Part shown: piece by piece, positions 1-64,000 of the stretch | How the letters are laid out: each line of letters begins with the position of its first letter | Numbering within the stretch: position 1 is the stretch's first letter | Assembly: GCA_016180525.1 (NCBI GenBank) | Contig: JACPBB010000001.1 | Location: 11,320-75,319, forward strand | Source: Parcubacteria group bacterium | Lineage (GTDB): Bacteria; Patescibacteriota; Minisyncoccia; Phycocordibacterales; UBA2135 | Direction: 5' to 3' | DNA: 64,000 nt | Notes under the pieces: model-generated | Databases searched by the model: none | Told to the model about the DNA's origin: nothing | Seen by the model: the letters and a program-made list of their open reading frames with translations, nothing else | Made by a program: the position numbers and the translations under genes

Positions 1-1
1 T

Positions 2-577
2 ATTAAGTTTCCAAATATAAAGGGGAGGCGCATTGATGAGCAAATTTCAAATATTGACATATTACCCACTCTTCTAGAGACGCTTGGCATTCCAATACCA
101 AATCAGGTTGAAGGTAAAAGTTTTTTTTCGTTTCTTTTTAAAGAAGATGTTTCACCTCCTCGCGAATATGCTTTTATCGAACGTACTCCATTGTGGGAAA
201 ATATCATTATAAACAACGTAACAACGTTACCCACCGAAGAGAAAGAGTGGCTTAACGAATTTAAGATCCTAGATGATAAAAATTCTTTTAAGGATATTGC
301 CGTTAGAACAAAAGATTGGAAACTTATTTATAGAAAAAGTTTTGATATACAAAAAAGATTCTCTTGGTGGCAACATTTATCTGGAAAATCCACGCTTTTT
401 ACCGAATACGAACTTTATAATCTTATTGAAGACCCCAACGAAAAGAAAAATGTGTTTGATCAATATCCTGAAATCGGCCTTGTGTTAAAAGAGGTATTGT
501 TAACCTGGGATAAACAAATTAATAAAAAGGGGGCAAGCATTCAACAAATAAATGGTCCATTACAGCCATATTTTTAA
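2..577 (+). CDS. Sulfatase/alkaline-phosphatase-superfamily protein, C-terminal part (truncated by window start)
   Basis: Frame is open from base 2: IKFP..RIDEQISNIDILPTLLETLGIP..VEGKS..AVRTKDWKLI..ELYNLIEDPNEKKNV, the typical sulfatase C-terminal motifs. Confidence 0.85.
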   Translation: MKFPNIKGRRIDEQISNIDILPTLLETLGIPIPNQVEGKSFFSFLFKEDVSPPREYAFIERTPLWENIIINNVTTLPTEEKEWLNEFKILDDKNSFKDIAVRTKDWKLIYRKSFDIQKRFSWWQHLSGKSTLFTEYELYNLIEDPNEKKNVFDQYPEIGLVLKEVLLTWDKQINKKGASIQQINGPLQPYF

Positions 578-642
578 AAGAGCACGGGCTTGTTTTTTGA
601 AGGAAATGTGATATTTTAAATTCGCCTCACTTTATCTTTTAT

Positions 643-1485
643 ATGTCTCCCGATACACAAAAAAAAATATATTCTATATTGCAGTTTGTCAGAAACAACA
701 AGCATAGCTCGTTGTATAAAAATATCCCCAAAATAAAAAAGGGGGGGCTAGAGTTAATGTTTAATCGTATTCCCCGGACTACAATAAATAACCTGCAGGA
801 ATATTCAAAAAATTTATTTCATTATCCTGAAAAAGATATTCGTTATCTTGTTTCAGAGTTTGACCCTAATAATCTCAAATCCTTATTTCTTCTGCCGCAG
901 AGAGTTGATTATGAATGGAGTTTATTAAAGGAGGAAGTAGAAAAAAAAGATCCTATTGTTGCAATTCTTGTGGTGCCCACCTTCTGGCAAATGGGGCCGA
1001 TGTTTTACCGTACCTGCAGGAAAAGCAAGATTCCGGTATCTGTTTTATCCCATAGAAATCTCCCGCTTACCGTACAGGTTATAAAAGAAATAAAAGCACG
1101 GCTGGTGGTGACAACGCCAGATATTGCAATTGGAATCCAAAAAATGCTCTCTGACGAAGGGTATGAAAATCAGGTTAAAAGATGGCATTTGATTGTTCCT
1201 GTGGGGCCTCTTCCGCGCATTCCATGGCTTTCAGGAGAAATAAATATAGAATTCCATATATTTCCTGGAATTCCAGTCGGGTATCTTCCTTACAAATTTT
1301 TGAAAGAAAAAATAAACGGCTTTTTGCCAAACCCAGAATATTTTTTTGAAATAGAGAACAGTACATGCTTTATCACGAGTCTTATTTCACACGCGTTACC
1401 GCTCATAAGACTGCAAATCTCAAAAAAAGCAAAAAAAAATATTCATAAAGGAAAAGAAATTATCACAATCTATGAACCCGCCTGA
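643..1485 (+). CDS. Degenerate phenylacetate-CoA-ligase-like (ANL) protein
   Basis: N-terminal SSLYK and C-terminal YFFEIE..ITSL..ALPLIRL resemble the downstream PaaK-like gene, but the TSGT loop is absent. Confidence 0.5.
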   Translation: MSPDTQKKIYSILQFVRNNKHSSLYKNIPKIKKGGLELMFNRIPRTTINNLQEYSKNLFHYPEKDIRYLVSEFDPNNLKSLFLLPQRVDYEWSLLKEEVEKKDPIVAILVVPTFWQMGPMFYRTCRKSKIPVSVLSHRNLPLTVQVIKEIKARLVVTTPDIAIGIQKMLSDEGYENQVKRWHLIVPVGPLPRIPWLSGEINIEFHIFPGIPVGYLPYKFLKEKINGFLPNPEYFFEIENSTCFITSLISHALPLIRLQISKKAKKNIHKGKEIITIYEPA

Positions 1486-2731
1486 AGCACAAAAAGAGGC
1501 GTTAGCTGTTTTGAATGGTGTTTTGGAAAGTAACTATAGTAATTTTTATAGAAAAAAATATAAACACTGCACCAAGTTTGATGATTGGGTCTCTATACCA
1601 TTTTTAACACGGAGCGAAATGCAGAGGACTTCGTTTTTTGACAGGTTGTTTATTCCTTTAGGAGATATGGACATGGTACGTCCGACCTCGGGGACATCCG
1701 GTCGTGGGATATTGCTAATGCCTAAATGGGGGAAAAAACCTCAGAGCTATAAGCCGCCCCTTCACGTTAAATACATAAAACAAAAATCCCTTAATCGTGC
1801 AGTTACGTTTAGCGGTGCGCATAGTTATTATGCCAACGATGTAAGGAACAGACTGGGAATTGATTATTTATATCTTGACCCTGGAGATATGCAGACTTCG
1901 GCACGTCTGTTTAATCTATATAAACCAGAAATCATTTACGGATTTCCATACGCTATCGCATCGCTTGTTTCATCTCTTTCTGAAAAATCTTTGGCACAAA
2001 AAGTTCAAGCAATAATTTTTTTTGGCGAACGATGTTCAGATACACAATGGCGATTTATTCAGAAATATTTTGCAAATGCCGTTATTTTTTCAGAATACGC
2101 GAGCATAGAAACACAAGCGACGATAGCTGGACCGTGTACAGAAATTGTGCGAAAAAAAGAAAAGTACGTGCATCCGTTACCGGATTATGTTTTTTTTGAA
2201 ATTATTGACTCATCCGGTGAGACCCTTACAAAGGAAGGAGCTTCGGGTGAACTGGTTATTACTACCATATCGCCGGTTGTGTTTCCTCTTATTAGATATC
2301 GAACAGGGGATTCGGCGACAATAATTTATTCCTCTTGCCCTTGTAGTATAAAAACTCCCGTTATTTCAATAGACGGAAGAATCGAAATTGACAGACTTAG
2401 AATACCAGGAGGAGAGTTGAATTTGGCTGAAATAGAGAGAGTAGTATCGCAATGCCAAGAATACGTGACTGGTGGAGATTTTCTTGTGCAATACATTGAA
2501 ATAAAAGACAGATATGGAGTGCTCAAACCAAAGGTAACAATAGAGCTCTCGTGGAATAAGAAGAAGAAGGCAGATTCCACCGTGTTGGCTAAAATATTTG
2601 CCCAAACTCTTCGCGTTGCTCCGCAGTACACATACGCCGACGGGGTTAGAGAAGGAAAATACGAACCACTTACTATTCAATTTCTGCCGCAAGACACGAA
2701 CATGGGAAAGAGAAGGATTATCAGAAATTGA
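1472..2731 (+). CDS. Phenylacetate-CoA ligase family (PaaK/CapK-like) adenylate-forming enzyme
   Basis: Motifs IPFLTRSE, TSGTSG, YASIE, GELVITT..PLIRYRTGD, C.C, GR. Confidence 0.85.
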   Translation: MNPPEAQKEALAVLNGVLESNYSNFYRKKYKHCTKFDDWVSIPFLTRSEMQRTSFFDRLFIPLGDMDMVRPTSGTSGRGILLMPKWGKKPQSYKPPLHVKYIKQKSLNRAVTFSGAHSYYANDVRNRLGIDYLYLDPGDMQTSARLFNLYKPEIIYGFPYAIASLVSSLSEKSLAQKVQAIIFFGERCSDTQWRFIQKYFANAVIFSEYASIETQATIAGPCTEIVRKKEKYVHPLPDYVFFEIIDSSGETLTKEGASGELVITTISPVVFPLIRYRTGDSATIIYSSCPCSIKTPVISIDGRIEIDRLRIPGGELNLAEIERVVSQCQEYVTGGDFLVQYIEIKDRYGVLKPKVTIELSWNKKKKADSTVLAKIFAQTLRVAPQYTYADGVREGKYEPLTIQFLPQDTNMGKRRIIRN

Positions 2732-2765
2732 TTTTCTTTTTTAAGCGTGATAGTGTTCTTTCAGA

Positions 2766-3338
2766 ATGAAACAAAAAGAGACGGTACTCATGCGACTTCT
2801 GGGCAAAAAAGTTTATCTGCGACCCATGACCGCAGAAGATGTCCACACTCTCAAGAAATGGCTAAATGACCCGGATGTAACAAAATATCTTGATATGACG
2901 ACTCCGTTTATGCGCGGAATACAACAAGATATTATCGGTAATAATTCCCTTCTTTTACAACATACCTTTATCACTGTTGTTAAAGACACCGAGGAGCCGA
3001 TTGGTTTTGGGCGCTTGCAAGAAATAAGTGAAGTTGATAAAAATGCTAAATTTCTGCAGGTTATCGGAGAAAAAAAATATTGGGGTTGTGGATTTGCTTT
3101 CGACGCCCGAATGCTTTTACTGTATTACGCGTTTAACACTTTAAAGTTAATAAAAGTTTACGGAAGAGTATATCGGGAAAATGCTCGTATGTTAAATCAA
3201 GCAAAAAAAGCCGGAGCACGGATAGAGGGTGTTTTAGAAAAGCACAAATTTAGAGACGGAAAATTTCATGACCTTGTCTTAACCGCAACATTTAAAGAAG
3301 GCTGGGAACAAATTTTTGAAAATTATCAAAACTCATGA
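2766..3338 (+). CDS. GNAT N-acetyltransferase, RimJ/RimL-like
   Basis: VYLRP..ED..WLNDP, IGEKKYWGCG, YAFNTLKL.KV, N.R, EGVL..H.FRDG.FHD. Confidence 0.9.
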   Translation: MKQKETVLMRLLGKKVYLRPMTAEDVHTLKKWLNDPDVTKYLDMTTPFMRGIQQDIIGNNSLLLQHTFITVVKDTEEPIGFGRLQEISEVDKNAKFLQVIGEKKYWGCGFAFDARMLLLYYAFNTLKLIKVYGRVYRENARMLNQAKKAGARIEGVLEKHKFRDGKFHDLVLTATFKEGWEQIFENYQNS

Positions 3339-3386
3339 ACTATTATCCTGTTGAAACCGTTATTTAAAATTATAAATAGCGGTTTT

Positions 3387-4688
3387 TTAATTAACATTTT
3401 GAAACCACATTTCTTGATACGCAGTTGTCGTACATTTATCAGTTAGTATTGGATTTCCGACAAAATTACATAGTTCTTTCATTTCTGCCTTAGTTTGTGC
3501 TGAATGTGCTATTAAAGCGCCGATACCCTGAACACAACCGGTTTTTAAATCTGCCCCTGGCGCCGAAGTACACAGTGCCTTAGTTTGAGAAAAATCCATT
3601 TCCAGTATCTGTCTTGTAAGTGATGGCTGAAAATACGCACATCGTTCTCGGTGCTCTTTCGGAAGAGTCGCGCAGGTCCGCCATATATTATTTTTATCTA
3701 GTTGGTCTTGCTTTGCAAAAAAGGCATATTCTATAAAGACACCGTCATAGCAATATTGTCTATTGCCTACAGACAGTCCATCGCATAACAAAAGAGTATT
3801 TTTAATATTAAAATCGGTTTCAATAAGAAGCGGGTGTGCAATGCCTTGCAAGCAAGCGATAGCAGAAAAACTTAAGTTGCCAATAGTCTCTGAAAACATC
3901 TTAACGCATTCGTTTTCCACAGTAACGATATCATTTTTGTGTTCCAACAAAAACCCGGTAATAACGCCGTGTTGGCATCCATAGGTAAATTCATGAGTAC
4001 AATAGTTTAAACTCCCGATACCATATTTTTTAAAAAGAGAATTTCCGATAATATGTGCTAATGAATGGGTGTCGACAATTTGTTTCCCATTTTCAAACCC
4101 AACAAAAGTCAAATATTTTAGAGCAATGCTGGGGAATTTGTTGCTTAGCCGGATAATGTGATTTTTTTGCTCGTAAGAATAAAGGGATGCAAATTTTCCT
4201 TTGTTTAGATAAACTAAAATATCATTTATTTTTTTAGAATCAAATGGAGAACTAAACGCAAGTTTATTTTTAAAATCAACTAAACGGGTATGTCTATCTT
4301 CCTCTGCTTCTACATATACTGTTCCGACCATTTCAGGAAATAAATGATCATGATAACTCCACGCCCCTTCAAATGCATAAATAAATGACCATTGTTCGTT
4401 TGGATTGAGTCCGCGACACGCGTCAAATAAGCTTCCCAAGCAATCTCTTGGAGATGTTTGCGGGTAATTGCTGTGAGTTACGTGCTCATCTGACGCTGGC
4501 CAGTGCTTCCGTGTTCCTTTGTTTATAAAAGTAATCGTTTCTCCGGTTTGTACATATGTGTTTTGTGGTATAAATTTAGAGTCGGTTATAACAACCACGC
4601 TTGGGTGACTTTCATATTTGCTCGGAATGAGGAGCGCCATTATAATGAGGGCAATTACTGCGACGCTATATTCTATATATTTTTTCAT
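3387..4688 (-). CDS. Membrane-anchored cupredoxin-domain + Cys/His-rich protein (paralogue 1)
   Basis: N-terminal TM; WPASDEHVTH..WSYHDHL cupredoxin; HSLAH, CQHG, CLQGIAH, CYDGVFIE. Start placed at MKKYIE. Confidence 0.75.
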   Translation of the reverse strand: MKKYIEYSVAVIALIIMALLIPSKYESHPSVVVITDSKFIPQNTYVQTGETITFINKGTRKHWPASDEHVTHSNYPQTSPRDCLGSLFDACRGLNPNEQWSFIYAFEGAWSYHDHLFPEMVGTVYVEAEEDRHTRLVDFKNKLAFSSPFDSKKINDILVYLNKGKFASLYSYEQKNHIIRLSNKFPSIALKYLTFVGFENGKQIVDTHSLAHIIGNSLFKKYGIGSLNYCTHEFTYGCQHGVITGFLLEHKNDIVTVENECVKMFSETIGNLSFSAIACLQGIAHPLLIETDFNIKNTLLLCDGLSVGNRQYCYDGVFIEYAFFAKQDQLDKNNIWRTCATLPKEHRERCAYFQPSLTRQILEMDFSQTKALCTSAPGADLKTGCVQGIGALIAHSAQTKAEMKELCNFVGNPILTDKCTTTAYQEMWFQNVN

Positions 4689-4705
4689 AATATATTGTGT
4701 TATAT

Positions 4706-5668
4706 ATGATAACAAAATATTTTCAAAATAAAAAAAGATTTCCTATTTTACTATTGTGCTTTATATTTGTGGTCTTAATTTTTTCATATACGCAATTGTT
4801 TCATCCGTGTCTATATTTTGATGAAAATAATATAAAAACCCAAACAGAACGTTGGGGGGACTGTATTGATGTGTGGGGTGGAAAAGTGGCACATGCCTTC
4901 TTTAAACAGACAAACAAAGTGGTTCCTAATCAATACAAACATATTAACGCGCATATGTTTGGCAATGCCCTTTACAACAATTACAGCCTTGAAAAAGCCC
5001 TTCTCTTTTGCGATTACGCGTATTGGGAAGGATGTTTCCATGAGCTTTTGTCTCGAGCATTTTTAGACGGGGGATATTCCACTTTAAAAAATATTGCCGA
5101 AACATGCAAAAAAATACTCTCTAGCACTTATTCTACAACTTGTCTGCATGGTTTTGGACATGGCCTTATTGCTCTTGGGAAATATACAACTGATGACTTG
5201 CGCGAAGCTCTTGATTTTTGTTCTTTACATTTTTCTGATACAGAAGGGAAAAAAGATGCTTCAAGGCGAGGGTCAGATTATTTTGGAAACGAATGTTACC
5301 ATGGTGTATTTATGGAATATAATGAACGTAATATGTTACCGGAGTTAGGTCCCCGAGAATTAGATTTTAAAAATATATATACGCCATGTGATACATTGGA
5401 TTCTGAATACAAGGCAACGTGCTATCACAGGCTCGCTTTTAATCTGTGGCCTCACAACATATCAAACATAAATATTACTGTTAAGTATAATACACTGATA
5501 TCGTGGTGTCGTGACATTCCCCAAAAAGAATACCATTATTCTTGCGTAAGTGGAGTTCGTACTTCGATGTTTTTTGTCCCAGAAATATCCGCAAAAGAAA
5601 AAAAGAAGGTTTTAAACTTAGTAGATGAGGTCCTCCGAGAAGTACGGGCCTTTTCTGCCCCGATCTAA
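4706..5668 (+). CDS. Membrane-anchored Cys/His-rich protein (paralogue 2)
   Basis: TM; HINAH, GCFHE, CLHGFGHG, CYHGVFMEY. Start approximate. Confidence 0.75.
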   Translation: MITKYFQNKKRFPILLLCFIFVVLIFSYTQLFHPCLYFDENNIKTQTERWGDCIDVWGGKVAHAFFKQTNKVVPNQYKHINAHMFGNALYNNYSLEKALLFCDYAYWEGCFHELLSRAFLDGGYSTLKNIAETCKKILSSTYSTTCLHGFGHGLIALGKYTTDDLREALDFCSLHFSDTEGKKDASRRGSDYFGNECYHGVFMEYNERNMLPELGPRELDFKNIYTPCDTLDSEYKATCYHRLAFNLWPHNISNINITVKYNTLISWCRDIPQKEYHYSCVSGVRTSMFFVPEISAKEKKKVLNLVDEVLREVRAFSAPI

Positions 5669-5688
5669 CCATCTCAAAAATAAGTACT

Positions 5689-7401
5689 TTATTTAGGAAT
5701 TTGCCTTGTATAGATTATCAAATCGCTCTTTTTAATAATATCTATAATTGCTTGACGCGAATATGTATCTTGTAAATCATTTTTAAGAGATATTAACCCG
5801 TTTTTCTCCAGATTTTTTTCTTTATGAGTAATGAGAAATGGAGTGTCTGTAACAATGCTCTTATTAAAACTCAAAAAGGCTGATGATGGTGCGGCGTAGA
5901 AAAGAAACAAATCATGAAAATCAACCTTTACCCCCAATAACGCAAGTGTTGATAAAAATTTGCTATATCCGGTAACGGCAAAGATAAGCTGGTCCACGTA
6001 TGCTGTTTTTGTGCGATAGAGCGTCAACAACCGTTCAATAAACAATAATTCATTTGTATTGAAATTTGTTTTTAAATCTTTTGCTCCATACAAAAAAGAA
6101 AGGGTGTTTAAAAAAATGACGACGTCATCTTGATACACAATCGGAAAAGCTGTTATTTTTTCCTGGAGTTCAGTAATTGTTTTATTGCCCAAAAACCAAT
6201 CATGTTCGGAGAGCAGGGACCGAATTTTAAGAATTGCCATTATCTTTACAAAATCAGTGCCATAATCCGGACAAGAATAGGAAGTTGGTATTGGTTGATA
6301 CAAAAGAGGAAAGGCCGCATTCGTTTTTTCCTGAAGAGCACGCTGAAGCGGCTTTTCTGTATTTTTTGAAATATGAAAATATAGGTCATTTAAAAGAACT
6401 ATTCTCGGGCTGAATTCACTACCGTATTTCTGCGGCATGACAGTGTAATATGCGGGGGTATCTTCAAGAGCACAGGCGCTGCTCCCGAGAACAATGACCG
6501 GCATGGATTCATACCATTGTTTCTCTGTCTCATTAGATACACTGAGTATTGAGTAGTAATTACGAATTAAAGACGCGTTGCTTTTGATAATTTCAGGAAT
6601 ACTATAAAAATTTTCTTGTTCAGATACTTCTTGTGAATTTAAAAAGGGCTGAAAAGAAGCTGATGCTAAAGAACATTTTTTTATATTCCCATTAAAACAC
6701 TTCATTCTATTGTTTCTTTTTTCGTCAATATCGTATGAAGCATTAATCAGAGTATTTAAAAATGTTACATATGTTTCATTTGAAATAGTTCCTGTTGGAA
6801 GAAAAAAATTTTTCTGGTCATGCTCAGCATATATGTGTTTCATTTTTTCAGCGTTTTTGCGATATATCTTAACCGTTCTCTCCAGTAACGCATCGTATGT
6901 TTTGATGTTTTCGACTGAAGGACGTTCCACTACGTCTCTGCGTGCCTTCTCAAGGTCGGCAATTGAATATAAAAAATCAGTCGGGTATAGATTTGACCTT
7001 AAAATTTTTTCCTCTCGTGGATAATAATACCCCGCAAAATTATCAAAAGATTGTTCCATACGAGCGATAGAGTTCCTCAATGTTTCTATGTCAGTTTCCG
7101 GAATAGCAAGAAACGGCTCTACGCGGGTCAAAAGTGAGTAATATCCTGCGCGAAGCGCCACAACTTCGCGCTTAAGAGTAGGAGGCGCCTCAACAAAAAC
7201 AATGCTGCCTTCAGAAATAGTATAGTGTTTCTCGTCTATAACAATTTCAGGAAGAATAAATTGGGCAAGCTCTTTTGAAAAAAACTTTTTTTCTTTTTCC
7301 AACTGAACTGTATTTTTAAATACGCTGACATAAAAAACCAATAATATAAAAAAACTTAGAATTATCGGTATACATACTCGGCGCTTTAACTGATACTTCA
7401 T
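5689..7401 (-). CDS. Hypothetical membrane-anchored extracytoplasmic protein (570 aa)
   Basis: Long ORF with N-terminal TM helix, last gene of a minus-strand run. Confidence 0.7.
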   Translation of the reverse strand: MKYQLKRRVCIPIILSFFILLVFYVSVFKNTVQLEKEKKFFSKELAQFILPEIVIDEKHYTISEGSIVFVEAPPTLKREVVALRAGYYSLLTRVEPFLAIPETDIETLRNSIARMEQSFDNFAGYYYPREEKILRSNLYPTDFLYSIADLEKARRDVVERPSVENIKTYDALLERTVKIYRKNAEKMKHIYAEHDQKNFFLPTGTISNETYVTFLNTLINASYDIDEKRNNRMKCFNGNIKKCSLASASFQPFLNSQEVSEQENFYSIPEIIKSNASLIRNYYSILSVSNETEKQWYESMPVIVLGSSACALEDTPAYYTVMPQKYGSEFSPRIVLLNDLYFHISKNTEKPLQRALQEKTNAAFPLLYQPIPTSYSCPDYGTDFVKIMAILKIRSLLSEHDWFLGNKTITELQEKITAFPIVYQDDVVIFLNTLSFLYGAKDLKTNFNTNELLFIERLLTLYRTKTAYVDQLIFAVTGYSKFLSTLALLGVKVDFHDLFLFYAAPSSAFLSFNKSIVTDTPFLITHKEKNLEKNGLISLKNDLQDTYSRQAIIDIIKKSDLIIYTRQIPK

Positions 7402-7405
7402 GCTA

Positions 7406-7834
7406 TTATAGCGGGTTTACGGCTATAACCTCCGCAACAAAATACCCGTCTTGAATATCATATAAAATTTGAACTTTGTCGCCAGCATATAGATCACTTA
7501 TTGTTGTGTCTTTTATATCTAAAAAGACCAGTGCATTATTCTCAAAATGAGGGATATTTTTTACCACGCGTGTTTCTTCATTAAACACAATTTTAATTTT
7601 TTGATTTTCACGGGTCGGATGATAGTGATTGTTGATTTTCACAATCATATATTTTTCTTCTGGGTTAATGAAAAAAATATTTCCGCCCCTGAAGACTTCT
7701 TCTGATGAGAACGGCGTATAAAGCACTGGTTTATTTTTTTCAGCCATCAAAAATAAAAAAAATAATAAACTCAAACAAAAAACCATGATAATGACAAAAA
7801 AATAACATATTCTTCTTTTTGTTAAAGGAGGCAT
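7406..7834 (-). CDS. Small membrane-anchored OB-fold-like (DUF5666-like) protein
   Basis: TM, then F.EETRV..ISDLYAGDKVQILY..AEVI. Confidence 0.55.
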   Translation of the reverse strand: MPPLTKRRICYFFVIIMVFCLSLLFFLFLMAEKNKPVLYTPFSSEEVFRGGNIFFINPEEKYMIVKINNHYHPTRENQKIKIVFNEETRVVKNIPHFENNALVFLDIKDTTISDLYAGDKVQILYDIQDGYFVAEVIAVNPL

Positions 7835-7849
7835 TTGTTTAACATAGTT

Positions 7850-8314
7850 TTACTTTTTATACGTTTTATATTGAATGATTTGTGTTGCGTAAAATCTTTC
7901 TTTATTTCTCTGTACGTAGATAACCAATAAATCTCCCGAAGAAAGTTCATTTAAAAATGATATATCTTTATCATAATAAAAAAACTTATTTGAAATAGTA
8001 TAGCCTTCACGAACAGAGACGCGTGTAGAATCATCAAAATAAACTTTTGTTTTACCGGACACTTGAAAAAATGGATTTGCAATTTGACTCAAAATAATAG
8101 ACTGTTCTTCAAAATTTACCAAATCCAGAGTGACCCACAGCTTCTCTGTTTTTGATTTCATCTGGCTTAATTTGATATCAGAATTTCTTTCATTCACAAG
8201 CGCGGTCTGTTCATTGGTATTTGTTGAAAAAAGAAAGACATGCCCCAAAATAATGCCTAAACTAAAACTGGCAAAAAACAACAATAAGCAGTATTTAAAA
8301 TAAATATTCTCCAT
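7850..8314 (-). CDS. Small membrane-anchored OB-fold-like protein (paralogue)
   Basis: TM; YFDDSTRV..LNELSSGDLLVIY..ATQI. Start placed at MENIYF. Confidence 0.55.
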   Translation of the reverse strand: MENIYFKYCLLLFFASFSLGIILGHVFLFSTNTNEQTALVNERNSDIKLSQMKSKTEKLWVTLDLVNFEEQSIILSQIANPFFQVSGKTKVYFDDSTRVSVREGYTISNKFFYYDKDISFLNELSSGDLLVIYVQRNKERFYATQIIQYKTYKK

Positions 8315-8729
8315 GGAGTATAAAGGGCGTGTACTTGGAATTATCATTTAACGAACTATAAACAATGACATACTCACCGGGACGAATATTTTCAATAGAG
8401 CTCTCAATAGTGTCTTTTATGCTATACACTATATCGTCTTTTGAAAAAATAAGAGCTCTTTGAACAATAGTATTTTTATCAAAATAAATTTCATTGATGA
8501 CCCTTTTTTCCGGTGAAAATCGACTTCGTTCTTCAAATTTAATCGTATTTTTTTTAAGATCAACAGACTGAAGAATTCCATATTGCCTTCCGATATATGT
8601 TATTATTCCAGTCTTAATATTTTTATTAACTTGATGTTGCAATACAAAGGATACAGCCAAAAAACCAATTAAAAATCCTGATAATAAAAAAAGGAGGAGC
8701 CCCCAGAAATTGATTCTATTTTTAAACAT
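8295..8729 (-). CDS. Small membrane-anchored OB-fold-like protein (paralogue)
   Basis: TM; GILQSVD..YFDKNTIV..IENIRPGEYVIVY. Confidence 0.55.
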   Translation of the reverse strand: MFKNRINFWGLLLFLLSGFLIGFLAVSFVLQHQVNKNIKTGIITYIGRQYGILQSVDLKKNTIKFEERSRFSPEKRVINEIYFDKNTIVQRALIFSKDDIVYSIKDTIESSIENIRPGEYVIVYSSLNDNSKYTPFILHGEYLF

Positions 8730-8769
8730 AATACACAATCTATATTCTATACTATACTATAATTAACAC

Positions 8770-10437
8770 ATGATTTCGTCTCAAAGGACAGTGGCTATTT
8801 TTATTTTTTTTATAGGCTCTTTTTTATTGCCGCTTTTTTTAATTCCCGGATACTCTTATCTATTCTCAGAAGCGGGTAAATTCGTACTTTTTTTTATTAC
8901 CATACATGTATCGGCGGGGTTTTTATTATATTCATGGTGGAAAAACAACTCTATTGACCTGCCCGCCCATCCTCTTTTTGCATCTCTATACTGTATCTTT
9001 CTTTTTATTTTTCTTTCATCGCTTTTTTCAAAGTCATATTATGTTTCATGGATATACTTTATAAATCATGAAAACACATTTTTCTTTTTTTATCTTTTGT
9101 TTCTCGTACTGTTTTTGTCTATATATTTTTTAAAATATAAGCAAGTAATTTTATATATATATGAGATTATTCTTTTCTCCTTCGTAACCCTCATCCCATT
9201 AAGTGGGGCAATGAATTTTTTTAATAAATTGGGCTTCATTAAAAATATAGAATCATTTCTTGACACAACAACTAATGTCATTATATTTTCAGGACTTGTT
9301 GCCGTTGTTTCATTGCTTTTATATATATTTTCAGAAAGTAAGATGATGCGCGTGTTTCCAATTATTACACTTGTCCTTTCATCACTGATTCTCTTTTGCG
9401 CATTTAAAGAAGAGGCAAAACTTGCCCTTTCTTTTCCCGTTGAAAATATGGCTGTCTTACAAGAAACAATAAAAGAATCTCCCCTGCGAGCACTTTTAGG
9501 AAGTGGGCCTGGAACTGTTCAATATCAATACGATCTATACGCACCTGAAGAAACTCCCACACGATCGTGGAGTAGCAGTCTTTTAATCCAATTTGGACTT
9601 TTAGGTGGATTTGCGTGGATTGTATTTTTTATTTTATTTTTGTATTTTGGCATATGGTCATTTTTGGAAAAAAATGCTTTGGCAATTGGAAATTTTATTG
9701 TTGCTCTATACTTGTGGATTTTTGCCCTTCTATATCCAGTAAATTTTACCCTCGTTGCCTTTACATTTTTATTTACAGGCATTTGTATCACACTCCAAAT
9801 CATTAAAGATTCTGAAAACAAGATCATTATTCCATTACAAAAAAGAAGCTCTCGCGTTGTGTTTGCATGTTTGGTGGGCATTGTACTTTTTACAAGCACG
9901 CTTGGTATTATAGTTTATACAAAAAAATCAATTTCATATGCTTTTTATCAGAATGCTCTTGTGATTGAAAGTAAAGAATTATTTTTAGACACCGTGAAGC
10001 GGGCATTGCAGATTTCAAAAGAGGACATATATTACAGAAAGCTCGCGGATTTTTATATTAAAAAAACAGAGATGGCACAGGGCCTTGTTCTCTTTACTGA
10101 ACAGAATAAAAAAATAGTTGAATATGGCGGAAACGCCGTTTCTTATGCCAATGAAGCCGTTCGTATAAATCCGAGCGATTACAGAAATTGGGGGACGCTC
10201 GGAAACATATACCTTGTATTTGAAAGGTTGGGCGTACGCGGAGGATACGAGCTTGGAAAAAATGCTTATTCAGAAGCACAAAAACTAAGTCCCAAAAATG
10301 AAATATTGCTCTTGGAGCGCGCGGAGTTGGCGTTTCTTGCCAAAGATATTCATTTTAGGGAACTATTGAAAGAATTACTGCAATATAATCCACATAACAT
10401 AGAGGCTCAAAAAAGATTGCGTGAGTGGGGATTGTAA
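8770..10437 (+). CDS. O-antigen-ligase-like polytopic membrane protein with C-terminal TPR repeats
   Basis: Many TM helices, LLGSGPGT loop, GLLGG.AW, then TPR-like A.RINPSDYRNW..LG.IY. Confidence 0.65.
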   Translation: MISSQRTVAIFIFFIGSFLLPLFLIPGYSYLFSEAGKFVLFFITIHVSAGFLLYSWWKNNSIDLPAHPLFASLYCIFLFIFLSSLFSKSYYVSWIYFINHENTFFFFYLLFLVLFLSIYFLKYKQVILYIYEIILFSFVTLIPLSGAMNFFNKLGFIKNIESFLDTTTNVIIFSGLVAVVSLLLYIFSESKMMRVFPIITLVLSSLILFCAFKEEAKLALSFPVENMAVLQETIKESPLRALLGSGPGTVQYQYDLYAPEETPTRSWSSSLLIQFGLLGGFAWIVFFILFLYFGIWSFLEKNALAIGNFIVALYLWIFALLYPVNFTLVAFTFLFTGICITLQIIKDSENKIIIPLQKRSSRVVFACLVGIVLFTSTLGIIVYTKKSISYAFYQNALVIESKELFLDTVKRALQISKEDIYYRKLADFYIKKTEMAQGLVLFTEQNKKIVEYGGNAVSYANEAVRINPSDYRNWGTLGNIYLVFERLGVRGGYELGKNAYSEAQKLSPKNEILLLERAELAFLAKDIHFRELLKELLQYNPHNIEAQKRLREWGL

Positions 10438-10489
10438 GGGTATCCACAGTTGTCGACGATTAGATTAGCATGTATAATGATATGCAAAT

Positions 10490-11056
10490 ATGAAAAGTGC
10501 TGAAAAAATGTCATTGTTCATCGGAGGATTATTTTTAATGCTCATTCCATTTTTGGCGTCTGGTCAATCCGGGTCAACAAAATTAACTGATTCAGTAACA
10601 ATTGGAGGTAGTATAAATATTACCGGCTCTATTGCAAAAGGAAGCGGTACGCTTGTCATAGATCATCCGCTTGATCCAGCGAATAAACTGCTCTATCATT
10701 CGTTCGTTGAATCTCCGGATGTTAAAAATATTTACGATGGTGTTGTGAAATTAAATAGAAACGGAGAGGCAAAAGTAAAACTACCAAAATATTTTGAAGC
10801 GCTTAATAAAGATTACCGGTATCTTGTGACCCCAATTGGAAAACCATCTCCCAATCTTTACATTAAACAAGGTGTTGAAAATAATATGTTTATTATTGCT
10901 GGAGGGGAAGCGGGAATAAAAGTCTCCTGGCAAGTAACGGGTATCCGCCGTGACCCACATATTATTGCAAACCCAATTATTCCTGAAATTGAGAAGGGGA
11001 CCAGTGCGTTAGTAGATAAAGGAGTTTATATATTACCTGAAATATATGGAAACTAG
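10490..11056 (+). CDS. Secreted mini-fibre protein with IDHPLDP..HSFVESP C-terminal module (copy 1, intact)
   Basis: Signal peptide, short beta-repeat VTIGGSINITG, conserved module resembling C-termini of fibrous or tail-fibre proteins. Confidence 0.7.
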   Translation: MKSAEKMSLFIGGLFLMLIPFLASGQSGSTKLTDSVTIGGSINITGSIAKGSGTLVIDHPLDPANKLLYHSFVESPDVKNIYDGVVKLNRNGEAKVKLPKYFEALNKDYRYLVTPIGKPSPNLYIKQGVENNMFIIAGGEAGIKVSWQVTGIRRDPHIIANPIIPEIEKGTSALVDKGVYILPEIYGN

Positions 11057-11534
11057 ACAAACACCTGTTGTTATAATTATCACATCCGGAATTATGGGGG
11101 CAATTTTTCTTTTCCCGTATATTGCGTCGGCAATCTCTCGTATTAATGAAAGTGTTACGGTGCGAGGAAACGTGGTTGTTACCGGCGCGCTTGCAAAAGG
11201 TTCCGGCTCATTCGTCATAGACCATCCACTTGATCCTGCTAATAAATTACTCTATCATTCGTTCGTTGAATCTCCGGATGTTAAAAATATTTATTTTAGA
11301 TATCAATTCTCCTCTCTTGAAAAACCTTCTCCTAATCTTTATATAAAACAAGAAATACGAAATAATAGATTTGTAATCTCCGGAGGTGAACCAAAAATTA
11401 GAGTATCGTGGCAAGTAACAGGCGTGAGACATGACCCGTATATTCTTAAAAATCCGATTATACCAGAGGTAGAAAAAGGGTCTAATGAGTTGGTAAATAA
11501 GGGAGAATATGTATTTCCTGAATTATATGACTAA
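11046..11534 (+). CDS. Mini-fibre protein copy 2 (26-codon in-frame deletion relative to copy 1)
   Basis: Same module; NIY is joined directly to FRY. Confidence 0.65.
   Translation: METRQTPVVIIITSGIMGAIFLFPYIASAISRINESVTVRGNVVVTGALAKGSGSFVIDHPLDPANKLLYHSFVESPDVKNIYFRYQFSSLEKPSPNLYIKQEIRNNRFVISGGEPKIRVSWQVTGVRHDPYILKNPIIPEVEKGSNELVNKGEYVFPELYD
11195..11293 (+). repeat. Exact 99-bp direct repeat, copy A
   Basis: aaaaggttccggc...gttaaaaatattta is identical to 11787-11885. Confidence 0.9.
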
Positions 11535-11634
11535 AACAACATTTAAAAAAAAGAATAACACTAACAAACTATTTTTTCTCTTTTTGATAGGTTTTTTGTT
11601 TTATTTTCAATTACCATCTATAGCAAAAGCTGCT

Positions 11635-11724
11635 TATAGTCAGGGTTATTACTATGCTCAAGGTTACTACTATGGCGAGGGTTATTACTATGCAGAAGGC
11701 TATTACTATGCTCAAGGAACATAT
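11635..11724 (+). repeat. 18-bp coding tandem repeat, (S/A/G)(Q/E)GYYY x4 plus a partial unit
   Basis: Translates as YSQGYYYAQGYYYGEGYYYAEGYYYAQGTY. Confidence 0.9.
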
Positions 11725-11786
11725 AGAACAACTTTTACTACTAATACCACATTTACCCAAAATTTAACGATTACCGGAGAATTAAA

Positions 11787-11885
11787 AAAAGGTTCCGGCT
11801 CATTCGTCATAGACCATCCACTTGATCCTGCTAATAAATTACTCTATCATTCGTTCGTTGAATCTCCGGATGTTAAAAATATTTA
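11787..11885 (+). repeat. Exact 99-bp direct repeat, copy B
   Basis: Identical to 11195-11293. Confidence 0.9.
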
Positions 11886-12341
11886 GAGTTGTAACGCTTG
11901 ATGAAAAAGGTGAAGCAGTAGTCGAGCTTCCTGCGTATTTTGAAGCACTCAATAAAGATTTTAGATATCAGGTTAAGCCAATAAATAAATCGTCTCCTAG
12001 TTTGTATATAAAAAGCGAAATAAAGGATAATCAATTTATGATTGCCGGAGGTGAACCAAAAATTAGAGTATCATGGCAAGTAACAGGCGTGAGACATGAC
12101 CCGTATATTCGCGCAAACCCAATTATTCCCGAGACAAGAAAGGGGCGAAATGAAATAGTAAACAGGGGAGAGTATTTGTTTCCCGAGCTGGCAGGAAAAT
12201 ATATTGAAACCCAAATATCTTTATGGGAAAAAATGGTATTCTTCTTTAACTCTCTTTTCAAGTAAGATTATATAGATTTTAAAAACAAAACAGTATATTG
12301 TATATGCAATATACTGTTTTTTGTGTCATGCATATCTAAAT

Positions 12342-13367
12342 ATGAAATTGTTACCATATCAAAATATATTATTTATAGCTGTAATTATCATAGGAGGTGT
12401 TTTGCTCCATAAAAATCTGTCGTCGGAATCATTTTTAGGATTTTCTCTAAAAAAAGAACAAAAATATTGGTCTGAACACATGAGCACTAAAAACGCCGAA
12501 CAGATTTCTGAAATATTCCAAAAGAAATATAAGAAGCTCAATCCCGCTGAACAACATGCCGCAGCCCACATCGTTGGCGAAGCTATTTATAAAAAACAAA
12601 GTTATTCGGGAATTGTGTTTTGTGATTACGTAATTGGAGACGCTGGATGCGTTCATGAGTTGATGACGTTGGCAATTTTAGAAAATGGACTTAATATAAT
12701 ACCATCAATAAATAAAGAATGCTTGAATTTGCCAAGCAACAAAAGAACAGCCTCGTGCCAACACGGCGTGGGCCATGGAATATTGTTTTATTTGGGATAC
12801 GATTATAAAAGTTTACTCAAAGGGCTTGAACAATGTTCCCTAATTACCGCTCCATATCTTAGAGAGAGTGTCCGCTACGTGGAAGGATGCGTTGGGGGTG
12901 TGCTTATGGAATATAATTCAAACCCGTCATTAAATAAAAGCCAAAAACCAAGAGTTTTTGCGCTAGATTCCGTATACGTTCCGTGTACTTCTCTGGGAGA
13001 AGAGATGCGCTCAGTTTGTTATTTTTGGCAAACTCAGTGGTGGAATGCAAATTTAAAAGATTATAATACTATAGGAAAATATAAAAAAATGGGAGAACTA
13101 TGCACTGTTATAGTTAATGCGAATGAAAAAACATGGTGTTTCCGTGGAATCGCGCATGCAATGATCCCAGACACTAAGTGGATAGTAAAAAAAGCATTAC
13201 ATTTTTGCAATTCCATAACATTAGACGCGGGAAGACAGGAATGCCAGGCATACGCCGCTTTTCTTTTTAAAGATGAGGGGTTAGAATCCGTATGTAATTT
13301 TGTAAATGATGAAGAAAAAAAAGAGTGTGTTGAAATATCGTCTTCTCTTCTTGCAAGCGAGAGTTAA
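12342..13367 (+). CDS. Membrane-anchored Cys/His-rich protein (paralogue 3)
   Basis: QHAAAH, GCVHE, CQHGVGHG, CVGGVLMEY. Confidence 0.75.
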   Translation: MKLLPYQNILFIAVIIIGGVLLHKNLSSESFLGFSLKKEQKYWSEHMSTKNAEQISEIFQKKYKKLNPAEQHAAAHIVGEAIYKKQSYSGIVFCDYVIGDAGCVHELMTLAILENGLNIIPSINKECLNLPSNKRTASCQHGVGHGILFYLGYDYKSLLKGLEQCSLITAPYLRESVRYVEGCVGGVLMEYNSNPSLNKSQKPRVFALDSVYVPCTSLGEEMRSVCYFWQTQWWNANLKDYNTIGKYKKMGELCTVIVNANEKTWCFRGIAHAMIPDTKWIVKKALHFCNSITLDAGRQECQAYAAFLFKDEGLESVCNFVNDEEKKECVEISSSLLASES

Positions 13368-13373
13368 ATTATC

Positions 13374-14444
13374 ATGAAATTTCAATCTGAAAAAAACATA
13401 ATAATTTTTCTTGTGATTATTTCCGGAATCTTTTTTTTATATAACAAAAATATTCCGGAGTTTTTTGTAGGTACACCTCTAGGCCCTCAGCTCTCAAATA
13501 TTGGCAATAGTCGTGAAGATCTTCAAATTAAAAGGGATCATTGGAAAAGCCGTATAAACGAAATTGGTCCAGAGAGCGCCTACTCTGAATTCTTACAAAC
13601 ATACAACCATATGAATTTTGAGAAACAGCATACTTTTGCGCATATCATGGGTGAGCTTCTTTATGAAAAAGTAGGAGTTAATGGTTTAGCAATATGCGAT
13701 AAGTCATTCGCGTTTGGCTGTTTCCACGGTTTTTTTACGGGAGCAATTAGCAAAGAGGGAATTGGAGTTATAGCTAAGCTCGACAATGCCTGTCTTAAAA
13801 AATTTGGACCATATGGAACAGGGTGTCAACACGGTATTGGGCACGGTATTTTAGAGCACGTAGGACCGGATTCACTGGTTAAAGGGCTTGAGGCATGTAG
13901 ATTCACTACTCAGATAGAATCATCGCATTTTGGTTGCACCTCCGGTGTTTTTATGGAATATAATACACAAACTATTTTTACTAGAGATAATGTCTATCAA
14001 AAAGTGAGAGACTTAAAAGAACAAAACCCTTTTGAGCCCTGTAATACACTAGTACCAAGCAAATTTAAAAACTCTTGTTATTTTGAAATAAGCGCATGGT
14101 GGATGCAGGTATTTAACAAAGATCATATAAAAGTAGGCCAACTCTGCCAAATGATACAAGGGGAAGAATATAGAAAGTCGTGTTATTTGGGATTTGGTAC
14201 GGTAAGCGCACATCTTGCTCAATATAATGTTTCAGATGCAATAAAAATATGTAAAGAAACGTCAGGCGGAAACATAGAAGCTGAATTATTATGCCGAGCA
14301 AGCGCTTCATGGTCTTTTTGGGCGATGCCGGGGCATAAACAAGAGTCTCTTGCCCTGTGTGATAATTTTGAAGATGAAGAAGTTGAATTTCGTTGTGTGA
14401 GCGAATCTGACCTTATCGGAACAGGAGAAAAATTCAATAAATAA
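13374..14444 (+). CDS. Membrane-anchored Cys/His-rich protein (paralogue 4)
   Basis: QHTFAH, GCFHG, CQHGIGHG, CTSGVFMEY. Confidence 0.8.
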   Translation: MKFQSEKNIIIFLVIISGIFFLYNKNIPEFFVGTPLGPQLSNIGNSREDLQIKRDHWKSRINEIGPESAYSEFLQTYNHMNFEKQHTFAHIMGELLYEKVGVNGLAICDKSFAFGCFHGFFTGAISKEGIGVIAKLDNACLKKFGPYGTGCQHGIGHGILEHVGPDSLVKGLEACRFTTQIESSHFGCTSGVFMEYNTQTIFTRDNVYQKVRDLKEQNPFEPCNTLVPSKFKNSCYFEISAWWMQVFNKDHIKVGQLCQMIQGEEYRKSCYLGFGTVSAHLAQYNVSDAIKICKETSGGNIEAELLCRASASWSFWAMPGHKQESLALCDNFEDEEVEFRCVSESDLIGTGEKFNK

Positions 14445-14456
14445 TTTTGTATATCA

Positions 14457-15932
14457 ATGGGAAAAAAAACTTTACGCATATTAATTATAGTAATTTTTTT
14501 AATTGTATTGTCGGGAATATACTATACTCTTTTTGAGACCCAAAAAAATAAAAATCATATCATTGAGCTTCGTGAAACCGGTTTTTATCCAAAAACAATT
14601 ACGATAATTCAAGATGATGCTGTCTTGTTTAGAACAAAACTTAATGAAACATTCTGGCCGGCAAGCGATCCGCATCCAATTCATAATTATTACCCTGAAG
14701 AAAATTTTGACCCCCAAAGAGCCCTTGGGCCCGATGAAGAATGGCAGTTTACATTTACACAAGCCGGCACGTGGAGATATCATGACCATTTAAATCCATC
14801 TTTACGGGGAGAAATTACAGTACTTCCAAATAAAAGCTATACTGCGTATTTACCGTGTAAAAAAGAAACCGGACAATGTTTTGACGAACTTATACGAAAA
14901 ACAGTTTCTGAAAAAGGAATAGCCGCTGCGTACGCGCTTTTTACCGAAACATACGCAAAAGGAGAGTTACCGCGTGCATGCCACTGGACAGCGCACCAGA
15001 TAGGGGAAGAAGCGTATGAGTTATTTAAGGGCGGGGAAACATTTCCCATAACAGGCGAGACATCATATTGCGGATATGGATTTTTTCACGGTTTTCTTGA
15101 GAGCTTGTTGCGGGAAAATCCCGATGTTAAATTTGCTCTTTCTTTTTGCGATGAGGCTGAAAGGCAATTGGGTATATTAGGACTTCAGAACTGCTATCAT
15201 GGCATAGGGCATGGATTTACCGAAGACCCTCCGGATCCATCCGTATGGGGCAATTTTGAAGGAATGGTAGCACCTGGCATAGAGATATGCGAATATTTAT
15301 TTAAAAATTCATTTACAAACCTTAATTTATGCCTTACGGGCGTATTTACCGTCCCTGTCGGATTTGCGGAAAAGAAAGAGTATGGGTTGTCGCTAAGCCC
15401 CAGTGACCCATTTGCCATATGCAGAGAGCAGCCATACAAATACCAAAAAGCCTGCTATGGAGAAATTACACCAAAACTGGACTCTATTTTAGAAGGTGAT
15501 TTTTCTCAATTTCCAAAACACCTTGCCGGTATTACTGATGAAAAAATAAGAAATTTAATTATTTGGGTTGCTCCATCTGTCATGGTCGCGCGTGAGATTC
15601 TTAAAGACGATTATGGTGGGTTTATAGAAGTGTGCAGAAACAACTTTGTCGGTATTGAAAGAGAAATTTGCTGGGGCGGAATAATACTCGGATTTTTTAC
15701 GCATGGAGAGCCTGAAAAACAATATAAAAAAGGAATTTCATTCTGTAAATCACAGCTGTTTAATGCTTCGGAAAAAAAATTCTGCTATAAACAATTATTT
15801 CACAGAATGCACGCTGAATACACAGAGGATAAAATAAAAAATATTTGCACTAATGAAGTTTCGGAAACATATCGCTCTTCATGCTTATCAAAAAATCAAC
15901 AATCCATATACAAAGACCCTGTTTTTGAATAA
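14457..15932 (+). CDS. Cupredoxin + Cys/His-rich protein (paralogue 5)
   Basis: WPASDPHPIH..AGTWRYHDHL; CHWTAH, CGYGFFHG, CYHGIGHG. Confidence 0.8.
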   Translation: MGKKTLRILIIVIFLIVLSGIYYTLFETQKNKNHIIELRETGFYPKTITIIQDDAVLFRTKLNETFWPASDPHPIHNYYPEENFDPQRALGPDEEWQFTFTQAGTWRYHDHLNPSLRGEITVLPNKSYTAYLPCKKETGQCFDELIRKTVSEKGIAAAYALFTETYAKGELPRACHWTAHQIGEEAYELFKGGETFPITGETSYCGYGFFHGFLESLLRENPDVKFALSFCDEAERQLGILGLQNCYHGIGHGFTEDPPDPSVWGNFEGMVAPGIEICEYLFKNSFTNLNLCLTGVFTVPVGFAEKKEYGLSLSPSDPFAICREQPYKYQKACYGEITPKLDSILEGDFSQFPKHLAGITDEKIRNLIIWVAPSVMVAREILKDDYGGFIEVCRNNFVGIEREICWGGIILGFFTHGEPEKQYKKGISFCKSQLFNASEKKFCYKQLFHRMHAEYTEDKIKNICTNEVSETYRSSCLSKNQQSIYKDPVFE

Positions 15933-15933
15933 C

Positions 15934-17409
15934 ATGCAAAAATTTAAAATAAAAAAATATCTTTTCGGACTTTTCATTATCATTCCGATTGTCGGACTAA
16001 GCGGGTATCACGCATATCAAAAATCAACCCCTGCAAATGTTATATTCTCAGAAATTGGAACATACGGAGCAACATTAACGGAGCAAGGTTTTATGCCAAA
16101 AGAAATTACTATTCCAATTGGCTCAACTATCGTTTTTTCCACAACACTAGATAAATTTTTCTGGCCAGCATCAAATTTTCATCCATCTCATGCAATATAT
16201 CCTGAATTTGACGCTAAAAATCCAGTTCCATCCGGAGAAAGTTGGAAATTTCAATTTAAAGAAGCTGGAACATGGGAATATCATGACCATCTATCTCCTT
16301 ACTTTGGAGGAACGATAAGAGTAACGGATGAAATAAATACAACATTAAAAGAAAACCTATGTGAAAATAACAAAAAACAATCAGCATGCTGGCGGTCCCT
16401 TTTATTTTCTCAATTAAAAAATAATGGTATTGACACAACATTTTCTATCCTTGAGAGCCTGTACAAAACAGAGTTAGGATTTAGAGAAACGTGCCATGGA
16501 ATTACCCACGATCTTGGGATTGAGTCATACCAGTATTTTTTAAAAAACAAAGATTTAATTTTAACTACAAAATCATCGGCATGCGCGTATGGATTTTATC
16601 ATGGATTTATGGAGGCGCTTCTTACTCATACGGGTGACATACAACAAGCGCGTGAATTTTGTCTTTTTATTGATAAAAAAATAACCCCAGATATACCAGA
16701 TGCGACACTGCAGTGTTTCCATGGCATTGGACACGGAATTATTGACATGCAGGTCACTTTCAACGGTCGTCAACAGGACAAAGAAATGCTTATAAAAGAT
16801 GCGTTGTCATTTTGTGAAAGCGCTTCTCGGACAGACGAGGAGCTCTATCGATGTGCTTCTGGGATATACAATAGCGTTGCAAACATATACATACTTGAAA
16901 AAAACTGGTCCTTAAAACAAGATGAGATTATCTCTCTTTGTACGCATCAGCCAGAAAAATACAAAGAGAGTTGTTACGGGAATATGAACTCTCTTATGTT
17001 TCGCGCCGCGGATAACAATTTAGGAAAATCACTCATTTTTATAAACGAAATAGAGGAACAATATAGAGAATCTGCTGTCCGCTATCTTTCAAATTTAAGC
17101 GTTATATATACAATTCTGCAGGATAAAGATTACGACGAGGAGGTGGGGGCATGCCGTTCTTTGCCGGACATTCTTTATACAGCATGCCTTGAAGGTCTTG
17201 TACACGGGCTTCTAGAGCATGGACAGCCCAGAGAGGAATATAAAAAAGTAATTGATTTCTGCGAGGCTCCAATCCTTACCATGTCCGAAACGGAGAAATG
17301 CTTTGAATATGGACTTTCAAATCTTGGAGGCTGGTATTTAAAAGAAAAATCGCAAGAAATTTGTAATGAAATACCCGAAACGTATAAACAATATTGTAAG
17401 CAAGTTTAA
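15934..17409 (+). CDS. Cupredoxin + Cys/His-rich protein (paralogue 6)
   Basis: WPASNFHPSH..AGTWEYHDHL; CHGITH, CAYGFYHG, CFHGIGHG. Start placed at MQKFK. Confidence 0.8.
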   Translation: MQKFKIKKYLFGLFIIIPIVGLSGYHAYQKSTPANVIFSEIGTYGATLTEQGFMPKEITIPIGSTIVFSTTLDKFFWPASNFHPSHAIYPEFDAKNPVPSGESWKFQFKEAGTWEYHDHLSPYFGGTIRVTDEINTTLKENLCENNKKQSACWRSLLFSQLKNNGIDTTFSILESLYKTELGFRETCHGITHDLGIESYQYFLKNKDLILTTKSSACAYGFYHGFMEALLTHTGDIQQAREFCLFIDKKITPDIPDATLQCFHGIGHGIIDMQVTFNGRQQDKEMLIKDALSFCESASRTDEELYRCASGIYNSVANIYILEKNWSLKQDEIISLCTHQPEKYKESCYGNMNSLMFRAADNNLGKSLIFINEIEEQYRESAVRYLSNLSVIYTILQDKDYDEEVGACRSLPDILYTACLEGLVHGLLEHGQPREEYKKVIDFCEAPILTMSETEKCFEYGLSNLGGWYLKEKSQEICNEIPETYKQYCKQV

Positions 17410-17414
17410 TTTTT

Positions 17415-18593
17415 ATGGAATCAATATATAAAAAAAATGTTCTGTTGCCTTTTCTCTTTTTGTTCGTGGTAGCGATGATTATTTTTTACATTAAACCAAA
17501 CTCTTCACTTGCACATCACGCAGCATCTATTTTGCAAATATGCGCAACAGAAGAATATAAACCAGCTTGCTACGATAGAGAAATACCCAAATTGATGGAC
17601 ACCGAGCTTTCAATGGAAAATGCGTTTGCTGTTACGAAACTGATTCAACAAAAAGATGATTCATATTTTTACTGCCATGTATTGGGACACAACTTGAGCG
17701 CGAAAGAAACTGCCAAAGACCCTTCAAGGTGGAAAGAAGTTATTGCTCGCACTCCAAGCGGTATGTGTTCAAACGGAGGCATCCATGGTGCTTTTCAGGA
17801 AAGGTTTAGAGCTGAAGCACTGCCAGAGGCAAGTGTTGCTGAATTAGAGCCCATTCTTACTGATATTTGCAATAAACGAGAAAACTGGAACCCGACACGA
17901 CTGGAACAGGCAACGTGCACGCACGCCGTGGGACATCTAGTGATGTACGTTACAGGCGGGGATATTCATAAATCTCTGGCACTCTGTGAAAAAGTCGCAT
18001 TTAACGAAGAGGGGTATGATTTTAAACAAATTTGTTTTGACGGAGCGTTTATGCAAATATTCCAGCCGCTTGAGCCGGAAGATTACGTACTCATAAAAGG
18101 GAGGGAACAGACACGAGAGACCGTTAATTCATTTTGTGAAAAATTTACGGGAGCACGCTATGGATCATGTCGTTCGGAAAGCTGGCCACTTTTTCACGAA
18201 GAAATAAAAACAGCTCCAGGTCTTACTCGTTTTTGCTCTTTTCAAAAAGATTTTGAACAAAAAGAGCGCTGTTATTCAGGAATGTTTTACGTATTAACGG
18301 CAGAATTTAATTTAGACCCCATTAAAATTGAAAATCTTTGCGAAGCATTTCCTCAAGAGTTGAAAAATAAATGTTTTGCAAATGCCGCATCTCGGATGAT
18401 TGAAACTGATTGGAGCAAAATTCCTGACGCAATTTCTTTGTGCGCTATTTCAGAAAAACACGGAGCAGGAGATGCGTGCTATAGAGAATTATTGCTATAT
18501 TCTAACTATAATTTTCACCCAAGATCTAAAGAATTCTATTCGCTATGTCGGCATTTACCTAATGGGTGGGAAGGAAAGTGTCTTTCAGGGTAA
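17415..18593 (+). CDS. Membrane-anchored Cys/His-rich protein (paralogue 7)
   Basis: CHVLGH, CSNGGIHG, CTHAVGH, CFDGAFMQ. Confidence 0.8.
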   Translation: MESIYKKNVLLPFLFLFVVAMIIFYIKPNSSLAHHAASILQICATEEYKPACYDREIPKLMDTELSMENAFAVTKLIQQKDDSYFYCHVLGHNLSAKETAKDPSRWKEVIARTPSGMCSNGGIHGAFQERFRAEALPEASVAELEPILTDICNKRENWNPTRLEQATCTHAVGHLVMYVTGGDIHKSLALCEKVAFNEEGYDFKQICFDGAFMQIFQPLEPEDYVLIKGREQTRETVNSFCEKFTGARYGSCRSESWPLFHEEIKTAPGLTRFCSFQKDFEQKERCYSGMFYVLTAEFNLDPIKIENLCEAFPQELKNKCFANAASRMIETDWSKIPDAISLCAISEKHGAGDACYRELLLYSNYNFHPRSKEFYSLCRHLPNGWEGKCLSG

Positions 18594-19883
18594 TTGTGTT
18601 AATTTTCCGCACTCATTTCGTATATCTTTAGGAAATTGTTTACAAATCTTTCCAATATCTTCTGGTTCAAAAAGTATGGGGATTTTTTTTATAACCTCTC
18701 CATAACAAAAATTACGAAGCCCTTTTTCTTCTAAGGTTGGATTAGAGCAAAAAACAATTGGGTGTTTGTAAGTTTTTCCTGGTATACCAAACTCGTATAA
18801 TGCGTGCACAATTCCTTTAACGCACCCCTCGTATACTTCCTGTTCAAAAAACTCACACTGCGCAAGAATTCTTTGATATTGGCTTTCTTTCTCGTGTTCT
18901 AGATATATTACATTGTTTAAAACATTATAAAGCATGACTTTTTTAAATTGCCAGTCACCTTCAATTGATTGAATTTTATTAATTACGGGAAAAGTATTTT
19001 TATCGGACAATGTATACATTGTATAAAGTGAGTGAGCCATAATTTTATTGCAAGTAGCATATGCGTTGATTTTTAATCCTTCGCATATTGAAAACGGGTC
19101 TTCTGCGCTCAAGGAAATATCATAACCATTTTTATTACCGTGACCATCAGAATCTTCTTGTATAAAGCGAAGCATCGCTCCGAGTACGCCGGTTTTGCAA
19201 GCTTCTTTTTCATCTTCATTCGCAAGCAAGAGTGCTTCACATTGTTCCACTGGTTTTTCAACGAATACATTTAAATTGCCCCATTTACTTCTTGGTGTTT
19301 GTTCAATGTTTGAATACAAAAGCCCGTGTCCGGCACCAAGGTAACAAATATTACCGATGGATCTGATTTTATTGTTGTAGCGTGTTTTTACGTTTTCACA
19401 TATTTCTGTTACAAATTTTGAACTTGCGTTATCTTGTACTAGGTGACCTACAACAGCATGAGAAAAACCGTAGCCGCACGCTAACATTGATGGTGAAAAA
19501 TCAATAAGAGATATATCCTTTGTATTAAGATAAAGATTATAATATGTGAAATCACCTAAAGAATGCATTAACCGATGGCATCCGTCTTCATAAAAAATCG
19601 CTTTTTTAAAAAAATCTGACACATATGCAGCGCTTACTATGCGCAAGCCAGCACGAGGACCGTCACGCAGTGTTTCATTTTCCATAATTGTATACAGACA
19701 ATCAATTTTTTTATCGTTATCTTTAATAATCTTGCAATTATTAAGTAAGGCGACTGCCCTTATGTCAGATAGCATGTCTGTTTTAAATATTAAAAAAGCT
19801 ACAGCAAGCAATAAAACTATTACAAAAAATGCAAAAGGTGCATTCATCACTTTTTCGGCATAAAGTCTATTAATTATGTTCAT
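18585..19883 (-). CDS. Membrane-anchored Cys/His-rich protein (paralogue 8, divergent)
   Basis: CHRLMH, CGYGFSHA, CYLGAGHG. Confidence 0.75.
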   Translation of the reverse strand: MNIINRLYAEKVMNAPFAFFVIVLLLAVAFLIFKTDMLSDIRAVALLNNCKIIKDNDKKIDCLYTIMENETLRDGPRAGLRIVSAAYVSDFFKKAIFYEDGCHRLMHSLGDFTYYNLYLNTKDISLIDFSPSMLACGYGFSHAVVGHLVQDNASSKFVTEICENVKTRYNNKIRSIGNICYLGAGHGLLYSNIEQTPRSKWGNLNVFVEKPVEQCEALLLANEDEKEACKTGVLGAMLRFIQEDSDGHGNKNGYDISLSAEDPFSICEGLKINAYATCNKIMAHSLYTMYTLSDKNTFPVINKIQSIEGDWQFKKVMLYNVLNNVIYLEHEKESQYQRILAQCEFFEQEVYEGCVKGIVHALYEFGIPGKTYKHPIVFCSNPTLEEKGLRNFCYGEVIKKIPILFEPEDIGKICKQFPKDIRNECGKLTQLP

Positions 19884-19958
19884 AAGGGTTATTAACAGGT
19901 ATTTGTGTCAAAGTAGTATAAAAGTCAGTATAATGATTATATAAAAAAATAGTACTCT

Positions 19959-21032
19959 ATGCTTCAAAAAATTACCACTTTTATCAAATACCACAATGCG
20001 CTGCCATTTGGTGCGCTGGTTCTTTTTTTAGGGTTTGGGGCAGCATTTGCGGCAAATGAAGATTTGCGGGAAACAGCAGCAGCGGCGATACTTTCAAGCA
20101 CCCAAACTGTCGTAAAAGTTGATAATTCGCTTATTTTGAGCGTAAACCTTGAGCAGTTTACTCCTTCCGCACAAATTAATACCGTTACTGAAGACGCCGA
20201 AAATTATTACGTTTCGTACACGCTTTACACAATTGATCTCCAAAACGGGGTCTGGAACACGGTTTCTCGTGGAGAGAATGTAACTGTTTCTAAGACCTTG
20301 CTCGGCAACAACGATCTCGGACTCTTTGTTGCAAAACAAATAAAAGAGGTTACTGATAGACAAGTCCAATATTTAAAAGAAGTACAAGATATAGAACAGG
20401 GGAAAGGAGTAACAGAGAAAACTATCGCAACCACATACAGCGGACTCATTGGAAAGTTTCTTGACCCAAAAGAAGAAACATTCCCGGGATACCAGCCAGT
20501 TATTCCTCCTGAGGTAAAGACAGTAGTGAATACTGATTCACAAGAAACACCTACCGTCGCATCCGCACCTGTGTCTGCACCGGTACCAACGCCGACAACC
20601 TCAACGGTAAACACAGCAAACACAAGCAGCGACACTGTTCCGCCAACAGTTACTATAAATGGAAATAATCCGGCAACTATTGAAATCAGAAAAGGATATT
20701 CTGACAATGGGGTAACGGTTACCGACAATGTAGACCAGAATCTAGGTGTTTCTGTAACAGTAGACGGGGTCTCCGTATCTGAAATACAAATTAACACTTC
20801 TATAGCAGGCGAACATACGATTGTGTATACTGCTACAGATTCAGCGGGAAATAGCACCTCTGCAACAAGAACAGTGATTATAGAAGACCCAAATCCGCCC
20901 ATACAACCGCCGCAAGAAATAACCGCAACAACAACTGAAGAAATAGCGGCAACAACAGAAACAGTATCATCAACAACAACCGATACATCAACTGTTTCAC
21001 CAGAAAGCGGAACATCAACGCCAACAGAATAA
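19959..21032 (+). CDS. Surface protein with Ig-like (DUF5011-type) domain and Thr/Ser/Pro-rich linkers
   Basis: DTVPPTVTINGNNPATIE..YSDNGVTVTDNVD..GEHTIVYTATDSAGN..ATRTVII. Confidence 0.8.
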   Translation: MLQKITTFIKYHNALPFGALVLFLGFGAAFAANEDLRETAAAAILSSTQTVVKVDNSLILSVNLEQFTPSAQINTVTEDAENYYVSYTLYTIDLQNGVWNTVSRGENVTVSKTLLGNNDLGLFVAKQIKEVTDRQVQYLKEVQDIEQGKGVTEKTIATTYSGLIGKFLDPKEETFPGYQPVIPPEVKTVVNTDSQETPTVASAPVSAPVPTPTTSTVNTANTSSDTVPPTVTINGNNPATIEIRKGYSDNGVTVTDNVDQNLGVSVTVDGVSVSEIQINTSIAGEHTIVYTATDSAGNSTSATRTVIIEDPNPPIQPPQEITATTTEEIAATTETVSSTTTDTSTVSPESGTSTPTE

Positions 21033-21066
21033 AAAAATAATCCCGAGTATTCGGGATTATTTTTTT
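21031..21066. terminator. Bidirectional intrinsic terminator
   Basis: aaaaaaataatcccga-gtat-tcgggattattttttt between convergent genes. Confidence 0.8.
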
Positions 21067-22403
21067 GTTATGCGTGGACCTTGTTCAGTATCTTTAATTT
21101 CAAATCCCAAGTTTTCTATTTCTTTTCGGAGCGTATCCGCAACTGCCCAGTCTTCTTTTTTACGCGCTTCTTCACGTCTTTCTGCGATTTCTAGAACCTC
21201 TGCAGGTATCTCTTCTTTTTTTAGAACTTCAAGACCCAAACCCAATACTGCATCAAACAAAATAAGTGTTTTTTTCTTATCTTTTGGCGCGACAGTTTTA
21301 TCTTTAAGAATATCCCAAACAAGCGCAAGCGCTCGCGGAGTGTCTAGGTTGTCGCCTATATATTGTTTAAATTTTTTAACATGTTTGGCGGATTCTTCTC
21401 CAATATCTTCTCCTAATGCTCTATATTGCTCATAGAGCTTTTTTAGGGCATGTTCACTTGCTTCAAGTGCTTCCCACGTAAAATTAACCTGGGTTCTGTA
21501 ATGGACCTGCAAGAGAAAATATCGATAGGATAGGGGAGTAAACTCTTTTTTTACGATATCGGTAAGTGTCATAATATTTCCTTCCGATTTCGCCATTTTT
21601 TTTCCATCAACAAGTACAAATTCGTTGTGGAGCCAATAACGCGCAAGCGATTTCTCCGTTGCGCCCTCTGATTGCGCGATTTCATTTTCATGGTGGGGGA
21701 ATATGAGGTCTTTGCCGCCCGTGTGAATATCAAATCCTTCTCCGAGATATTTCATAGACATCGCAGAGCATTCAATGTGCCAGCCTGGACGTCCTTTTCC
21801 CAGAGAGGTTTCCCAAAACACATTCCCATCATCCTTGTTCCATGCCTTCCAAAGAACAAAATCTTGCGCGTCTTCCTTTTCATATTCATCATGTACAATG
21901 CGCGCGCCTTGTTTTAATTGAATATTTTTAAGTCCCGCAAGCTCCCCGTATTTTTTAAACGCAGAAATTTTAAAATATACAGAATTATCTTCTCCTTTAT
22001 ACGCAAGCCCACGGCGAAGTAAGGTTTCAATGAGTTCTACCATTTCGTCAATGTGATCAGTTGCTCGAACCAACTTGTGAGGAGTTAAAATGTTTAGCGT
22101 AGCAATATCTTCTTCAAAAAATTTTGTATATCTGTCAGTAAGAGCTCTCAATGAAACACCTTCTTCTTGAGAACGTTTAATTGTTTTGTCATCCACATCG
22201 GTAACATTCATTACTTGTGTAACTTTATAGCCATTCAAAACTAAGGCACGCCTTAAAAGATCCCATGTTGTAAATGAGCGCAAATTGCCAATGTGTGCTC
22301 TCCCATAAACCGTTGGCCCGCAATGATACATTGAAACATGCCCCTTTTTGAGGGGTTTAAACAGCTCTTTTTTTCTGGAGAGTGTGTTGTAGAGATGAAT
22401 CAT
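21057..22403 (-). CDS. cysS: Cysteine--tRNA ligase
   Basis: CGPTVY..HIGN, GRPGWHIECSAM, KMAKS. Confidence 0.97.
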   Translation of the reverse strand: MIHLYNTLSRKKELFKPLKKGHVSMYHCGPTVYGRAHIGNLRSFTTWDLLRRALVLNGYKVTQVMNVTDVDDKTIKRSQEEGVSLRALTDRYTKFFEEDIATLNILTPHKLVRATDHIDEMVELIETLLRRGLAYKGEDNSVYFKISAFKKYGELAGLKNIQLKQGARIVHDEYEKEDAQDFVLWKAWNKDDGNVFWETSLGKGRPGWHIECSAMSMKYLGEGFDIHTGGKDLIFPHHENEIAQSEGATEKSLARYWLHNEFVLVDGKKMAKSEGNIMTLTDIVKKEFTPLSYRYFLLQVHYRTQVNFTWEALEASEHALKKLYEQYRALGEDIGEESAKHVKKFKQYIGDNLDTPRALALVWDILKDKTVAPKDKKKTLILFDAVLGLGLEVLKKEEIPAEVLEIAERREEARKKEDWAVADTLRKEIENLGFEIKDTEQGPRITKK

Positions 22404-22485
22404 AGGCGTTAGGCGTTAGGCGTTAGGCGTTAGGCAATCTCAATATTATTCCTAGTGCCTAATGCCTAGCTGCCAGTGCCTAAAC
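22404..22485 (-). repeat. Heptamer hairpin element (TAGGCAC)n-loop-(GCCTAAC)n, corA to cysS
   Basis: Fills the gap from the corA stop to the cysS ATG (..GCCT-ATG). Confidence 0.9.
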
Positions 22486-23400
22486 TTAAAACCATTTCTT
22501 ATGTTTAAAATATAAAAAGAAAACTCCGGCTAAAACAATCATTGCGCCAACGATAAGCCAAAACCCGTTTTCCTCCTCAACAAGCGGCAAATATTCTGTA
22601 TTCATACTAAACAAGGAAGAAAAAAGCGTTAGAGGCAACATAATAAACGCCATAATCGTCAAAACCTTCATAATGTCGTTCGTTTTTGTTGTAAGCAACG
22701 AGTCGTTTGTTGCTTTCAGCTCTCCAAGGATGTCTTTGTCCGCTTCAAACAGAGATGATACTTTATAATATTCTCCCGTAATTGCATGTAAATAATAGTT
22801 AAATTCTTTTCCAAAAAACCCTTCTCCCTCTCGTTCCAATGATTCCAGCACTTGTTTGTGCTGACTTGTTGCTTTTTTAAAATGAAGAAGTTTTCTGTTC
22901 ATTCTTGAAATATGCGGGACCATTTTATGCTCCTTTCCGTTAAAAATATTATTTTCAATTTTATCCAATTCGCTTTGTACATATTCAAGTTCACCCATTA
23001 AATTTTCATATAATTCTTTCATGAGAAAAAAGAAAAGGTACCCCGCATGAGCGCCAACGTTACATTTTTTAAGTACTGCGTTGACACTAAAGAGCCGATT
23101 TGATTTTTCAAGCGAATCAATACTGCTATAGTGCACGGTAACAAAAAAACTTTTACCGATAATAAAGTCTATTTCCTGCTCTATTTCATCGCCGTGGGAA
23201 TGAGAAATGGTTGGGAAATGAAGGATTAAATAAACCAAATTTTTATACACATCCACCTTGGGACGCGCAGAAGGAGAGAGAAGCTCGTCGGCAACAAGAG
23301 GATGAATCGCGTACTCCTCAACAAGCGAACGTACTTCTTCGTGCGTAGGAGACTCCATGTCAATCCATACGAGATCTCCGCATTTTTCTTTGGTAACCAT
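22486..23400 (-). CDS. corA: CorA-family divalent cation transporter
   Basis: WIDMESP, IHPL, RPKVD, TNDIMKVLTI, SMN variant of GMN, two C-terminal TMs. Confidence 0.9.
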   Translation of the reverse strand: MVTKEKCGDLVWIDMESPTHEEVRSLVEEYAIHPLVADELLSPSARPKVDVYKNLVYLILHFPTISHSHGDEIEQEIDFIIGKSFFVTVHYSSIDSLEKSNRLFSVNAVLKKCNVGAHAGYLFFFLMKELYENLMGELEYVQSELDKIENNIFNGKEHKMVPHISRMNRKLLHFKKATSQHKQVLESLEREGEGFFGKEFNYYLHAITGEYYKVSSLFEADKDILGELKATNDSLLTTKTNDIMKVLTIMAFIMLPLTLFSSLFSMNTEYLPLVEEENGFWLIVGAMIVLAGVFFLYFKHKKWF

Positions 23401-23499
23401 ATACATAGTATAGGGTATAACGTATAAAGTATAAAGTATATTTTACCCACATAAATTAAAAAATTTGACCACATAAGTATATGTGCGATAATGGACTAA

Positions 23500-24738
23500 A
23501 TGCATAATAATAATTGGAAATTCTTTTTTCTGCTTATGCTCCTTGTTTTTTCTGGGGCAACTTTTGTATTGGGTATATTCGTAGGATATGAAAATAGGCC
23601 CGAAATCTTAAAAGTTATCTCGCTTGCGAATAAAGAGGCCGCGGTAGTGAGTACTGAATCAACTCTTGTAGACTTTTCTCCTTTTTGGAAATCGTGGAAT
23701 ATTATTGATGAAAAGTTTGTGGGCGTTGCAACAACGACAGGAGAACAAGAGCGTGTCTGGGGAGCAATTAAGGGACTTATAGAGTCGCTTGAAGACCCGT
23801 ATTCGGTCTTTTTCCCTCCAGCAGATGCGGAAACTTTTGCCGAAAACATAGCTGGTAATTTTGGCGGTGTGGGAATGGAAATCGGAATGCGTAACAACAT
23901 ATTAACCGTTATAGCTCCTATTAAAAACACTCCCGCGGAAAAAGCGGGAATAAAAGCGGGGGACAGAATCATTTTTATAGATGAAACGCCAACCTCAGAT
24001 TTAAATATTGAGGAGGCAGTTCGCCTTATCCGAGGCCCCGTCGGAACGTCGGTGGAAATTTCCATAGAGCGTGACAATGTTCAGGATCTCATTGAAATAT
24101 CAGTAGAGCGGGCGGTAATTTCAATTCCAACAATTGATACCGAGGAGCGTACGGATGGAATCTTTGTAATCAAATTATATAATTTTTCAGGAACATCACC
24201 TCAATTATTTAGAGAGGCGCTCCGGGAATTTGTTCTTTCAGGCAAAGATAAACTCCTTATTGACGTAAGAGGAAACGTCGGGGGATTCCTTGAGGCGGCA
24301 GTTGATATTACAAGCTGGTTCTTGCCCCCGGGAAAAATTATCGTAACGGAGGATTTTGGCGGAAAAACAGAGAATACCGTGTATAGAAGCAGGGGGTACG
24401 ATATTTTTAATGAAAACTTAAAATTAGTTATTCTAGTAGACAAAGGTTCTGCTTCGGCAACCGAGATTTTTGCAGGAGCACTTTCTGAACATGGTATTGC
24501 GACACTCGTCGGTGAAAAAACATTTGGGAAAGGGTCTGTCCAGGAATTAATCAATATAACAAGCGATACATCGCTTAAAATAACCGTTGCTCACTGGCTT
24601 ACTCCCAAAGGTAATTCTATTTCTAAAAATGGTATCGTGCCTGATGTGGAAATCCTTATAACACAAAAGGACATTGACTCAAAAAAAGACCCCCAGCTTG
24701 AAAAGGCAGTAGAAATATTAAATAATATAAGGCGCTAG
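23500..24738 (+). CDS. S41 C-terminal processing protease with PDZ domain
   Basis: DPYS, GGVGMEI, RGPVGT, DVRGNVGG, SASATEI, TFGKGSVQ. Confidence 0.93.
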   Translation: MHNNNWKFFFLLMLLVFSGATFVLGIFVGYENRPEILKVISLANKEAAVVSTESTLVDFSPFWKSWNIIDEKFVGVATTTGEQERVWGAIKGLIESLEDPYSVFFPPADAETFAENIAGNFGGVGMEIGMRNNILTVIAPIKNTPAEKAGIKAGDRIIFIDETPTSDLNIEEAVRLIRGPVGTSVEISIERDNVQDLIEISVERAVISIPTIDTEERTDGIFVIKLYNFSGTSPQLFREALREFVLSGKDKLLIDVRGNVGGFLEAAVDITSWFLPPGKIIVTEDFGGKTENTVYRSRGYDIFNENLKLVILVDKGSASATEIFAGALSEHGIATLVGEKTFGKGSVQELINITSDTSLKITVAHWLTPKGNSISKNGIVPDVEILITQKDIDSKKDPQLEKAVEILNNIRR

Positions 24739-24811
24739 CCTTTAGGCACTAGGCTCTAGGAAAAATTAAAAAACCTAACGCCTAAAGTCTGACGCCTAAA
24801 GCCTAAAACCT
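24736..24811 (+). repeat. Heptamer hairpin element, S41 protease gene to rplI (flipped to the + strand along with the genes)
   Basis: TAGGCAC TAGGCTC TAGG-loop-CCTAAC GCCTAAA..GCCTAAA ACCT-ATG. Confidence 0.9.
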
Positions 24812-25255
24812 ATGAAAGTTATCTTATTACAAGATGTCCCTAAGGTGGGAAAAAAATATGAAGTGAAGGAGGTAAAAAACGGCCTTGCCCGTAATTTTCT
24901 TATTCCTAAAAAACTCGTGGAAATAGCAACCGCCGGAACTCTGAAAAAACTAGAAATTTTTAAAGAAAAAAATAAACAGGAGGAAGAAGAAAAAAATAAA
25001 GCACTACGTGACACACTCTCTGCATTAAGCAATAAAACAATTACCATAACCGTACGCGCGGGAGATATGGGGAGCCTTTTTGCTAAAATTACAGCAAAAG
25101 ATATAGCGAACGCAATTAAAAAAGAATATAACGTTAACCTTCCGGAAGAATTAATTATCTTGGAGGAGCCAATTAAAAAAATAGGGGAGTACGATATTGT
25201 GGCGGAAGTAGGGGAGAAAAAAGAAAAATTAAAAGTTGTTATAAAGGCGATATAA
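24812..25255 (+). CDS. rplI: 50S ribosomal protein L9
   Basis: MKVILLQDV..GLARNFLIPKK. Confidence 0.97.
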   Translation: MKVILLQDVPKVGKKYEVKEVKNGLARNFLIPKKLVEIATAGTLKKLEIFKEKNKQEEEEKNKALRDTLSALSNKTITITVRAGDMGSLFAKITAKDIANAIKKEYNVNLPEELIILEEPIKKIGEYDIVAEVGEKKEKLKVVIKAI

Positions 25256-25271
25256 AAAAGAAGCGTTACAA

Positions 25272-25298
25272 TAAAAACTTCCCGCACGGGAAGTTTTT
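25272..25298. terminator. Bidirectional terminator between rplI and rpmA
   Basis: aaaaacttcccg-ca-cgggaagttttt. Confidence 0.75.
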
Positions 25299-25575
25299 AT
25301 TGTAATACAACGTCAATTATTTTTTTCCGAATACTATCTCCGTTAAATTTAATTTTTTTCCTGCTTCTGAATTTTACCACTCCTTCTTTGAGCGCAAAGA
25401 GTGTATGATCTTTTCCCATAGAAACATTTTTCCCTGGAAGTACGCGGGTGCCACGCTGGCGTACAAGAACAAAGCCTGCTTTCGCGGACTGACCATCTTG
25501 GATTTTTATACCGAGATATTTAGGATTTGAATCTCGAAGATTTTTTGCTGAACCTCCTGCTTTTTTATGTGCCAT
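25297..25575 (-). CDS. rpmA: 50S ribosomal protein L27
   Basis: [25 protein letters not shown]. Confidence 0.98.
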
Positions 25576-25587
25576 ATGTTAGAAGAT

Positions 25588-25654
25588 TAGGCTTTAGGCA
25601 CTAAGCTCTAGGAAAATAATTCCTAAAAGCCCAACCCAACGCCCACCACGCCTA
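25588..25654. repeat. Degenerate heptamer hairpin element in a divergent spacer
   Basis: TAGGCTT TAGGCAC TAAGCTC TAGG-loop-CCTAAAA GCCCAAC..GCCTA. Confidence 0.75.
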
Positions 25655-25690
25655 CTTGATACCTTATACTCTATACTTATACTGTAATAT

Positions 25691-26068
25691 ATGAAAGAGA
25701 GTATACTGAAAATTATATTAAAAGGCAAGCGAATGGCGAAAAACAGAGAGTTTTTGATAGCTCTCCTTATATTGCTTGTCGGTTTCGGCAGTTTCGGCTT
25801 GGGCAGACTTTCCGCATTAGAAAATAATAAAACCCCTGTTTTTATTGAGTATGAAGAAAAAGAAAATGGCAGATTAGAGGCCGCGGCAGGCCTTTCTGAT
25901 ACGGTGGGGGATAAAAAGTTTGTTGCGTCAAAAAACGGCACAAAATATCATCACCCATGGTGCGCGGGAGCGCAGAGAATAAGCGAGGAAAACAAAATCT
26001 GGTTTGCTTCAAAAGAAGATGCAGAAAAGGCAGGGTATACTCCTGCAGCTAACTGTAAAGGACTTTAG
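25691..26068 (+). CDS. Membrane-anchored protein with Ada-type metal-binding-like domain
   Basis: FVASKNGTKYH..WC..I..EN.IWF..EDAEKAGY.P..C. Confidence 0.75.
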   Translation: MKESILKIILKGKRMAKNREFLIALLILLVGFGSFGLGRLSALENNKTPVFIEYEEKENGRLEAAAGLSDTVGDKKFVASKNGTKYHHPWCAGAQRISEENKIWFASKEDAEKAGYTPAANCKGL

Positions 26069-26070
26069 TT

Positions 26071-27276
26071 ATGCGTTATTTTGACGGAAATATTGAAAAA
26101 GGATTTACCGCGCTCCTTTCAATGCGTGCGATACAAACTCTGGCCGGGGGATTGTTGGGAGTATTCCTACCAATATTTTTATATAATCTTTTTGAAGAAA
26201 ACATACGACCAGTAATTTATTTTTTCCTTGCTTCTTCTTTTGTGTACGTCGTATTGCTTGGAATAGGCGCCCAATTTTTAAACACGTTCGGTTTTAGACG
26301 CGCTCTTGCACTAAGTATTTTATTTGGAGTTTCATTTTACGGACTTTTTTCTTTTGTCACCGAAGAAAATGTTTTATATATAATACCGATATTGCTTTTA
26401 CTTTTAACGCTTGATCGATTGTTATATTGGATTCCATACCATGTTGATTTCGCAAAATTTACTGATAAAGAAAACCGGGGGAGGGAAGTGAGTCTTTTGT
26501 TTGCCTCAATTGAATTTTTAGGAGCCTTAGGCCCAGTTGTTGCTGGGTATCTTCTTGATATTTTAAATTTCAAAGTGTTGTTTATTGTTGCAACAGTTTT
26601 ATATTCTTTCATGTTAATCCCTATCTTTAAAATTCCCAAAACAAATGAGTCCTTTAGCTGGTCATATGGAAAAACATGGAAAGAATTTTTTTCAAAAGAA
26701 CGACGAGCGGCTCTTATTGCCCTTGGGGCAATCGGGGCAGAGAACACGGTTGCGGTGGTCATCTGGCCAATTTTCATTTTTGAGATTCTGCATGGAAATT
26801 ATCTCCAAATCGGAGCACTTTCAACAATCGTAGTGGGCCTCACAATCGCTTTACAGCTCGGAACGGGCAAATATATTGATTTTGGTTCAATGGCAAAACA
26901 AAAGACGCTACGTATTGGGAGCCTTTTTTATGCCGTAGGCTGGATTATCAAAATTTTCGTCGCCACCGCGTTTCAAATCTTTATTGTGGGGTTTTACCAC
27001 GGGCTCACTAAAATATTCACTATGACGCCATTTGACACCCTTATTTACGAAATAGCAGCAGATTCAGGGCATTATGTGGACGAATTTACCGTATTACGGG
27101 AAATGGCAATACATACGGGCAGAGTTTTAACCCTAATCCTTATACTCGGGTTTTTGTTTTTCTTTAACCTCGAATCAACGTTTATAATTGCCGCGACAGC
27201 ATCACTACTCCTTAATGCAGTGTATTTTATACGCAAACCGGAGCTTCGTGGAAATATAATGCATAAGCATGTATAA
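26071..27276 (+). CDS. MFS transporter
   Basis: About 12 TMs, D.ENRGRE and GKYID motifs. Confidence 0.85.
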   Translation: MRYFDGNIEKGFTALLSMRAIQTLAGGLLGVFLPIFLYNLFEENIRPVIYFFLASSFVYVVLLGIGAQFLNTFGFRRALALSILFGVSFYGLFSFVTEENVLYIIPILLLLLTLDRLLYWIPYHVDFAKFTDKENRGREVSLLFASIEFLGALGPVVAGYLLDILNFKVLFIVATVLYSFMLIPIFKIPKTNESFSWSYGKTWKEFFSKERRAALIALGAIGAENTVAVVIWPIFIFEILHGNYLQIGALSTIVVGLTIALQLGTGKYIDFGSMAKQKTLRIGSLFYAVGWIIKIFVATAFQIFIVGFYHGLTKIFTMTPFDTLIYEIAADSGHYVDEFTVLREMAIHTGRVLTLILILGFLFFFNLESTFIIAATASLLLNAVYFIRKPELRGNIMHKHV

Positions 27277-27390
27277 GAAGGGCTAAAGCGCTTTTTGCAC
27301 AGCAAAAACGCTTGCCCAAACATCCCACCATATTATAGGCGGGAGTGTTTTAGGGGATAGCGGTTTTTGAGTGTTTTTGAGATAGAAACA

Positions 27391-27490
27391 ATGTCGCACA
27401 ATATACATTTTCCGACACTAATACAGTGTCGGAACAATGTACTCGCCATTGTGCGACTAAACTGTGTTTTGTCGCACAATGGCTCTTTGC
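27391..27490. other. Cluster of nested palindromes including a dif/Xer-like site
   Basis: TGTCGCACAA-TATACA-TTTTCCGACA (27392-27417) plus inverted repeats ttccgacact/agtgtcggaa and gccattgtgcgac/gtcgcacaatggc. Confidence 0.5.
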
Positions 27491-27601
27491 GACGTATATT
27501 CTAATAAAGGGTCGTAAAAGATAAGAAAGGTTGTGCAATGTTTCTCAATTATGAACTATCATGGCTCTTGCGAACTATATTTTCATTTTATATAGATCAA
27601 A

Positions 27602-28117
27602 CTATAAAGATGAGAACTTGTTTTCGATTTCTTTGACTACAAATGGAATTACCATCTCGTTTGTGAGTTGAGTATCGTCTGGTTGAAGTACTTCAATATT
27701 ATATTCATAGTCACCGGGCTCAGTAAGTTTAAATCCTGTAAATATAGCCCTATGCCTGCAGTTAATTTTGTGGGGTTTAAATTCAATTTTCGTAAGAAAT
27801 TCCATTAAAGCTTTACCTTTGGGATTGATCAACGAAATTTTAATATTTGTTTTTATTTCATTATCAAATAATTCATAATTTCCCATTCTTCGAAACATTG
27901 TTACTACTTCGTGTTGTACTGGTACTAGAAGAGCTTCTTTTTTTTGTTGTTTCATTCCTTCAAAATCTATTTTTTGAACATTTACCTGATTGATTAGATT
28001 AAAAAGAGAAATATTATTTTTTTCCTGATCTATAGAAGACATGCTGCAGATCAGACCCCAGACCCCTCTTATCTGTTTTGTAATACTGCTTTTTTTCCCT
28101 ATCGTTTCCTTTGACAT
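27602..28117 (-). CDS. Hypothetical beta-sandwich protein (DUF6941-like)
   Basis: LIC..SIDQEKNNISLFNL..PGDYEYNIEV; family assignment is from memory. Confidence 0.55.
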   Translation of the reverse strand: MSKETIGKKSSITKQIRGVWGLICSMSSIDQEKNNISLFNLINQVNVQKIDFEGMKQQKKEALLVPVQHEVVTMFRRMGNYELFDNEIKTNIKISLINPKGKALMEFLTKIEFKPHKINCRHRAIFTGFKLTEPGDYEYNIEVLQPDDTQLTNEMVIPFVVKEIENKFSSL

Positions 28118-28121
28118 CTAA

Positions 28122-28418
28122 TTAAACCCCAACAAAAGCACTTTTTGCTGTATAAATGGGGTAGTCTTTTTTAAATTCAATAGATTTTGGCTTTTTTGAA
28201 TCTAAATCTGATAATGCTCTTATCACAAGAATATCTCCGTCAATTAAAATAATCACATCATTTTTTGATGAATCTAATATTTCAATTCCAAGCACCTCAC
28301 CCTCTTTATTTACGTCGTAAAAAATGCTTTCATTCAAGGACTTAGTTTTGAATACTTTACCCTTTTTTATAGATACATATTTTGCATCTACTTTTTTATC
28401 GTAAGTTATCTTCATCAT
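28122..28418 (-). CDS. DUF2283 domain protein (putative antitoxin)
   Basis: MKITYD..VDA.Y.SI..YD.NKEGEVLGIEILD. Confidence 0.85.
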   Translation of the reverse strand: MMKITYDKKVDAKYVSIKKGKVFKTKSLNESIFYDVNKEGEVLGIEILDSSKNDVIILIDGDILVIRALSDLDSKKPKSIEFKKDYPIYTAKSAFVGV

Positions 28419-28624
28419 ATTATTGTAATAATAACAAATTTACCTTTCTCCTTCTTATAAATTACTGTAATATTTCGTCCATCAATTTTTTTTTCTACCT
28501 TAATCCTGCCCTCAAATTGATTAACTTTTGTTGTAGGATTTGAAATTGTTTTTTTAATCTTGTCTGTGTCAATAAAACGCTCCATGGCACGATATTTCGC
28601 ATGGTTTGACATGACTATTTTCAT
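28415..28624 (-). CDS. DUF4258 domain protein (RelE-like putative toxin)
   Basis: S.HA..R..ER.I....I...I.NP..V.Y..E....IITII; 4-nt overlap with the DUF2283 gene. Confidence 0.8.
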   Translation of the reverse strand: MKIVMSNHAKYRAMERFIDTDKIKKTISNPTTKVNQFEGRIKVEKKIDGRNITVIYKKEKGKFVIITII

Positions 28625-28722
28625 ATCTAATTATGATACATTTAAACAAAAATTCATAGTTCTGTCGAGATCTTAAAAATAACTTACTCCCCTCTCTGTT
28701 TAGTCGGTAATTTTATTATTTT

Positions 28723-29286
28723 TTATATTATCGTAATCTCCTTATGTGGAAGTTTCCCACTTCTTATCCAATTTTCACGCTCACCAAATTTTAATTTTTT
28801 GGGTATACGCCCATAAGGAGTTTCAAAATAATAATAAATTCTTAAAATTCCTCTATCAAAGTTTCCTCCTATTCTTAAAAAAAGAGTCTTGGCATCTGGG
28901 TGTACGGGCAAACTAGCAACACCTCTATATAAGTAATAATCCTTGCCATCTATAGAATATATCGGTTTTGCACGAGTATCGACTTTCCATAATTTTTCAC
29001 CCTCAAGCGTTATTAGATGTAATTCCTTTTTTTCTATAAAATCTACGGGGAAAAGTAAACCAAATGCAACATCTCCACTAGAAAATCCGAGCCTTGATTT
29101 TGAATTGAATATAGATAAATCTAATATTGGCACCTTATAACCTTTTGTAATTGTTTCCCCTGGTATAAAATTTAAATCTAGTTCTAATTTTGGTATTCTG
29201 TCGAAATGTAACCATAAAGAAAAAACAATTGATGCAATAAGGCTTGATAGTATTCCGATACTAAATGTTTCAATTAGAAACTTCAT
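28723..29286 (-). CDS. Hypothetical membrane-anchored protein (low GC)
   Basis: 187-aa ORF with N-terminal TM. Confidence 0.65.
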   Translation of the reverse strand: MKFLIETFSIGILSSLIASIVFSLWLHFDRIPKLELDLNFIPGETITKGYKVPILDLSIFNSKSRLGFSSGDVAFGLLFPVDFIEKKELHLITLEGEKLWKVDTRAKPIYSIDGKDYYLYRGVASLPVHPDAKTLFLRIGGNFDRGILRIYYYFETPYGRIPKKLKFGERENWIRSGKLPHKEITII

Positions 29287-29493
29287 AGAATTTAGTTTTA
29301 AGTCATTAAGTACTTAAACCATTTTTAGCATTTTACGCTCCCCTGTTTATAAATCAAGCATAAAATTTAAAATTATTTTATCTCGTAAAAACTACTTTTT
29401 TCTCCCTCGCTTTATGTCTCATTAATATATTGACATTTATATACTTTGGTGTTATTTTATTTTTAGTTTTTAATTTGAAAAAAGATTAAGACC

Positions 29494-29964
29494 ATGATCG
29501 TTATTAGCATCAGACATGCCGCAGAAGATATTTCAACCAAAAATTTAAATGAAGAAGGACTTAGGTCCGCCTCACAGCTTGCAGAAATTATTGAAATAGA
29601 ACTTGAAAGACTTGTTCCCCCGATAAAAAATGGTCAAATCATGTTAGTAAGCTCCCCTGTCGCACGTGCATTGCAGACAGCTGAACCTATAGCAAAAATC
29701 CTCGACATTACTACGAATGAGTCTGCGTGCCTTGGTGAAGACTGGATGAAGGAAGAAAAAAGGCTTCAAATGCTTTTTGAGCTTCTTGGAGAAAATTTGC
29801 CCAAAGTGCTTATTATAGTTACGCATTTACATGAGGCAAGTTATATGCCTATTTTAATATCTGAAAAATTATCGGGTATCACACCAAGAAAATTTGAGTT
29901 CAAGAAAGGTAATGCAACCTTACTCAACACTGAAACAGGTCAAAATCGCTGGATCTACCTGTAG
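29494..29964 (+). CDS. Histidine phosphatase family (SixA-like)
   Basis: RHA, LNEEG, SSPVARALQTA, IVTH; upstream TTGACA-17-TATTTT at 29430-29458. Confidence 0.85.
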   Translation: MIVISIRHAAEDISTKNLNEEGLRSASQLAEIIEIELERLVPPIKNGQIMLVSSPVARALQTAEPIAKILDITTNESACLGEDWMKEEKRLQMLFELLGENLPKVLIIVTHLHEASYMPILISEKLSGITPRKFEFKKGNATLLNTETGQNRWIYL

Positions 29965-30171
29965 CGCCAACAAAACCGCACTCTACGAGCGGTTTTCTTT
30001 TTTCCCAAAAAGACCTACCCCAAGGAAAACAACCGTGCATCCGCCACATAGTCATGTGTGGCGGACTTTTTTATCTTCAAACTACTAAATTTTTACAAAA
30101 ACACCTATTGGCTTGAATAGGTGTTTTATTTGTATCATCTTGGAAAATTTACACAGAAACGGAGATATGTA

Positions 30172-30471
30172 TTAATAACTCCATCCTGACAGAAAAAAAT
30201 GTATATATGAATGAGATTCATCACAGAAGTAAAAAACGTCTCCGGAATGCACCTCAACTTTTATTTTATCTGGCTTGTTTGAAATATCTTGCGCGCACAG
30301 TGAACACTTTATTTTTCCGTCATCGTGGCTCAATATATGACTTACTTTCTTAAAAAAATATATGGGGTACGATACCATTCCGTAAAAAAGTATCCACAGA
30401 GCCTCAATGAGCGCATATAACAATGAAAGAAAAAATTTAAGGGCATTCATCTCTAAAGCTCCTATAAACAT
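30172..30471 (-). CDS. Small orphan with TM and CxxC..FC..H (TRASH/YHS-like) motif
   Basis: CSLC..VFYFCDESH. Confidence 0.5.
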   Translation of the reverse strand: MFIGALEMNALKFFLSLLYALIEALWILFYGMVSYPIYFFKKVSHILSHDDGKIKCSLCAQDISNKPDKIKVEVHSGDVFYFCDESHSYIHFFLSGWSY

Positions 30472-30614
30472 CTGTTGCGCTATTCTCTATTCATTAAAGC
30501 AAATAAATACCGCAAGGCAAGCCCTGCGGTATTAAACCGACACGAGCTCCTCAGCTTCTACTTCGCCAATAAAAAAATATTTTACAAAAACACTCACTGT
30601 AAAAAATGAGTGTT

Positions 30615-31034
30615 TTACTCCCCTGTTTCTCCAATAACCGCTTTTTGGAGTTCATGCAGTCCTATGCGCAATTGTTCGCTTTCTTTCTCTTCTTGCGTTT
30701 CCGGCTGCAGTGGCGGAGTGCGAACCGGAACGATCTTTGAAAATAGCATATTCCACAGAGATGCCGCAAAATACCACATTTTTCCGATTGGAACAGTAGA
30801 TATATGCGGCTCCGGCTCAATAATACGATTTTTTGTATAACCTTCCACAATATCAAGCACAATACGGGAATGTCCTCGTACTTCAGTTTGAAAATGGAAT
30901 AATCGCATTTCAACGTTAGAGAGAACGGCTATATATAAGTCGTTGCCACCATTCATCCACCTCAGCTCGCTAGATTTTGTTTTTTGTAATAGAATTTTTA
31001 CCTGCTCGTACGACTTTAGCGCTCTGCCTTTCAT
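30615..31034 (-). CDS. Hypothetical protein
   Basis: 139-aa ORF, GGGGGTG SD-like sequence upstream, hairpin at the stop. Confidence 0.6.
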   Translation of the reverse strand: MKGRALKSYEQVKILLQKTKSSELRWMNGGNDLYIAVLSNVEMRLFHFQTEVRGHSRIVLDIVEGYTKNRIIEPEPHISTVPIGKMWYFAASLWNMLFSKIVPVRTPPLQPETQEEKESEQLRIGLHELQKAVIGETGE

Positions 31035-31144
31035 TAACCCACCCCCGCAAAGAATCTTCTTTTTGTATTATACCACGTCGCTTGTTTTTAATTTAAAAGA
31101 GTAGTAGATATAAAACAGAGAAGTAAATAAAGGATTTATGCAAA

Positions 31145-31393
31145 ATGAACAGAAAAGAGTTCACGGATGAGGAGCGAGAAGAAATTGAGGGCTGGGCACG
31201 AGAATTGGCTGACTTAATGGGAAAACATTTTCTTAAACCTCCAAATCCTGCCATTCAAGATAAAGTTAAAAAATTAAGAAAAAAGATTGAAGGTAAAGGA
31301 CTCTATATAACATGGGAAATGTCTATAACTGACCTCCAAAAACTTGAAGGAAAAGCGGATGTGCATCTCTGGGTTCCCAAGCATCTAATGTAG
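31145..31393 (+). CDS. Hypothetical protein
   Basis: 82-aa ORF, AAGGA upstream, terminator at ~31400-31440. Confidence 0.6.
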   Translation: MNRKEFTDEEREEIEGWARELADLMGKHFLKPPNPAIQDKVKKLRKKIEGKGLYITWEMSITDLQKLEGKADVHLWVPKHLM

Positions 31394-31467
31394 ATCAATA
31401 AAAATCCCCTGCCGAAAAGGCAAGGGGGTTTTATTTTTTTAACAGAACAAAATTATCAAAAAGTCAA

Positions 31468-31520
31468 TTGAATTGAAATATATATATATATATAATCTCT
31501 AAATAGAAGTAAGGAGGAAC
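31468..31520 (+). promoter_or_regulatory. Sigma70 promoter and SD
   Basis: TTGAAT-17-TATAAT (31468-31496), then AAGGAGG. Confidence 0.7.
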
Positions 31521-31526
31521 ATTTTT

Positions 31527-32213
31527 ATGCCATACGTTCCGAGCGAAAAAACAACTCCGCCCGCCGAAGATCGCACTGTTCTTGATCCGGCCGTTAATGC
31601 AGTTGCTGAAAAAATTGCTAAAAACGTAACGAACAATTTTTCTCTTTTACAGGAATATAAAAGAGTGTTTATGGCTATTTCTGCTGGAATTGTGTACTTT
31701 GTTTTAGGTGGAAAGAAAAATTCTGAAAATCCTCATCCAGAATATTTACTTGCCTATACTATCTTTAACGTCGCAGAAAAATACGGTTACGAAGGCGCAT
31801 TCCTCGGCGAGCTGAATTATGCGATTACTCGTCTTATCCAGCGTGTCCCGCAAGTCATGGTTAAAAACGGCACATGGAAAGATACGGATGAGTTGCGCTA
31901 TTGGTTGTATGCCTGTACTGCCTCTGCATTGCGATATGCTGCCACACACACTGAAGATTTGAATTTAGGAATTGACGGCGTCTTTGAAGACATCAAAGAC
32001 GAGTATAAATGGCGTGTTAACAGGCCGTACGAAATCGCTCAAATTCTGAAAAGCGGCGACTGCTATGACGCTCCGTATTATTCACGCGTCATTGAAGTTG
32101 TCGATGAAGACGGAAAACTTATTGGGCATCAAGAAATTATGCTGAAGCGCAGTGATGAAACTTTAAAAATAGACTTACTTCCTTTGCAAATTGTTGTTAA
32201 GAAAAAAAAGTAG
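31527..32213 (+). CDS. Hypothetical protein with MPY..GELNYAITRL motif (DUF6899-like)
   Basis: Motif recalled from small phage-associated proteins; terminator at 32216-32240. Confidence 0.6.
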   Translation: MPYVPSEKTTPPAEDRTVLDPAVNAVAEKIAKNVTNNFSLLQEYKRVFMAISAGIVYFVLGGKKNSENPHPEYLLAYTIFNVAEKYGYEGAFLGELNYAITRLIQRVPQVMVKNGTWKDTDELRYWLYACTASALRYAATHTEDLNLGIDGVFEDIKDEYKWRVNRPYEIAQILKSGDCYDAPYYSRVIEVVDEDGKLIGHQEIMLKRSDETLKIDLLPLQIVVKKKK

Positions 32214-32238
32214 AGAAAATCCGCCTTACCGGCGGATT

Positions 32239-32817
32239 TTAATTAACGCGATGCGACGTCTGTGGAACAACATGAGAAATCTTTAACACCCCACTCTCGG
32301 TTGCTTTTATTACGCACACATTTTCAATCCAAACTTTAGGCATAATAGCAATAACGCCTAGAATCAAATCTTCGGTGATATTTTCATCAAAATCTTTTAG
32401 AGCAAAAGTTTCTTTTTTAACTTCCGCAAGAAGGCAAACGAGAAATCCGGTAAGCAAAACCCATAGCGCATCTCTTCGTATAAACGAAGGGCCGGAATGT
32501 ACAGAAAAAAGTTTTTGCGCTTCTCTAATACCGGAGAGAACTTTATATATGGCCCGCACGTGTTCACGAGCCGTTATGTGCTCATCTCCATCCCTCAGAA
32601 ACCACAGGAAACTTGTATAGAATGCCATCAAATCGGTATTTAAAACACTGACCAACTCTTTGCTTTTGTCGGGAAACAATTGAGCGTTTGGGGCGTCCTT
32701 AGTAATCCAATCTAAAATAAAGAATGTATTGCTCTTAAGAGCTTCAAGATTTTCTTTTTCTTCCGTCGTATTAGTCATGGCAACTCTATTAGATGCTTCT
32801 GTTAAATAGCATGTCAT
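32239..32817 (-). CDS. Hypothetical protein
   Basis: 192-aa ORF sharing a convergent terminator. Confidence 0.6.
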   Translation of the reverse strand: MTCYLTEASNRVAMTNTTEEKENLEALKSNTFFILDWITKDAPNAQLFPDKSKELVSVLNTDLMAFYTSFLWFLRDGDEHITAREHVRAIYKVLSGIREAQKLFSVHSGPSFIRRDALWVLLTGFLVCLLAEVKKETFALKDFDENITEDLILGVIAIMPKVWIENVCVIKATESGVLKISHVVPQTSHRVN

Positions 32818-32924
32818 AAAAAAATATTAAGTCAACTTTAATTTGGCGGACATTAGATGTCCGCCAAATACATCAAAAACTCCCCGCAGGAGGAGTTTTT
32901 GATTCATAATTCCTGATTCTTTGT

Positions 32925-33233
32925 TTATGGCACTTGCGGAGCGTTCAATTCAAAATCATGAGACTGGCCAGCCTTGATACGCTCCAAGTTGCTTACAAAA
33001 GATTCCCACAATAAATTTATGAAAATATTGTTCCAAAAATATAAGACGGGGCTTCTCAAGTATTCCTGCCATACTGTTACTGTAAAACCCCACACATATT
33101 GTAAATTTGATTGCGTTTGCGGCGCTTCTATAATGCCCCGAATATCAATATTGAAATAGCTTAAGACGATAATAACAATAATGATGAGCAGAATGAGACG
33201 CAAAAATCCTTTTTGATTACGTATGTAAAGCAT
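32925..33233 (-). CDS. Small membrane protein with pilin-like N-terminus
   Basis: MLYIRNQKG-FLRLILLIII; TATAAT lies 6 nt upstream of the ATG. Confidence 0.7.
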   Translation of the reverse strand: MLYIRNQKGFLRLILLIIIVIIVLSYFNIDIRGIIEAPQTQSNLQYVWGFTVTVWQEYLRSPVLYFWNNIFINLLWESFVSNLERIKAGQSHDFELNAPQVP

Positions 33234-33253
33234 GAATGTATTATAACACAAAC

Positions 33254-33331
33254 GAGGCTTTAGGTGCTAGGCATTAGGCTTTAGGGTTTTGTTTATTGCC
33301 CTAGCGCCTAGTGCCTAACGCTTAGAGCCTA
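33254..33331 (-). repeat. Heptamer hairpin element starting at the TAG stop of the M23 gene
   Basis: TAGGCTC TAAGCGT TAGGCAC TAGGCGC TAGG-loop-CCTAAA GCCTAAT GCCTAGC ACCTAAA GCCT. Confidence 0.85.
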
Positions 33332-34603
33332 CAAGTAAGACAATGGATTTAAGTACGCCTCTGTCGGCGCAATGGGAATATCAACATTTTTACAATTTTT
33401 ACTATTAACAAACCGCTCAACACGAACCCCTTGTGACGCATATACCGTAAAGTGCAAATGAGGGCCTGTGGCATATCCGGTTTTTCCGCTATATCCGATT
33501 ATCTCCCCTACAGATACCTCTTGGCCAGGAACAACTTTTATAAGAGAAAGATGCGCGTACAAAGTTGCGAGACCATTAAAATGTCGTATAAGAACCCATT
33601 TGCCGTATGAATAGCATCCTCTAACCGCATCGGTATTACCAACATCCATCACTGTTCCGTTTGCGGCACTCAAGACGACTGTTCCTACTGACGCTCTTAA
33701 ATCAATTCCGTTATGACCCCGATTGTTGTACACTTGGGGATTTTGGTTCGCAAAAGAAGTATTCCCAAAATATTGTGTGATTTTTATAGAATTAAGCGGC
33801 CAGCGCAAAATACCCTTACCCGGTTTTGGAAGACTTGTTGGATCAATTTCAATTCGTAATTGAGCTTCAAACTCCCGTAACTCTTCTTCAAGTGCCTCCC
33901 GTTTTTGCAACTGTTCAGCAAGAATTTTCTTATAATCGGATTCTCTGTTTTTTGTCTCTTTAAGCAGCGCGCTCTGGTTTGCTTTGTTTTGCCTCACAAT
34001 TTCCTTTTGGTCGGCAAGGCGGGCGTTAAATGCGACCAGGTTCCGTTTCTCTTTTTCTGACGCCGCCTTTGCTTCCTCGTGGTCAATTTTTAATTCCTGC
34101 AGTGTATTTACTTTTTCATGTACTTCATTTTGAAATTGCTGCAAACCTTGCACGCCATTCCAAAATCCGGCAAATCCAAATTCTGAAAAAATAATTTCAA
34201 TAAAACTATGTGATTCAAGCTCGTTTATTTTACGTATTGACTGACCAAGCGCCGCGTCTCCATTTTTAATTCTTTTTTCTTTATCTACAATTAAAAGCGC
34301 GAGCTCTGCTATCGTCGCATTCGCTTTTCCGATTCTTTGTTCTGTGAGCCGAATATCAGCGGTTAATTTTTTATCAGTAAGCTCGAGCTGTTTAATCGCA
34401 CTTTCAAGTGTCTGCGCTTCGTTTCCGACAGATTCTATTTGAGAATCTAGTTTGTCAATCTCCGCTTGAATTTCCTGAATTTTAGCATTTCGATCTTCTA
34501 TTTTTGACTGCAACTCATCAACAATCTGCGCGTGAACAAGAAAAAGAGGAGTTGCAAATAGCAGAACAAGGCAGAATATAATTTGATTATGTTTAGCAAA
34601 CAT
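33329..34603 (-). CDS. M23 peptidase with coiled coil (EnvC/CwlO-like)
   Basis: Signal peptide, long coiled coil, HNGID, YAHLS, TGPHLHF. Confidence 0.92.
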   Translation of the reverse strand: MFAKHNQIIFCLVLLFATPLFLVHAQIVDELQSKIEDRNAKIQEIQAEIDKLDSQIESVGNEAQTLESAIKQLELTDKKLTADIRLTEQRIGKANATIAELALLIVDKEKRIKNGDAALGQSIRKINELESHSFIEIIFSEFGFAGFWNGVQGLQQFQNEVHEKVNTLQELKIDHEEAKAASEKEKRNLVAFNARLADQKEIVRQNKANQSALLKETKNRESDYKKILAEQLQKREALEEELREFEAQLRIEIDPTSLPKPGKGILRWPLNSIKITQYFGNTSFANQNPQVYNNRGHNGIDLRASVGTVVLSAANGTVMDVGNTDAVRGCYSYGKWVLIRHFNGLATLYAHLSLIKVVPGQEVSVGEIIGYSGKTGYATGPHLHFTVYASQGVRVERFVNSKNCKNVDIPIAPTEAYLNPLSYL

Positions 34604-34728
34604 GCCTATATAAAATTTTAATTTCTAATTTTAAATTTTGAATGAATTTTAAATGATTTAATGTTTCAAAATTAATACATTAGAATTTCATTCAAAATTC
34701 AGAATTCAAAATTGAAAATTTATCATAT
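34604..34728 (-). repeat. AT-rich heptamer hairpin (AATTTTG)n/(AAAATTT)n, gltX to M23 gene
   Basis: Periodic inverted arms fill the spacer. Confidence 0.7.
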
Positions 34729-36042
34729 TTAAATTAACTTCTTCGCGTGCTCAAGCCTCCGCAGGGTTTCTTCTTTTCCAAGGACTTCGGCTATCGCAAA
34801 CGGATCAGATGATTTTTCTTTTCCCGAAAGAGCGAATCGAAACGGCCACAAGACGCTTCCCCGTCCCATTTCCGTCGCATACTCCCACACGCCTTCTTTT
34901 ACGCGCAAAGCCGTAAATTCTTTCTCCCCCACCTGGGAGAGTATGCTCATTAATTCAGAGAGATATTTTTTTACAACTGATAAATCAGTCTCATTCTTCC
35001 ACAAAAGCCCTTTTTTTTCATACGCGGGCTGTTCCCAAAAATAAGTAAGTTCTCCAGCATCATAAAGACCACGAATATCGCCGAAAACATCAATTTTTTC
35101 GGTCAAAATAGCTATAAGTGCCGCAAGGGATGCTTCGCTCATATTCTGCGCTTCTAGGGGCAAAAATGGCTTAATTTCATCGTGTAAACGTTCCCTGGAA
35201 AGCCGTTTAATATGTTCCCGGTTTATCCATTTTAATTTATCAATGTTAAATACTGCTCCGCTTTTTTGAATCCCCTCAATTGAAAAAACGTTAATAAGTT
35301 CTTCGGTTGAAAATACTTCATTATTATCTTTACCATGCTGAGGAGACCATCCCAAAAGAACCATAAAGTTAATGAGCGCTTCCGGCAAATAGCCTTCTTT
35401 GCGATATTCTAATACAGACATAGCACCATGCCGCTTTGATAATTTGGAACGATCTGGAGAGAGAATGAGCGGAATATGAATATAGAGAGGGCGAGGAGCA
35501 CCGATTGCTTCTTGAATAAGAATTTGCCGGGGCGTGTTTGAAACATGGTCTTCTCCGCGGATGATGTGCGTTACATTCATCTCATAATCATCTATAACCA
35601 CGGCAAGGTGATAGAGCGGGTCACTTTCGTTCCGCGCAATAACAAAATCATGAAGTTCCGTCGTATCAAATATGATGTCACCCCGCACAAGATCGGTAAA
35701 AATAATTTTTTTATTGGGATTTTTAAAACGAATAACACTGTCCTCGGCAACATATGCATGTCCGTTGCGTATAAGAGCCGCGATGTGTTTTTGATATATC
35801 TCCTTCCTCTCAGATTGCCGAAAAAACGCAGGGTGAGTAATCCCAAGCCACTTTAAACTTTCTAAAATATCTGTTTCGTATTCTTTTTTAGAACGTTCCC
35901 TATCCGTATCTTCAATCCGTAAAATCATCTCTCCGTTTTTCTGTTTCGAAAAAAGAAAATTAAAAAGCGCAGTGCGCGCGGCACCAACGTGAAGTGTCCC
36001 GGTTGGTGACGGAGCAAAGCGTGTAATAATTTTATTTTTCAT
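34729..36042 (-). CDS. gltX: Glutamate--tRNA ligase
   Basis: RFAPSPTG.LHVG, RIEDTD, RGEDH, KLSKR. Confidence 0.97.
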   Translation of the reverse strand: MKNKIITRFAPSPTGTLHVGAARTALFNFLFSKQKNGEMILRIEDTDRERSKKEYETDILESLKWLGITHPAFFRQSERKEIYQKHIAALIRNGHAYVAEDSVIRFKNPNKKIIFTDLVRGDIIFDTTELHDFVIARNESDPLYHLAVVIDDYEMNVTHIIRGEDHVSNTPRQILIQEAIGAPRPLYIHIPLILSPDRSKLSKRHGAMSVLEYRKEGYLPEALINFMVLLGWSPQHGKDNNEVFSTEELINVFSIEGIQKSGAVFNIDKLKWINREHIKRLSRERLHDEIKPFLPLEAQNMSEASLAALIAILTEKIDVFGDIRGLYDAGELTYFWEQPAYEKKGLLWKNETDLSVVKKYLSELMSILSQVGEKEFTALRVKEGVWEYATEMGRGSVLWPFRFALSGKEKSSDPFAIAEVLGKEETLRRLEHAKKLI

Positions 36043-37162
36043 GTTTAAGTGCAATCCGAATTGCCTCTCGAGCGATTTTTAAAGCCGCGTCTTTTCTAAA
36101 AAACCCCTGTGCTTGTTTTTTCATTTCCTCCTGAAGGGCGCTGTTTTCCATAATCCGATTTATTTCCGAAAGTAACAAATGGGGAGTTAAATTTTTTTCT
36201 TCCATGACAATCGCCGCCCCAGAGCGAGCATAATTAAAAGCATTCTTCCGCTGATGGTCTCCATTCGATTTTGTTATTGGAACAATGATAGACGGAAGCC
36301 CCCATGAAGCAATTTCAAAAATAGTTGAGCCGGCACGTGATATAACGAGAGAAGCAACCCCAGCGGACATCCGAAGAGCAAGGGTGTGTAAATATCCAAA
36401 TGGTTTGTAGCGCCCAGTTTCGAGCCCCCCTTCTTTTAGAATCGCGAATGACATTTGCTCAGCGTTTTTTATATGAGCAACTCCTGTTTGATGAATTAGT
36501 TGATATTTTCCTATAAGCTGTGGGAGAGCATCCAGTATGACATTATTTATAATTTCAGCGCCCTGTGAACCGCCGAGAACAAGTATAACGGGAATATGTT
36601 CTTCAAGTTTGAGATATTCATATGCCCCTTCTTTAATTGGATTAGCAATATCTCTCCGTACAGGCTGCCCCACAACTGCAGTTTTTTCCTTTGGAAAGAA
36701 AGATGCCGCGCTATCCCACGAAACAGCAATCCGCTCTGCGAATTTACCGGCCCATATATTGCTCCTTCCTGGAATAGCGTCTGACTCATGGATGATAATT
36801 GGAATCCGAAAGATACGCGCCGCAAAAACGACGGGAACGCTCGCATATCCGCCCTTGCTGATTACGACGTCAGGATACAGATTGAATAATTTAAAAAGCG
36901 CCTGAATTGTACCAAGACAAAGTATAAACACGTCTATAATATTGAGCACGGAAAGATAACGTCTTAATTTACCGGAAAAAACGTGTTTAAAAGTGATGTT
37001 ATTTTCAAACAATGCTTTTTTATCAAACGGAGAAACCGACATATAAAAAATTTCCGGGTGCAAGAGTTTTTCCGTTTCAGCAATCTTATGTAACTCTTCC
37101 GCAATGGCGATAAGAGGGTAGAAATGTCCGGCAGTGCCTCCGCCGGTTAAAACAATTTTCAT
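36032..37162 (-). CDS. murG: UDP-GlcNAc:lipid I GlcNAc transferase
   Basis: GGGTAGH, KGGYAS, HESD, GGSQGA, HQRKNA. Confidence 0.96.
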   Translation of the reverse strand: MKIVLTGGGTAGHFYPLIAIAEELHKIAETEKLLHPEIFYMSVSPFDKKALFENNITFKHVFSGKLRRYLSVLNIIDVFILCLGTIQALFKLFNLYPDVVISKGGYASVPVVFAARIFRIPIIIHESDAIPGRSNIWAGKFAERIAVSWDSAASFFPKEKTAVVGQPVRRDIANPIKEGAYEYLKLEEHIPVILVLGGSQGAEIINNVILDALPQLIGKYQLIHQTGVAHIKNAEQMSFAILKEGGLETGRYKPFGYLHTLALRMSAGVASLVISRAGSTIFEIASWGLPSIIVPITKSNGDHQRKNAFNYARSGAAIVMEEKNLTPHLLLSEINRIMENSALQEEMKKQAQGFFRKDAALKIAREAIRIALKHEK

Positions 37163-37233
37163 AGGCTTTAGGCTTTAGGCTTTAGGGATTAGGGATTACA
37201 TATTTTTCCTAACGCCTAGCGCCTAGTGCCTTA
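37163..37233 (-). repeat. Heptamer hairpin element, ftsW to murG
   Basis: TAA GGCAC TAGGCGC TAGGCGT TAGG-loop-CCCTAAA GCCTAAA GCCTAAA GCCT-ATG. Confidence 0.9.
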
Positions 37234-38325
37234 ATTTTTACAATATCGAGATATATTCAAAATAATTCCCGAGCCAATAAACGTGAGAAGTAATGCTGTT
37301 CCTCCATGACTTATGAACGGAAGCGGTAGACCGGTGAGAGGAAAAATGGCGAGCATTGACCCAATGTTTAAAAACGCTTGGCCTGTTATAAGTATAACAA
37401 TTCCCACAACAGCGAGTCTAGAAAAATAATCAGGAGCTCTGTTCGCAATTTGAAATCCTCGTATCGCAAAAAACACAAATAGCAAAATGATAACGAGGGC
37501 GCCAATAAGACCGAATTCTTCCGCGGCGACTGCAAAAATTGAGTCGGAAATAGGCTCCGGTAAATACGTAAATTTTTGAACTCCATGCCCAAATCCCCTA
37601 CCCCATAATCCTCCGGAGCCAACAGCGATGAGTGCTTGCCCTATCTGCCAGCCAGCCCCCTGCACGTCGCTCCATGGGTTTATAAAAGTCAAAATACGCT
37701 CCGCCACATACGGCCGCGTATAAGCAAGCACGGTAAGTCCGACAATTGCCATAACGACAAGCGCGGCGATGTCCCGGAGACGAGCTCCGCTTGCAAAAAA
37801 TATTCCCACTGCGGCGGCAAGCATGACCGCAAGTGTTCCTGTATCCGGCTGTTTTAATAATATAAAACACACAATTCCCAAAAAAATAAAAAGTGGCAAA
37901 AGTCCGTAGGCAATTGTTTGTACCTTGAGACGAACGCCTGAAAACCACGCGGCAAGATAAAGCACCAATCCTAACTTTAATAACTCCGCTGGCTGAAACG
38001 AAAACGAACCAATCTCTACCCACCGAGACGCTCCTTTTAAGGTAAGCCCAATATCGGGAACAAAAACTAAAAGAGTCAGAATAATAGATGCAAGAAAAAT
38101 ATAGAATGAGTATTTTTTCCAAATTTTATAATTAATTTTTGAAACCAAAAAAAGCAGCGCGAGACCTGGTAAAAGCCCCAAAAAAACCTGATTAAAAATA
38201 ATTGATGACATCTTCGCTCCTTCTTCACGCGCAAGAAGGCCAAACGACGCAGAGAGAAAAATAAGAAATCCCCCTCCGGCAAGAAGCAATACGAGTGACA
38301 GAAACCATAGGTCAATTTTGTTCAT
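37231..38325 (-). CDS. ftsW: SEDS peptidoglycan polymerase FtsW
   Basis: GASRW, FQPAE..K, QPD.GT, LPE..SD.IF, TGLPLPFIS.GG; lies between mraY and murG. Confidence 0.92.
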   Translation of the reverse strand: MNKIDLWFLSLVLLLAGGGFLIFLSASFGLLAREEGAKMSSIIFNQVFLGLLPGLALLFLVSKINYKIWKKYSFYIFLASIILTLLVFVPDIGLTLKGASRWVEIGSFSFQPAELLKLGLVLYLAAWFSGVRLKVQTIAYGLLPLFIFLGIVCFILLKQPDTGTLAVMLAAAVGIFFASGARLRDIAALVVMAIVGLTVLAYTRPYVAERILTFINPWSDVQGAGWQIGQALIAVGSGGLWGRGFGHGVQKFTYLPEPISDSIFAVAAEEFGLIGALVIILLFVFFAIRGFQIANRAPDYFSRLAVVGIVILITGQAFLNIGSMLAIFPLTGLPLPFISHGGTALLLTFIGSGIILNISRYCKN

Positions 38326-38409
38326 AGGCGTTAGGCGTTAGGCGTTAGGCGTTAGGCGTTTTAGGATTTTAATTTTCCTAGAGCCTAGTGTCCTAGTGCC
38401 TAGAGCCTA
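38326..38409 (-). repeat. Heptamer hairpin element, mraY to ftsW
   Basis: Begins with the TAG stop and ends (GCCTAAC)4 GCCT-ATG. Confidence 0.9.
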
Positions 38410-39459
38410 AATTAAAGCGATCACCATCCCTAAAATCGCGAGCACTCCGCTTAAAATCCAAAAGCGCATGGTAACCTTATACGCGGGCCATCCCAAAGCT
38501 TCAAAATGATGATGAATGGGCGCGATAAGAAATACTTTTCTACCAAATATTTTTTTTCCTATGAGTTGTACAATAACAGATGCCGGAGCGGCAAAGAGAA
38601 AAAAGGCAATGAGCGGCAAAACAATAACAGCCTTTGTAAGAAAGGCGACAACGGCAAGGGTCGTGGTAAGCCCTAAAATCCCCGTCTCTGACATATAGAA
38701 TCGCGCGGGAGGAATATTAAACCACAAAAACGCAAAGGTGCCTCCGGCAATGACACTGCAAAACGCCGCAAGGTCAATTTGGTTTTGAAAAAACGCGATT
38801 CCGGCATACGCGGCAAACGCAGTCGCAAGAATGCCCCCCGCAAGCCCGTCAAGCCCGTCAATAACCCCACCCGAAAAAAGAGCAAGCATGACAAGCATAA
38901 AGAAAGGTATAAAAAAAATCCCTAGAGAAATTTCCCCGAGAAACGGTATCGCGATAGTACTCACGCCCAATTTAACAAAAAACCACCATGCACCGATTGC
39001 CCCAATCCCTAAAACAGTAGCGATACGAAAAGACAATGGAAGCCCCCCGGCAACATATCCGCCTCGCCCAAACACAACTAAAAAATCATCAAATAATCCG
39101 ACACACGATGCCGCAAGAAGCGTAAAAAGGGGTAGCCAAGTTTGACTTCTGCTTAAAAAATTAAATTTTTCAGCTGCTTCCCCGGAAAATAGCTTTGATA
39201 GTAAAAAAAAGAATAAAACAGTAATAAGCGTTGAAAGCCAAATAATAATACCTCCCATACGCGGAGTGTTCGTTTCTTTTTCTTTATGAAGCGCGTTGAA
39301 AAGCGGCGTCTCCCCTCCTCCGAGCGCTTCATTCCGCGCTTTTTTTTTCCAAAGTTTATATTTATAGAGATAGTGCGTAACAAACGGAGTTATTGAAATG
39401 CCAATAGCAAACGCGACTGTCGCAGGAATAAATACTTTTAAGACGTTGATGATTTCCAT
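38407..39459 (-). CDS. mraY: Phospho-N-acetylmuramoyl-pentapeptide transferase
   Basis: TPRMGG, GLFDD, DGLDGL, FN.PPA, APIHHHFE. Confidence 0.95.
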   Translation of the reverse strand: MEIINVLKVFIPATVAFAIGISITPFVTHYLYKYKLWKKKARNEALGGGETPLFNALHKEKETNTPRMGGIIIWLSTLITVLFFFLLSKLFSGEAAEKFNFLSRSQTWLPLFTLLAASCVGLFDDFLVVFGRGGYVAGGLPLSFRIATVLGIGAIGAWWFFVKLGVSTIAIPFLGEISLGIFFIPFFMLVMLALFSGGVIDGLDGLAGGILATAFAAYAGIAFFQNQIDLAAFCSVIAGGTFAFLWFNIPPARFYMSETGILGLTTTLAVVAFLTKAVIVLPLIAFFLFAAPASVIVQLIGKKIFGRKVFLIAPIHHHFEALGWPAYKVTMRFWILSGVLAILGMVIALI

Positions 39460-39463
39460 GATA

Positions 39464-39526
39464 CTAGGCTTTAGGCTTTAGGCTTTAGGAATTTCGTTTT
39501 TTCTAATGCCTAGCGCCTAGTGCCTC
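39464..39526 (-). repeat. Heptamer hairpin element in the mraY 5' leader
   Basis: Follows TATAAT (39533-39538) and ends GCCTAGTATC-ATG. Confidence 0.85.
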
Positions 39527-39604
39527 AATAATATTATAACACTAAATAGACCTCGCTCAGAAGTTCGCCTCGTTAGAAATTCAGCCATTATTGTTTTTTA
39601 AAAT

Positions 39605-39648
39605 AAAAAAAGCCCCCCGAGCTACCGCGTAAGCAGTAGCATCGGGGG
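39605..39648 (-). terminator. Intrinsic terminator of the GC-rich orphan
   Basis: Stem cccccga..gctac/gtagc..tcggggg followed by a U-tract on the minus strand. Confidence 0.7.
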
Positions 39649-39717
39649 ACGTAGTTTGCTCTCCTCAAGAGTATTTCTCAACTAAAGAGGAGAAAAGAAC
39701 ATTGCCTTGTCGGACCG

Positions 39718-41418
39718 TTAGGCGTGGGCGTGGACCGTTGCGGCCTTCTTCGCCTTGGCCTTGCCCTTCTTGGCCTTCGGCTTGGGCGCGTCGGCGACCG
39801 CTTCGGTGGGAACTTCCTCGGGCTTCGAGGGAGTCTCCGGCGTGGCGGTCTTCTCGGCGGAGCGCCTGGCGATCTTGCCGAGCTCCCGAACGATCTTCTT
39901 GAACTCGTTCGGGTCCGTGAGAAGCGCCTTGTGCTTCTCCGGATACTCGACGGCCGTGATATCGCCGCCAGCTTCCGCGCGCGAGGCGAGGAAGTGGACC
40001 TGGAAGTGCTTCTTGCCCTTGCTGTCCCTCCAGGGGAACTTGATGAAGGAGTAGGACATGCCGGCCTTCGCGGGTTCGCCGAAGAAGTCCCCGAAGGAAA
40101 CGTTGGCCTTGCTGTTGTAGTTGTCCTTCTCCGTCTTGTACGCTTCATGTGCGTCTTCCTGCTTCTGGGCGCACTTGAACGCCCAGGAAAGCCGGCGGTA
40201 CAAGTCCTTCAAATTGCCGAACTCGTGCTGGTTGGGCACGAAGTAAGGCAACTCGAGATAGAACTTGTCCAGATCCTGGAGGGACTCCAGGGGAATCGCC
40301 CACGGGGCGATGCGGTGGCCGCGGTCGGAAACCGGCGAAGCGAGCGACGTCAAGGCCTCGGAGAGGGTCTGATAGACGACCTTTTCATAGCCTTCGCCGT
40401 CGTTCGGATACTCCATCGCCTTGCCGTCGACGACCTGAGGACCTTCGCGGGTAGGCGGTACAAGCGAGACGAAGATGCCCGTGTAGGGAACCTTGTTCCC
40501 GTCCTTGTCCTTCGACATGCGCGTGTCTTCAAACGCGCAGAGAAGGGCGCCGCCTTCGTGGGTCACGAATCGGACTTTCTTGTCCTGTGTGCCCCCCTTT
40601 TGCCGCGGGAACCAAACGTAGCAGGTTGCCGCTGGCACTTGCCGTGGCTTGCCGTCCTTGTCTCGACGTATGACGGTGGTCGTGAGATCTTTCTTGGTCA
40701 CCGAGCGGAACTCGGAGACCCACTTGACCGTCGCCTGGTTGCGAAACGCTGCGGACCCATCCTTGGTGTCGGCGCGGGAGACGAAGTATGCCCCGCGCGC
40801 CTTCTCCGAGAGGAGCATGAGAATGTTGAGGTCATAGACCTCGTTCTCGTACTCCTTGGTCGCGCCGATCCACGTGCCGTTGACCAAGGCGCCGATCGGG
40901 AGCTTCTCCTTGGAGGCGAAGATGATGTTTCGCTCCAAGCCGAACTGATTCATCCGTTCCGCCACGCTCGCAAGAGCACCATCCGGAACGATTTGGCCGA
41001 GCATCGCGGCGAGAAAATGAACTCCCGCCGTATGCATGAACCGGTCCTTCTGATCCCCAACGAAATTCTTGGCGTCGGGGAAAACGTCGACGTCGGCGTC
41101 ACAGAAGCGCTCGGCGGTCTTGACCATCTCCTCGGCGGAATGTCCCGCCTGAAGAAGCGCTGCCGCCTTCGTGGCGTACAGCGCGACGAATTCGGGAACC
41201 TGCGTCATGAGGGTGTTGAAAGCGCCCTCGTTTGCCGCTTGTTCCTCGGGCGTGGACTGGATCGTTGGCAGCGTGAAGCCGCCTGTCTTGGTGGTCTGCA
41301 TGGCTTTCGCCTCCTTGTGGTTGCCGTTTGGTTTTGACTCGTCAGGACGCCGAGTCACCTTGATGCCCTTTGCCTCCAGCGCTTGCTGGGTTTGGGGGTT
41401 GATGATCTCACCAGTCAT
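39718..41418 (-). CDS. GC-rich orphan protein (566 aa) with Lys/Ala-rich C-terminal tail
   Basis: Strong GC3 codon bias on this strand, SD AGAAAGGA, consensus promoter and terminator. Confidence 0.85.
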   Translation of the reverse strand: MTGEIINPQTQQALEAKGIKVTRRPDESKPNGNHKEAKAMQTTKTGGFTLPTIQSTPEEQAANEGAFNTLMTQVPEFVALYATKAAALLQAGHSAEEMVKTAERFCDADVDVFPDAKNFVGDQKDRFMHTAGVHFLAAMLGQIVPDGALASVAERMNQFGLERNIIFASKEKLPIGALVNGTWIGATKEYENEVYDLNILMLLSEKARGAYFVSRADTKDGSAAFRNQATVKWVSEFRSVTKKDLTTTVIRRDKDGKPRQVPAATCYVWFPRQKGGTQDKKVRFVTHEGGALLCAFEDTRMSKDKDGNKVPYTGIFVSLVPPTREGPQVVDGKAMEYPNDGEGYEKVVYQTLSEALTSLASPVSDRGHRIAPWAIPLESLQDLDKFYLELPYFVPNQHEFGNLKDLYRRLSWAFKCAQKQEDAHEAYKTEKDNYNSKANVSFGDFFGEPAKAGMSYSFIKFPWRDSKGKKHFQVHFLASRAEAGGDITAVEYPEKHKALLTDPNEFKKIVRELGKIARRSAEKTATPETPSKPEEVPTEAVADAPKPKAKKGKAKAKKAATVHAHA

Positions 41419-41507
41419 GGTGATTTCCTTTCTTTCTGTCTGTAGTTGTCAAGGTCTTAAAGGGTTTTTCCGTACAAAAAACGTACACCCTCTTCGTACT
41501 AATTGTT

Positions 41508-41536
41508 ATTATAGCAAAAAAGAAAGGCCCTGTCAA
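41508..41536 (-). promoter_or_regulatory. Perfect sigma70 promoter overlapping the upstream terminator
   Basis: TTGACA-GGGCCTTTCTTTTTTGC(17)-TATAAT. Confidence 0.85.
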
Positions 41537-41588
41537 GTACCTTTCTAGGTTCCTGACAGGGCCGCAAAAAACTCTTTACCTGTGAGCT

Positions 41589-42224
41589 TTAATCATCCCA
41601 CCGTCGCCGGGGATCAGCTTCCAACTTAGACATGTGCTCGGGAAGAAAAGACAGGCTTCCGACTTCACGAACGGAGACAACGATATCTCCGTCCTCATCT
41701 TTTGCTTCAATGAACATTGCGCGATGCTCGTCACCCAACTGTATTTTCACAAAAACAGGATTGAAAATGCCATCTTTGCCAGGATAGGCAAGGGGCTGAA
41801 GCGTTTCTGTCGCCCATCCTTTCTTACTTGTCCTTACCATATCGTGCATTGAGAAGCCGAACGGAAATCGCTCTGTTGCTCCTTTTCGTCCGCAGATCAT
41901 GAAGTGACGCGGGTTCTTCCGCTGTAACAACAGCCAATGAAGCGGCTGTGCGAGAGCGCGGCGTGCCCCTGGAAAAGTGATATTCGTTTCCTCTCCGCTG
42001 AACACACGCCCCGGTATGTATGAATATGCAGGAAGCGCGACGTGCACAACCGGCTTACCCTTGTTGCTTCCATGCACTACTAAGTTTGTTTTGAGTGCTT
42101 CAAGTTCCTTGGTCCAATCTGAAAGTTCTGAAGAGAGCGGAAGGTCAAAATTAAGTTGAAAAGCGATTCTCAAAAACGGTGCATCCACCCCAATGGGGTA
42201 GAATTTCCGAGTTTCATTCGTCAT
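41589..42224 (-). CDS. Hypothetical protein coupled to the beta-CASP gene
   Basis: 211-aa ORF with an ATGA overlap. Confidence 0.7.
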   Translation of the reverse strand: MTNETRKFYPIGVDAPFLRIAFQLNFDLPLSSELSDWTKELEALKTNLVVHGSNKGKPVVHVALPAYSYIPGRVFSGEETNITFPGARRALAQPLHWLLLQRKNPRHFMICGRKGATERFPFGFSMHDMVRTSKKGWATETLQPLAYPGKDGIFNPVFVKIQLGDEHRAMFIEAKDEDGDIVVSVREVGSLSFLPEHMSKLEADPRRRWDD

Positions 42225-43690
42225 ATTCCGACCTCCGTTCCATGCTTGGGATAGGCAAACCGTTCGCTGTCCTTGCCCGTAAGATATCGCGTTGCTTGCG
42301 AGAACTCGGCGTGAACAACAACGATTCGTTTGGGAGAGAGCATGTCCACCATGCGCTCAAACTCCCCCTCTTCCTGGTGAGAAGAGGTCGCGAGTCGGTG
42401 CACCTCGCACCGCACTTCATATGTGTCATGCCCGATTTCTATCGTGCATGGATCCGAACTAGCTCCAATACTAACCTCTTCAGCGGCACCATGACGATGC
42501 GCAAGTAAGGCTGTACCGGGCGAACAGGGGTCTTGCCAATTATTGATGACAAACGAGACGTCTGCGTGTTCCACGCCACGAGTAAGCCACCAATGAGCGG
42601 GGCTTCGGTCGGGAAACATGCCTCCGGCAGCAACAACAATCGCATGCCGGCTGCGAAGCACTTCTTCACGCTCCCGCTTGCCGTGGATAAACGTGAGGTT
42701 CTCAAGCAGATGCTGCTGCTCCGGTTCTAAACACTCTTTGAATATTTGAAGCGCCCTGTCTCCGCCATCAATATAGAGCTTTGCGACCTTTTCAAGGCCG
42801 GCATTGCGAATCCGTGCAATGTTGTCCGGCTCACGATGGATGGAAAGCGACGGTACCACCACAATCCCTCCACGGTTAAGTGTCCCGAGAAAACTGTCGC
42901 TCTCAAGGAAACCCTCAACGGGAGTTTCAAGCGGATCCGGAATTTTGCCCAAATTGGTACCATCCGGAATCAACATGTCTATTTTAATGTCAGGACGCAC
43001 TGCGCCCCTGATGAAAATCTGGTCTTTATCGGACGTGTCCCCTGTCGCAAGCACACGGGCCTCTCCGCCATTTGAAAGCTTCTGGCAGAAAAGAAACGAA
43101 GCCGCGCCAAGAATATGCCCTGCCGGAATTACAACCATTGTGAGGGTGGGATTCAACTCAATCATCTCACCAAAGTGTATAATTCGCACATACTCTTCAA
43201 GCGTATCAATATCGTGTTCATCAAAAAGCGGCTGATGACCTTTCCAGTCAGGATTCCGCTTCATTGAATTAACTGTCTGGGTTAACTGATGTTTCGTAAA
43301 TCGCCACGCGGGCCCCGTCATCCAAATACGCAACGAGTCTGGCGTAAGAGACGGGTTTGCCGCGAGCATTAACTTAAACTGAAGCGCAAGCGCTCCGATA
43401 TGGTCAAGATGAGCGTGGGTAATTACAATATCTCGTATCCCCATAAGTGCACCGATGTTTTTGTACAAAACATGGGGAAGTGCTTTCTTGTATGTCTCTG
43501 GTGCCCACGAAACGCGTGGCCGAGTTCCAGATTCAAGCTGAACTTCATATCCTAAAAAGTTCAGAACATATAAAGCTGCTCCAATTTCACGAACTGCGCC
43601 GTACCCAGTGAAAGAAATATCACGCGGGGAGGGAGCCCGAGTTCGGTTCATTTTGTACATCTTTCGTTTAGCTATTCTGTGTGGTGTCAT
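42221..43690 (-). CDS. MBL-fold beta-CASP nuclease (divergent)
   Basis: GAVREIG, THAHLDH.G, AGHILG, TGD, SSH, VVVH; promoter TTGACT-17-TATTAT at 43759-43787. Confidence 0.85.
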   Translation of the reverse strand: MTPHRIAKRKMYKMNRTRAPSPRDISFTGYGAVREIGAALYVLNFLGYEVQLESGTRPRVSWAPETYKKALPHVLYKNIGALMGIRDIVITHAHLDHIGALALQFKLMLAANPSLTPDSLRIWMTGPAWRFTKHQLTQTVNSMKRNPDWKGHQPLFDEHDIDTLEEYVRIIHFGEMIELNPTLTMVVIPAGHILGAASFLFCQKLSNGGEARVLATGDTSDKDQIFIRGAVRPDIKIDMLIPDGTNLGKIPDPLETPVEGFLESDSFLGTLNRGGIVVVPSLSIHREPDNIARIRNAGLEKVAKLYIDGGDRALQIFKECLEPEQQHLLENLTFIHGKREREEVLRSRHAIVVAAGGMFPDRSPAHWWLTRGVEHADVSFVINNWQDPCSPGTALLAHRHGAAEEVSIGASSDPCTIEIGHDTYEVRCEVHRLATSSHQEEGEFERMVDMLSPKRIVVVHAEFSQATRYLTGKDSERFAYPKHGTEVGI

Positions 43691-43866
43691 TTCGTCCTTC
43701 CTGCTGTTGTTTTAAGCCAGAATTGGCCTAATTTTTTTCAATGTTCCATTCAATGCTTATAATACTACATTACTATAAAAAAGTCAACCCCGATAATATT
43801 ATCAGCAAGGACGATCGTCAGGCTTCTAAAGAAGTCTCAACACCATCGAAGTGTCCATTTCACATT

Positions 43867-44799
43867 TTAAAGTTGCAATGTTTTAAGTGCCGCGAATATA
43901 AGCTGTTCGGCGTCTGAAAAACGTTCGTCAGGAGTTGACCCGAGCACGACAACCGCAATCGGCCGCATAGGCCCTGCATCAAAAATGAGCGCGAAATTTC
44001 CTCCGGCAAGATCAGTTGTCCCCGTCTTTGAGGCGACAATTCCCGGAAATGTTTCAACAAACTTATTCGTATTTTCAAGATTGTGTACTGCCCCATCAAG
44101 AGAGTGCGTCGTAAGCAAAAGATGTGTCGTTGCTTCCATTAAATGCGGATGCTCTCTCTCTACGTATCCAAGAAGACGCGCGAAGTCCTGCGCCGAGCCG
44201 TATGCGCCGCTTACTCCGAGATTTATATCAAACCCCGTTTCATTGATAAAAAATGTTTGACTGAGTCCTATTTGTTTTGCTTTTTGGTTTAACGCTTCTG
44301 TAAGTGGACTCTGTCCAGACGCAAATGAATCTCTGCCGCCAGAAGTGATTACAGACGCAAGCGCATGAGCTCCATCATTTGACGAAGTCAAGAGTGTTGC
44401 GTCAATTAAATCTTTTAAGCGCCAGCGCTCTCCGACGAGAAATCCATGGTCCCCTTCTTCTAAAATTGCTTCCTTGCTTACTATGGCAATACCGTCTTCT
44501 CCCTGTTCCTCAAGAGCGATGAGCGCGGTCATAATTTTAGTAAGGGAAGCGAGAGGAAGTTGTGCTTCTCCGTTTAATGAATATAAAGGCTTCTTTTTTT
44601 CTATATCAAAAACAAATGCCGCTTTTGCTTTAAGGTGTATGAGTGAAAACGGGTCAGGGACTAAAAGTTGTTTTATGTGCTCTTCTTCCGGAGACGTAAG
44701 AATATTCGTTTGTATTAACACCATGCGCCCAAATAAAAAAAGAAAAAAGACGAGCGCAAGCCCGGAAACAATAATGTGGTCTTTGTTCTTAAAATTCAT
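43867..44799 (-). CDS. D-alanyl-D-alanine carboxypeptidase (peptidase S11)
   Basis: ASLTK (SxxK), SSN, KTG. Confidence 0.9.
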   Translation of the reverse strand: MNFKNKDHIIVSGLALVFFLFLFGRMVLIQTNILTSPEEEHIKQLLVPDPFSLIHLKAKAAFVFDIEKKKPLYSLNGEAQLPLASLTKIMTALIALEEQGEDGIAIVSKEAILEEGDHGFLVGERWRLKDLIDATLLTSSNDGAHALASVITSGGRDSFASGQSPLTEALNQKAKQIGLSQTFFINETGFDINLGVSGAYGSAQDFARLLGYVEREHPHLMEATTHLLLTTHSLDGAVHNLENTNKFVETFPGIVASKTGTTDLAGGNFALIFDAGPMRPIAVVVLGSTPDERFSDAEQLIFAALKTLQL

Positions 44800-44865
44800 A
44801 AAAATTTAGGGTTTAGCGGATAGCGTTTAGACGAAACTGAACCCTAAACGCTGTACGCTAAACGC
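44800..44865 (-). repeat. Variant heptamer hairpin (TAGCGTT)n/(GCTAAAC)n, scpB to carboxypeptidase gene
   Basis: Same architecture with a different heptamer. Confidence 0.8.
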
Positions 44866-45411
44866 TTATTCTTCTTGATTTTGAAATGTTTCTTCAAATA
44901 CTTTTACTTCGTTCTGAACTGTTTCATATTCAGGCAGCTGTGAAATACGGGTTATGCCCAAATATTGAAGTAATTCAAACGCAGGTCGGTATAACAAAAT
45001 TCGCTTGTCTTTTTCATCTACGATCCTTTCAATTAAACCACGAACAAGCAAGTTTCTCAAAATAAATTGCGAGTTTACGCCACGAATAAAATCAATATTA
45101 CTTTTATTGATCGGGCCACGATAGAGAATGAGCGTAAGTGTTTCAAGAGCCGCGCGAGAAAGCTCCGCGGTAAGCTCTGCTTTTGTTATCTCGGCAAGAA
45201 GCTCTCCGTGTTCAGGCGCGCTCCCCAGCATAACGGTATCTTCTTTAAATAGCAACCTCACACCGCGCCCTTCCAAATTTTTTTCAAGCAACAAAAGAGC
45301 CTCTTTGACTTCTTCTTCCGCAACTTTTAAATGCTTAGCTAAAAAAGCTATACGCACAGGTTCTGCTTTTAAGAAAAGAATCGCTTCAATTTTTTGCTCT
45401 AGGTTAGACAT
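44866..45411 (-). CDS. scpB: SMC-Scp complex subunit ScpB
   Basis: IEAILF, LSRAALETL..I.Y..P, IRGVNS. Confidence 0.95.
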   Translation of the reverse strand: MSNLEQKIEAILFLKAEPVRIAFLAKHLKVAEEEVKEALLLLEKNLEGRGVRLLFKEDTVMLGSAPEHGELLAEITKAELTAELSRAALETLTLILYRGPINKSNIDFIRGVNSQFILRNLLVRGLIERIVDEKDKRILLYRPAFELLQYLGITRISQLPEYETVQNEVKVFEETFQNQEE

Positions 45412-45444
45412 AGTATGAAGAAATAATTGCTTGACGTTTAGAAA

Positions 45445-46188
45445 TTAGGAATTAGGTGAATTAGAAATTGTATTCTGTTCTATATGAATATCGCCAAATT
45501 GCGTATGCTGGCTTACCAAGACGCTGCCCCTTTTTACTAATTCAAGCACCGCGAGAAAACTGACAATAACATTTATTTTGTCCGCAACTTGAATCTGACT
45601 AAAATCTCCAAATCGCACCTTCATATCTCTCTTGACGCGCTCAAGAAGCGTCGCGATGGTTTCTTCAACGCTCACCATTTTTTTAACGAATGCCTGTGGG
45701 ATTATTTCTTTTGTGGGAAGATACGAGAGTATGTGTCGTATATATTCATGCATCGCGGCCAGTGTAATTTTTTTTGTCGGAGAAAAAACGGGAGGAGTGC
45801 GGCTAATAATGTGTGCGGGGATAAAAATGGGGGTTGTATTAAATTGCTCTTGTACGCGCACGCTTAATTCCTTTATTCTTTGGTACTCTTTAAGCCGCCG
45901 TTCCAAATCCCGTATATCTCCCTCTTCTTCCTCTGTAAGCGTGAGGTTCGGCAAGAGCGAGCGGGATTTTATGAGCACAAGTGTTGATGCTATAAGAATA
46001 AAGTGGGCCGCCTCTTTAAGCGGAAAAGATTCCAACCCTTCAATGTGCGCAAGGTAGTCATCAGTAATTTGGGCGAGCGAGATATCGTTAATATGAAGTT
46101 TCCGTTTTTCTATAAGCTGTAAAAGCAAATCAAGCGGCCCTTCAAACCCTCGCGTGGTCACGGTAAATTCTTTTTTTTCTTCTAACAT
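45445..46188 (-). CDS. scpA: SMC-Scp complex subunit ScpA
   Basis: FEGPLDLLL.LI, IKSRSLLP, FLAVLELVK. Start placed at MLEEK. Confidence 0.95.
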   Translation of the reverse strand: MLEEKKEFTVTTRGFEGPLDLLLQLIEKRKLHINDISLAQITDDYLAHIEGLESFPLKEAAHFILIASTLVLIKSRSLLPNLTLTEEEEGDIRDLERRLKEYQRIKELSVRVQEQFNTTPIFIPAHIISRTPPVFSPTKKITLAAMHEYIRHILSYLPTKEIIPQAFVKKMVSVEETIATLLERVKRDMKVRFGDFSQIQVADKINVIVSFLAVLELVKRGSVLVSQHTQFGDIHIEQNTISNSPNS

Positions 46189-46281
46189 TATTCTATTGTA
46201 TAGCATAAATCCCGTTCCCGAAAGAAAACATTTCAACGTTCTGGAACAAGATAACAAGCGAGACCCCAAGGACCCGCTTGT

Positions 46282-46500
46282 TCAAAATTTTCCACTCCGG
46301 ACTTTATCAAAACAAGAGTCACAGAGTTGCCCAGAGCCATCCACATAGTGACTCCCTATATGAACGTTTAATGTATCGTTTCGGCGAGGATCATATATAT
46401 GCAGACTGCAAGGAATTTTGGTACCCTTTCCGCAAAGAATACAAGTTTCTGTTTTTCTTTTCTTTTTAAAGTCGGAAAAATTAATAATGTTCGCGGACAT
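46282..46500 (-). CDS. Small Zn-ribbon orphan
   Basis: CILCG..YVDGSGQLCDSC; SD AGGAGA. Confidence 0.65.
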   Translation of the reverse strand: MSANIINFSDFKKKRKTETCILCGKGTKIPCSLHIYDPRRNDTLNVHIGSHYVDGSGQLCDSCFDKVRSGKF

Positions 46501-46571
46501 TATATTCTCTCCTAATAAAAGTCTTATTATAGTATACGATGAAGTAACCTAAACCTAAAACAGTGTGTGTA

Positions 46572-47903
46572 TTATTCCGACAAAAGTGTGTCTATGCGAT
46601 TTATCTCCCGCGGAAAGAGGGTTGCTTCTTTGACATTTTCCAAATTCAAAAGCCGGGCTGTAATACGCTCAAGCCCTGTTGAACAGCCACCGTGCGGAGG
46701 CATGCCGTATTTAAACGCCTGAAGGTAAAAGCTGAACGTATCAGGGTCAAGCCCCTTTTCGCGGATTCTTCGCACCAGTTCATCAAAATCATGCACCCGC
46801 TGGCTGCCGCTGTTTATTTCAAGTCCGCGAAATAGTAAATCAAAACTCTTTGAATACGCCTTATCTTTTTCATCAATGTATGTATAAAAAGGCCGCTTTG
46901 CTGTTGGAAAATGCGTTATAAACACAAAATCAGAGCCGTGTTTTTCTTTTGCCCACCTGCATATTTCTCGTTCTTCTTCTGGGTTGATGTCAGGTTCATT
47001 ATTACACTGCATTCCTCGCTCGTTTTCCAATATCTTCTGCGCTTCCCGCAACGTAAGGCGGGGAAATCGCTCCGGCATAAGCGGGGCGTCTGTTTTAAAG
47101 CGAGAAAAAATGGAGGCATGTTTTTCAGAAACAGAAGAAACAATGCTGCGGATTGTTTTTTCAAGAACATTCATCACGTCTTCGTGGTCTTTAATAAAAC
47201 CCATTTCAAAATCCATCTGCACCACTTCGCTTAAATGTCGGGTCGTTGCATGTTTCTCTGCTCTGAATATTTTTGCTGTCGTAAACACCCGTTCAAAAAC
47301 GCCCACCATCATTTGTTTGTAAAGCTGTGGGCTTGTCGCAAGAAATGCCTTTTTGTCATTAAAATAATCTACCTGAAACGCGGATGCTCCTCCCTCGGCA
47401 TCGCCTCCAACAATAACAGGGTTTTGATACTCAATAAACCCCTCTTCGGACATTGCGTTACGAAAAGCAGCAATTACGGAGGCCTGAAGAGTAAAGATGT
47501 CACGGGCCCTCTCTGTGCGAAGCGTAAGCGGCAAATGGTTTAAATATGTGTCTAAATTAAGTTCTGCGTTTTTTTCAAAAGGCAGTTCGTGAGCCTGGCT
47601 TAATACCACAACCTCTTTTGCCTCTAACTCAATATCCCCAGTATCAATATCGGGATTTATCATATTGTCAGGACGCTTTTTGACCGCGCCTCCTATCCGC
47701 ACTACCCATTCAGGGCGGCATTCTTTAAGCGCCTCATACGCCTTCTCTTGTTTGGGAGAAACAACGACCTGCACAATACCCGTCTTGTCCCGCAGATCAA
47801 TAAAAATGAGTTTTCCGTGGTCACGGCGAACATCAACCCATCCAGCAACAGTTGCCTCCTTCCCAACATAGTTTTTTAATTCATTTATATAAATTCGTTC
47901 CAT
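46572..47903 (-). CDS. aspS: Short, probably non-discriminating aspartate--tRNA ligase
   Basis: RDHGKLIFIDLRD, SPQLYKQ, FRAE, GMPPHGG, FPR. Confidence 0.93.
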   Translation of the reverse strand: MERIYINELKNYVGKEATVAGWVDVRRDHGKLIFIDLRDKTGIVQVVVSPKQEKAYEALKECRPEWVVRIGGAVKKRPDNMINPDIDTGDIELEAKEVVVLSQAHELPFEKNAELNLDTYLNHLPLTLRTERARDIFTLQASVIAAFRNAMSEEGFIEYQNPVIVGGDAEGGASAFQVDYFNDKKAFLATSPQLYKQMMVGVFERVFTTAKIFRAEKHATTRHLSEVVQMDFEMGFIKDHEDVMNVLEKTIRSIVSSVSEKHASIFSRFKTDAPLMPERFPRLTLREAQKILENERGMQCNNEPDINPEEEREICRWAKEKHGSDFVFITHFPTAKRPFYTYIDEKDKAYSKSFDLLFRGLEINSGSQRVHDFDELVRRIREKGLDPDTFSFYLQAFKYGMPPHGGCSTGLERITARLLNLENVKEATLFPREINRIDTLLSE

Positions 47904-47975
47904 AGCTATTGTATTTATAGTATCTCGTATTTGGTATCTGGTATTTAGTATGTTTAAAATTATACGAGATACTGT

Positions 47976-48947
47976 TTAAAAAGTTATTCCAACTTTTTCC
48001 CTCACCTCTTTCATCTTTGCGCGAGCTCTTTTTTGAGCGCGCGCTCTTCCATTTTCAATAACATCAAAAATATTTTTGTTATCACGAGCTATTTTATTTC
48101 TTCTCTCGCGCAACGGACCAATAAATGATGTTATATTTTTAATAAGAATTTCTTTTGACTCTTTATACCCTATGGTGCCATTTTTATATCGCTCGGCAAG
48201 TTCCGCCAATTTCGTTTCGCTGAAAAGCCGATGAAGCGCAAATACCGTATCGGCCTCTACATCCTTTTTTTCTTTTTCTCCTTTTGAGTCGGTCACGATG
48301 CTCATAACGAGTTTTTTAATTTCTTCGTCCGTGGCAAACAAAGGAATCGTATTTTTGTAACTCTTGCTCATTTTTTGCCCGTCAATGCCGGGAACAGTGG
48401 CAACCTCGCGCATGATGTGCGCTTTTGGCAATTTAAACGTCTCTCCGTATCTATTATTAAATTTTTCCGCAATATCTCTTGCAATTTCAACATGTTGCTT
48501 TTGGTCCTGCCCCACCGGAACAACATCCGCGTCCATTATCAAAATATCCGCTGCCATAAGCGCAGGATAATCAAAAAGCCCCACGGTCGCCTCCAATCCT
48601 TTTTCCACCTTTTCTTTATACGCAACGGCACGAGAGAGATATGGAACAGTGATGAGCGTATTAAAAATCCACGCAAGTTCTGTTACTTCCGGAATGTCCG
48701 ACTGAGGAAATAAATTCTCAGGCGTAAGGCCGATTGCTAAATAATCAAGAATCACATTTCTAGTATTCTCGGCAAGAATATTTGCATCTGACACTGAAGT
48801 AAGCGCATGATAATTCGCAACAAAAATAAAACTCTCAAATTCATCTTGAAGTTCAACAAAACGCTTCATCGCGCCAAAATAATTGCCGATATGAAGCGTC
48901 CCCGACGGCTGTATGCCCGAAACTAATATTTTTTTACCTCCAGTCAT
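47976..48947 (-). CDS. trpS: Tryptophan--tRNA ligase
   Basis: SGIQPSG.LHIGN, YP.LMAADIL, VPVG.DQ.QH, KMSKS. Confidence 0.97.
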   Translation of the reverse strand: MTGGKKILVSGIQPSGTLHIGNYFGAMKRFVELQDEFESFIFVANYHALTSVSDANILAENTRNVILDYLAIGLTPENLFPQSDIPEVTELAWIFNTLITVPYLSRAVAYKEKVEKGLEATVGLFDYPALMAADILIMDADVVPVGQDQKQHVEIARDIAEKFNNRYGETFKLPKAHIMREVATVPGIDGQKMSKSYKNTIPLFATDEEIKKLVMSIVTDSKGEKEKKDVEADTVFALHRLFSETKLAELAERYKNGTIGYKESKEILIKNITSFIGPLRERRNKIARDNKNIFDVIENGRARAQKRARAKMKEVREKVGITF

Positions 48948-49109
48948 TTATCATATAATATCAAAAAAGCCGCTATCTGCATATATTTTAACGATACAAA
49001 GGCTTGACAATGAATGAGGGTATTATGCACATTCGCGATTCGTTGCATAAAAATTGTACCTATATTATACTCTCTCCTAGTTGTACTTTGGACATGGGAA
49101 CCCCCCAGC

Positions 49110-50141
49110 ATGGCACGATTCCTCTCTGCGATCCGCTCTGTTTCTTTCATTACCGCATTTGCGTTTGCTTTGTTTGGATTCCTTTCTGTAAGTGCACAGC
49201 AAAGCTTCGCTGCGACAGGAGAATCTGTGGCAGTTGAGCAAAAAAGTGAAACATCGTCTGCGACACCAGAAGCGAATTCACAAGAAACAATGGTGACAGT
49301 GCTGCGCACTCAAAGATATGTCATTTCAATCCCCGGAGATAGCCTCACAAAACTTTCGGGTCGTTTCGGCGTCAGCAGAAAGATGGTTTTGGATGCAAAT
49401 CCGCAGATTGCTTCCCGCACAGACCCAAAGCGACTCTATTGGCTCTACCTCGGAGAAGAAGTGGCCGTTCCTGTTTTTGTTACCGAACTTAGGAAATTGC
49501 ACGCAGTCGGCGCGGAAGAGTTGATAGCAGTTCCTGCACGAACCCTTATCGAACACAGCAGCACAAAAGGAAAACTTGAAGCCGCATCTGCCGCTCTTGC
49601 GTCAGCGGAGACCAAAAATACCGACCTCACAAACAAAAATATAGCGCTTGGTGCAACGGTTACTGAAATGAGAAAAGCTATGAGGGAGTTTGAGAGAACC
49701 GTTAAAATCCTTTGGACTGGGCTCGTTGCTACTCTTGCGTTGCTAGTAGTTGCATTAGTTGTAGCTATTATGAAGAAACCCGAGCTTCCACTCACCGGTA
49801 ATCGTAATGAGCCCACTCCACCCAAGGCCCCAGGCAAAGATGACTCCGCCTCACTTCAATCAGCAGAAGCCCCGCACCAGACCGGAGAGAAAGGCCAGCT
49901 GGCTGCGCCAGATGTAATGAAATACTTGCAAAGCCTTACAGGAGCAGAACTGAAACGTTTGGCAAATACGCCCCTTGCTGTTGATGAAGCCGGGAATCCA
50001 TCTCCAACCATTAAAAAAGTTTCGGATTTCATGGAAAATCGTCCCGATCTGGATTTAGAAAATCACCCGCTCTCCGAGTGGCCCGAGTTAATTGAGCGTA
50101 AGAAGCGCGAAAGCGCAGAAAAAACGCCAGCCGCGGCATAA
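49110..50141 (+). CDS. LysM-domain bitopic membrane protein
   Basis: Signal peptide, GDSLTKLS.RFGVS....DANPQI..LYLGEEV.VP, coiled coil, TM, cytoplasmic tail. Confidence 0.7.
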   Translation: MARFLSAIRSVSFITAFAFALFGFLSVSAQQSFAATGESVAVEQKSETSSATPEANSQETMVTVLRTQRYVISIPGDSLTKLSGRFGVSRKMVLDANPQIASRTDPKRLYWLYLGEEVAVPVFVTELRKLHAVGAEELIAVPARTLIEHSSTKGKLEAASAALASAETKNTDLTNKNIALGATVTEMRKAMREFERTVKILWTGLVATLALLVVALVVAIMKKPELPLTGNRNEPTPPKAPGKDDSASLQSAEAPHQTGEKGQLAAPDVMKYLQSLTGAELKRLANTPLAVDEAGNPSPTIKKVSDFMENRPDLDLENHPLSEWPELIERKKRESAEKTPAAA

Positions 50142-50291
50142 AGCTAACGTTTTCCAATTATAATATTCAGTCTTGATTAAACTAGCGAAAGTTCTGATGA
50201 CAACATCGGAATAGACAAAGGTTTAGCACAAGGCTGTAGCCGTTCCTTCAAAGGGGCGGCTTTTTAATTAAAATTTTGTCTGTCTGATTAG

Positions 50292-51371
50292 TTATATACC
50301 TTCTTTTTTAAGCTCTTCAAATAGTTTTTGTGCTTTTTTAGAAAGATTTTTGGGAAGCCGAATATTTATTTTTACAAGCAAATCACCTCTTTTGCCAGGA
50401 CCAGTAGGAATTCCTTTGTTTCTAATGCGCAATATCTCTCCAAAAGACGCGTTTGCGGGAACTTTAAACGTAATGGGCCCGTCAAGAGTCTCTAGCGCGT
50501 ATTCTGTGCCTAAAAGCGCGTCGGTGAGTTTTATATCAAGAGTTGTAACAATATTTTTTCCCTCCCGCTTAAAGATGGGGTGTTTACTGACGTGTACTCG
50601 AACATAGAGGTCTCCCGAGATGCCTCCAGAAATCGCCTCGCCCATTTGAGAAAGCCGTATCACCTCTCCGTCTTGCATGCCGGGAGGTATTTTAATTGCT
50701 ATTTCCTCTTGCTTTCTCACAACTCCCGCGCCGCGACAAACGGCACATACCTGTTTTGGCACCTCACCTTTCCCGCGGCAAACACTGCATTCTTTCACGT
50801 TAGTAAAAGTGCCAAAAAAAGAATTTCGTGTTTCTTGCACCCTTCCTTGCCCGTTGCAAGTGACACATTTTGTAAATGTCGTACCGGTTGCCGCACCGGT
50901 TCCAATACACGAATCGCACGGGGATGTCTTCGTAAGGAGTACTGAGCGGTCGGTCCCAAACACTCCATCTTTAAATGAAACTTCTAAATCAATTGAAATA
51001 TCACGTCCCCGCTTTGTCCGCTCTCGCCCACCGCCTCCTCCAAAAATATCTCCAAAAATATCTCCGATATCAAATTCCACCCCGCCAAATCCTTGACCAT
51101 TAAAACCACTAAAATCAAAACCGGCAAATCCCGGCCCACCCCCAAACCCGCTTCCCGCGAACGCCTGTCCATATGTGTCGTACTCCGCCCTCCTCTTTTC
51201 ATTAGAAAGAACCTGATACGCCTCATTTATTTCTTTGAATTTTTTTTCATCTCCGCCGGCCTTATTATCCGGATGATATTTGCGGGCAAGTTTATGAAAT
51301 GCTTTTTTAATTTCGTCTTTGGAAGCATTTTTCTCAACCCCTAACGTAGCGTAGTAGTTCTGATGTGGCAT
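50292..51371 (-). CDS. dnaJ: Chaperone DnaJ
   Basis: HPD J-domain, G/F region, four CxxCxGxG repeats. Confidence 0.97.
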   Translation of the reverse strand: MPHQNYYATLGVEKNASKDEIKKAFHKLARKYHPDNKAGGDEKKFKEINEAYQVLSNEKRRAEYDTYGQAFAGSGFGGGPGFAGFDFSGFNGQGFGGVEFDIGDIFGDIFGGGGGRERTKRGRDISIDLEVSFKDGVFGTDRSVLLTKTSPCDSCIGTGAATGTTFTKCVTCNGQGRVQETRNSFFGTFTNVKECSVCRGKGEVPKQVCAVCRGAGVVRKQEEIAIKIPPGMQDGEVIRLSQMGEAISGGISGDLYVRVHVSKHPIFKREGKNIVTTLDIKLTDALLGTEYALETLDGPITFKVPANASFGEILRIRNKGIPTGPGKRGDLLVKINIRLPKNLSKKAQKLFEELKKEGI

Positions 51372-51407
51372 ATATTAATTGTAAGACGCAAATTTAAAAT
51401 TTGCAAT

Positions 51408-53300
51408 TTACTTATCTTTTTTATTAGGGTCATCTCCCTCTTTGTAGTCCGTATCTTTTATAGTATCATCTTTTTTCTCCGATTGCGGAGGAGTCTGTGC
51501 CTGCTTTGAAAGTGTCTCACCGATTTTTTGCATTTCCGCTCCTAACGCTTCTGTCGCTGATTTAATTAGAACAGCATCTGTGCCACTGAGCACTTTTTTA
51601 AGAGCTTCAATTTTTTCCTCAACGCTCTTTTTAATATCCGCCGGCACCTTATCGCCAGCATCCTTCAGCGCCTTTTCTGCTATGTGCACGGTCGTCTCTC
51701 CTTGGTTTTTTATGTCTGCTACTTCTTTTTTCTTCTTGTCTTCCTCCGCATGCACTTCCGCGTCTTTTTTCATTTTTTCAATGTCTTCCTTTGAGAGCCC
51801 GGAGCTTGCTTCAATACGAATTGACTGTTCTTTTCCGGAAGATTTATCTTTTGCTTTCACGTTTAAAATACCATTTGCGTCAATATCAAATGAAACTTCA
51901 ATTTGCGGCAACCCACGAGGAGATGGCGGAATGCCATCTAAAATAAATCTGCCAAGCGTTTTATTGTCAGAAGCCATAGGACGCTCTCCTTGCACAACGT
52001 GGATTTCAACAGATGTTTGGTTATCTGCCGCCGTTGAAAAAATTTGCGTTTTTGCCGTTGGAATAGTCGTATTGCGTTCAATAAGTTTTGTCGCGACACT
52101 CCCCAGCGTCTCAATGCCGAGTGAAAGAGGGGTCACGTCAAGAAGGAGTACGTCTTTAACATCCCCTTGTAGAATCCCCGCCTGAATCGCGGCCCCTACC
52201 GCAACCACCTCATCCGGATTAATTGATTTGTTTGGCTCTTTGCCGAATAATTCTCGCACTTTATTTACCATAAGCGGCATTCGTGTTTGCCCACCAACAA
52301 GAATTACCTCATCAATATCTTCCATCTTAAAACCAGAGGCAACAACCGCCTTTTTGGTAATTTCAATAGCCCTCTCAATAAATGAAAGAGATAATTTTTC
52401 AACAGTTGCCCGCGTCAGTTTCATAAGCAAGTGCTTTGGTCCTGAAGCATCTGACGTGATAAACGGAATATTTATTTCAGTCTCCGTCACTTCGGAAAGT
52501 TCATGCTTTGCTTTTTCAGCCGCCTCTTTAAGGCGTTGGAACGCAAGCGGGTCTTTTGTAACATCAATGCCACTTTCTTTCTTAAATTCAGCGCCAATCC
52601 AACTAATAATTTCGCGGTCTATATCTTCTCCGCCCATGTGTGAATCTCCGTCAGTTGCCTTAACATCAACCACCTCCGCGCTAATATCAAGAACGGTTAC
52701 GTCAAATGTTCCACCACCAAAATCAAAAACTACGATTTGCTCGTCTTTCTTTTTATTAAAACCATAGGCAAGCGCTGCTGCTGTCGGTTCATTAATGATG
52801 CGCTTAACCGTAAAGCCGGCGATTTCCCCGGCATCTTTAGTAGCTTTCCTTTGAGAGTCGTCAAAATAGGCAGGAACGGTAATGACTGCTTCGGTGATTT
52901 TCTCTCCAATTTTTGCTTCCGCATCCCGTTTCATTTTCTGCAAAATCAGTGCGGAAATTTCTTCTGGGGAATGAAACTTATCGCCCATTTTAACGCGCGC
53001 CCCCCCATTGTCCGCTTTTTCTACAGCAAACGAAACGGCTTTTTTTTCTTTTTGAATAATGGGGTCATCAAACCGGTGTCCCATCAACCGCTTTATTCCA
53101 GAAATAGTGTTCTGAGGATTTGTGACCGCTTGTCGCTTGGCGAGCTGCCCCACAAGTCGTTCATTGTTTCGCGCGATAGCAACAACAGATGGAGTTGTTC
53201 GCCCGCCCTCGGCGTTTTCAATAATTTTTGGCTCCCCGCCCTCCACAATTGCCATCGCGGAGTTGGTTGTGCCGAGGTCAATGCCCAATATTTTACTCAT
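51408..53300 (-). CDS. dnaK: Chaperone DnaK
   Basis: [21 protein letters not shown]. Confidence 0.99.
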
Positions 53301-53317
53301 AATATTATTAAATTAAG

Positions 53318-53404
53318 ACTTGTAATCTGTAACTTGTAACCCACGATTTTATTTTTAGCACATGCACCGCGTGAGTTACATGTTTCATGCTACCAGTTTC
53401 ATGA
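53318..53404 (-). repeat. Heptamer hairpin (CATGWAA)n/(GTTACAR)n, grpE to dnaK
   Basis: Periodic inverted arms start at the grpE stop. Confidence 0.65.
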
Positions 53405-53959
53405 TTACTCTTTATATTTTCCTACCTTGACTTGAGCAGTGCGAATCACCCTACCTTCTATAACATATCCTTTTTGTATAACTTGTATAACCATTCCTTC
53501 CATATTTTTGTTTTTTGTATCAACTGTTCCAATAGATGTGTGCACATGCGGGTCAAACATCATGTCTTTTGGCTCAATTGTCTCAAGTCCATAATTTTTA
53601 AGAACAGTGCATAACTGCGAGTGGATATATTCTACACCCTTACGCCAGTTTTCATCAACCCTCTCCCATGCCTCTTTATTATTAAATGCTAACTCAAAAC
53701 TATCTAAAACGGGCAAGAGCTGTTCTAGCATATCCTCTTTTACAAACCCCGCAAGTTCTTTGCGTTTTTTTTCTTCTTCTTTTTTGAGGTTAATACTATC
53801 GGCCTTCATTCTCTGCCATCCATCCAAATACTCTTTTCTCTCTTCCAAGCATTTTTGCAGTTTCTCTTTCAGTTTTTTTACCTTATTGACTTCTGTCCCC
53901 TCGTCGTCTGTTTCAACAATATCAATATCATCTTTTTTCTTTTGCTCGTTTTTTGACAT
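53405..53959 (-). CDS. grpE: Nucleotide exchange factor GrpE
   Basis: R..AD..N, LLPVLD, FDP..H, QKGY....VIR.A.V. Confidence 0.95.
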   Translation of the reverse strand: MSKNEQKKKDDIDIVETDDEGTEVNKVKKLKEKLQKCLEERKEYLDGWQRMKADSINLKKEEEKKRKELAGFVKEDMLEQLLPVLDSFELAFNNKEAWERVDENWRKGVEYIHSQLCTVLKNYGLETIEPKDMMFDPHVHTSIGTVDTKNKNMEGMVIQVIQKGYVIEGRVIRTAQVKVGKYKE

Positions 53960-53965
53960 GAAGGT

Positions 53966-54029
53966 ACTATAATCAAGTATTTTACATATGTCAAGAAAAG
54001 CTTGACAAAAAAATAATTTTTAGTATACT
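53966..54029. promoter_or_regulatory. Back-to-back sigma70 promoters (grpE operon on minus, small ORF on plus)
   Basis: Minus: TTGACA-17-TATAGT (53966-53994). Plus: TTGACA-16-TATACT (54002-54029). Confidence 0.75.
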
Positions 54030-54069
54030 TTACGAAGTAAATTTGTCCCTTTTGTTGAAGGAGAAAATT

Positions 54070-54219
54070 ATGCAGGGGGAACACGGCTGGCCACAAATTG
54101 GGCGCTCAAGCCCACCTGATGTTAACCTTCGACCAAAAACAGACTGGTCTTTAATCATGTTTTTCTGCTTCTTCGTAGGAGCTGGAATAGTTAGCATCTA
54201 TTCACTTTTCTTTCGATAA
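54070..54219 (+). CDS. 49-aa small membrane protein missing from the ORF track
   Basis: MQGEHGWPQIGRSSPPDVNLRPKTDWSLIMFFCFFVGAGIVSIYSLFFR; own promoter, SD AAGGAG, terminator downstream. Confidence 0.65.
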   Translation: MQGEHGWPQIGRSSPPDVNLRPKTDWSLIMFFCFFVGAGIVSIYSLFFR

Positions 54220-54257
54220 CAGAATTAAGTAGCCGTTTTTATTACTGAAAGAGTTAT

Positions 54258-54289
54258 AAAATGGCGAGCATTGGATGCTCGCCATTTTT
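54258..54289. terminator. Bidirectional terminator
   Basis: aaaatggcgagcat-tgg-atgctcgccattttt. Confidence 0.8.
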
Positions 54290-54292
54290 CTA

Positions 54293-54721
54293 TTATCGCT
54301 TAGACCACTGTGGAGCTTTACGAGCTTTCTTAAGCCCGAATTTACGGCGTTCTTTTGCCCGCGGGTCACGCTTGAGAAACCCGGCCTTTTTCAATCGATC
54401 ACGCCATTCTCCTTCAAATACAACAAGCGCCCGCGAAAGACCATGTCTCACAGCTTCCGCTTGAGACATTGCTCCGCCACCGCGCACCAGCACGGAAACA
54501 TTAAATTTGTTTGTTCCCTTAACCTTCGCGAGCGCTTCTCCTGCCGTAAGCTGAGTCCGTTTAATTTTAAAATAATCAGTAAAGGGTTTTTTATTCACAA
54601 CAATAGCCCCTTTTCCACTTTTGTTTTCTTCAATGCGAACTCGCGCGATAGAAGTTTTACGACGCCCCACCGCTTCAATATATCTTCCTTCGGGTATTTT
54701 TTTTATAACTGTTTCAGTCAT
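54293..54721 (-). CDS. rpsI: 30S ribosomal protein S9
   Basis: GRRKTS.ARV, RDPR.KERRK.G..KARKAPQWSKR. Confidence 0.98.
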   Translation of the reverse strand: MTETVIKKIPEGRYIEAVGRRKTSIARVRIEENKSGKGAIVVNKKPFTDYFKIKRTQLTAGEALAKVKGTNKFNVSVLVRGGGAMSQAEAVRHGLSRALVVFEGEWRDRLKKAGFLKRDPRAKERRKFGLKKARKAPQWSKR

Positions 54722-54731
54722 AGATAATGTT

Positions 54732-55103
54732 TTAATCGGATATGGATAAATTTTTCATCCGTATTACTCTTAATTTATTTGATGGAAGCATACCATAGAC
54801 GGCATTTCTGATTGCTTCTTTATATCCCCGTCTCTTCACCAGATGCCCCAGAGATTCCTTTTTAAGCCCTCCCGGATAGCCGGTGTATCGCACATACTCT
54901 TTTGTACGTAACTTTTTTTGATCTAAAAAAAGTTTTGCCGCATTTACTACCTCTACCTTAACGGCAGCGGGAGTGTTGCGCTTAAAAGTTGCTTTATTTT
55001 TTCCCATAAGAAAAGTTGCTATCTCGGAAGCCACACGTCCAAGTTTTTTCCCTTCCGCATCGACAGTATATAGTACTGTATTTTCTTTTGTTATAGGTGT
55101 CAT
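54732..55103 (-). CDS. rplM: 50S ribosomal protein L13
   Basis: DAEG..LGRVAS, YTGYPGG, AVYGMLP. Confidence 0.97.
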   Translation of the reverse strand: MTPITKENTVLYTVDAEGKKLGRVASEIATFLMGKNKATFKRNTPAAVKVEVVNAAKLFLDQKKLRTKEYVRYTGYPGGLKKESLGHLVKRRGYKEAIRNAVYGMLPSNKLRVIRMKNLSISD

Positions 55104-55106
55104 ATT

Positions 55107-55457
55107 TTATACAAATTCAATGATTGCCATTTTGCTGGCATCTCCTAAGCGACGAGGCAGTTTGGTAATTCTTGTGTACCCTCCAGCTCGTTCTTTATAG
55201 CGAGGCGCAATATCAGCGATAAGCTTCTTGGCGCCCACCCTGTTACCAAGACGTGCCACCAAAAGTCTGTGTGTAGAAAGTGAACTATTTTTTCCTCTTG
55301 TCACCAATTTTTCAACAAAGGGCCGTAATTCCTTCGCCTTTGCTTCAGTTGTTTTAATTTTTCCTCTAGTGACAAGAGAAAGTGCTAAACCACGAAGAAG
55401 CGCCCTCCTTTGGTCTCTTTCTCTTCCAAATTTTCTGTTTTTGTTATGATGCCTCAT
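55107..55457 (-). CDS. rplQ: 50S ribosomal protein L17
   Basis: MRH..RKFGR, IKTT.AKAKELR, GGYTRI. Confidence 0.98.
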   Translation of the reverse strand: MRHHNKNRKFGRERDQRRALLRGLALSLVTRGKIKTTEAKAKELRPFVEKLVTRGKNSSLSTHRLLVARLGNRVGAKKLIADIAPRYKERAGGYTRITKLPRRLGDASKMAIIEFV

Positions 55458-55541
55458 GTTACTAGGCTTTAGGCTTTAGGCTTTAGGCTTTAGGAATCGT
55501 TGTTTTTTCCTAGTGCCTAGCGCCTTAACGCCTAGTGCCTA
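55458..55541 (-). repeat. Heptamer hairpin element, rpoA to rplQ
   Basis: The TAG stop is the first unit; ends CCTAAA (GCCTAAA)3 GCCTAGTAAC-ATG. Confidence 0.9.
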
Positions 55542-56504
55542 TTTTAAAGTTATTCCAAAATTTCCAAGCGTCCGTTTAATTTCTTGAACACCTTTCTCGC
55601 CAAGACCTGATACATTCGATAAATCATCCGCGCTTTTTCGTATTAAACCACCTACTGTTCGTATATTTGCCCCTGAGAGTGCATTCGCTGTTCTCGTAGA
55701 AAACCCCAAAGTGTCAATCCGTGTTTTAAGAAAGTCCTTATCAATATTTTCATTCTCTCCTACACCCGCTTCTCCGTCTTCCGATACTGCTTGTTTTATT
55801 TTCTCTTCCGTATCCTGAAAGCCGACAATCGCTTTCAATTGCTTTATCATAATATCAATTGAGTTTTCAAGCGCTTCGCGCGGGGAAAGAGTGCCATCAG
55901 TTTCTATAAAAATACGCAACTTGTTGTAATCAGTTCTGTCGCCAACACGCATATTTTCAACTTCATAATTGACTCGACGAATCGGTGTAAATACCGCATC
56001 AAGTACAATAGTGCCAATTTCAACTTTTTCTTTTTGTAAAACTTCCTTAGGAACATACCCGAGTCCACGTTCAAGCCGAATGCTCGCGTTAAGCGAAGTC
56101 TTTTTATTAGTAATTTCACCAATATATTGTTCGGGGTTTAAAACTTCAACCTGTCCAGGCACTTTTATATCAGCACCTGTAATTTTTTTCATCCCCGAAA
56201 CAGAAAGAGAGACTTCTTGTGATTCATCGGTAACCATTTTAAATCTAACTTTTTTTAAATTTAAAATAAGAGTAATAATATCTTCCTTTATTCCATCTAG
56301 GGTTGAAAACTCATGCTGAACTCCATCAATTTTAATAGACGTAATCGCAGTCCCCGGCAAAGAAGAAAGAATAATGCGCCGTAATGAATTTCCAAGCGTA
56401 TGTCCGTACCCGGGATACAAACTATCAATCTCATACATACCCCTGAATCCATCTTCAGAAATTACTTTTGGTTTTGACGGAAGAATTATAGTATAGTCAG
56501 GCAC
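55539..56504 (-). CDS. rpoA: RNA polymerase subunit alpha
   Basis: GYGHTLGNSLRR.LSS.PG, GVQHEFST, VENMRVG.RTDY. Confidence 0.98.
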   Translation of the reverse strand: MPDYTIILPSKPKVISEDGFRGMYEIDSLYPGYGHTLGNSLRRIILSSLPGTAITSIKIDGVQHEFSTLDGIKEDIITLILNLKKVRFKMVTDESQEVSLSVSGMKKITGADIKVPGQVEVLNPEQYIGEITNKKTSLNASIRLERGLGYVPKEVLQKEKVEIGTIVLDAVFTPIRRVNYEVENMRVGDRTDYNKLRIFIETDGTLSPREALENSIDIMIKQLKAIVGFQDTEEKIKQAVSEDGEAGVGENENIDKDFLKTRIDTLGFSTRTANALSGANIRTVGGLIRKSADDLSNVSGLGEKGVQEIKRTLGNFGITLK

Positions 56505-56636
56505 AATTTTTTGATTCGTTTAATTAAATTTTAAAATTCAAGATAAAAATTTAAAATAATTAAACGAGATATTTATTAATAATAATTTTATTAAACTTTT
56601 AAAAAATAATACAAAATACTTAATACGTTATAATGT

Positions 56637-57242
56637 TTATCTGCTATAAAATCCTATAACTGCGGGTATGCTAAACACATCTCCAGAAATCATTTCTAAT
56701 TTTGGAATCCCGATAACATTTCCTTCCATTTTTTTAGGATCAAGCGAGAGCCATGCGGGAGTAATATGAGTATTGAGAGATTCCGAAATATTCATAAACA
56801 GCTTACTTTCTCTGCTTCCGGGTCGTATTTCTATACGATCCTTACCTCCGACGGTAAAAGATGGAATATTCACCCTTCTACCGTTCACCATAATATGTCC
56901 ATGGGACACCATCTGACGAGCAAGAGGACGTGTTTTTGCAAAACCAAGTCTAAATACTACATTGTCGAGTCTTAATTCAAGATTTTTATATAAATGTTCA
57001 GCTGGATTTACCCCTTTTTTAAGTGTTGCTTTTTTCACATATGTCGCAAACTGCCGTTCGTTTAAATTATACGTCAAACGCATTTTTTGTTTTTCAAGAA
57101 GTTGAATTCCGAATTCGGTAATCGGCGATGGATGTTTCCGTGCGACTGTCTTTTTCGTCAAAATAAATTTTGGGTTTTGTGTTTTAGAAAAAATTCGTGC
57201 CCCTAGACGACGTGCTGTTTTGTATTGTTTTAGTTTTGCCAT
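56637..57242 (-). CDS. rpsD: 30S ribosomal protein S4 (no Zn-finger cysteines)
   Basis: QL.EKQK.R..Y, LE.RLDNVVFRLG, ARQ.VSHGH. Start placed at MAKLK. Confidence 0.97.
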   Translation of the reverse strand: MAKLKQYKTARRLGARIFSKTQNPKFILTKKTVARKHPSPITEFGIQLLEKQKMRLTYNLNERQFATYVKKATLKKGVNPAEHLYKNLELRLDNVVFRLGFAKTRPLARQMVSHGHIMVNGRRVNIPSFTVGGKDRIEIRPGSRESKLFMNISESLNTHITPAWLSLDPKKMEGNVIGIPKLEMISGDVFSIPAVIGFYSR

Positions 57243-57260
57243 AAAAATAATGAATGAAAT

Positions 57261-57383
57261 GAATATATTTTTTGAGCACCCCCTTCTTTTCGCGCAAGCG
57301 CGCAAAAGGAGGGGGTAAAGGTTTGGCATCCACAGTTTTTGTTCCGACATGTCGGAACAAAAACTGTGGGCCAATTCACTTTA
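57261..57383. repeat. ~125-bp dispersed two-hairpin element, copy 1 (rpsK to rpsD)
   Basis: Near-identical to 60453-60579. Confidence 0.9.
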
Positions 57384-57815
57384 CACTCTTCTTGGTTTCT
57401 TTGGCTTAGGACCATTATGTGGAATAGGCGTTTCATCCCGAATCACTTTTAGTTCCACCCCGCGGGAAGCAAAAGAGCGTAGAGATGATTCACGTCCTGG
57501 GCCAACTCCAGATAATACTACAACAACCTCTTTTATTCCTATAGTTTTCGCTTTTTCCCCGATAAGTTCCCCTACTTTCGCGGCGGCAAACGGGGTTCCT
57601 TTTTTTGTTCCTTTAAATCCTAAGGAACCGCTTGACGACCAACAAAGCGTGTTACCTTTTTTATCGGAAAGTAAAAGGTGCGTATTGTTGTATGTTGACT
57701 GGATATGAAGTATTCCATCGGAAACTTTTTTCTTGGGAGATTTACCCAAAGACCTGGTGCGTAATTCCGCATCAAATCCGCCACCGCTTTTTTGTACTGT
57801 TCGTTTTTTTCCCAT
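57381..57815 (-). CDS. rpsK: 30S ribosomal protein S11
   Basis: STYNNT, GFKG.KK.TPFAA, G.GPGRE, TPIPHNG..P.K.RRV. Confidence 0.98.
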   Translation of the reverse strand: MGKKRTVQKSGGGFDAELRTRSLGKSPKKKVSDGILHIQSTYNNTHLLLSDKKGNTLCWSSSGSLGFKGTKKGTPFAAAKVGELIGEKAKTIGIKEVVVVLSGVGPGRESSLRSFASRGVELKVIRDETPIPHNGPKPKKPRRV

Positions 57816-57902
57816 GATACTAGGCTTTAGGCTTTAGGCTTTAGGCTTTAGGAATATTATTATTTCTTCCTAGTGCCTAGTGCCTAATGTCTAGTCCCTG
57901 AA
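57816..57902 (-). repeat. Heptamer hairpin element, rpsM to rpsK
   Basis: CAGGGAC TAGACAT TAGGCAC TAGGCAC TAGG-loop-(GCCTAAA)n GCCTAGTATC-ATG. Confidence 0.9.
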
Positions 57903-58283
57903 TTATGTCTTTTCCAACTTCCGCTTACCGGATCCCATTGTTTTTCTCACATTGCCACGAACCGTTCTTGAATTCGACTTTGTCTGCTGGCCACGAACCG
58001 GCAAATTTTTAGCATGACGAATTCCGCGATATGCCTTTATGTCTTTAAGACGTTTAATATTCCCCGCAACTTCTCTTTTCAACTCCCCTTCAATTACATA
58101 TTCTTCTACTAATTTTCGAATCTTGTTTTCATCCTCTGCTTTTAGGTCAGTTGATTTTAGAGTTTTATCAACGTGCGCTTTCTCTAAAATAGTTAGAGCT
58201 CGTGACCGACCAATGCCATAAACAGCCATGAGTGCAAACTCAAGGCGTTTCTGTTCTGGAATTGTAATACCTGCGATACGCAT
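57903..58283 (-). CDS. rpsM: 30S ribosomal protein S13
   Basis: MRIAG, YGIG, IKRL..I..YRG.RH...LPVRGQ. Confidence 0.98.
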   Translation of the reverse strand: MRIAGITIPEQKRLEFALMAVYGIGRSRALTILEKAHVDKTLKSTDLKAEDENKIRKLVEEYVIEGELKREVAGNIKRLKDIKAYRGIRHAKNLPVRGQQTKSNSRTVRGNVRKTMGSGKRKLEKT

Positions 58284-58374
58284 GATACTAGGCTTTAGGC
58301 TTTAGGCTTTAGGCTTTAGGAATATCATTGCTTTCTCCCTAGCGCCTAGTGCCTAATGTCTAGTGCCTGAATTA
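58284..58374 (-). repeat. Heptamer hairpin element, rpmJ to rpsM
   Basis: Arms are nearly identical to 57816-57902 while the loop differs. Confidence 0.9.
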
Positions 58375-58488
58375 TTATCCTTGTTTTTGTTTATGTTTAG
58401 GATTTCTACAAATAATATACAAGCGACCTCTGCGCCTAACCATTTGACAATTGGGACAAATTTTTTTTACAGAAGCACGTACTTTCAT
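58375..58488 (-). CDS. rpmJ: 50S ribosomal protein L36 (Zn-binding type; not in the ORF track)
   Basis: [37 protein letters not shown]. Confidence 0.98.
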
Positions 58489-58588
58489 AAAATAATACTT
58501 AGTATGCGAATTGTACTAATGATGCAAGTAATGCTAATACGGGATATTCGTATCCATTCGTATCATTCGTACATATTTGTATTGTTCT
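58489..58588 (-). repeat. Nonamer-period hairpin (TACGAAT..)n/(ATTAGCA..)n, infA to rpmJ
   Basis: Periodic inverted arms fill the spacer. Confidence 0.65.
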
Positions 58589-58801
58589 TTATATCCTCTT
58601 CACTATTCTACCCCTCCCACCATATGGATCTGTTTCAATCTCAACCCTGTCGCCAACTAAAACTTTTATACGGAACTTGCGCATTTTGCCCGACAAATAT
58701 GCGAGCATAGTTTCTTTGTTCCCAAGCTCTATACGAAATAAGGTGCTGGGCAGCGCTTCTGTCACAACACCAATTACTTTCTCTTGTTTTTTTTCTCTCA
58801 T
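58589..58801 (-). CDS. infA: Translation initiation factor IF-1
   Basis: G.V.EALP...F.IEL, AYLSGKMR..RI.VL.GD.V; promoter TTGACA-17-TAGGAT at 58825-58853. Confidence 0.97.
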   Translation of the reverse strand: MREKKQEKVIGVVTEALPSTLFRIELGNKETMLAYLSGKMRKFRIKVLVGDRVEIETDPYGGRGRIVKRI

Positions 58802-59012
58802 TCGTTTATATAACGATAGTCACCATCCTAACAAAAAGATAAAAACGTGTCAACCCTGTTAGAAGCTTTTGTCATATTTTCACACATTGCTATATATAGC
58901 TATAAGCCAATTCGTTTTGTCAGACCCCACAAAACCTACATTTCAGATGAACTTTTTAACAAAGGCAACTTCATCGCTCAAAAGCGACAGATCCAAGCCT
59001 TTGTTTTCGGCA

Positions 59013-60338
59013 TTATTCCTCAATGATAGTCTCTATATCTATGTCTTTTGGATCATCAGGGAACGACCCTCTCCAAAACGGACGAAGTACGACCTCTGCT
59101 TTTTGAATGCTGGGGTATTGAGTAAGTACCTGTTTAAATTCCTCTTTAGATTTTTTTGCAGTATCTATTTGTAGTTTATTTGGGTCAAATTCCCAAACAA
59201 CATGAGGATTCCCTTGAACAACAAAAGAAAGAACGGTGTCTTCGGTCGGAGAAAATAATTCTTTGTTTGATACTGCAAATGTGAGACTATCCAAATTTTT
59301 TATCATAATTTTTTCTTGCGTGCCCAGGCCTGGGACAAGTATTTTCCCTAAAAATTGAGAGAGACCATTTTCATTAAAAATAAGTCCGTGAAGCGTCCCT
59401 GAAACAATTACATCAACTTCATTTTTATCAACGTTCGTTTGTATAGCGCGAACCTGTCCTTCGTCAAGAGTAAAGAAAACGGCATCATTGTATAAAATAA
59501 ATTCATCCGGTTTTTGTGAATGGGCTTTTTGAAGTAATTTTGAACGCAGAGAAGCTCCAAGTTCATTTTTTGCTTTTTCCAACTGTTCATTTGAGACAGT
59601 TTTAACAATCCCCGAAAATCCTCCGGTCATAGGAGTTTGCGAGCGGGCATAAAACCCAGGAAACCGAGCAGTGCCCTTAAATCCTGGAATGGTAAAATCA
59701 GTTAACGGAATGTTGTATTTCTCTCCTGGAGCATCAGCATATACCGTAACTTCAACAGAGCCTGGAATTTTTTCTCCACTCACGGTCTTCTGTCCTGGAA
59801 TAACTACCGGCTCGCGAATCCGATAGATGAGGCCTTCGGGAGTTTCAAATCGAGTTCGCACCACTAATTGTTGATTCTTTGAATCAAAATTATTGTAGAT
59901 TATTATTTTCCCCGAGGCTTCTTTGTCAACACGCTCCACTTGCGTTGCTGGCAACGTTTTTTTCTCTTCTCCCGAAAGAGTCATTATCTCAAAAGCCAAG
60001 CTGCCCGATACAGCCACACCCCGCTCTGCGGTAAGAGATTCATTTAACGAGAGAACCTGCTGTTTGGGCGTAATTTTTATGGTTGCTTTCTCAAAAAGAG
60101 AAAAAATCGCAAATAAAACAACCACAATGGATAACGCGGCAATGCCCCATACTATAAGCCGTGAATTGCCTTTCCAATTAAAACCGCTTTTTTGAGAAGA
60201 GGCTCTCGCGTATTCTCCAAAGGGCCGCCGTTCTTTTTTCTCAGCCTTAAAACCGACATCTTTCATATTTATAGATGAAGGCTTCTTGAGAGGTTCTTTT
60301 GGAGGGACAATAATATCCTGTAATATTTGTTTTGCCAT
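59013..60338 (-). CDS. Bitopic membrane protein with baseplate-J-like extracytoplasmic domain
   Basis: TM, A.I.ITP, ASG.I.IYN, TRF....G..Y, V.V.A..PG..YN; fold assignment is inference. Confidence 0.65.
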   Translation of the reverse strand: MAKQILQDIIVPPKEPLKKPSSINMKDVGFKAEKKERRPFGEYARASSQKSGFNWKGNSRLIVWGIAALSIVVVLFAIFSLFEKATIKITPKQQVLSLNESLTAERGVAVSGSLAFEIMTLSGEEKKTLPATQVERVDKEASGKIIIYNNFDSKNQQLVVRTRFETPEGLIYRIREPVVIPGQKTVSGEKIPGSVEVTVYADAPGEKYNIPLTDFTIPGFKGTARFPGFYARSQTPMTGGFSGIVKTVSNEQLEKAKNELGASLRSKLLQKAHSQKPDEFILYNDAVFFTLDEGQVRAIQTNVDKNEVDVIVSGTLHGLIFNENGLSQFLGKILVPGLGTQEKIMIKNLDSLTFAVSNKELFSPTEDTVLSFVVQGNPHVVWEFDPNKLQIDTAKKSKEEFKQVLTQYPSIQKAEVVLRPFWRGSFPDDPKDIDIETIIEE

Positions 60339-60452
60339 GCTAAAAAATAATGACCGAGCACTCAAATAAATCTGAGCAATCTGATGTCTATATTGATTAT
60401 TTTATAAAAATTTTTCATAAATATTCTGATGTTATATATTTTGAGTGTTCGG

Positions 60453-60579
60453 GAATATATTTTTTGAGCACCCCCTTCTTTTCGCGCAAGCGCTCAAAAG
60501 GAGGGGGTAAAGGTTTGGCAGCCGCAGTTTTTGAGTTTTTCTCTTCAAAAACTTAAAAACTGCGGGCCAATTCACTTTA
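60453..60579. repeat. ~125-bp dispersed two-hairpin element, copy 2
   Basis: Same flanks and first hairpin as copy 1; compensatory change in the second hairpin. Confidence 0.9.
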
Positions 60580-61794
60580 TTATACCACACCTGCTTTCTT
60601 GTTCAAAAACAAAGATTCCACAATTAAAAATGGATCCTTATAAACACCTAAACCTATGTCACAGTAAGGAGCAAGAGTTTTTTCATCAAATAACGTTACC
60701 TGAAAAGACTTTTCCGCTCCCGTAACGTTTAAAAGTTTGTTTCTAGTAATAATACTCAAAAACCACCCGCGAAGCGGCTCATCAACTGTTAAAAAAATAT
60801 CACGAGGGAATAAAACATTCGAAGAAATATTTTTTAGCTCTTTTGCAAACAAACGAAGCCATTCTGTTTCTGCGTTTGCCAATATTTTTTTTAACCTGTG
60901 CATTTCAAAATCTCCAAGATGCTTTTTCTCGTACATACTAAGCAGTGACTCAGCTTCCCGTATTGAAAGATTAAGTTCAGAGACAACCTGACGAACAACA
61001 GTATTTTTCCCGAAAGGAAACGACACCGTATCATAGAGCACGCCATTTTTGACAATAGACAAATCTGAAATCTCCCCGCTTATATCAAGAAGTAAATAAT
61101 TTTGCTTTTCGTGCCAGATATCACGAACTGCGTTGAAAAAAGCAAATGTGAATGTTGCAAATTGAATTTCAACTCCAGAAAATATTTCTCGCCCGAGGGA
61201 TTCAATTTTTTCTATTGTCGTGGTAAGCATGGAGCTAGCAAATATCGTCATTTCAAGCTCATCGGTCACTTTCCCGATTGGATGGTACGTCGGGTATTTG
61301 TTTAAACGAATATCCAGAACATCTCCTTCAATAATTTCATATTTTTGTTCTACGCGATTCCGAACGTGCGAGGCGTGCATTTTTCGAAATTCATTTAGTT
61401 CTCGCAAAATTAGTTTCCGCATTAAATCTCTCTCAACTAAAAAGGAGTGGTCTTCTTTTTTCTTGATAGTTCTAATCTGCGAGATATGCCATGGACTTGA
61501 GAGTGTAAAGAGGATAAGTACCGGCTTTAATGTATTAAAAAAGGTAAAACGTACATGTGGCAACCCCTCTCGTACAATAAGAAAAGCAACTTCTTGTAAC
61601 GCTTTCGTCATTTTTAAGGTAAGGCCTTCGGGAGTAAGTTTTTTAGATACCTTAATTTCTCTTCGAGATGAATAAAATATTTTAGGGCTGTTGTTTTTAG
61701 AAATACCTACAAGTGCGGCACCAACGGAGGCATTTCCAATGTCAAAAACCACGGCAAGTTTTTCCGTTTTTTTTTTAAACCAAAAAGCTGTCAT
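60580..61794 (-). CDS. Actin-like ATPase-fold protein (FtsA/PilM-like, divergent)
   Basis: VVFDIGNASV, LLLDISGEISD, FG.N.V....L......AES. Start placed at MTAFW. Confidence 0.7.
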   Translation of the reverse strand: MTAFWFKKKTEKLAVVFDIGNASVGAALVGISKNNSPKIFYSSRREIKVSKKLTPEGLTLKMTKALQEVAFLIVREGLPHVRFTFFNTLKPVLILFTLSSPWHISQIRTIKKKEDHSFLVERDLMRKLILRELNEFRKMHASHVRNRVEQKYEIIEGDVLDIRLNKYPTYHPIGKVTDELEMTIFASSMLTTTIEKIESLGREIFSGVEIQFATFTFAFFNAVRDIWHEKQNYLLLDISGEISDLSIVKNGVLYDTVSFPFGKNTVVRQVVSELNLSIREAESLLSMYEKKHLGDFEMHRLKKILANAETEWLRLFAKELKNISSNVLFPRDIFLTVDEPLRGWFLSIITRNKLLNVTGAEKSFQVTLFDEKTLAPYCDIGLGVYKDPFLIVESLFLNKKAGVV

Positions 61795-61900
61795 TACAGT
61801 TATTATATCATGAGATACCATGCTGACGCGCAACCCATTTCCCCACTTTTTCACTACATTTTTTACATAAAAAGCGGAGCATTGCTCCGCTTTTAACTTA

Positions 61901-62386
61901 TTAATCTTTCCAACTAATATTCATGCGCATATGACGATGTTCCGTGCGATTATGTGAACATAACGGATGAGCTGGAAAAAATTCGCAGCCATCATGCACG
62001 GAATCTTGCCATGCCCACTCTACTGTATAGCCTTTTGCCACAAGGGGTTGAGCTATCAGCTCATTTACCATTTGAGCAAGCCGCTCCCTCAATTTCACAT
62101 TTTTGTAATTAATATCATGTAGAGCCAAGTCAGTTCCCTCGCAAGAATATTGCCCTTCAAGAGCGCCATCCTGTATCCATCTTAAGGTTTCTTTTAGCGC
62201 GCTCTTACATTGTGTTTCAAAATCTTTCAAAAGATGTGATTCATACCTCTTTTGTGCCTCTTCTTTTAAAGTCGGTTTTTCTTGGTTAATTTTTTGAGCT
62301 ACCTTTTGAAAAAACGACGCAGGTGGAACGCTAACCGGACGCCTGCCAAACAAAATAGCAGAGAGGCCCATCTGACACTTCCTCAC
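61901..62386 (-). CDS. Hypothetical protein
   Basis: 161-aa ORF; promoter TTGACT-17-TAATTT at 62407-62435; terminator at ~61869-61894. Confidence 0.65.
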   Translation of the reverse strand: MRKCQMGLSAILFGRRPVSVPPASFFQKVAQKINQEKPTLKEEAQKRYESHLLKDFETQCKSALKETLRWIQDGALEGQYSCEGTDLALHDINYKNVKLRERLAQMVNELIAQPLVAKGYTVEWAWQDSVHDGCEFFPAHPLCSHNRTEHRHMRMNISWKD

Positions 62387-62505
62387 AAATAAGAAATCTG
62401 TACCTAAAATTAGACTATGTTAGAATAAAAGTCAAGAAAAATAGTTGACAAATTAAATAATATATGCTAATTTCGTTAAGGCTAAAACAACAGGAGTTAC
62501 GAGCA

Positions 62506-63531
62506 ATGGACAACAGGGTTTTGGTACGTTTTTGGGGAGTGCGCGGCAGCGTCCCCTCACCCTTAACCGCACACGACGTTGCGAGAAAGAAGCTTAAAAT
62601 TCTTGAGGATTATGTTGCTGCAATGAGGTCAGGACGTTACAGCCCAATGCCGACACCGCAAAGCTTTCTTGCGGAGCAGGAACGAGAGACCCCTTCAACA
62701 TACGGCGGTAACACATCTTGCGTTGAGGTGCGATATGAAAACGATATCGTAATTCTTGATATGGGTACGGGGCTTCGGCCACTTGGTAACACGCTTTTCC
62801 CGGAAATGTTCGCACGCAAGGGTTTGGAAGCATACTTTGTTCTTTCCCATGTTCACTGGGACCATATTCAGGGTTTGCCGTTTTTCGGGCCACTATACGT
62901 AAATAAAGCAATTGGTATTTCTAACCGCTGGACATTCCTCGGAGGAGTGGGGTGGCAAAGTACTGCTGAAATATGTCTTAAAGGACAGATGGATCCGCCC
63001 ACATTTCCCGTTGCGTGGAAAGAAATTGAAAAAATGACTGACAATATTACTTATGACGACATGTGGGATGGAAAAAGTGTAAAACTCGGTCAGGCAACAG
63101 CCAGATTTGGAAAACTCAACCATCCGCAGGAAACATACGGCTCCCGCCTACTCTTTCCAAATGGAAAAATTGTTGTATACGCAACCGATCATGAGCCGCA
63201 TGATCCGGCCTGTCCTTATCCACGTTTGGTGTCTCTCGCTCGTGACGCGGATGTGGTTATCACTGATTGCCAATATACAAAAGGACAATATGAGGGCGCT
63301 AAAGAAGAGGGTGGAGTGCCGCGCCACGGATGGGGTCACTCATATCCCGAAGCGATTGCGGCAATGGCGTGTGAGGCAAATGTGAAAACGATTGTTTTGT
63401 TTCACCACGATCCAGCATCGTCAGATGAAAAAATTAAACAGATGGAACAGTATACTCAAAAACTCATTTCTAGCAAAGGGGGAAAAAGCAAGGTTGTTGC
63501 GGCATGGGAAGGTCTTGAGCTTAATCTATAA
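62506..63531 (+). CDS. MBL-fold metallo-hydrolase (PhnP/RNase Z-like phosphodiesterase)
   Basis: FWGVRGS.P, YGGNTSC, SH.HWDHIQG, ATD.E, WGHS, LFHHDP; SD AGGAG; promoter at 62445-62473. Confidence 0.88.
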   Translation: MDNRVLVRFWGVRGSVPSPLTAHDVARKKLKILEDYVAAMRSGRYSPMPTPQSFLAEQERETPSTYGGNTSCVEVRYENDIVILDMGTGLRPLGNTLFPEMFARKGLEAYFVLSHVHWDHIQGLPFFGPLYVNKAIGISNRWTFLGGVGWQSTAEICLKGQMDPPTFPVAWKEIEKMTDNITYDDMWDGKSVKLGQATARFGKLNHPQETYGSRLLFPNGKIVVYATDHEPHDPACPYPRLVSLARDADVVITDCQYTKGQYEGAKEEGGVPRHGWGHSYPEAIAAMACEANVKTIVLFHHDPASSDEKIKQMEQYTQKLISSKGGKSKVVAAWEGLELNL

Positions 63532-63607
63532 ATATTGCGCAATAAAAGTTAAAGAGTCCGGGGAACGGGCTCTTTTTTAAAAAATATATGATACTGTAAA
63601 AATATTT

Positions 63608-64000
63608 TTATTTTTTATCTGACAGGTCTTCAATTATTTGTTCGAGACCTCCCGCGAAAATAGTTTCTATGTTGTGCCAACTTTTTTTAATGCGGTGGTC
63701 GGTAACTCTATCCTGCAGAATATTATATGTCCGTATTTTTTCAGATCTATCCCCCGTGCCAATTTGGTCTTTCCGTTCTTTGGCAAGACTTTTGTTTTCT
63801 TCATCTTCCTTCATTTGCTGCAATTTTGCCGCAAGAACAGAAAGGGCCCGAACTCTATTTTGCTGTTGATTGCGTTCGTTTGTAGAGCGTACGACAATAC
63901 CGCTCGGTTTGTGCAAAATGCGCACCGCGCTTTCAACTTTGTTGACATTTTGCCCCCCAGGACCCCCTCCGCGTGAAAACGCAACTTCAATATCACCTGG
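63608..64000 (-). CDS. prfA: Peptide chain release factor 1, C-terminal part (truncated by window end)
   Basis: [32 protein letters not shown]. Confidence 0.95.

Follow-up and report, generated by a model that had tools for sequence, protein, structure and literature searches.

Structural proteins rich in Tyr, among them plant extensins, mussel foot proteins and proteins of spore and oocyst walls, are hardened by oxidation via peroxidases or tyrosinases. Type-3 copper proteins hold six His in a four-helix bundle, and hemerythrin combines five His with two bridging carboxylates in a short four-helix bundle. PHM/DBH have a beta-sandwich fold and the ligand sets His3 and His2-Met, that is, five His and one Met in PHM. 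DUF3328/UstYa proteins are marked by two HxxHC motifs. Cross-linking by BURP-domain peptide cyclases depends on copper and O2. BURP and DUF3328/UstYa proteins are described as His-ligated copper enzymes that cross-link aromatic side chains in genetically encoded peptides (PMC12186524).

The window analysed here is a stretch of 64,000 nucleotides from a Parcubacteria group bacterium. An earlier note on this DNA had located eight homologous ORFs in it, and all eight were found in those places, each with the single N-terminal hydrophobic segment expected of an anchored protein and with 13-18 Cys. Five of them lie in tandem (12342-18593) directly 3' of a group of IDHPLDP genes, again as described earlier, and four further paralogues, among them a subtype A member at G000:C3:4763-5902, lie with a free-standing cupredoxin upstream of window position 1 (G000:C3:481-6949), giving an array of 12 paralogues in 31 kb inside a low-GC island. 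Profile E-values of the paralogues within the genome ranged from 1e-27 to 1e-129, and the residues H86, H90, H118, H153, H157, M194 and E195 were invariant in the 120 closest homologues of the protein encoded at 13374; the likeness among the paralogues is therefore not due to chance.

The paralogues were compared at the aligned site positions 86/90/118/153/157/194/195. The pattern HHHHH-ME was found in the proteins encoded at 4697..5668 (+), which has a shortened C-terminus, at 12342..13367 (+) and at 13374..14444 (+), a subtype B member with an all-helical model. The remaining paralogues depart from it. A cupredoxin-type domain is present, as had been claimed, on three: the protein at 3387..4715 (-), with an N-terminal Cys-less cupredoxin and one site His replaced by Gln (HHHQH-IE); subtype D1 at 14457..15932 (+), whose cupredoxin spans approximately residues 33-123 and is joined to the helical domain (HHHHH-TV); and subtype D2 at 15934..17409 (+), also cupredoxin-fused (HHHHH-NS). 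In subtype C at 17415..18593 (+) the first His is Tyr (YHHHH-MQ), and a divergent paralogue at 18585..19883 (-), kin of two paralogues at G000:C3:481-2917, reads HHHLH-GA. The earlier statement that all eight share the full motif did not hold: five His are kept in five of the eight, and five His plus ME in three. Among 403 family sequences from the fetched loci, H90, H118, H153 and H157 were each conserved at 98%, H86 at 84%, M194 at 76% and E195 at 57%, with Gln at position 195 in 17%. All five His were kept in 329 of these sequences, and HHHHH-ME was the commonest pattern (214/403). A Cys directly precedes a His only at position 85-86, in 39% of family sequences. Covariation backs the Cys pairs 108-116, 140-151, 223-235, 293-307 and 329-341, while joint loss in decayed copies may be the sole source of the His-His couplings.

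The family comprises 7,223 clusters at 50% identity. The earlier note had recognised no named family for it, and searches bore this out, with no Pfam, NCBIfam, PHROGs or PDB match. No Pfam family scored above cut-off for the eight window proteins (E up to 0.05) or 123 aligned members (E up to 0.1), nor did any match over cut-off appear in NCBIfam or in PHROGs, the latter covering two of the eight paralogues. The best PDB sequence match had an E-value of 0.02. Weak matches to LuxS in 2 of the 123 members were taken as chance. Matches in the ESM Atlas, where the homologue P0008 served as a query, fell into unnamed clusters with no usable named match; one such cluster consists mostly of Actinomycetota among its few labelled members. 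Family loci labelled Acidimicrobiales, Nanoarchaeia, Verrucomicrobiia and Gammaproteobacteria come from genomes of 0.8-1.8 Mb, and these labels may be wrong. No family match was found in plasmid and phage collections, and no literature on the family or on the Tyr tract described below was found in the main texts of a full-text collection in which subscription journals are sparse. Protein-family catalogues in supplements may hold the family without a name.

Structure prediction gave confident models for subtype B (13374; pLDDT 90.5, pTM 0.85), all-helical apart from one short hairpin, and for subtype D1 (14457; pLDDT 92.2, pTM 0.85). The predicted fold of the family is a disulfide-stapled alpha-solenoid. 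The paralogues had been regarded as an expanded family; they are no free expansion and represent conserved subtypes recurring across loci. The arrays are not random duplications: subtypes A, B, C and the cupredoxin-fused D return from one array to the next in a set order, usually A-B-(D)-C. Subtype A was present in 58 loci and C in 54; for B and D, the largest clades were present in 42 and 30 loci, respectively. Fusions A+B, C+B, D+B and A+D were seen, as was a fusion of an N-terminal-His protein, the cupredoxin cupA and two family domains. In subtype D the Met of the site is replaced by Asn or Thr.

The predicted substrate at this locus is a secreted protein of about 250 aa (11509..12265, +) in which a Tyr tract (11635..11721, +) lies right behind the signal peptide. 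The tract consists of six-residue units of the type Y-x-Q/E-G-Y-Y, is about 42% Tyr, and is the only periodic Tyr tract found in the 945-kb genome. It is followed by an IDHPLDP domain, which is also present in two secreted proteins encoded just upstream (10490..11056, +, which lacks a Tyr tract, and 11046..11534, +) and is a common module of longer surface proteins. Two IDHPLDP genes look broken, most likely through assembly errors at a repeated stretch. Contigs from three runs of one study, two of which are possibly the source of the window DNA, contain 5 additional bases after 11885 and end loosely at 11293, near which a 78-bp gap in the second IDHPLDP gene is most likely an assembly error. 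No RNA data set was among the listed carriers of the sequence. If the apparent frameshift at 11885 is an assembly error, as is most likely, the Tyr-tract gene is one ORF of about 250 aa, like its homologue in locus L003 with 245 aa; on the evidence of these contigs, pseudogene status was rejected.

Of the link to Tyr-rich genes that the earlier note had drawn, the part concerning the tract stood and the part concerning the IDHPLDP proteins, putative mini-fibres, did not. A periodic Tyr tract was present in 35 of 75 family loci (25/44 of those of 15 kb or more), and the tract gene directly adjoined a family gene in 15/30 loci. The IDHPLDP domain was rejected as a partner: it occurs in 7/75 loci, and more than 7,000 longer proteins are related to it, in which it is joined to LamG, Gly-rich and other domains. 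Among 401 genomes of the order, 45 had the family, 10 the tract and 9 both, the double positives spanning 7 families; as 5 of these 9 genomes had supplied tracts for the profile, the count without them is 4/40 versus 1/356. The remaining 36 of the 45 family-positive genomes had no tract-profile match, by a profile that undercounts (it missed G062), and the one genome with a tract and no family gene (G105) has its tract at a contig end. In a reverse test starting from the DNA pattern of the tract alone, 22 of 121 metagenome loci, most of them short, had the family; among the 25 that were at least 10 kb long, 14 had it. In 7 long metagenome loci there was a tract gene and no family gene within reach. 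In total, 57 loci held both, forming 51 groups at 70% identity. Lone family genes keep the five His and ME, yet a tract was present in only 1 of 24 such loci, and that locus holds two family genes. In a phylum-wide sample the tract pattern was found in 0/17 other family-positive genomes. A different Tyr repeat was observed in the L113 cluster of this sample. In the tests that were run, neither a confident match to a characterised non-enzymatic family nor a lack of Tyr-rich genes in the neighbourhood was found, the outcomes named beforehand as speaking against the proposal.

Copper-type proteins accompany the family, as the cupredoxin domains in the window had suggested: the cupredoxin cupA was found in 54 of 75 loci, an N-terminal-His protein in 30 and a second cupredoxin-like protein in 24; the latter two were not seen in the island of this genome. 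cupA is a cupredoxin beta-sandwich (Foldseek to plastocyanin, E 2e-4, TM 0.72 of target; match to amicyanin, E 2e-6) without any conserved Cys. Its YHDH motif aligns with YHCT of amicyanin, which puts Asp where a type-1 site has its Cys, and it has four invariant His; the domain is therefore not a blue type-1 site. The N-terminal-His protein is Ig-like, and an invariant His immediately follows its Ala-type signal end.

Taken together, we consider it an even chance that the array encodes a multi-subunit, probably copper-dependent, membrane-anchored system acting outside the membrane, where it would oxidise or cross-link the tagged tyrosines. In the models, the conserved His of each subtype (H86/H90, H118, H153/H157) and M194/E195 would lie on four successive inner helices and line one groove. 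These ligands could make up a site for two coppers, perhaps with the His3 and His2-Met sets of PHM/DBH, to which the Cys-less four-His cupredoxins, fused or free, and the N-terminal-His Ig-like proteins may load or shuttle copper. Either assembled into a complex or acting one after another, subtypes A, B, C and D would jointly modify the tract while it emerges from the membrane. The product would be Tyr-Tyr cross-links or DOPA, which would stiffen or glue fibres, pili and coat proteins. The close YY and YxY spacing makes Tyr-Tyr cross-links the most likely product.

The fold also suggests another role for the groove. A fold search returned no solved-structure match and only generic solenoids among the matches listed; none had a Foldseek E-value below 0.001, and absence from these fold-match lists is no proof of a new fold. 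The nearest folds, all weak (best Z 6.6), are solenoids that bind peptides, armadillo and HEAT repeats among them. On these values and the PDB sequence E-value of 0.02, kinship to TPR, Sel1-like or armadillo repeats is no more than possible. The proteins might be non-catalytic receptors or chaperones, comparable to dockerin-cohesin or choline-binding systems: with a structural metal organising the groove, they would bind the Tyr tract and would anchor, sort or assemble tagged proteins on the surface. Some proteins are chains of many family domains, and these, with the loss of site His in some paralogues, fit avidity binding. However, a binding scaffold would need neither the 98% conservation of four His, kept even between very divergent subtypes, nor the regular presence of cupredoxins and N-terminal-His proteins, and we regard this role as unlikely, though it is the strongest alternative to tyrosine oxidation.

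Other genes around the arrays bear on the chemistry. Upstream in the window, positions 1..3338 (+) carry accessory genes of the island: first the end of one that is sulfatase-like, then an ORF of 280 aa, followed by genes for a PaaK/F390-like adenylating ligase and a GNAT. Sulfatase-like, adenylating-ligase, glycosyltransferase and N-acyltransferase-like genes near some arrays would suit non-oxidative metalloenzymes (Zn, Mn or Fe) that attach groups to tyrosine hydroxyls or take them off, or that cleave or ligate the chain at the tract; clusters of His and Glu are found in hydrolases as well. A copper oxidase would moreover need an oxidant, yet heme-copper oxidase is absent from this genome and the family is not enriched for one: a link to O2 respiration was not found (3/45 family genomes versus 11/356, p=0.2). 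The sulfatase-like, ligase and glycosyltransferase neighbours are sporadic, however, in contrast to the cupredoxins: the sulfatase-like gene (4/75 loci) and the ligase (5/75) were rejected as core parts, and GT2-like genes were near arrays in 9/77 loci. In addition, the conserved Met favours Cu, and the Glu is only 57% conserved. Non-oxidative chemistry appears a still more doubtful explanation. Aminotransferase and GNAT genes were likewise rejected as core parts, being absent among the common neighbour clusters. Elsewhere in the window, a 570-aa membrane-anchored protein of no known family (5689..7401, -) has homologues in 6/75 family loci, a polytopic membrane protein with a C-terminal TPR-like part (8770..10437, +) in 4/77 (window included) and a secreted Ig-like protein (19959..21032, +) in 7/75; three small membrane-anchored proteins without a family match are encoded at 7406..8738 (-).

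Across loci, the tract behaves as a portable tag on many secreted scaffolds, including type IV pilins, its carriers having a signal peptide or prepilin leader, and it also occurs at pilin loci far from the array in the same genomes. Some carriers (L133, L200, L220, L228 and L229) are peptides of 84-127 aa, in which a signal and a short A-D-V/T/I/A-P lead-in precede the tract and a Gly/Asp tail follows it. These could be multi-core precursors of a RiPP-like pathway, cross-linked and released as small Tyr-linked peptides, with the large scaffolds being secondary; Cu-dependent BURP and DUF3328 enzymes do cross-link aromatic residues, including Tyr, in peptide precursors (PMC12186524). The majority of carriers, on the other hand, are large surface proteins with the tract internal or at either end, the repeats run head to tail without a spacer or protease site, and no protease cluster is among the common neighbours, which makes such a pathway quite improbable. 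Least probable of all is a copper homeostasis or detoxification island whose Tyr-rich genes are merely carried along with the mobile DNA or are passive metal binders. The island is low in GC and patchily spread (7/60 relatives, and absent from the only same-genus genome, which is 88% complete), CopC- and DsbA-type neighbours occur in some loci, and there are lone family genes without a tract. Carry-over of a single gene, however, does not explain a tract on unrelated scaffolds, also far from the array in the same genomes, and the conserved subtype sets likewise speak against this reading.

The broader form of the oxidase proposal is more tentative. The arrays may represent copper oxidases of a new class, built on an alpha-solenoid, that work as a four-subtype surface machine and recognise a portable tyrosine tag. 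Pilins, fibres and coat proteins bearing the tag would be singled out for cross-linking or DOPA formation, providing a subset of Patescibacteria with a covalent glue or armour to hold on to hosts or surfaces; we consider this to be possible but somewhat doubtful. If true, it would add a copper-enzyme fold with over 7,000 clusters at 50% identity, unnamed in the searched libraries, and a genetically encoded tyrosine tag usable for protein cross-linking or bio-adhesives. The module of tag and enzyme array provides a directly testable handle on how Patescibacteria build and fix surface structures, since a laboratory strain can produce both the enzymes and a short synthetic tract. Type IV pili are reported to aid host binding in Saccharibacteria, and the tag on type IV pilins ties the system to that structure (PMC11623550); the word tyrosine is absent from the main text of that report.

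How, then, does the family compare with described systems? The earlier note had drawn parallels to tyrosinase, hemerythrin, BURP and DUF3328; no kinship was detectable, the fold being an alpha-solenoid instead. BURP and DUF3328/UstYa clusters resemble the locus in having several enzyme and precursor genes per cluster, and BURP has four CH motifs and four invariant His versus one optional CH in the family (PMC12186524). None of the 123 members matched either by sequence, and there was no fold match. The family is bacterial and membrane-anchored, with cupredoxin partners, tracts on large surface proteins and the motifs HxxxH and CxHGxGH, not the HxxHC of DUF3328/UstYa. Type-3 copper proteins (tyrosinase, catechol oxidase and hemocyanin) are similar in having His on helices in i,i+4 pairs and tyrosine as would-be substrate, but have six conserved His (CuA and CuB), whereas the family has at most five, plus Met, on an alpha-solenoid. 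No tyrosinase or hemerythrin Pfam match was found in the 8 window proteins and 123 members, and no four-helix-bundle dicopper fold was among the fold matches listed. Hemerythrin likewise places five His plus carboxylate on helices, in contrast to the single Glu at 57%, many disulfides and solenoid of the family; a second conserved carboxylate was not among the site positions checked. PHM/DBH share the ligand count of the commonest family set and are likewise secreted and disulfide-rich, with peptide substrates as the family would have, but have a beta-sandwich where the family model is all-helical, and show no sequence match; in subtype D of the family, the Met is Asn or Thr. The accessory domain is like the blue copper cupredoxins plastocyanin and amicyanin in fold and sequence, and differs in having Asp for their type-1 Cys. 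Tyr-rich structural proteins are likewise secreted and have closely set Tyr repeats that also contain Gly, Ser, Gln or Pro; those systems use peroxidases or tyrosinases, whereas the tag described here is portable and is accompanied by a gene array dedicated to it.

The eight open reading frames at 3387..19883 of the window encode a homologous set of N-terminally anchored proteins, as the earlier note described; all have a single hydrophobic segment near the N-terminus and 13-18 Cys. The full motif that the note gave as common to all was not, with five His present in 5/8 and the Met-Glu pair in addition in 3/8. A cupredoxin-type domain was confirmed in three of the eight, and the family is indeed unnamed, with no naming match in profile libraries and no PDB sequence match. 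A profile built from 20 sequences recovered 7,223 representatives at E ≤0.001 and 2,414 at 1e-30. The aligned site positions H86, H90, H118, H153, H157, M194 and E195 are invariant among the 120 closest homologues of the subtype B protein encoded at 13374. The loci retrieved gave 406 non-redundant sequences, 403 of them covering the core; across these 403, conservation is 98% for four His, 84% for H86 (15% Tyr), 76% for M194 (15% Asn) and 57% for E195 (17% Gln).

The AlphaFold2 model is all-helical (pLDDT 90.5, pTM 0.85) and places the site residues on helices 82-107, 111-128, 149-163 and 188-197, spaced i and i+4, the last three starting with a C-x-H/S-G pattern; the conserved residues would form two rows on a single face of the predicted solenoid. 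Covariation analysis (567 sequences, effective 507) gave high ranks to the Cys pairs 108-116, 293-307, 329-341, 223-235 and 140-151, consistent with one disulfide in each repeat. The pairs 116-194 and 150-195 also ranked high, and couplings between His may stem from their being lost together. Fold searches, including the Foldseek check proposed earlier, returned generic solenoids only (best Z 6.6 among 48,161 chains; no Foldseek E below 0.001).

A tree built from these 403 core domains resolved subtypes A (58 loci) and C (54 loci; Tyr at the first-His position), several B clades, the largest (42 loci) weakly supported, and the cupredoxin-fused D, with Asn or Thr at the Met position. Arrays usually run A-B-(D)-C; in the source genome B, D1, D2 and C follow in that order at 13374-18593, with A upstream of the window. 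Fusions of A+B, C+B, D+B and A+D were seen (labels by best profile score), one protein unites two family domains with a cupredoxin and an N-terminal-His domain, and others are chains of many domains. By recurrent order and fusions the subtype set therefore behaves like one unit. Giant proteins with at least four family domains (P0255, P0256, P0262, L089:6933-12041) include one whose C-terminus is a glycoside hydrolase family 3 domain and another that terminates in FG-GAP repeats; SYPPK/SYSPR repeats lie near the L089 giant. A DCC1-like thiol-disulfide oxidoreductase domain precedes the family domain in P0118 (Pfam match) and L099:5950-8433 (by eye), P0359 joins a family domain to a polysaccharide deacetylase, and a membrane gene pair lacking Pfam names (L010:11076-12501; clusters in 6 loci each) sits inside arrays between D genes.

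The suggested link to Tyr-rich genes was borne out. An alignment centred on subtype B had 441 matches, and the best 80 of these gave 75 loci, a few from the same contig or genome. A periodic Tyr tract occurs in 35 of the 75, and in 25 of the 44 that are at least 15 kb; run over the whole source genome, the detector used for this found a single tract, at this locus. A stricter motif gave 30 loci, the tract gene directly adjoining a family gene in 15 and sharing the matched gene's strand in 27. Across a sample of 401 genomes from the order, the family is present in 45, the tract in 10 and both in 9, which span 7 families (Fisher p 1e-8, overstated because kin genomes are not independent). Five of the nine contributed tracts to the profile; the remaining four give 4/40 vs 1/356. 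The profile undercounts, having missed both tract genes adjoining the array in genome G062; the exception, G105, lacks a family match, and its tract lies where a contig ends. In reverse, the tract DNA pattern alone found at least 123 metagenome stretches, with flanks for 80, kept as 121 loci; among the matches listed, the family occurs in 22/121 loci, 16/35 of at least 5 kb and 14/25 of at least 10 kb, and within these 25, four were by eye not true secreted-protein tracts and, of the seven others without the family, two encode cupA, a Cys-less cupredoxin. Loci with both parts number 57 (51 groups at 70% identity). Lone family genes, mostly in clades of their own, retain the five His plus Met-Glu and have a tract nearby in 1/24 loci. 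Phylum-wide, 18 of 331 genomes, the source included, carry the family; besides the source, the tract pattern matched only three genomes once each, none family-positive, a rate close to that of a control pattern (two). The tag goes with the array type of the family, and for the family at large there must be different substrates or roles.

In the mechanism we favour, family proteins would bind copper at a two-metal site, and the subtypes would act jointly on the tract to yield Tyr-Tyr cross-links or DOPA; we regard this whole scheme as an even call. That the family comprises non-catalytic receptors for the tract it accompanies is unlikely, and that its members are enzymes of a non-oxidative kind less likely still. 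Heme-copper oxidases were not enriched with the family in the 401 genomes (3/45 vs 11/356, p 0.2) and are absent from the source genome.

Over 318 tracts, Tyr makes up 42% of residues, Ser 17%, Gln 14% and Gly 13%, with variants of other period (YP-x in L072 and L113; GEYT in L061). They are carried by IDHPLDP proteins, PG-binding/Ig/Hint proteins, Cys-rich secreted proteins, 84-127-aa peptides and type IV prepilin-like proteins (L085:5958-7912, L143, L161, L180, L191; tract behind the pilin domain, distant from the array), so the tract is a portable tag. Carriers with a Hint-like domain immediately behind the tract are found in L040:3334-5982 (Pfam Hint matches), L050, L069, L054 and L088:12417-13406, and one such carrier has a twin-arginine-like leader; self-cleavage would put the tract at a new C-terminus. 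The small carriers (L133:9899-10198, L200, L220, L228, L229), each with a signal, a short A-D-x-P lead-in, the tract and mostly a Gly/Asp/Cys tail, look like precursor peptides, and a RiPP-like route is very improbable as an account of the system. L133 has a PaaK-like-looking neighbour and no family gene inside 10 kb.

Copper-type partners recur in the same 75 loci from the best 80 of 441 matches: cupA, with a cupredoxin fold, four invariant His and Asp at the type-1 Cys position, in 54; a second cupredoxin-like protein in 24; and in 30 a membrane-anchored Ig-like protein whose invariant His is the predicted mature N-terminus, a hallmark of CopC-type copper binding. Clusters with CopC-bearing representatives occur in 4 loci and with DsbA-bearing ones in 9. 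The source genome (945 kb) encodes a putative heavy-metal P-type ATPase and a VKOR homologue predicted to serve disulfide formation. Copper homeostasis, with the Tyr-rich genes hitch-hiking, is the least probable reading of all. A secreted protein adjoining an array (L026:2901-3983; cluster in 3 loci; no Pfam match at E 0.01) has a VIHHIVL stretch reminiscent of PHM/DBH-type copper monooxygenases.

The locus (window G000:C3:11320-75319; homologues labelled Patescibacteria) lies on a contig whose first 32 kb are mostly at 32-39% GC, vs ~41.5% contig-wide, and the DNA also occurs in groundwater runs from a single study, some of them possibly its source; GC rises to 52-54% across ~4 kb at G000:C3:50001-54000 (about 38700-42700 of the window). 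Upstream of the window, L001:481-6949 has four further family paralogues together with a further PaaK-like ligase and a Cys-less cupredoxin that stands free. L001:7302-11896 encodes a class III aminotransferase and also two sulfatase-like proteins, both membrane-anchored, in which Thr (by eye) stands where sulfatases normally have Cys or Ser. The island reaches as far as the beginning of the contig, and there a larger surface protein terminates in a GKLDVGTIDP-type domain. Within the window, the IDHPLDP domain (10490-12265) has >7,000 longer relatives and no match in Pfam, NCBIfam, PHROGs or PDB, and is a large unnamed module of surface proteins. Breaks in IDHPLDP genes 2 and 3 fall at the end of a ~100-bp stretch common to the two genes; both genes are most likely intact, because contigs from three runs have 5 additional bases after 11885 and, at 11293, a loose end.

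The system is real, unnamed and multi-part, joining a new His-rich family of predicted solenoids, encoded in conserved arrays, to accessories of copper type and to a portable tyrosine tag, on which a chemistry of cross-linking or DOPA formation is proposed. Full-text literature searches of main texts found no description of family or tract. Membership in the BURP, DUF3328 or tyrosinase families was rejected by sequence and motif tests. The count of five His plus Met is like that of PHM/DBH, but the predicted fold is unrelated. Tyrosinase acts on Tyr-rich structural proteins, and the mode of action proposed here is similar; it also resembles that of BURP and DUF3328, described as copper-dependent cross-linkers in PMC12186524.

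Follow-up and report, generated by a model that had tools for sequence, protein, structure and literature searches.

What are the heptamer-repeat hairpins that recur in this DNA between the stop codon of one gene and the start codon of the next, and do they serve the genes on either side or merely sit between them? The window, a stretch of 64,000 nt, comes from a tiny groundwater bacterium with a genome of 945,633 bp. The ten copies listed in the first-pass annotation were all present (Table 1), and Tandem Repeats Finder called period-7 arrays at each of these sites, in pairs such as 22403-22435 with 22451-22482, 38325-38360 with 38377-38409 and 57821-57852 with 57869-57899. Nine of them show, on the mRNA strand, the layout described there, seen here as (TAGGCNN)3-5, an A-rich loop, three to five units of GCCTAAA or GCCTAAC, and ATG. 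Copy 3 is indeed degenerate and lies in a divergent spacer. The element flips with gene direction, as had been noted: among the nine regular copies of the window, copy 2 is the sole one on the + strand, and it is flanked by + strand genes.

Table 1 Heptamer-repeat hairpins in the window; numbers in brackets are the positions by which the copies were first listed, and z refers to the sense fold against dinucleotide shuffles.
Feature	Position	Strand	Junction	Fold (kcal/mol)	z
Copy 1 (22404)	22401..22488	-	corA-like stop (TAA) to cysS start; right arm (GCCTAAC)4 into GCCT-ATG	sense -31.6	-4.1
Copy 2 (24736)	24733..24814	+	S41 peptidase stop (TAG within array, that of the second unit) to rplI start, CCT-ATG	sense -22.8	-3.1
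Copy 3 (25588)	25588..25660	+	degenerate; divergent spacer, rpmA (-) versus 125-aa ORF (+); strand called only from the A/C-rich right arm	+ RNA -16.8; - RNA -32.1	
Copy 4 (33254)	33249..33331	-	M23 peptidase stop (TAG of first unit) to 108-aa ORF with TTG start	sense -36.5	-5.1
Copy 5 (37163)	37160..37233	-	ftsW stop (TAA-GGCAC) to murG start (GCCT-ATG)	sense -27.4	-4.9
Copy 6 (38326)	38323..38409	-	mraY stop (TAG of first unit) to ftsW start; right arm (GCCTAAC)4 into GCCT-ATG	sense -30.3; antisense -41.4	-5.9
Copy 7 (39464)	39457..39530	-	immediately 5' of mraY start (GCCTAGTATC-ATG); next upstream ORF ~190 nt away	sense -24.9	-4.4
Copy 8 (55458)	55455..55541	-	rpoA stop (TAG of first unit) to rplQ start (GCCTAGTAAC-ATG)	sense -36.3	-6.1
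Copy 9 (57816)	57813..57905	-	rpsM stop (TAA) to rpsK start (GCCTAGTATC-ATG)	sense -27.7	-4.2
Copy 10 (58284)	58281..58377	-	stop of 38-codon L36-like ORF (named by eye) to rpsM start	sense -31.3	-3.7
Other unit, AGCGTTT / AAACGCT	44799..44866	-	spans same-strand junction		
Other unit, AATTTTN / ATTCAAA	34613..34720	-	gltX / M23 peptidase gap	-29.7 / -26.5	
Other unit, GTATYTN	47918..47975	-	inside junction 47903-47976		

Counted over the whole genome, there are about thirty such elements of ~60-90 bases, precisely 31 two-arm heptamer hairpins, every one in a gap separating neighboring genes. Same-strand gene pairs flank 27 of the 31, convergent pairs two and a divergent pair one. The period is strict, with (TAG N4)x3-TAG found 86 times at period 7 and each of the periods 3-6 and 8-12 found 0-1 times, and GCCTAANGCCTAANGCCTA occurs 31 times against none for the reversed control. 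The copies at about 20 different junctions have in common an irregular left arm that runs CAC-TAGGCGT-TAGGCGC-TAGGCAC, the loop AAAAAACGATATT and a 3' end reading CCTA-GTATC-ATG, and so are related by descent.

The contacts with the flanking codons are close. In all 27 same-strand copies the upstream stop lies 0-14 nt ahead of the stem, and in nine of them a repeat unit supplies it with its TAG, as the first-pass annotation had observed for several copies (4, 6 and 8 in the window). The start codon always faces the regular GCCTAAA/GCCTAAC array; it lies exactly 5 nt past the last CCTA in 18 of the 27 copies and overlaps it in four. In the window, the last unit runs into the start as GCCT-ATG at copies 1, 2, 5 and 6, and as GCCTAGTA(T/A)C-ATG at copies 7 to 10, again as described earlier.

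The nine regular copies of the window fold as sense RNA with -22.8 to -36.5 kcal/mol (z -3.1 to -6.1 versus dinucleotide shuffles). The sense fold consists of 4-6-bp helices with 2x2 or 1x1 loops between them, whereas the antisense RNA of three copies forms near-continuous helices of -37 to -41.4 kcal/mol, both in line with the earlier description. The mRNA-sense hairpin is the weaker one at 25 of the 27 same-strand junctions, and three copies amid neighbors of opposite direction (C3:36048, C1:250121 and C1:111251) all track their own genes. Among heptamer spacers the split between weaker and stronger sense folds was 16 versus 4, compared with 131 versus 171 in non-heptamer control spacers. 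The claim that the elements are oriented with transcription thus holds in this genome, but the energy asymmetry does not extend to a second genome of the order (G103), where the sense fold was weaker in 9 and stronger in 8 of 17 spacers with TAG/CTA heptads. The weaker-sense rule may have been inherited from one master copy instead of being selected.

Comparison with relatives yielded both empty and occupied sites. A genome of the same genus (G001; S11 protein 90% identical) has repeat-free 35-nt spacers at rpmJ-rpsM and rpsM-rpsK, and in six further genomes of the family the spacers at mraY-ftsW, ftsW-murG and rpoA-rplQ measure 1-56 nt. A genome of the sister genus (G007) carries TAGGC/GCCTA copies at at least three junctions orthologous to occupied ones here, namely cysS-corA (the site of copy 1), C1:205160 and C2:10963; the right arm of one orthologous copy is homogenized to another unit, (TCCTAAT)4. 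Its rpoA-rplQ junction, the site of copy 8, and its rplQ-rplM junction hold hairpins with TAGCTT/AAGCTA units. Across the order, (TAG N4)x4 arrays are present in 66 of 121 genomes; TAG is invariant in the units, the remaining four bases vary, and the units differ widely among and inside genomes.

The sister genome also supplies a small gene within the arms. Its locus C31:37030-37347 is a PF05635 gene (E 4e-36), the family of the 23S rRNA intervening-sequence (IVS) protein, enclosed by (TAGGCNN)4-TAGG and CCCTAAT-GCCTAGC-GCCTAAA..., with its last codons and stop within the right arm. A second PF05635 gene there has TAGCTT/AAGCTA arms, the units of the gene-less hairpins in the same genome. At 8 of 18 PF05635 genes, pairing between the upstream and downstream flanks is stronger than the 5th percentile set by 267 control ORFs. 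Outside the host, 120 genomes of the order were compared: five or more (TAG N4)x4 arrays occur in 36 of the 50 that have PF05635 and in 14 of the 70 that lack it (odds ratio ~10, Fisher p 2e-8, from raw genome counts uncorrected for phylogeny or genome size). The host genome, like those 14, has arrays and no PF05635 gene, and tblastn turned up no remnant of one in it (best E 0.79), so that derivation from such a cassette rests on the sister genome.

We therefore suggest, at about even confidence, that the hairpins are dispersed gene-less ("solo") palindromic cassettes, likely derived from PF05635-carrying cassettes with the same arms. Of the earlier proposals, that of a non-autonomous element at gene junctions is the one supported here, by the common arms, loop and 3' end, the plain spacers of G001 at two junctions and the enclosed gene of G007. 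On this proposal, copies transcribed within operon mRNAs would form the interrupted stem and so bring the upstream gene's stop and the next gene's start together at the foot of one helix. RNase III would then cut this stem, as it does those of rRNA intervening sequences, or a terminating ribosome would open it, and either event would leave the downstream gene unblocked by the insert. Tolerance would be limited to the orientation in which the mRNA carries A.A and C.A mismatches and an A-rich leader precedes the ATG. The host encodes an RNase III gene; sense stems of 4-6-bp helices with 2x2 loops would be poorer substrates for it than the 28-bp Coxiella stem. The hairpins would then be selfish or near-neutral passengers, possibly co-opted in operon processing; the genes would not need them as a device, since in relatives the same operons are expressed with the 1-56-nt spacers. 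The presence of copies at orthologous junctions in both genera may just as well reflect retention for a function. If the hairpins are gene-less copies of this cassette, which is little studied and known elsewhere from ribosomal-RNA "intervening sequences", the long-unexplained heptamer repeats of bacteria become testable.

A translational-coupling device of the host, in which the stem places the upstream stop beside the downstream start, appears unlikely to us. Ribosomes that finish the upstream gene at the foot of the stem would either unwind the final one or two units, which mask the region before the ATG, or be passed over the stem (a "shunt"), so that the downstream gene would be translated only after the upstream one, replacing SD initiation. 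The stop and start geometry fits this well, the sense stems (-23 to -36 kcal/mol) would cover positions -5 to -35, the helices are weaker and mismatch-interrupted in just this orientation, and copies reside in essential operons whose genes are tightly packed (rpsM-rpsK, rpoA-rplQ, mraY-ftsW-murG) and are retained at orthologous junctions in G007. The lineage also lacks the usual signal: the 16S rRNA has no CCUCC anti-SD in the host or in any of 12 readable relatives, and GGAGG precedes only 3.8% of the host's 910 ORFs. The lack of an SD noted earlier at the hairpin junctions is real, but it is a genome- and order-wide property and not peculiar to them. Relatives without the anti-SD manage the same junctions with short spacers and no hairpin, so a coupling device is not needed. 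Moreover, convergent genes flank two copies and divergent genes one, copy 7 has no nearby upstream stop, and identical arms in G007 carry a selfish-looking gene.

Quite unlikely, in our assessment, is a mere by-product of replication, in which slippage would build the arrays in place and template switching would add their inverted partners, without mobility or RNA role and tolerated only where harmless. Recent slippage is indicated by start-side arrays that are perfect, such as (GCCTAAA)4. The homogenized right arm in G007 and the wide unit differences among and inside genomes of the order also speak for this reading, and Xanthomonas heptamer repeats include convergent pairs (70 and 75 pairs, as given in PMC4692102). 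Independent slippage would not, however, give ~20 junctions one and the same irregular left arm, loop and GTATC terminus. Replication by itself would not be expected to create a tie to gene direction so strict that it holds for the three copies running against their neighbors, and in G007 the same arms surround a gene.

HutP recognizes UAG triplets at 4-nt spacing. Each unit might likewise bind, through UAG + 4 nt, a single subunit of an RNA- or DNA-binding protein that is ring-shaped or has several domains; candidates are the PF05635 pentamer, S1, cold-shock proteins and a HutP-like factor. The invariant TAG, the co-occurring PF05635 gene and the three to five units per array are consistent with this, the Xanthomonas S23p/PF05635 protein being a homopentamer (as cited in PMC4990558), and MacGregor suggested S1, Csp or CsrA for TAACTGA repeats (PMC4679880). 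We regard it as very unlikely, since the host has 31 copies although neither a PF05635 gene nor HutP was found in it, and complementary arms point to a helix and not to single-strand sites. That stable hairpins, two of them between convergent genes, act as terminators or attenuators is barely credible, because GUAUC-AUG and not a U-run follows the stem, 27 of 31 copies lie within same-strand runs including conserved operons, and the fold is weaker on the sense strand.

The preferred reading, gene-less IVS-type cassettes, has close known counterparts. In the 23S rRNA IVS of Coxiella, Leptospira and Xanthomonas, an inverted-repeat stem surrounds a loop or a small four-helix-bundle gene (S23p, 23S_rRNA_IVP; PF05635), as here, and the G007 gene lies inside the same arms as our copies. 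In the Coxiella IVS, as described in PMC4990558, heptameric direct repeats occur at the 5' stem upstream of the S23p ORF, and RNase III cuts at the first of several. The copies here differ in lying between protein genes of operons and not in 23S helices 25 or 45, in being gene-less, in being only putatively cut by RNase III, and in having arms made wholly of heptamer units, broken by 2x2 mismatches in the mRNA sense.

REP/BIME elements with RAYT and MITEs resemble the hairpins as short, dispersed, non-autonomous intergenic palindromes co-transcribed with operons. In contrast, the arms here are internally periodic, no RAYT gene, transposase or target-site duplication was found for the hairpins in the host genome, and the gene-bearing relative encodes a four-helix-bundle protein and not a transposase. 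STRR heptamers of heterocystous cyanobacteria are dispersed tandem heptanucleotides of unknown function, with units such as CCCCAGT. They had been named as precedent, and they are likewise scattered through the genome, but they offer no more than an analogy: units and host group do not fit, and STRR form direct arrays and not stop-to-start hairpins. TAACTGA heptamers occur patchily across lineages, in marine Beggiatoaceae, cyanobacteria and Bacteroidetes, as two to six tandem units a few nucleotides before start codons (MacGregor 2015, PMC4679880). Their unit is another one and, in that account, all but a single indirect case are direct repeats, whereas each array here has a complementary partner past the upstream stop. 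The dispersed, mostly intergenic heptamers of Xanthomonas (GGGAATC) and Nostoc (GGGGAYT) include 70-75 convergent array pairs able to form stem-loops (Rehm et al. 2015, PMC4692102). These units are G-rich and quadruplex-forming, just 18% of the Nostoc repeats follow the direction of neighboring ORFs, and the part of that paper drawn on here reports no fixed contact with stop or start codons.

The window also holds at least three further junction hairpins, made of other units and absent from the earlier list (Table 1, last rows). At the ortholog of the 44799..44866 junction, G007 carries a TAGGC/GCCTA copy.

Tandem Repeats Finder reported period-7 arrays, with 3.4 to 6.1 copies of the 7-nt unit, at all ten places in the window where the first-pass annotation had named heptamer-repeat hairpins. 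Read 5′ to 3′ on the mRNA strand, a copy consists of the upstream stop codon, (TAGGCNN)3-5, an A-rich loop of 12–20 nt, (GCCTAAA or GCCTAAC)3-5, CCTA and the next ATG, with GTATC-like bases or nothing between the last two. The flanking ORFs encode ordinary housekeeping genes according to Pfam (see table); the 38-codon ORF beside copy 58284 was recognized as L36-like by eye. The inverted repeats form a stem as sense RNA, and nine window copies fold with −22.8 to −36.5 kcal/mol (z −3.1 to −6.1). Rfam gave no family match at gathering scores in the whole window. By eye, nothing consistent was seen in the complementarity of loops and arms to the 16S 3′ tail, and a GATATT in the loop, 12 or 19 nt from a TAGGCA-like −35, was considered as an internal promoter.

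The heptamer pattern is far from chance. The source genome (G000) comprises 945,633 bp in five contigs at 41% G+C, and the window spans C3:11320-75319 of it. At period 7, (TAG N4)x3-TAG is counted 86 times genome-wide, compared to 0–1 for any of the other periods between 3 and 12, and GCCTAAN x3 occurs 31 times versus 0 for the reversed control. The DNA runs listed for the organism are five groundwater metagenomes, four of them from one study. Contigs of two runs span copies 24736, 25588, 33254 and 37163 without differences, whereas contigs end at copies 22404, 38326 and 39464. The comparison reported no indels for any of the copies, but it is weakly informative on unit-number variation because contigs drop rare variants.

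For a genome-wide census, the seeds TAGG-N3-TAGG and CCTA-N3-CCTA were clustered, yielding 54 clusters, of which 31 were kept because both arms were present; single-seed clusters (five inside ORFs) and arrays handled separately were set aside. All 31 two-arm copies are intergenic, and the genome outside ORF calls amounts to only 9.35%. These calls are a greedy longest-ORF set rather than the output of a gene finder, so that starts are approximate save where the element fixes them. Same-strand junctions hold 27 of the 31 copies, or 27 of the 30 (90%) with ORFs on both sides; among ORF junctions overall, by comparison, 730 are same-strand and 192 each are divergent and convergent.

Coordinates of the hairpin copies and of other features named in the text. 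Plain numbers are window positions; C1, C2, C3, C31 and C60 are contigs, and L-numbers are fetched loci.
Feature	Location	Remarks
Copies in the window (starts)	22404, 24736, 25588, 33254, 37163, 38326, 39464, 55458, 57816, 58284	Flanking genes (Pfam): corA/cysS; S41 peptidase + rplI; rpmA; M23 peptidase; mraY/ftsW/murG; rpoA/rplQ; rpsM/rpsK
Copies between convergent ORFs	C1:86537, C1:108179	
Copy between divergent ORFs	25588	
Copy with an ORF on one side only	C1:18953	
Copies amid oppositely oriented neighbours	C3:36048 (= window 24736), C1:250121, C1:111251	Each follows its own genes
Copies with sense RNA not less stable	C1:273311, C1:250121	Sense-antisense gap 0.3 and 0.6 kcal/mol
Arms in reverse order	C3:282957	
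Other-unit hairpins at sites of TAGGC/GCCTA loci of G007	44799-44866, C1:113976-114083	The second also of the TACGAAT/ATTCGTA family
PF05635 gene of G007	C31:37030-37347	E 4e-36
ftsW-flanking spacers of G007	L143 (G007:C2:18587-22675), 1403-1501 and 2592-2704	~95 nt, CAAAATG-type
rpoA-rplQ spacer of G008	L161 (G008:C60), 1155-1411	255 nt
16S rRNA gene	G000:C3:326672-328055	Outside window
23S rRNA gene	G000:C3:344086-344410; L214:2531-2696	Outside window; gene with ~320-nt insert, cut by contig end
Overlapping ORFs	39718-41418 (−), 39724-41337 (+)	566 and 537 codons
21- and 9-nt tandem repeats	39744-39784	
Second repeat family	58546-58620	TACGAAT/ATTCGTA units

The first-pass annotation had described the element as oriented with transcription, and this holds genome-wide. 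A tally of the fold table showed the sense RNA to be less stable than the antisense RNA at 25 of the 27 same-strand junctions. A cruder count of CCTAAA versus TTTAGG gave the same answer for 24 of the 27 junctions, was tied at one and pointed the other way at two; these three are GCCTAAC-type copies, in which the perfect array is start-proximal as well. In an independent pass over same-strand spacers of 45–260 nt, sense was weaker in 16 and stronger in 4 heptamer spacers, compared to 131 and 171 of the non-heptamer control spacers, a significant difference (Mann-Whitney p 3e-4). Three copies follow their own genes amid oppositely oriented neighbours, which suggests that orientation tracks transcription rather than replicon position. 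The asymmetry lies in the spacer bases, which are AC, GT, GC or AT in the left arm and uniformly AA or AC in the right arm, resulting in A·A and C·A mismatches in the mRNA where the antisense strand pairs G·U, as previously read from the window copies.

As a class-wide rule, a sense strand weaker than the antisense strand is not supported: in the whole genome of G103, from the same order, sense was weaker in 9 and stronger in 8 of the 17 spacers that contain TAG or CTA heptads. A strict lag-7 detector found only two heptamer spacers there because the units in G103 vary. The energy asymmetry may therefore have been inherited from a single master copy, but the direction in which copies are inserted or retained with respect to genes remains non-random. 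A polarity of single arrays, with TAG after stops and CTA before starts, was not retained as a claim, since most seemingly single arrays have a partner of unlike units.

The contacts with stop and start codons are exact to the nucleotide. Among the 27 same-strand copies, the start codon (ATG in 25) lies exactly 5 nt past the last CCTA in 18, overlaps it (GCCT-ATG) in four and abuts it in two, bearing out the earlier observation that the last unit usually runs into the ATG; the three other gaps measure 2, 4 and 57 nt. The last unit is thus within 5 nt of the start in 26/27. At the other foot, the upstream stop is found 0–14 nt ahead of the first xAGGC unit in every case and is the TAG of a repeat unit in nine, in line with what had been noticed for several window copies. 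In at least four of these nine, the ORF enters the array by one or two units; one of the nine upstream ORFs, with just 26 codons, is unlikely to be a real gene. Two further copies have TAA or TGA in place of the unit's TAG. Altogether, TAG serves as the stop at 10/27 copies versus 163/911 long ORFs genome-wide. At most junctions that carry an element, the start is immediately preceded by ATC (GTATC-ATG, AAATC-ATG, ACATC-ATG), and ATC also directly precedes the PF05635 start of the same-genus genome G001 (ATATC-ATG); genome-wide, the commonest −1 base is T (44%), with C at 23%.

The lack of a Shine-Dalgarno (SD) motif, noted earlier at these junctions, is real there but not specific to them; it is a lineage trait. 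The 16S rRNA gene ends in ...GTGGAACAATTTCT, without CCTCC (the CCUCC anti-SD). Among 16S loci of the order (L190-L203), the 12 relatives whose GTCGTAACAAGG landmark was found all lack CCTCC as well; two further loci without a visible landmark stand outside this count. The upstream regions of 910 ORFs show no SD signal; GGAGG precedes 3.8% of them, and G stays at or below 21% throughout positions −20 to −1. The 16S and 23S rRNA genes are unlinked. The 23S gene carries an insert of ~320 nt at model positions 1185–1309, which contains tRNA-Gly(tcc) and tRNA-Trp(cca), lacks TAGGC arms and is closed by the stem GTGAACTTCATTGAGGAG ... CTCTTCAATGAAGTTCA; two more 23S stretches exceed the model by 200–360 nt.

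Comparison of orthologous junctions revealed the empty sites whose search had been proposed: G001 has repeat-free 35-nt spacers at rpmJ-rpsM and rpsM-rpsK. The junctions mraY-ftsW, ftsW-murG and rpoA-rplQ have spacers of 1–56 nt in six genomes of the family (G002, G004, G005, G006, G009, G010), and all three bear hairpins in G007, a genome of a sister genus in the same family, built from other units (TAGCTTN/AAAGCTA at rpoA-rplQ, CAAAATG-type around ftsW). Hairpins of yet other units occur at neighbouring junctions in G008, G004 and G010. In G007, the spacer on one side of ftsW is the reverse complement of the spacer on the other side over ~95 nt, so that the gene is bracketed by long inverted repeats. 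In the rpoA-rplQ gap of G008, a hairpin with AAATCCG/CGGATTT heptamer arms is nested inside one with GATACAAAT-type arms.

GCCTAAN x3 is present in only two of 41 relatives' genomes, the source genome and G007, whereas 66 of 121 genomes from the order contain (TAG N4)x4, for the most part far in excess of the reversed control and with units that are diverse even inside a single genome. Three of the eight TAGGC/GCCTA loci in G007 are orthologous to copies in the source genome (cysS-corA, C1:205160, C2:10963); at two, the source genome has an other-unit hairpin, at one a different palindrome, and two were unplaced. The orthologous pair at C1:205160 has similar left arms, but its right arm is (GCCTAAA)n in the source genome and (TCCTAAT)4 in G007, indicating that the arrays were homogenized separately in each lineage. 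Across many phyla (one genome per species), GCCTAAN x3 matched at least 122 loci compared to a chance expectation of ~70 by our own arithmetic (17 fixed bases in 596 Gb); among the matches listed, several Patescibacteria records and Chthonomonadaceae show the full hairpin architecture.

The gene-bearing counterpart belongs to PF05635, the small 23S rRNA intervening-sequence (IVS) protein S23p. A profile search found no PF05635 in the source genome, and tblastn with the proteins of six relatives found no decayed version (best E 0.79). In G007, a PF05635 gene is located between (TAGGCNN)4-TAGG-AAA-ATG and ...CCCTAAT-GCCTAG-CGCCTAAAGCCTAGAGCCTAA, its last codons and stop falling inside the right arm. 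A second PF05635 gene of G007 has TAGCTT/AAGCTA arms, the unit of solo (gene-less) hairpins in that genome, and the copy in G001 has TAGCTT arms. PF05635 (best E ≤1e-10) was detected in 50 of 120 other genomes of the order, a count that may include Avd parts of diversity-generating retroelements. At least five arrays occur in 36 of these 50 genomes versus 14 of the 70 without PF05635 (odds ratio 10, Fisher p 2e-8, uncorrected for kinship and genome size). Eight of 18 PF05635 genes inspected have at least two TAG units upstream and at least two CTA units downstream, and in 8/18 the flanking sequences pair more strongly than the 5th percentile of the control ORFs (n = 267; median −27.7 versus −15.4 kcal/mol). 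We conjecture that the loops of C1:175372 and window copy 58284, which read ...ATGATATT-CCTAAAG, could be the joined ends of a lost ORF. The family is very common in the order: by the Pfam cut-off it is present in 50 of 121 genomes, with up to nine copies in genomes smaller than 1 Mb, compared to only one of 14 well-known control genomes.

The 23S rRNA IVS is among the closest known systems. It too has a stem of terminal inverted repeats, and some of its loops carry an S23p ORF, as seen in G007; it is inserted in helix 25 or 45 of 23S rRNA, however, whereas all copies here lie between protein-coding ORFs. In Coxiella, the IVS is bounded by a stem and contains an S23p ORF, which is preceded by three or four heptameric direct repeats of strain-variable number; RNase III cuts at the first of these repeats (PMC4990558). 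An RNase III gene is present in the source genome at C4:30423-30815. The STRRs of cyanobacteria, proposed earlier as a precedent, share the tandem heptanucleotide units, but have unit sequences of their own and heterocystous hosts, in contrast to TAGGCNN/GCCTAAN in a 0.95-Mb genome whose kin all measure 0.4–1.2 Mb. TAACTGA-type repeats are direct heptamers a few nt from the start, as here, but have a different unit and lack an inverted partner, while GCCTAAA/GCCTAAC is always accompanied by a complementary TAGGCNN array. For a MITE, no target-site duplication was visible as a direct repeat at the ends of oriented copies, the whole spacer differs from that of G001, and the only gene-bearing relative encodes PF05635. 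A REP/REPIN-RAYT model and a HutP-like reader of UAG-N4 repeats were rejected because PF01797 (Y1 transposase, the only transposase family searched for the MITE and REP comparisons) and PF09021 had no match in the 97% complete genome. The closest prior descriptions found are those of MacGregor 2015, Rehm et al. 2015 and Warrier et al. 2016. Descriptions of intergenic or junction hairpins or tandem repeats in CPR bacteria, or of PF05635 cassettes with heptamer arms, were not found in the literature covered, which includes few subscription journals.

The copies form a gene-less family related by descent, locked in orientation and filling stop-to-start gaps, which was gained or lost between close relatives and has the same type of arms as a gene-bearing cassette in the sister genus. 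We infer that they are solo stems of IVS-type cassettes. They would be transcribed within operons, where RNase III may cleave the stem or the terminating ribosome may open it, and the tolerated orientation would be only the mismatch-weakened one with an A-rich leader. The hairpins are not necessary, as relatives run the same junctions without any. Their persistence at orthologous junctions, in two genera, in essential operons and in a streamlined genome argues for some benefit, or at least harmlessness.

A further reading, which we consider unlikely, is that the cassette represents a type of mobile element not described so far, which belongs to ultra-small bacteria, is carried in operon transcripts and renders itself harmless as RNA, and that its gene-less stems now work as stop-to-start bridges. 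In this lineage, the 16S rRNA of which has lost the anti-SD, a ribosome that completes a gene at the foot of the stem would then be passed on to the ATG located 5 nt past it. If true, such a transfer would parallel ribosome shunting, in a bacterial form, and would give a function to the unexplained heptamer repeats found across many phyla.

Tandem heptamer repeats have been known for decades from cyanobacteria, Xanthomonas, Beggiatoaceae and Bacteroidetes, to our knowledge without an explanation. The source genome offers a clean, countable case, with one unit family, ~30 copies, fixed orientation versus transcription, nucleotide-exact stop and start contacts and empty sites in a same-genus relative. 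The gene-bearing version with the same arms ties these repeats to a poorly understood rRNA IVS protein family, for which RNase III cutting in rRNA is already demonstrated, and the finding bears on operon translation in a large bacterial order without anti-SD.

Two further observations concern the window itself. Two long ORFs overlap almost totally on opposite strands; the minus-strand ORF has no Pfam match, and short tandem repeats lie within the overlapping stretch. Upstream of the L36-like ORF, a second repeat family has a period of 9–10 rather than 7 and forms hairpins at other junctions in the source genome and in G008 (loci L148, L161).
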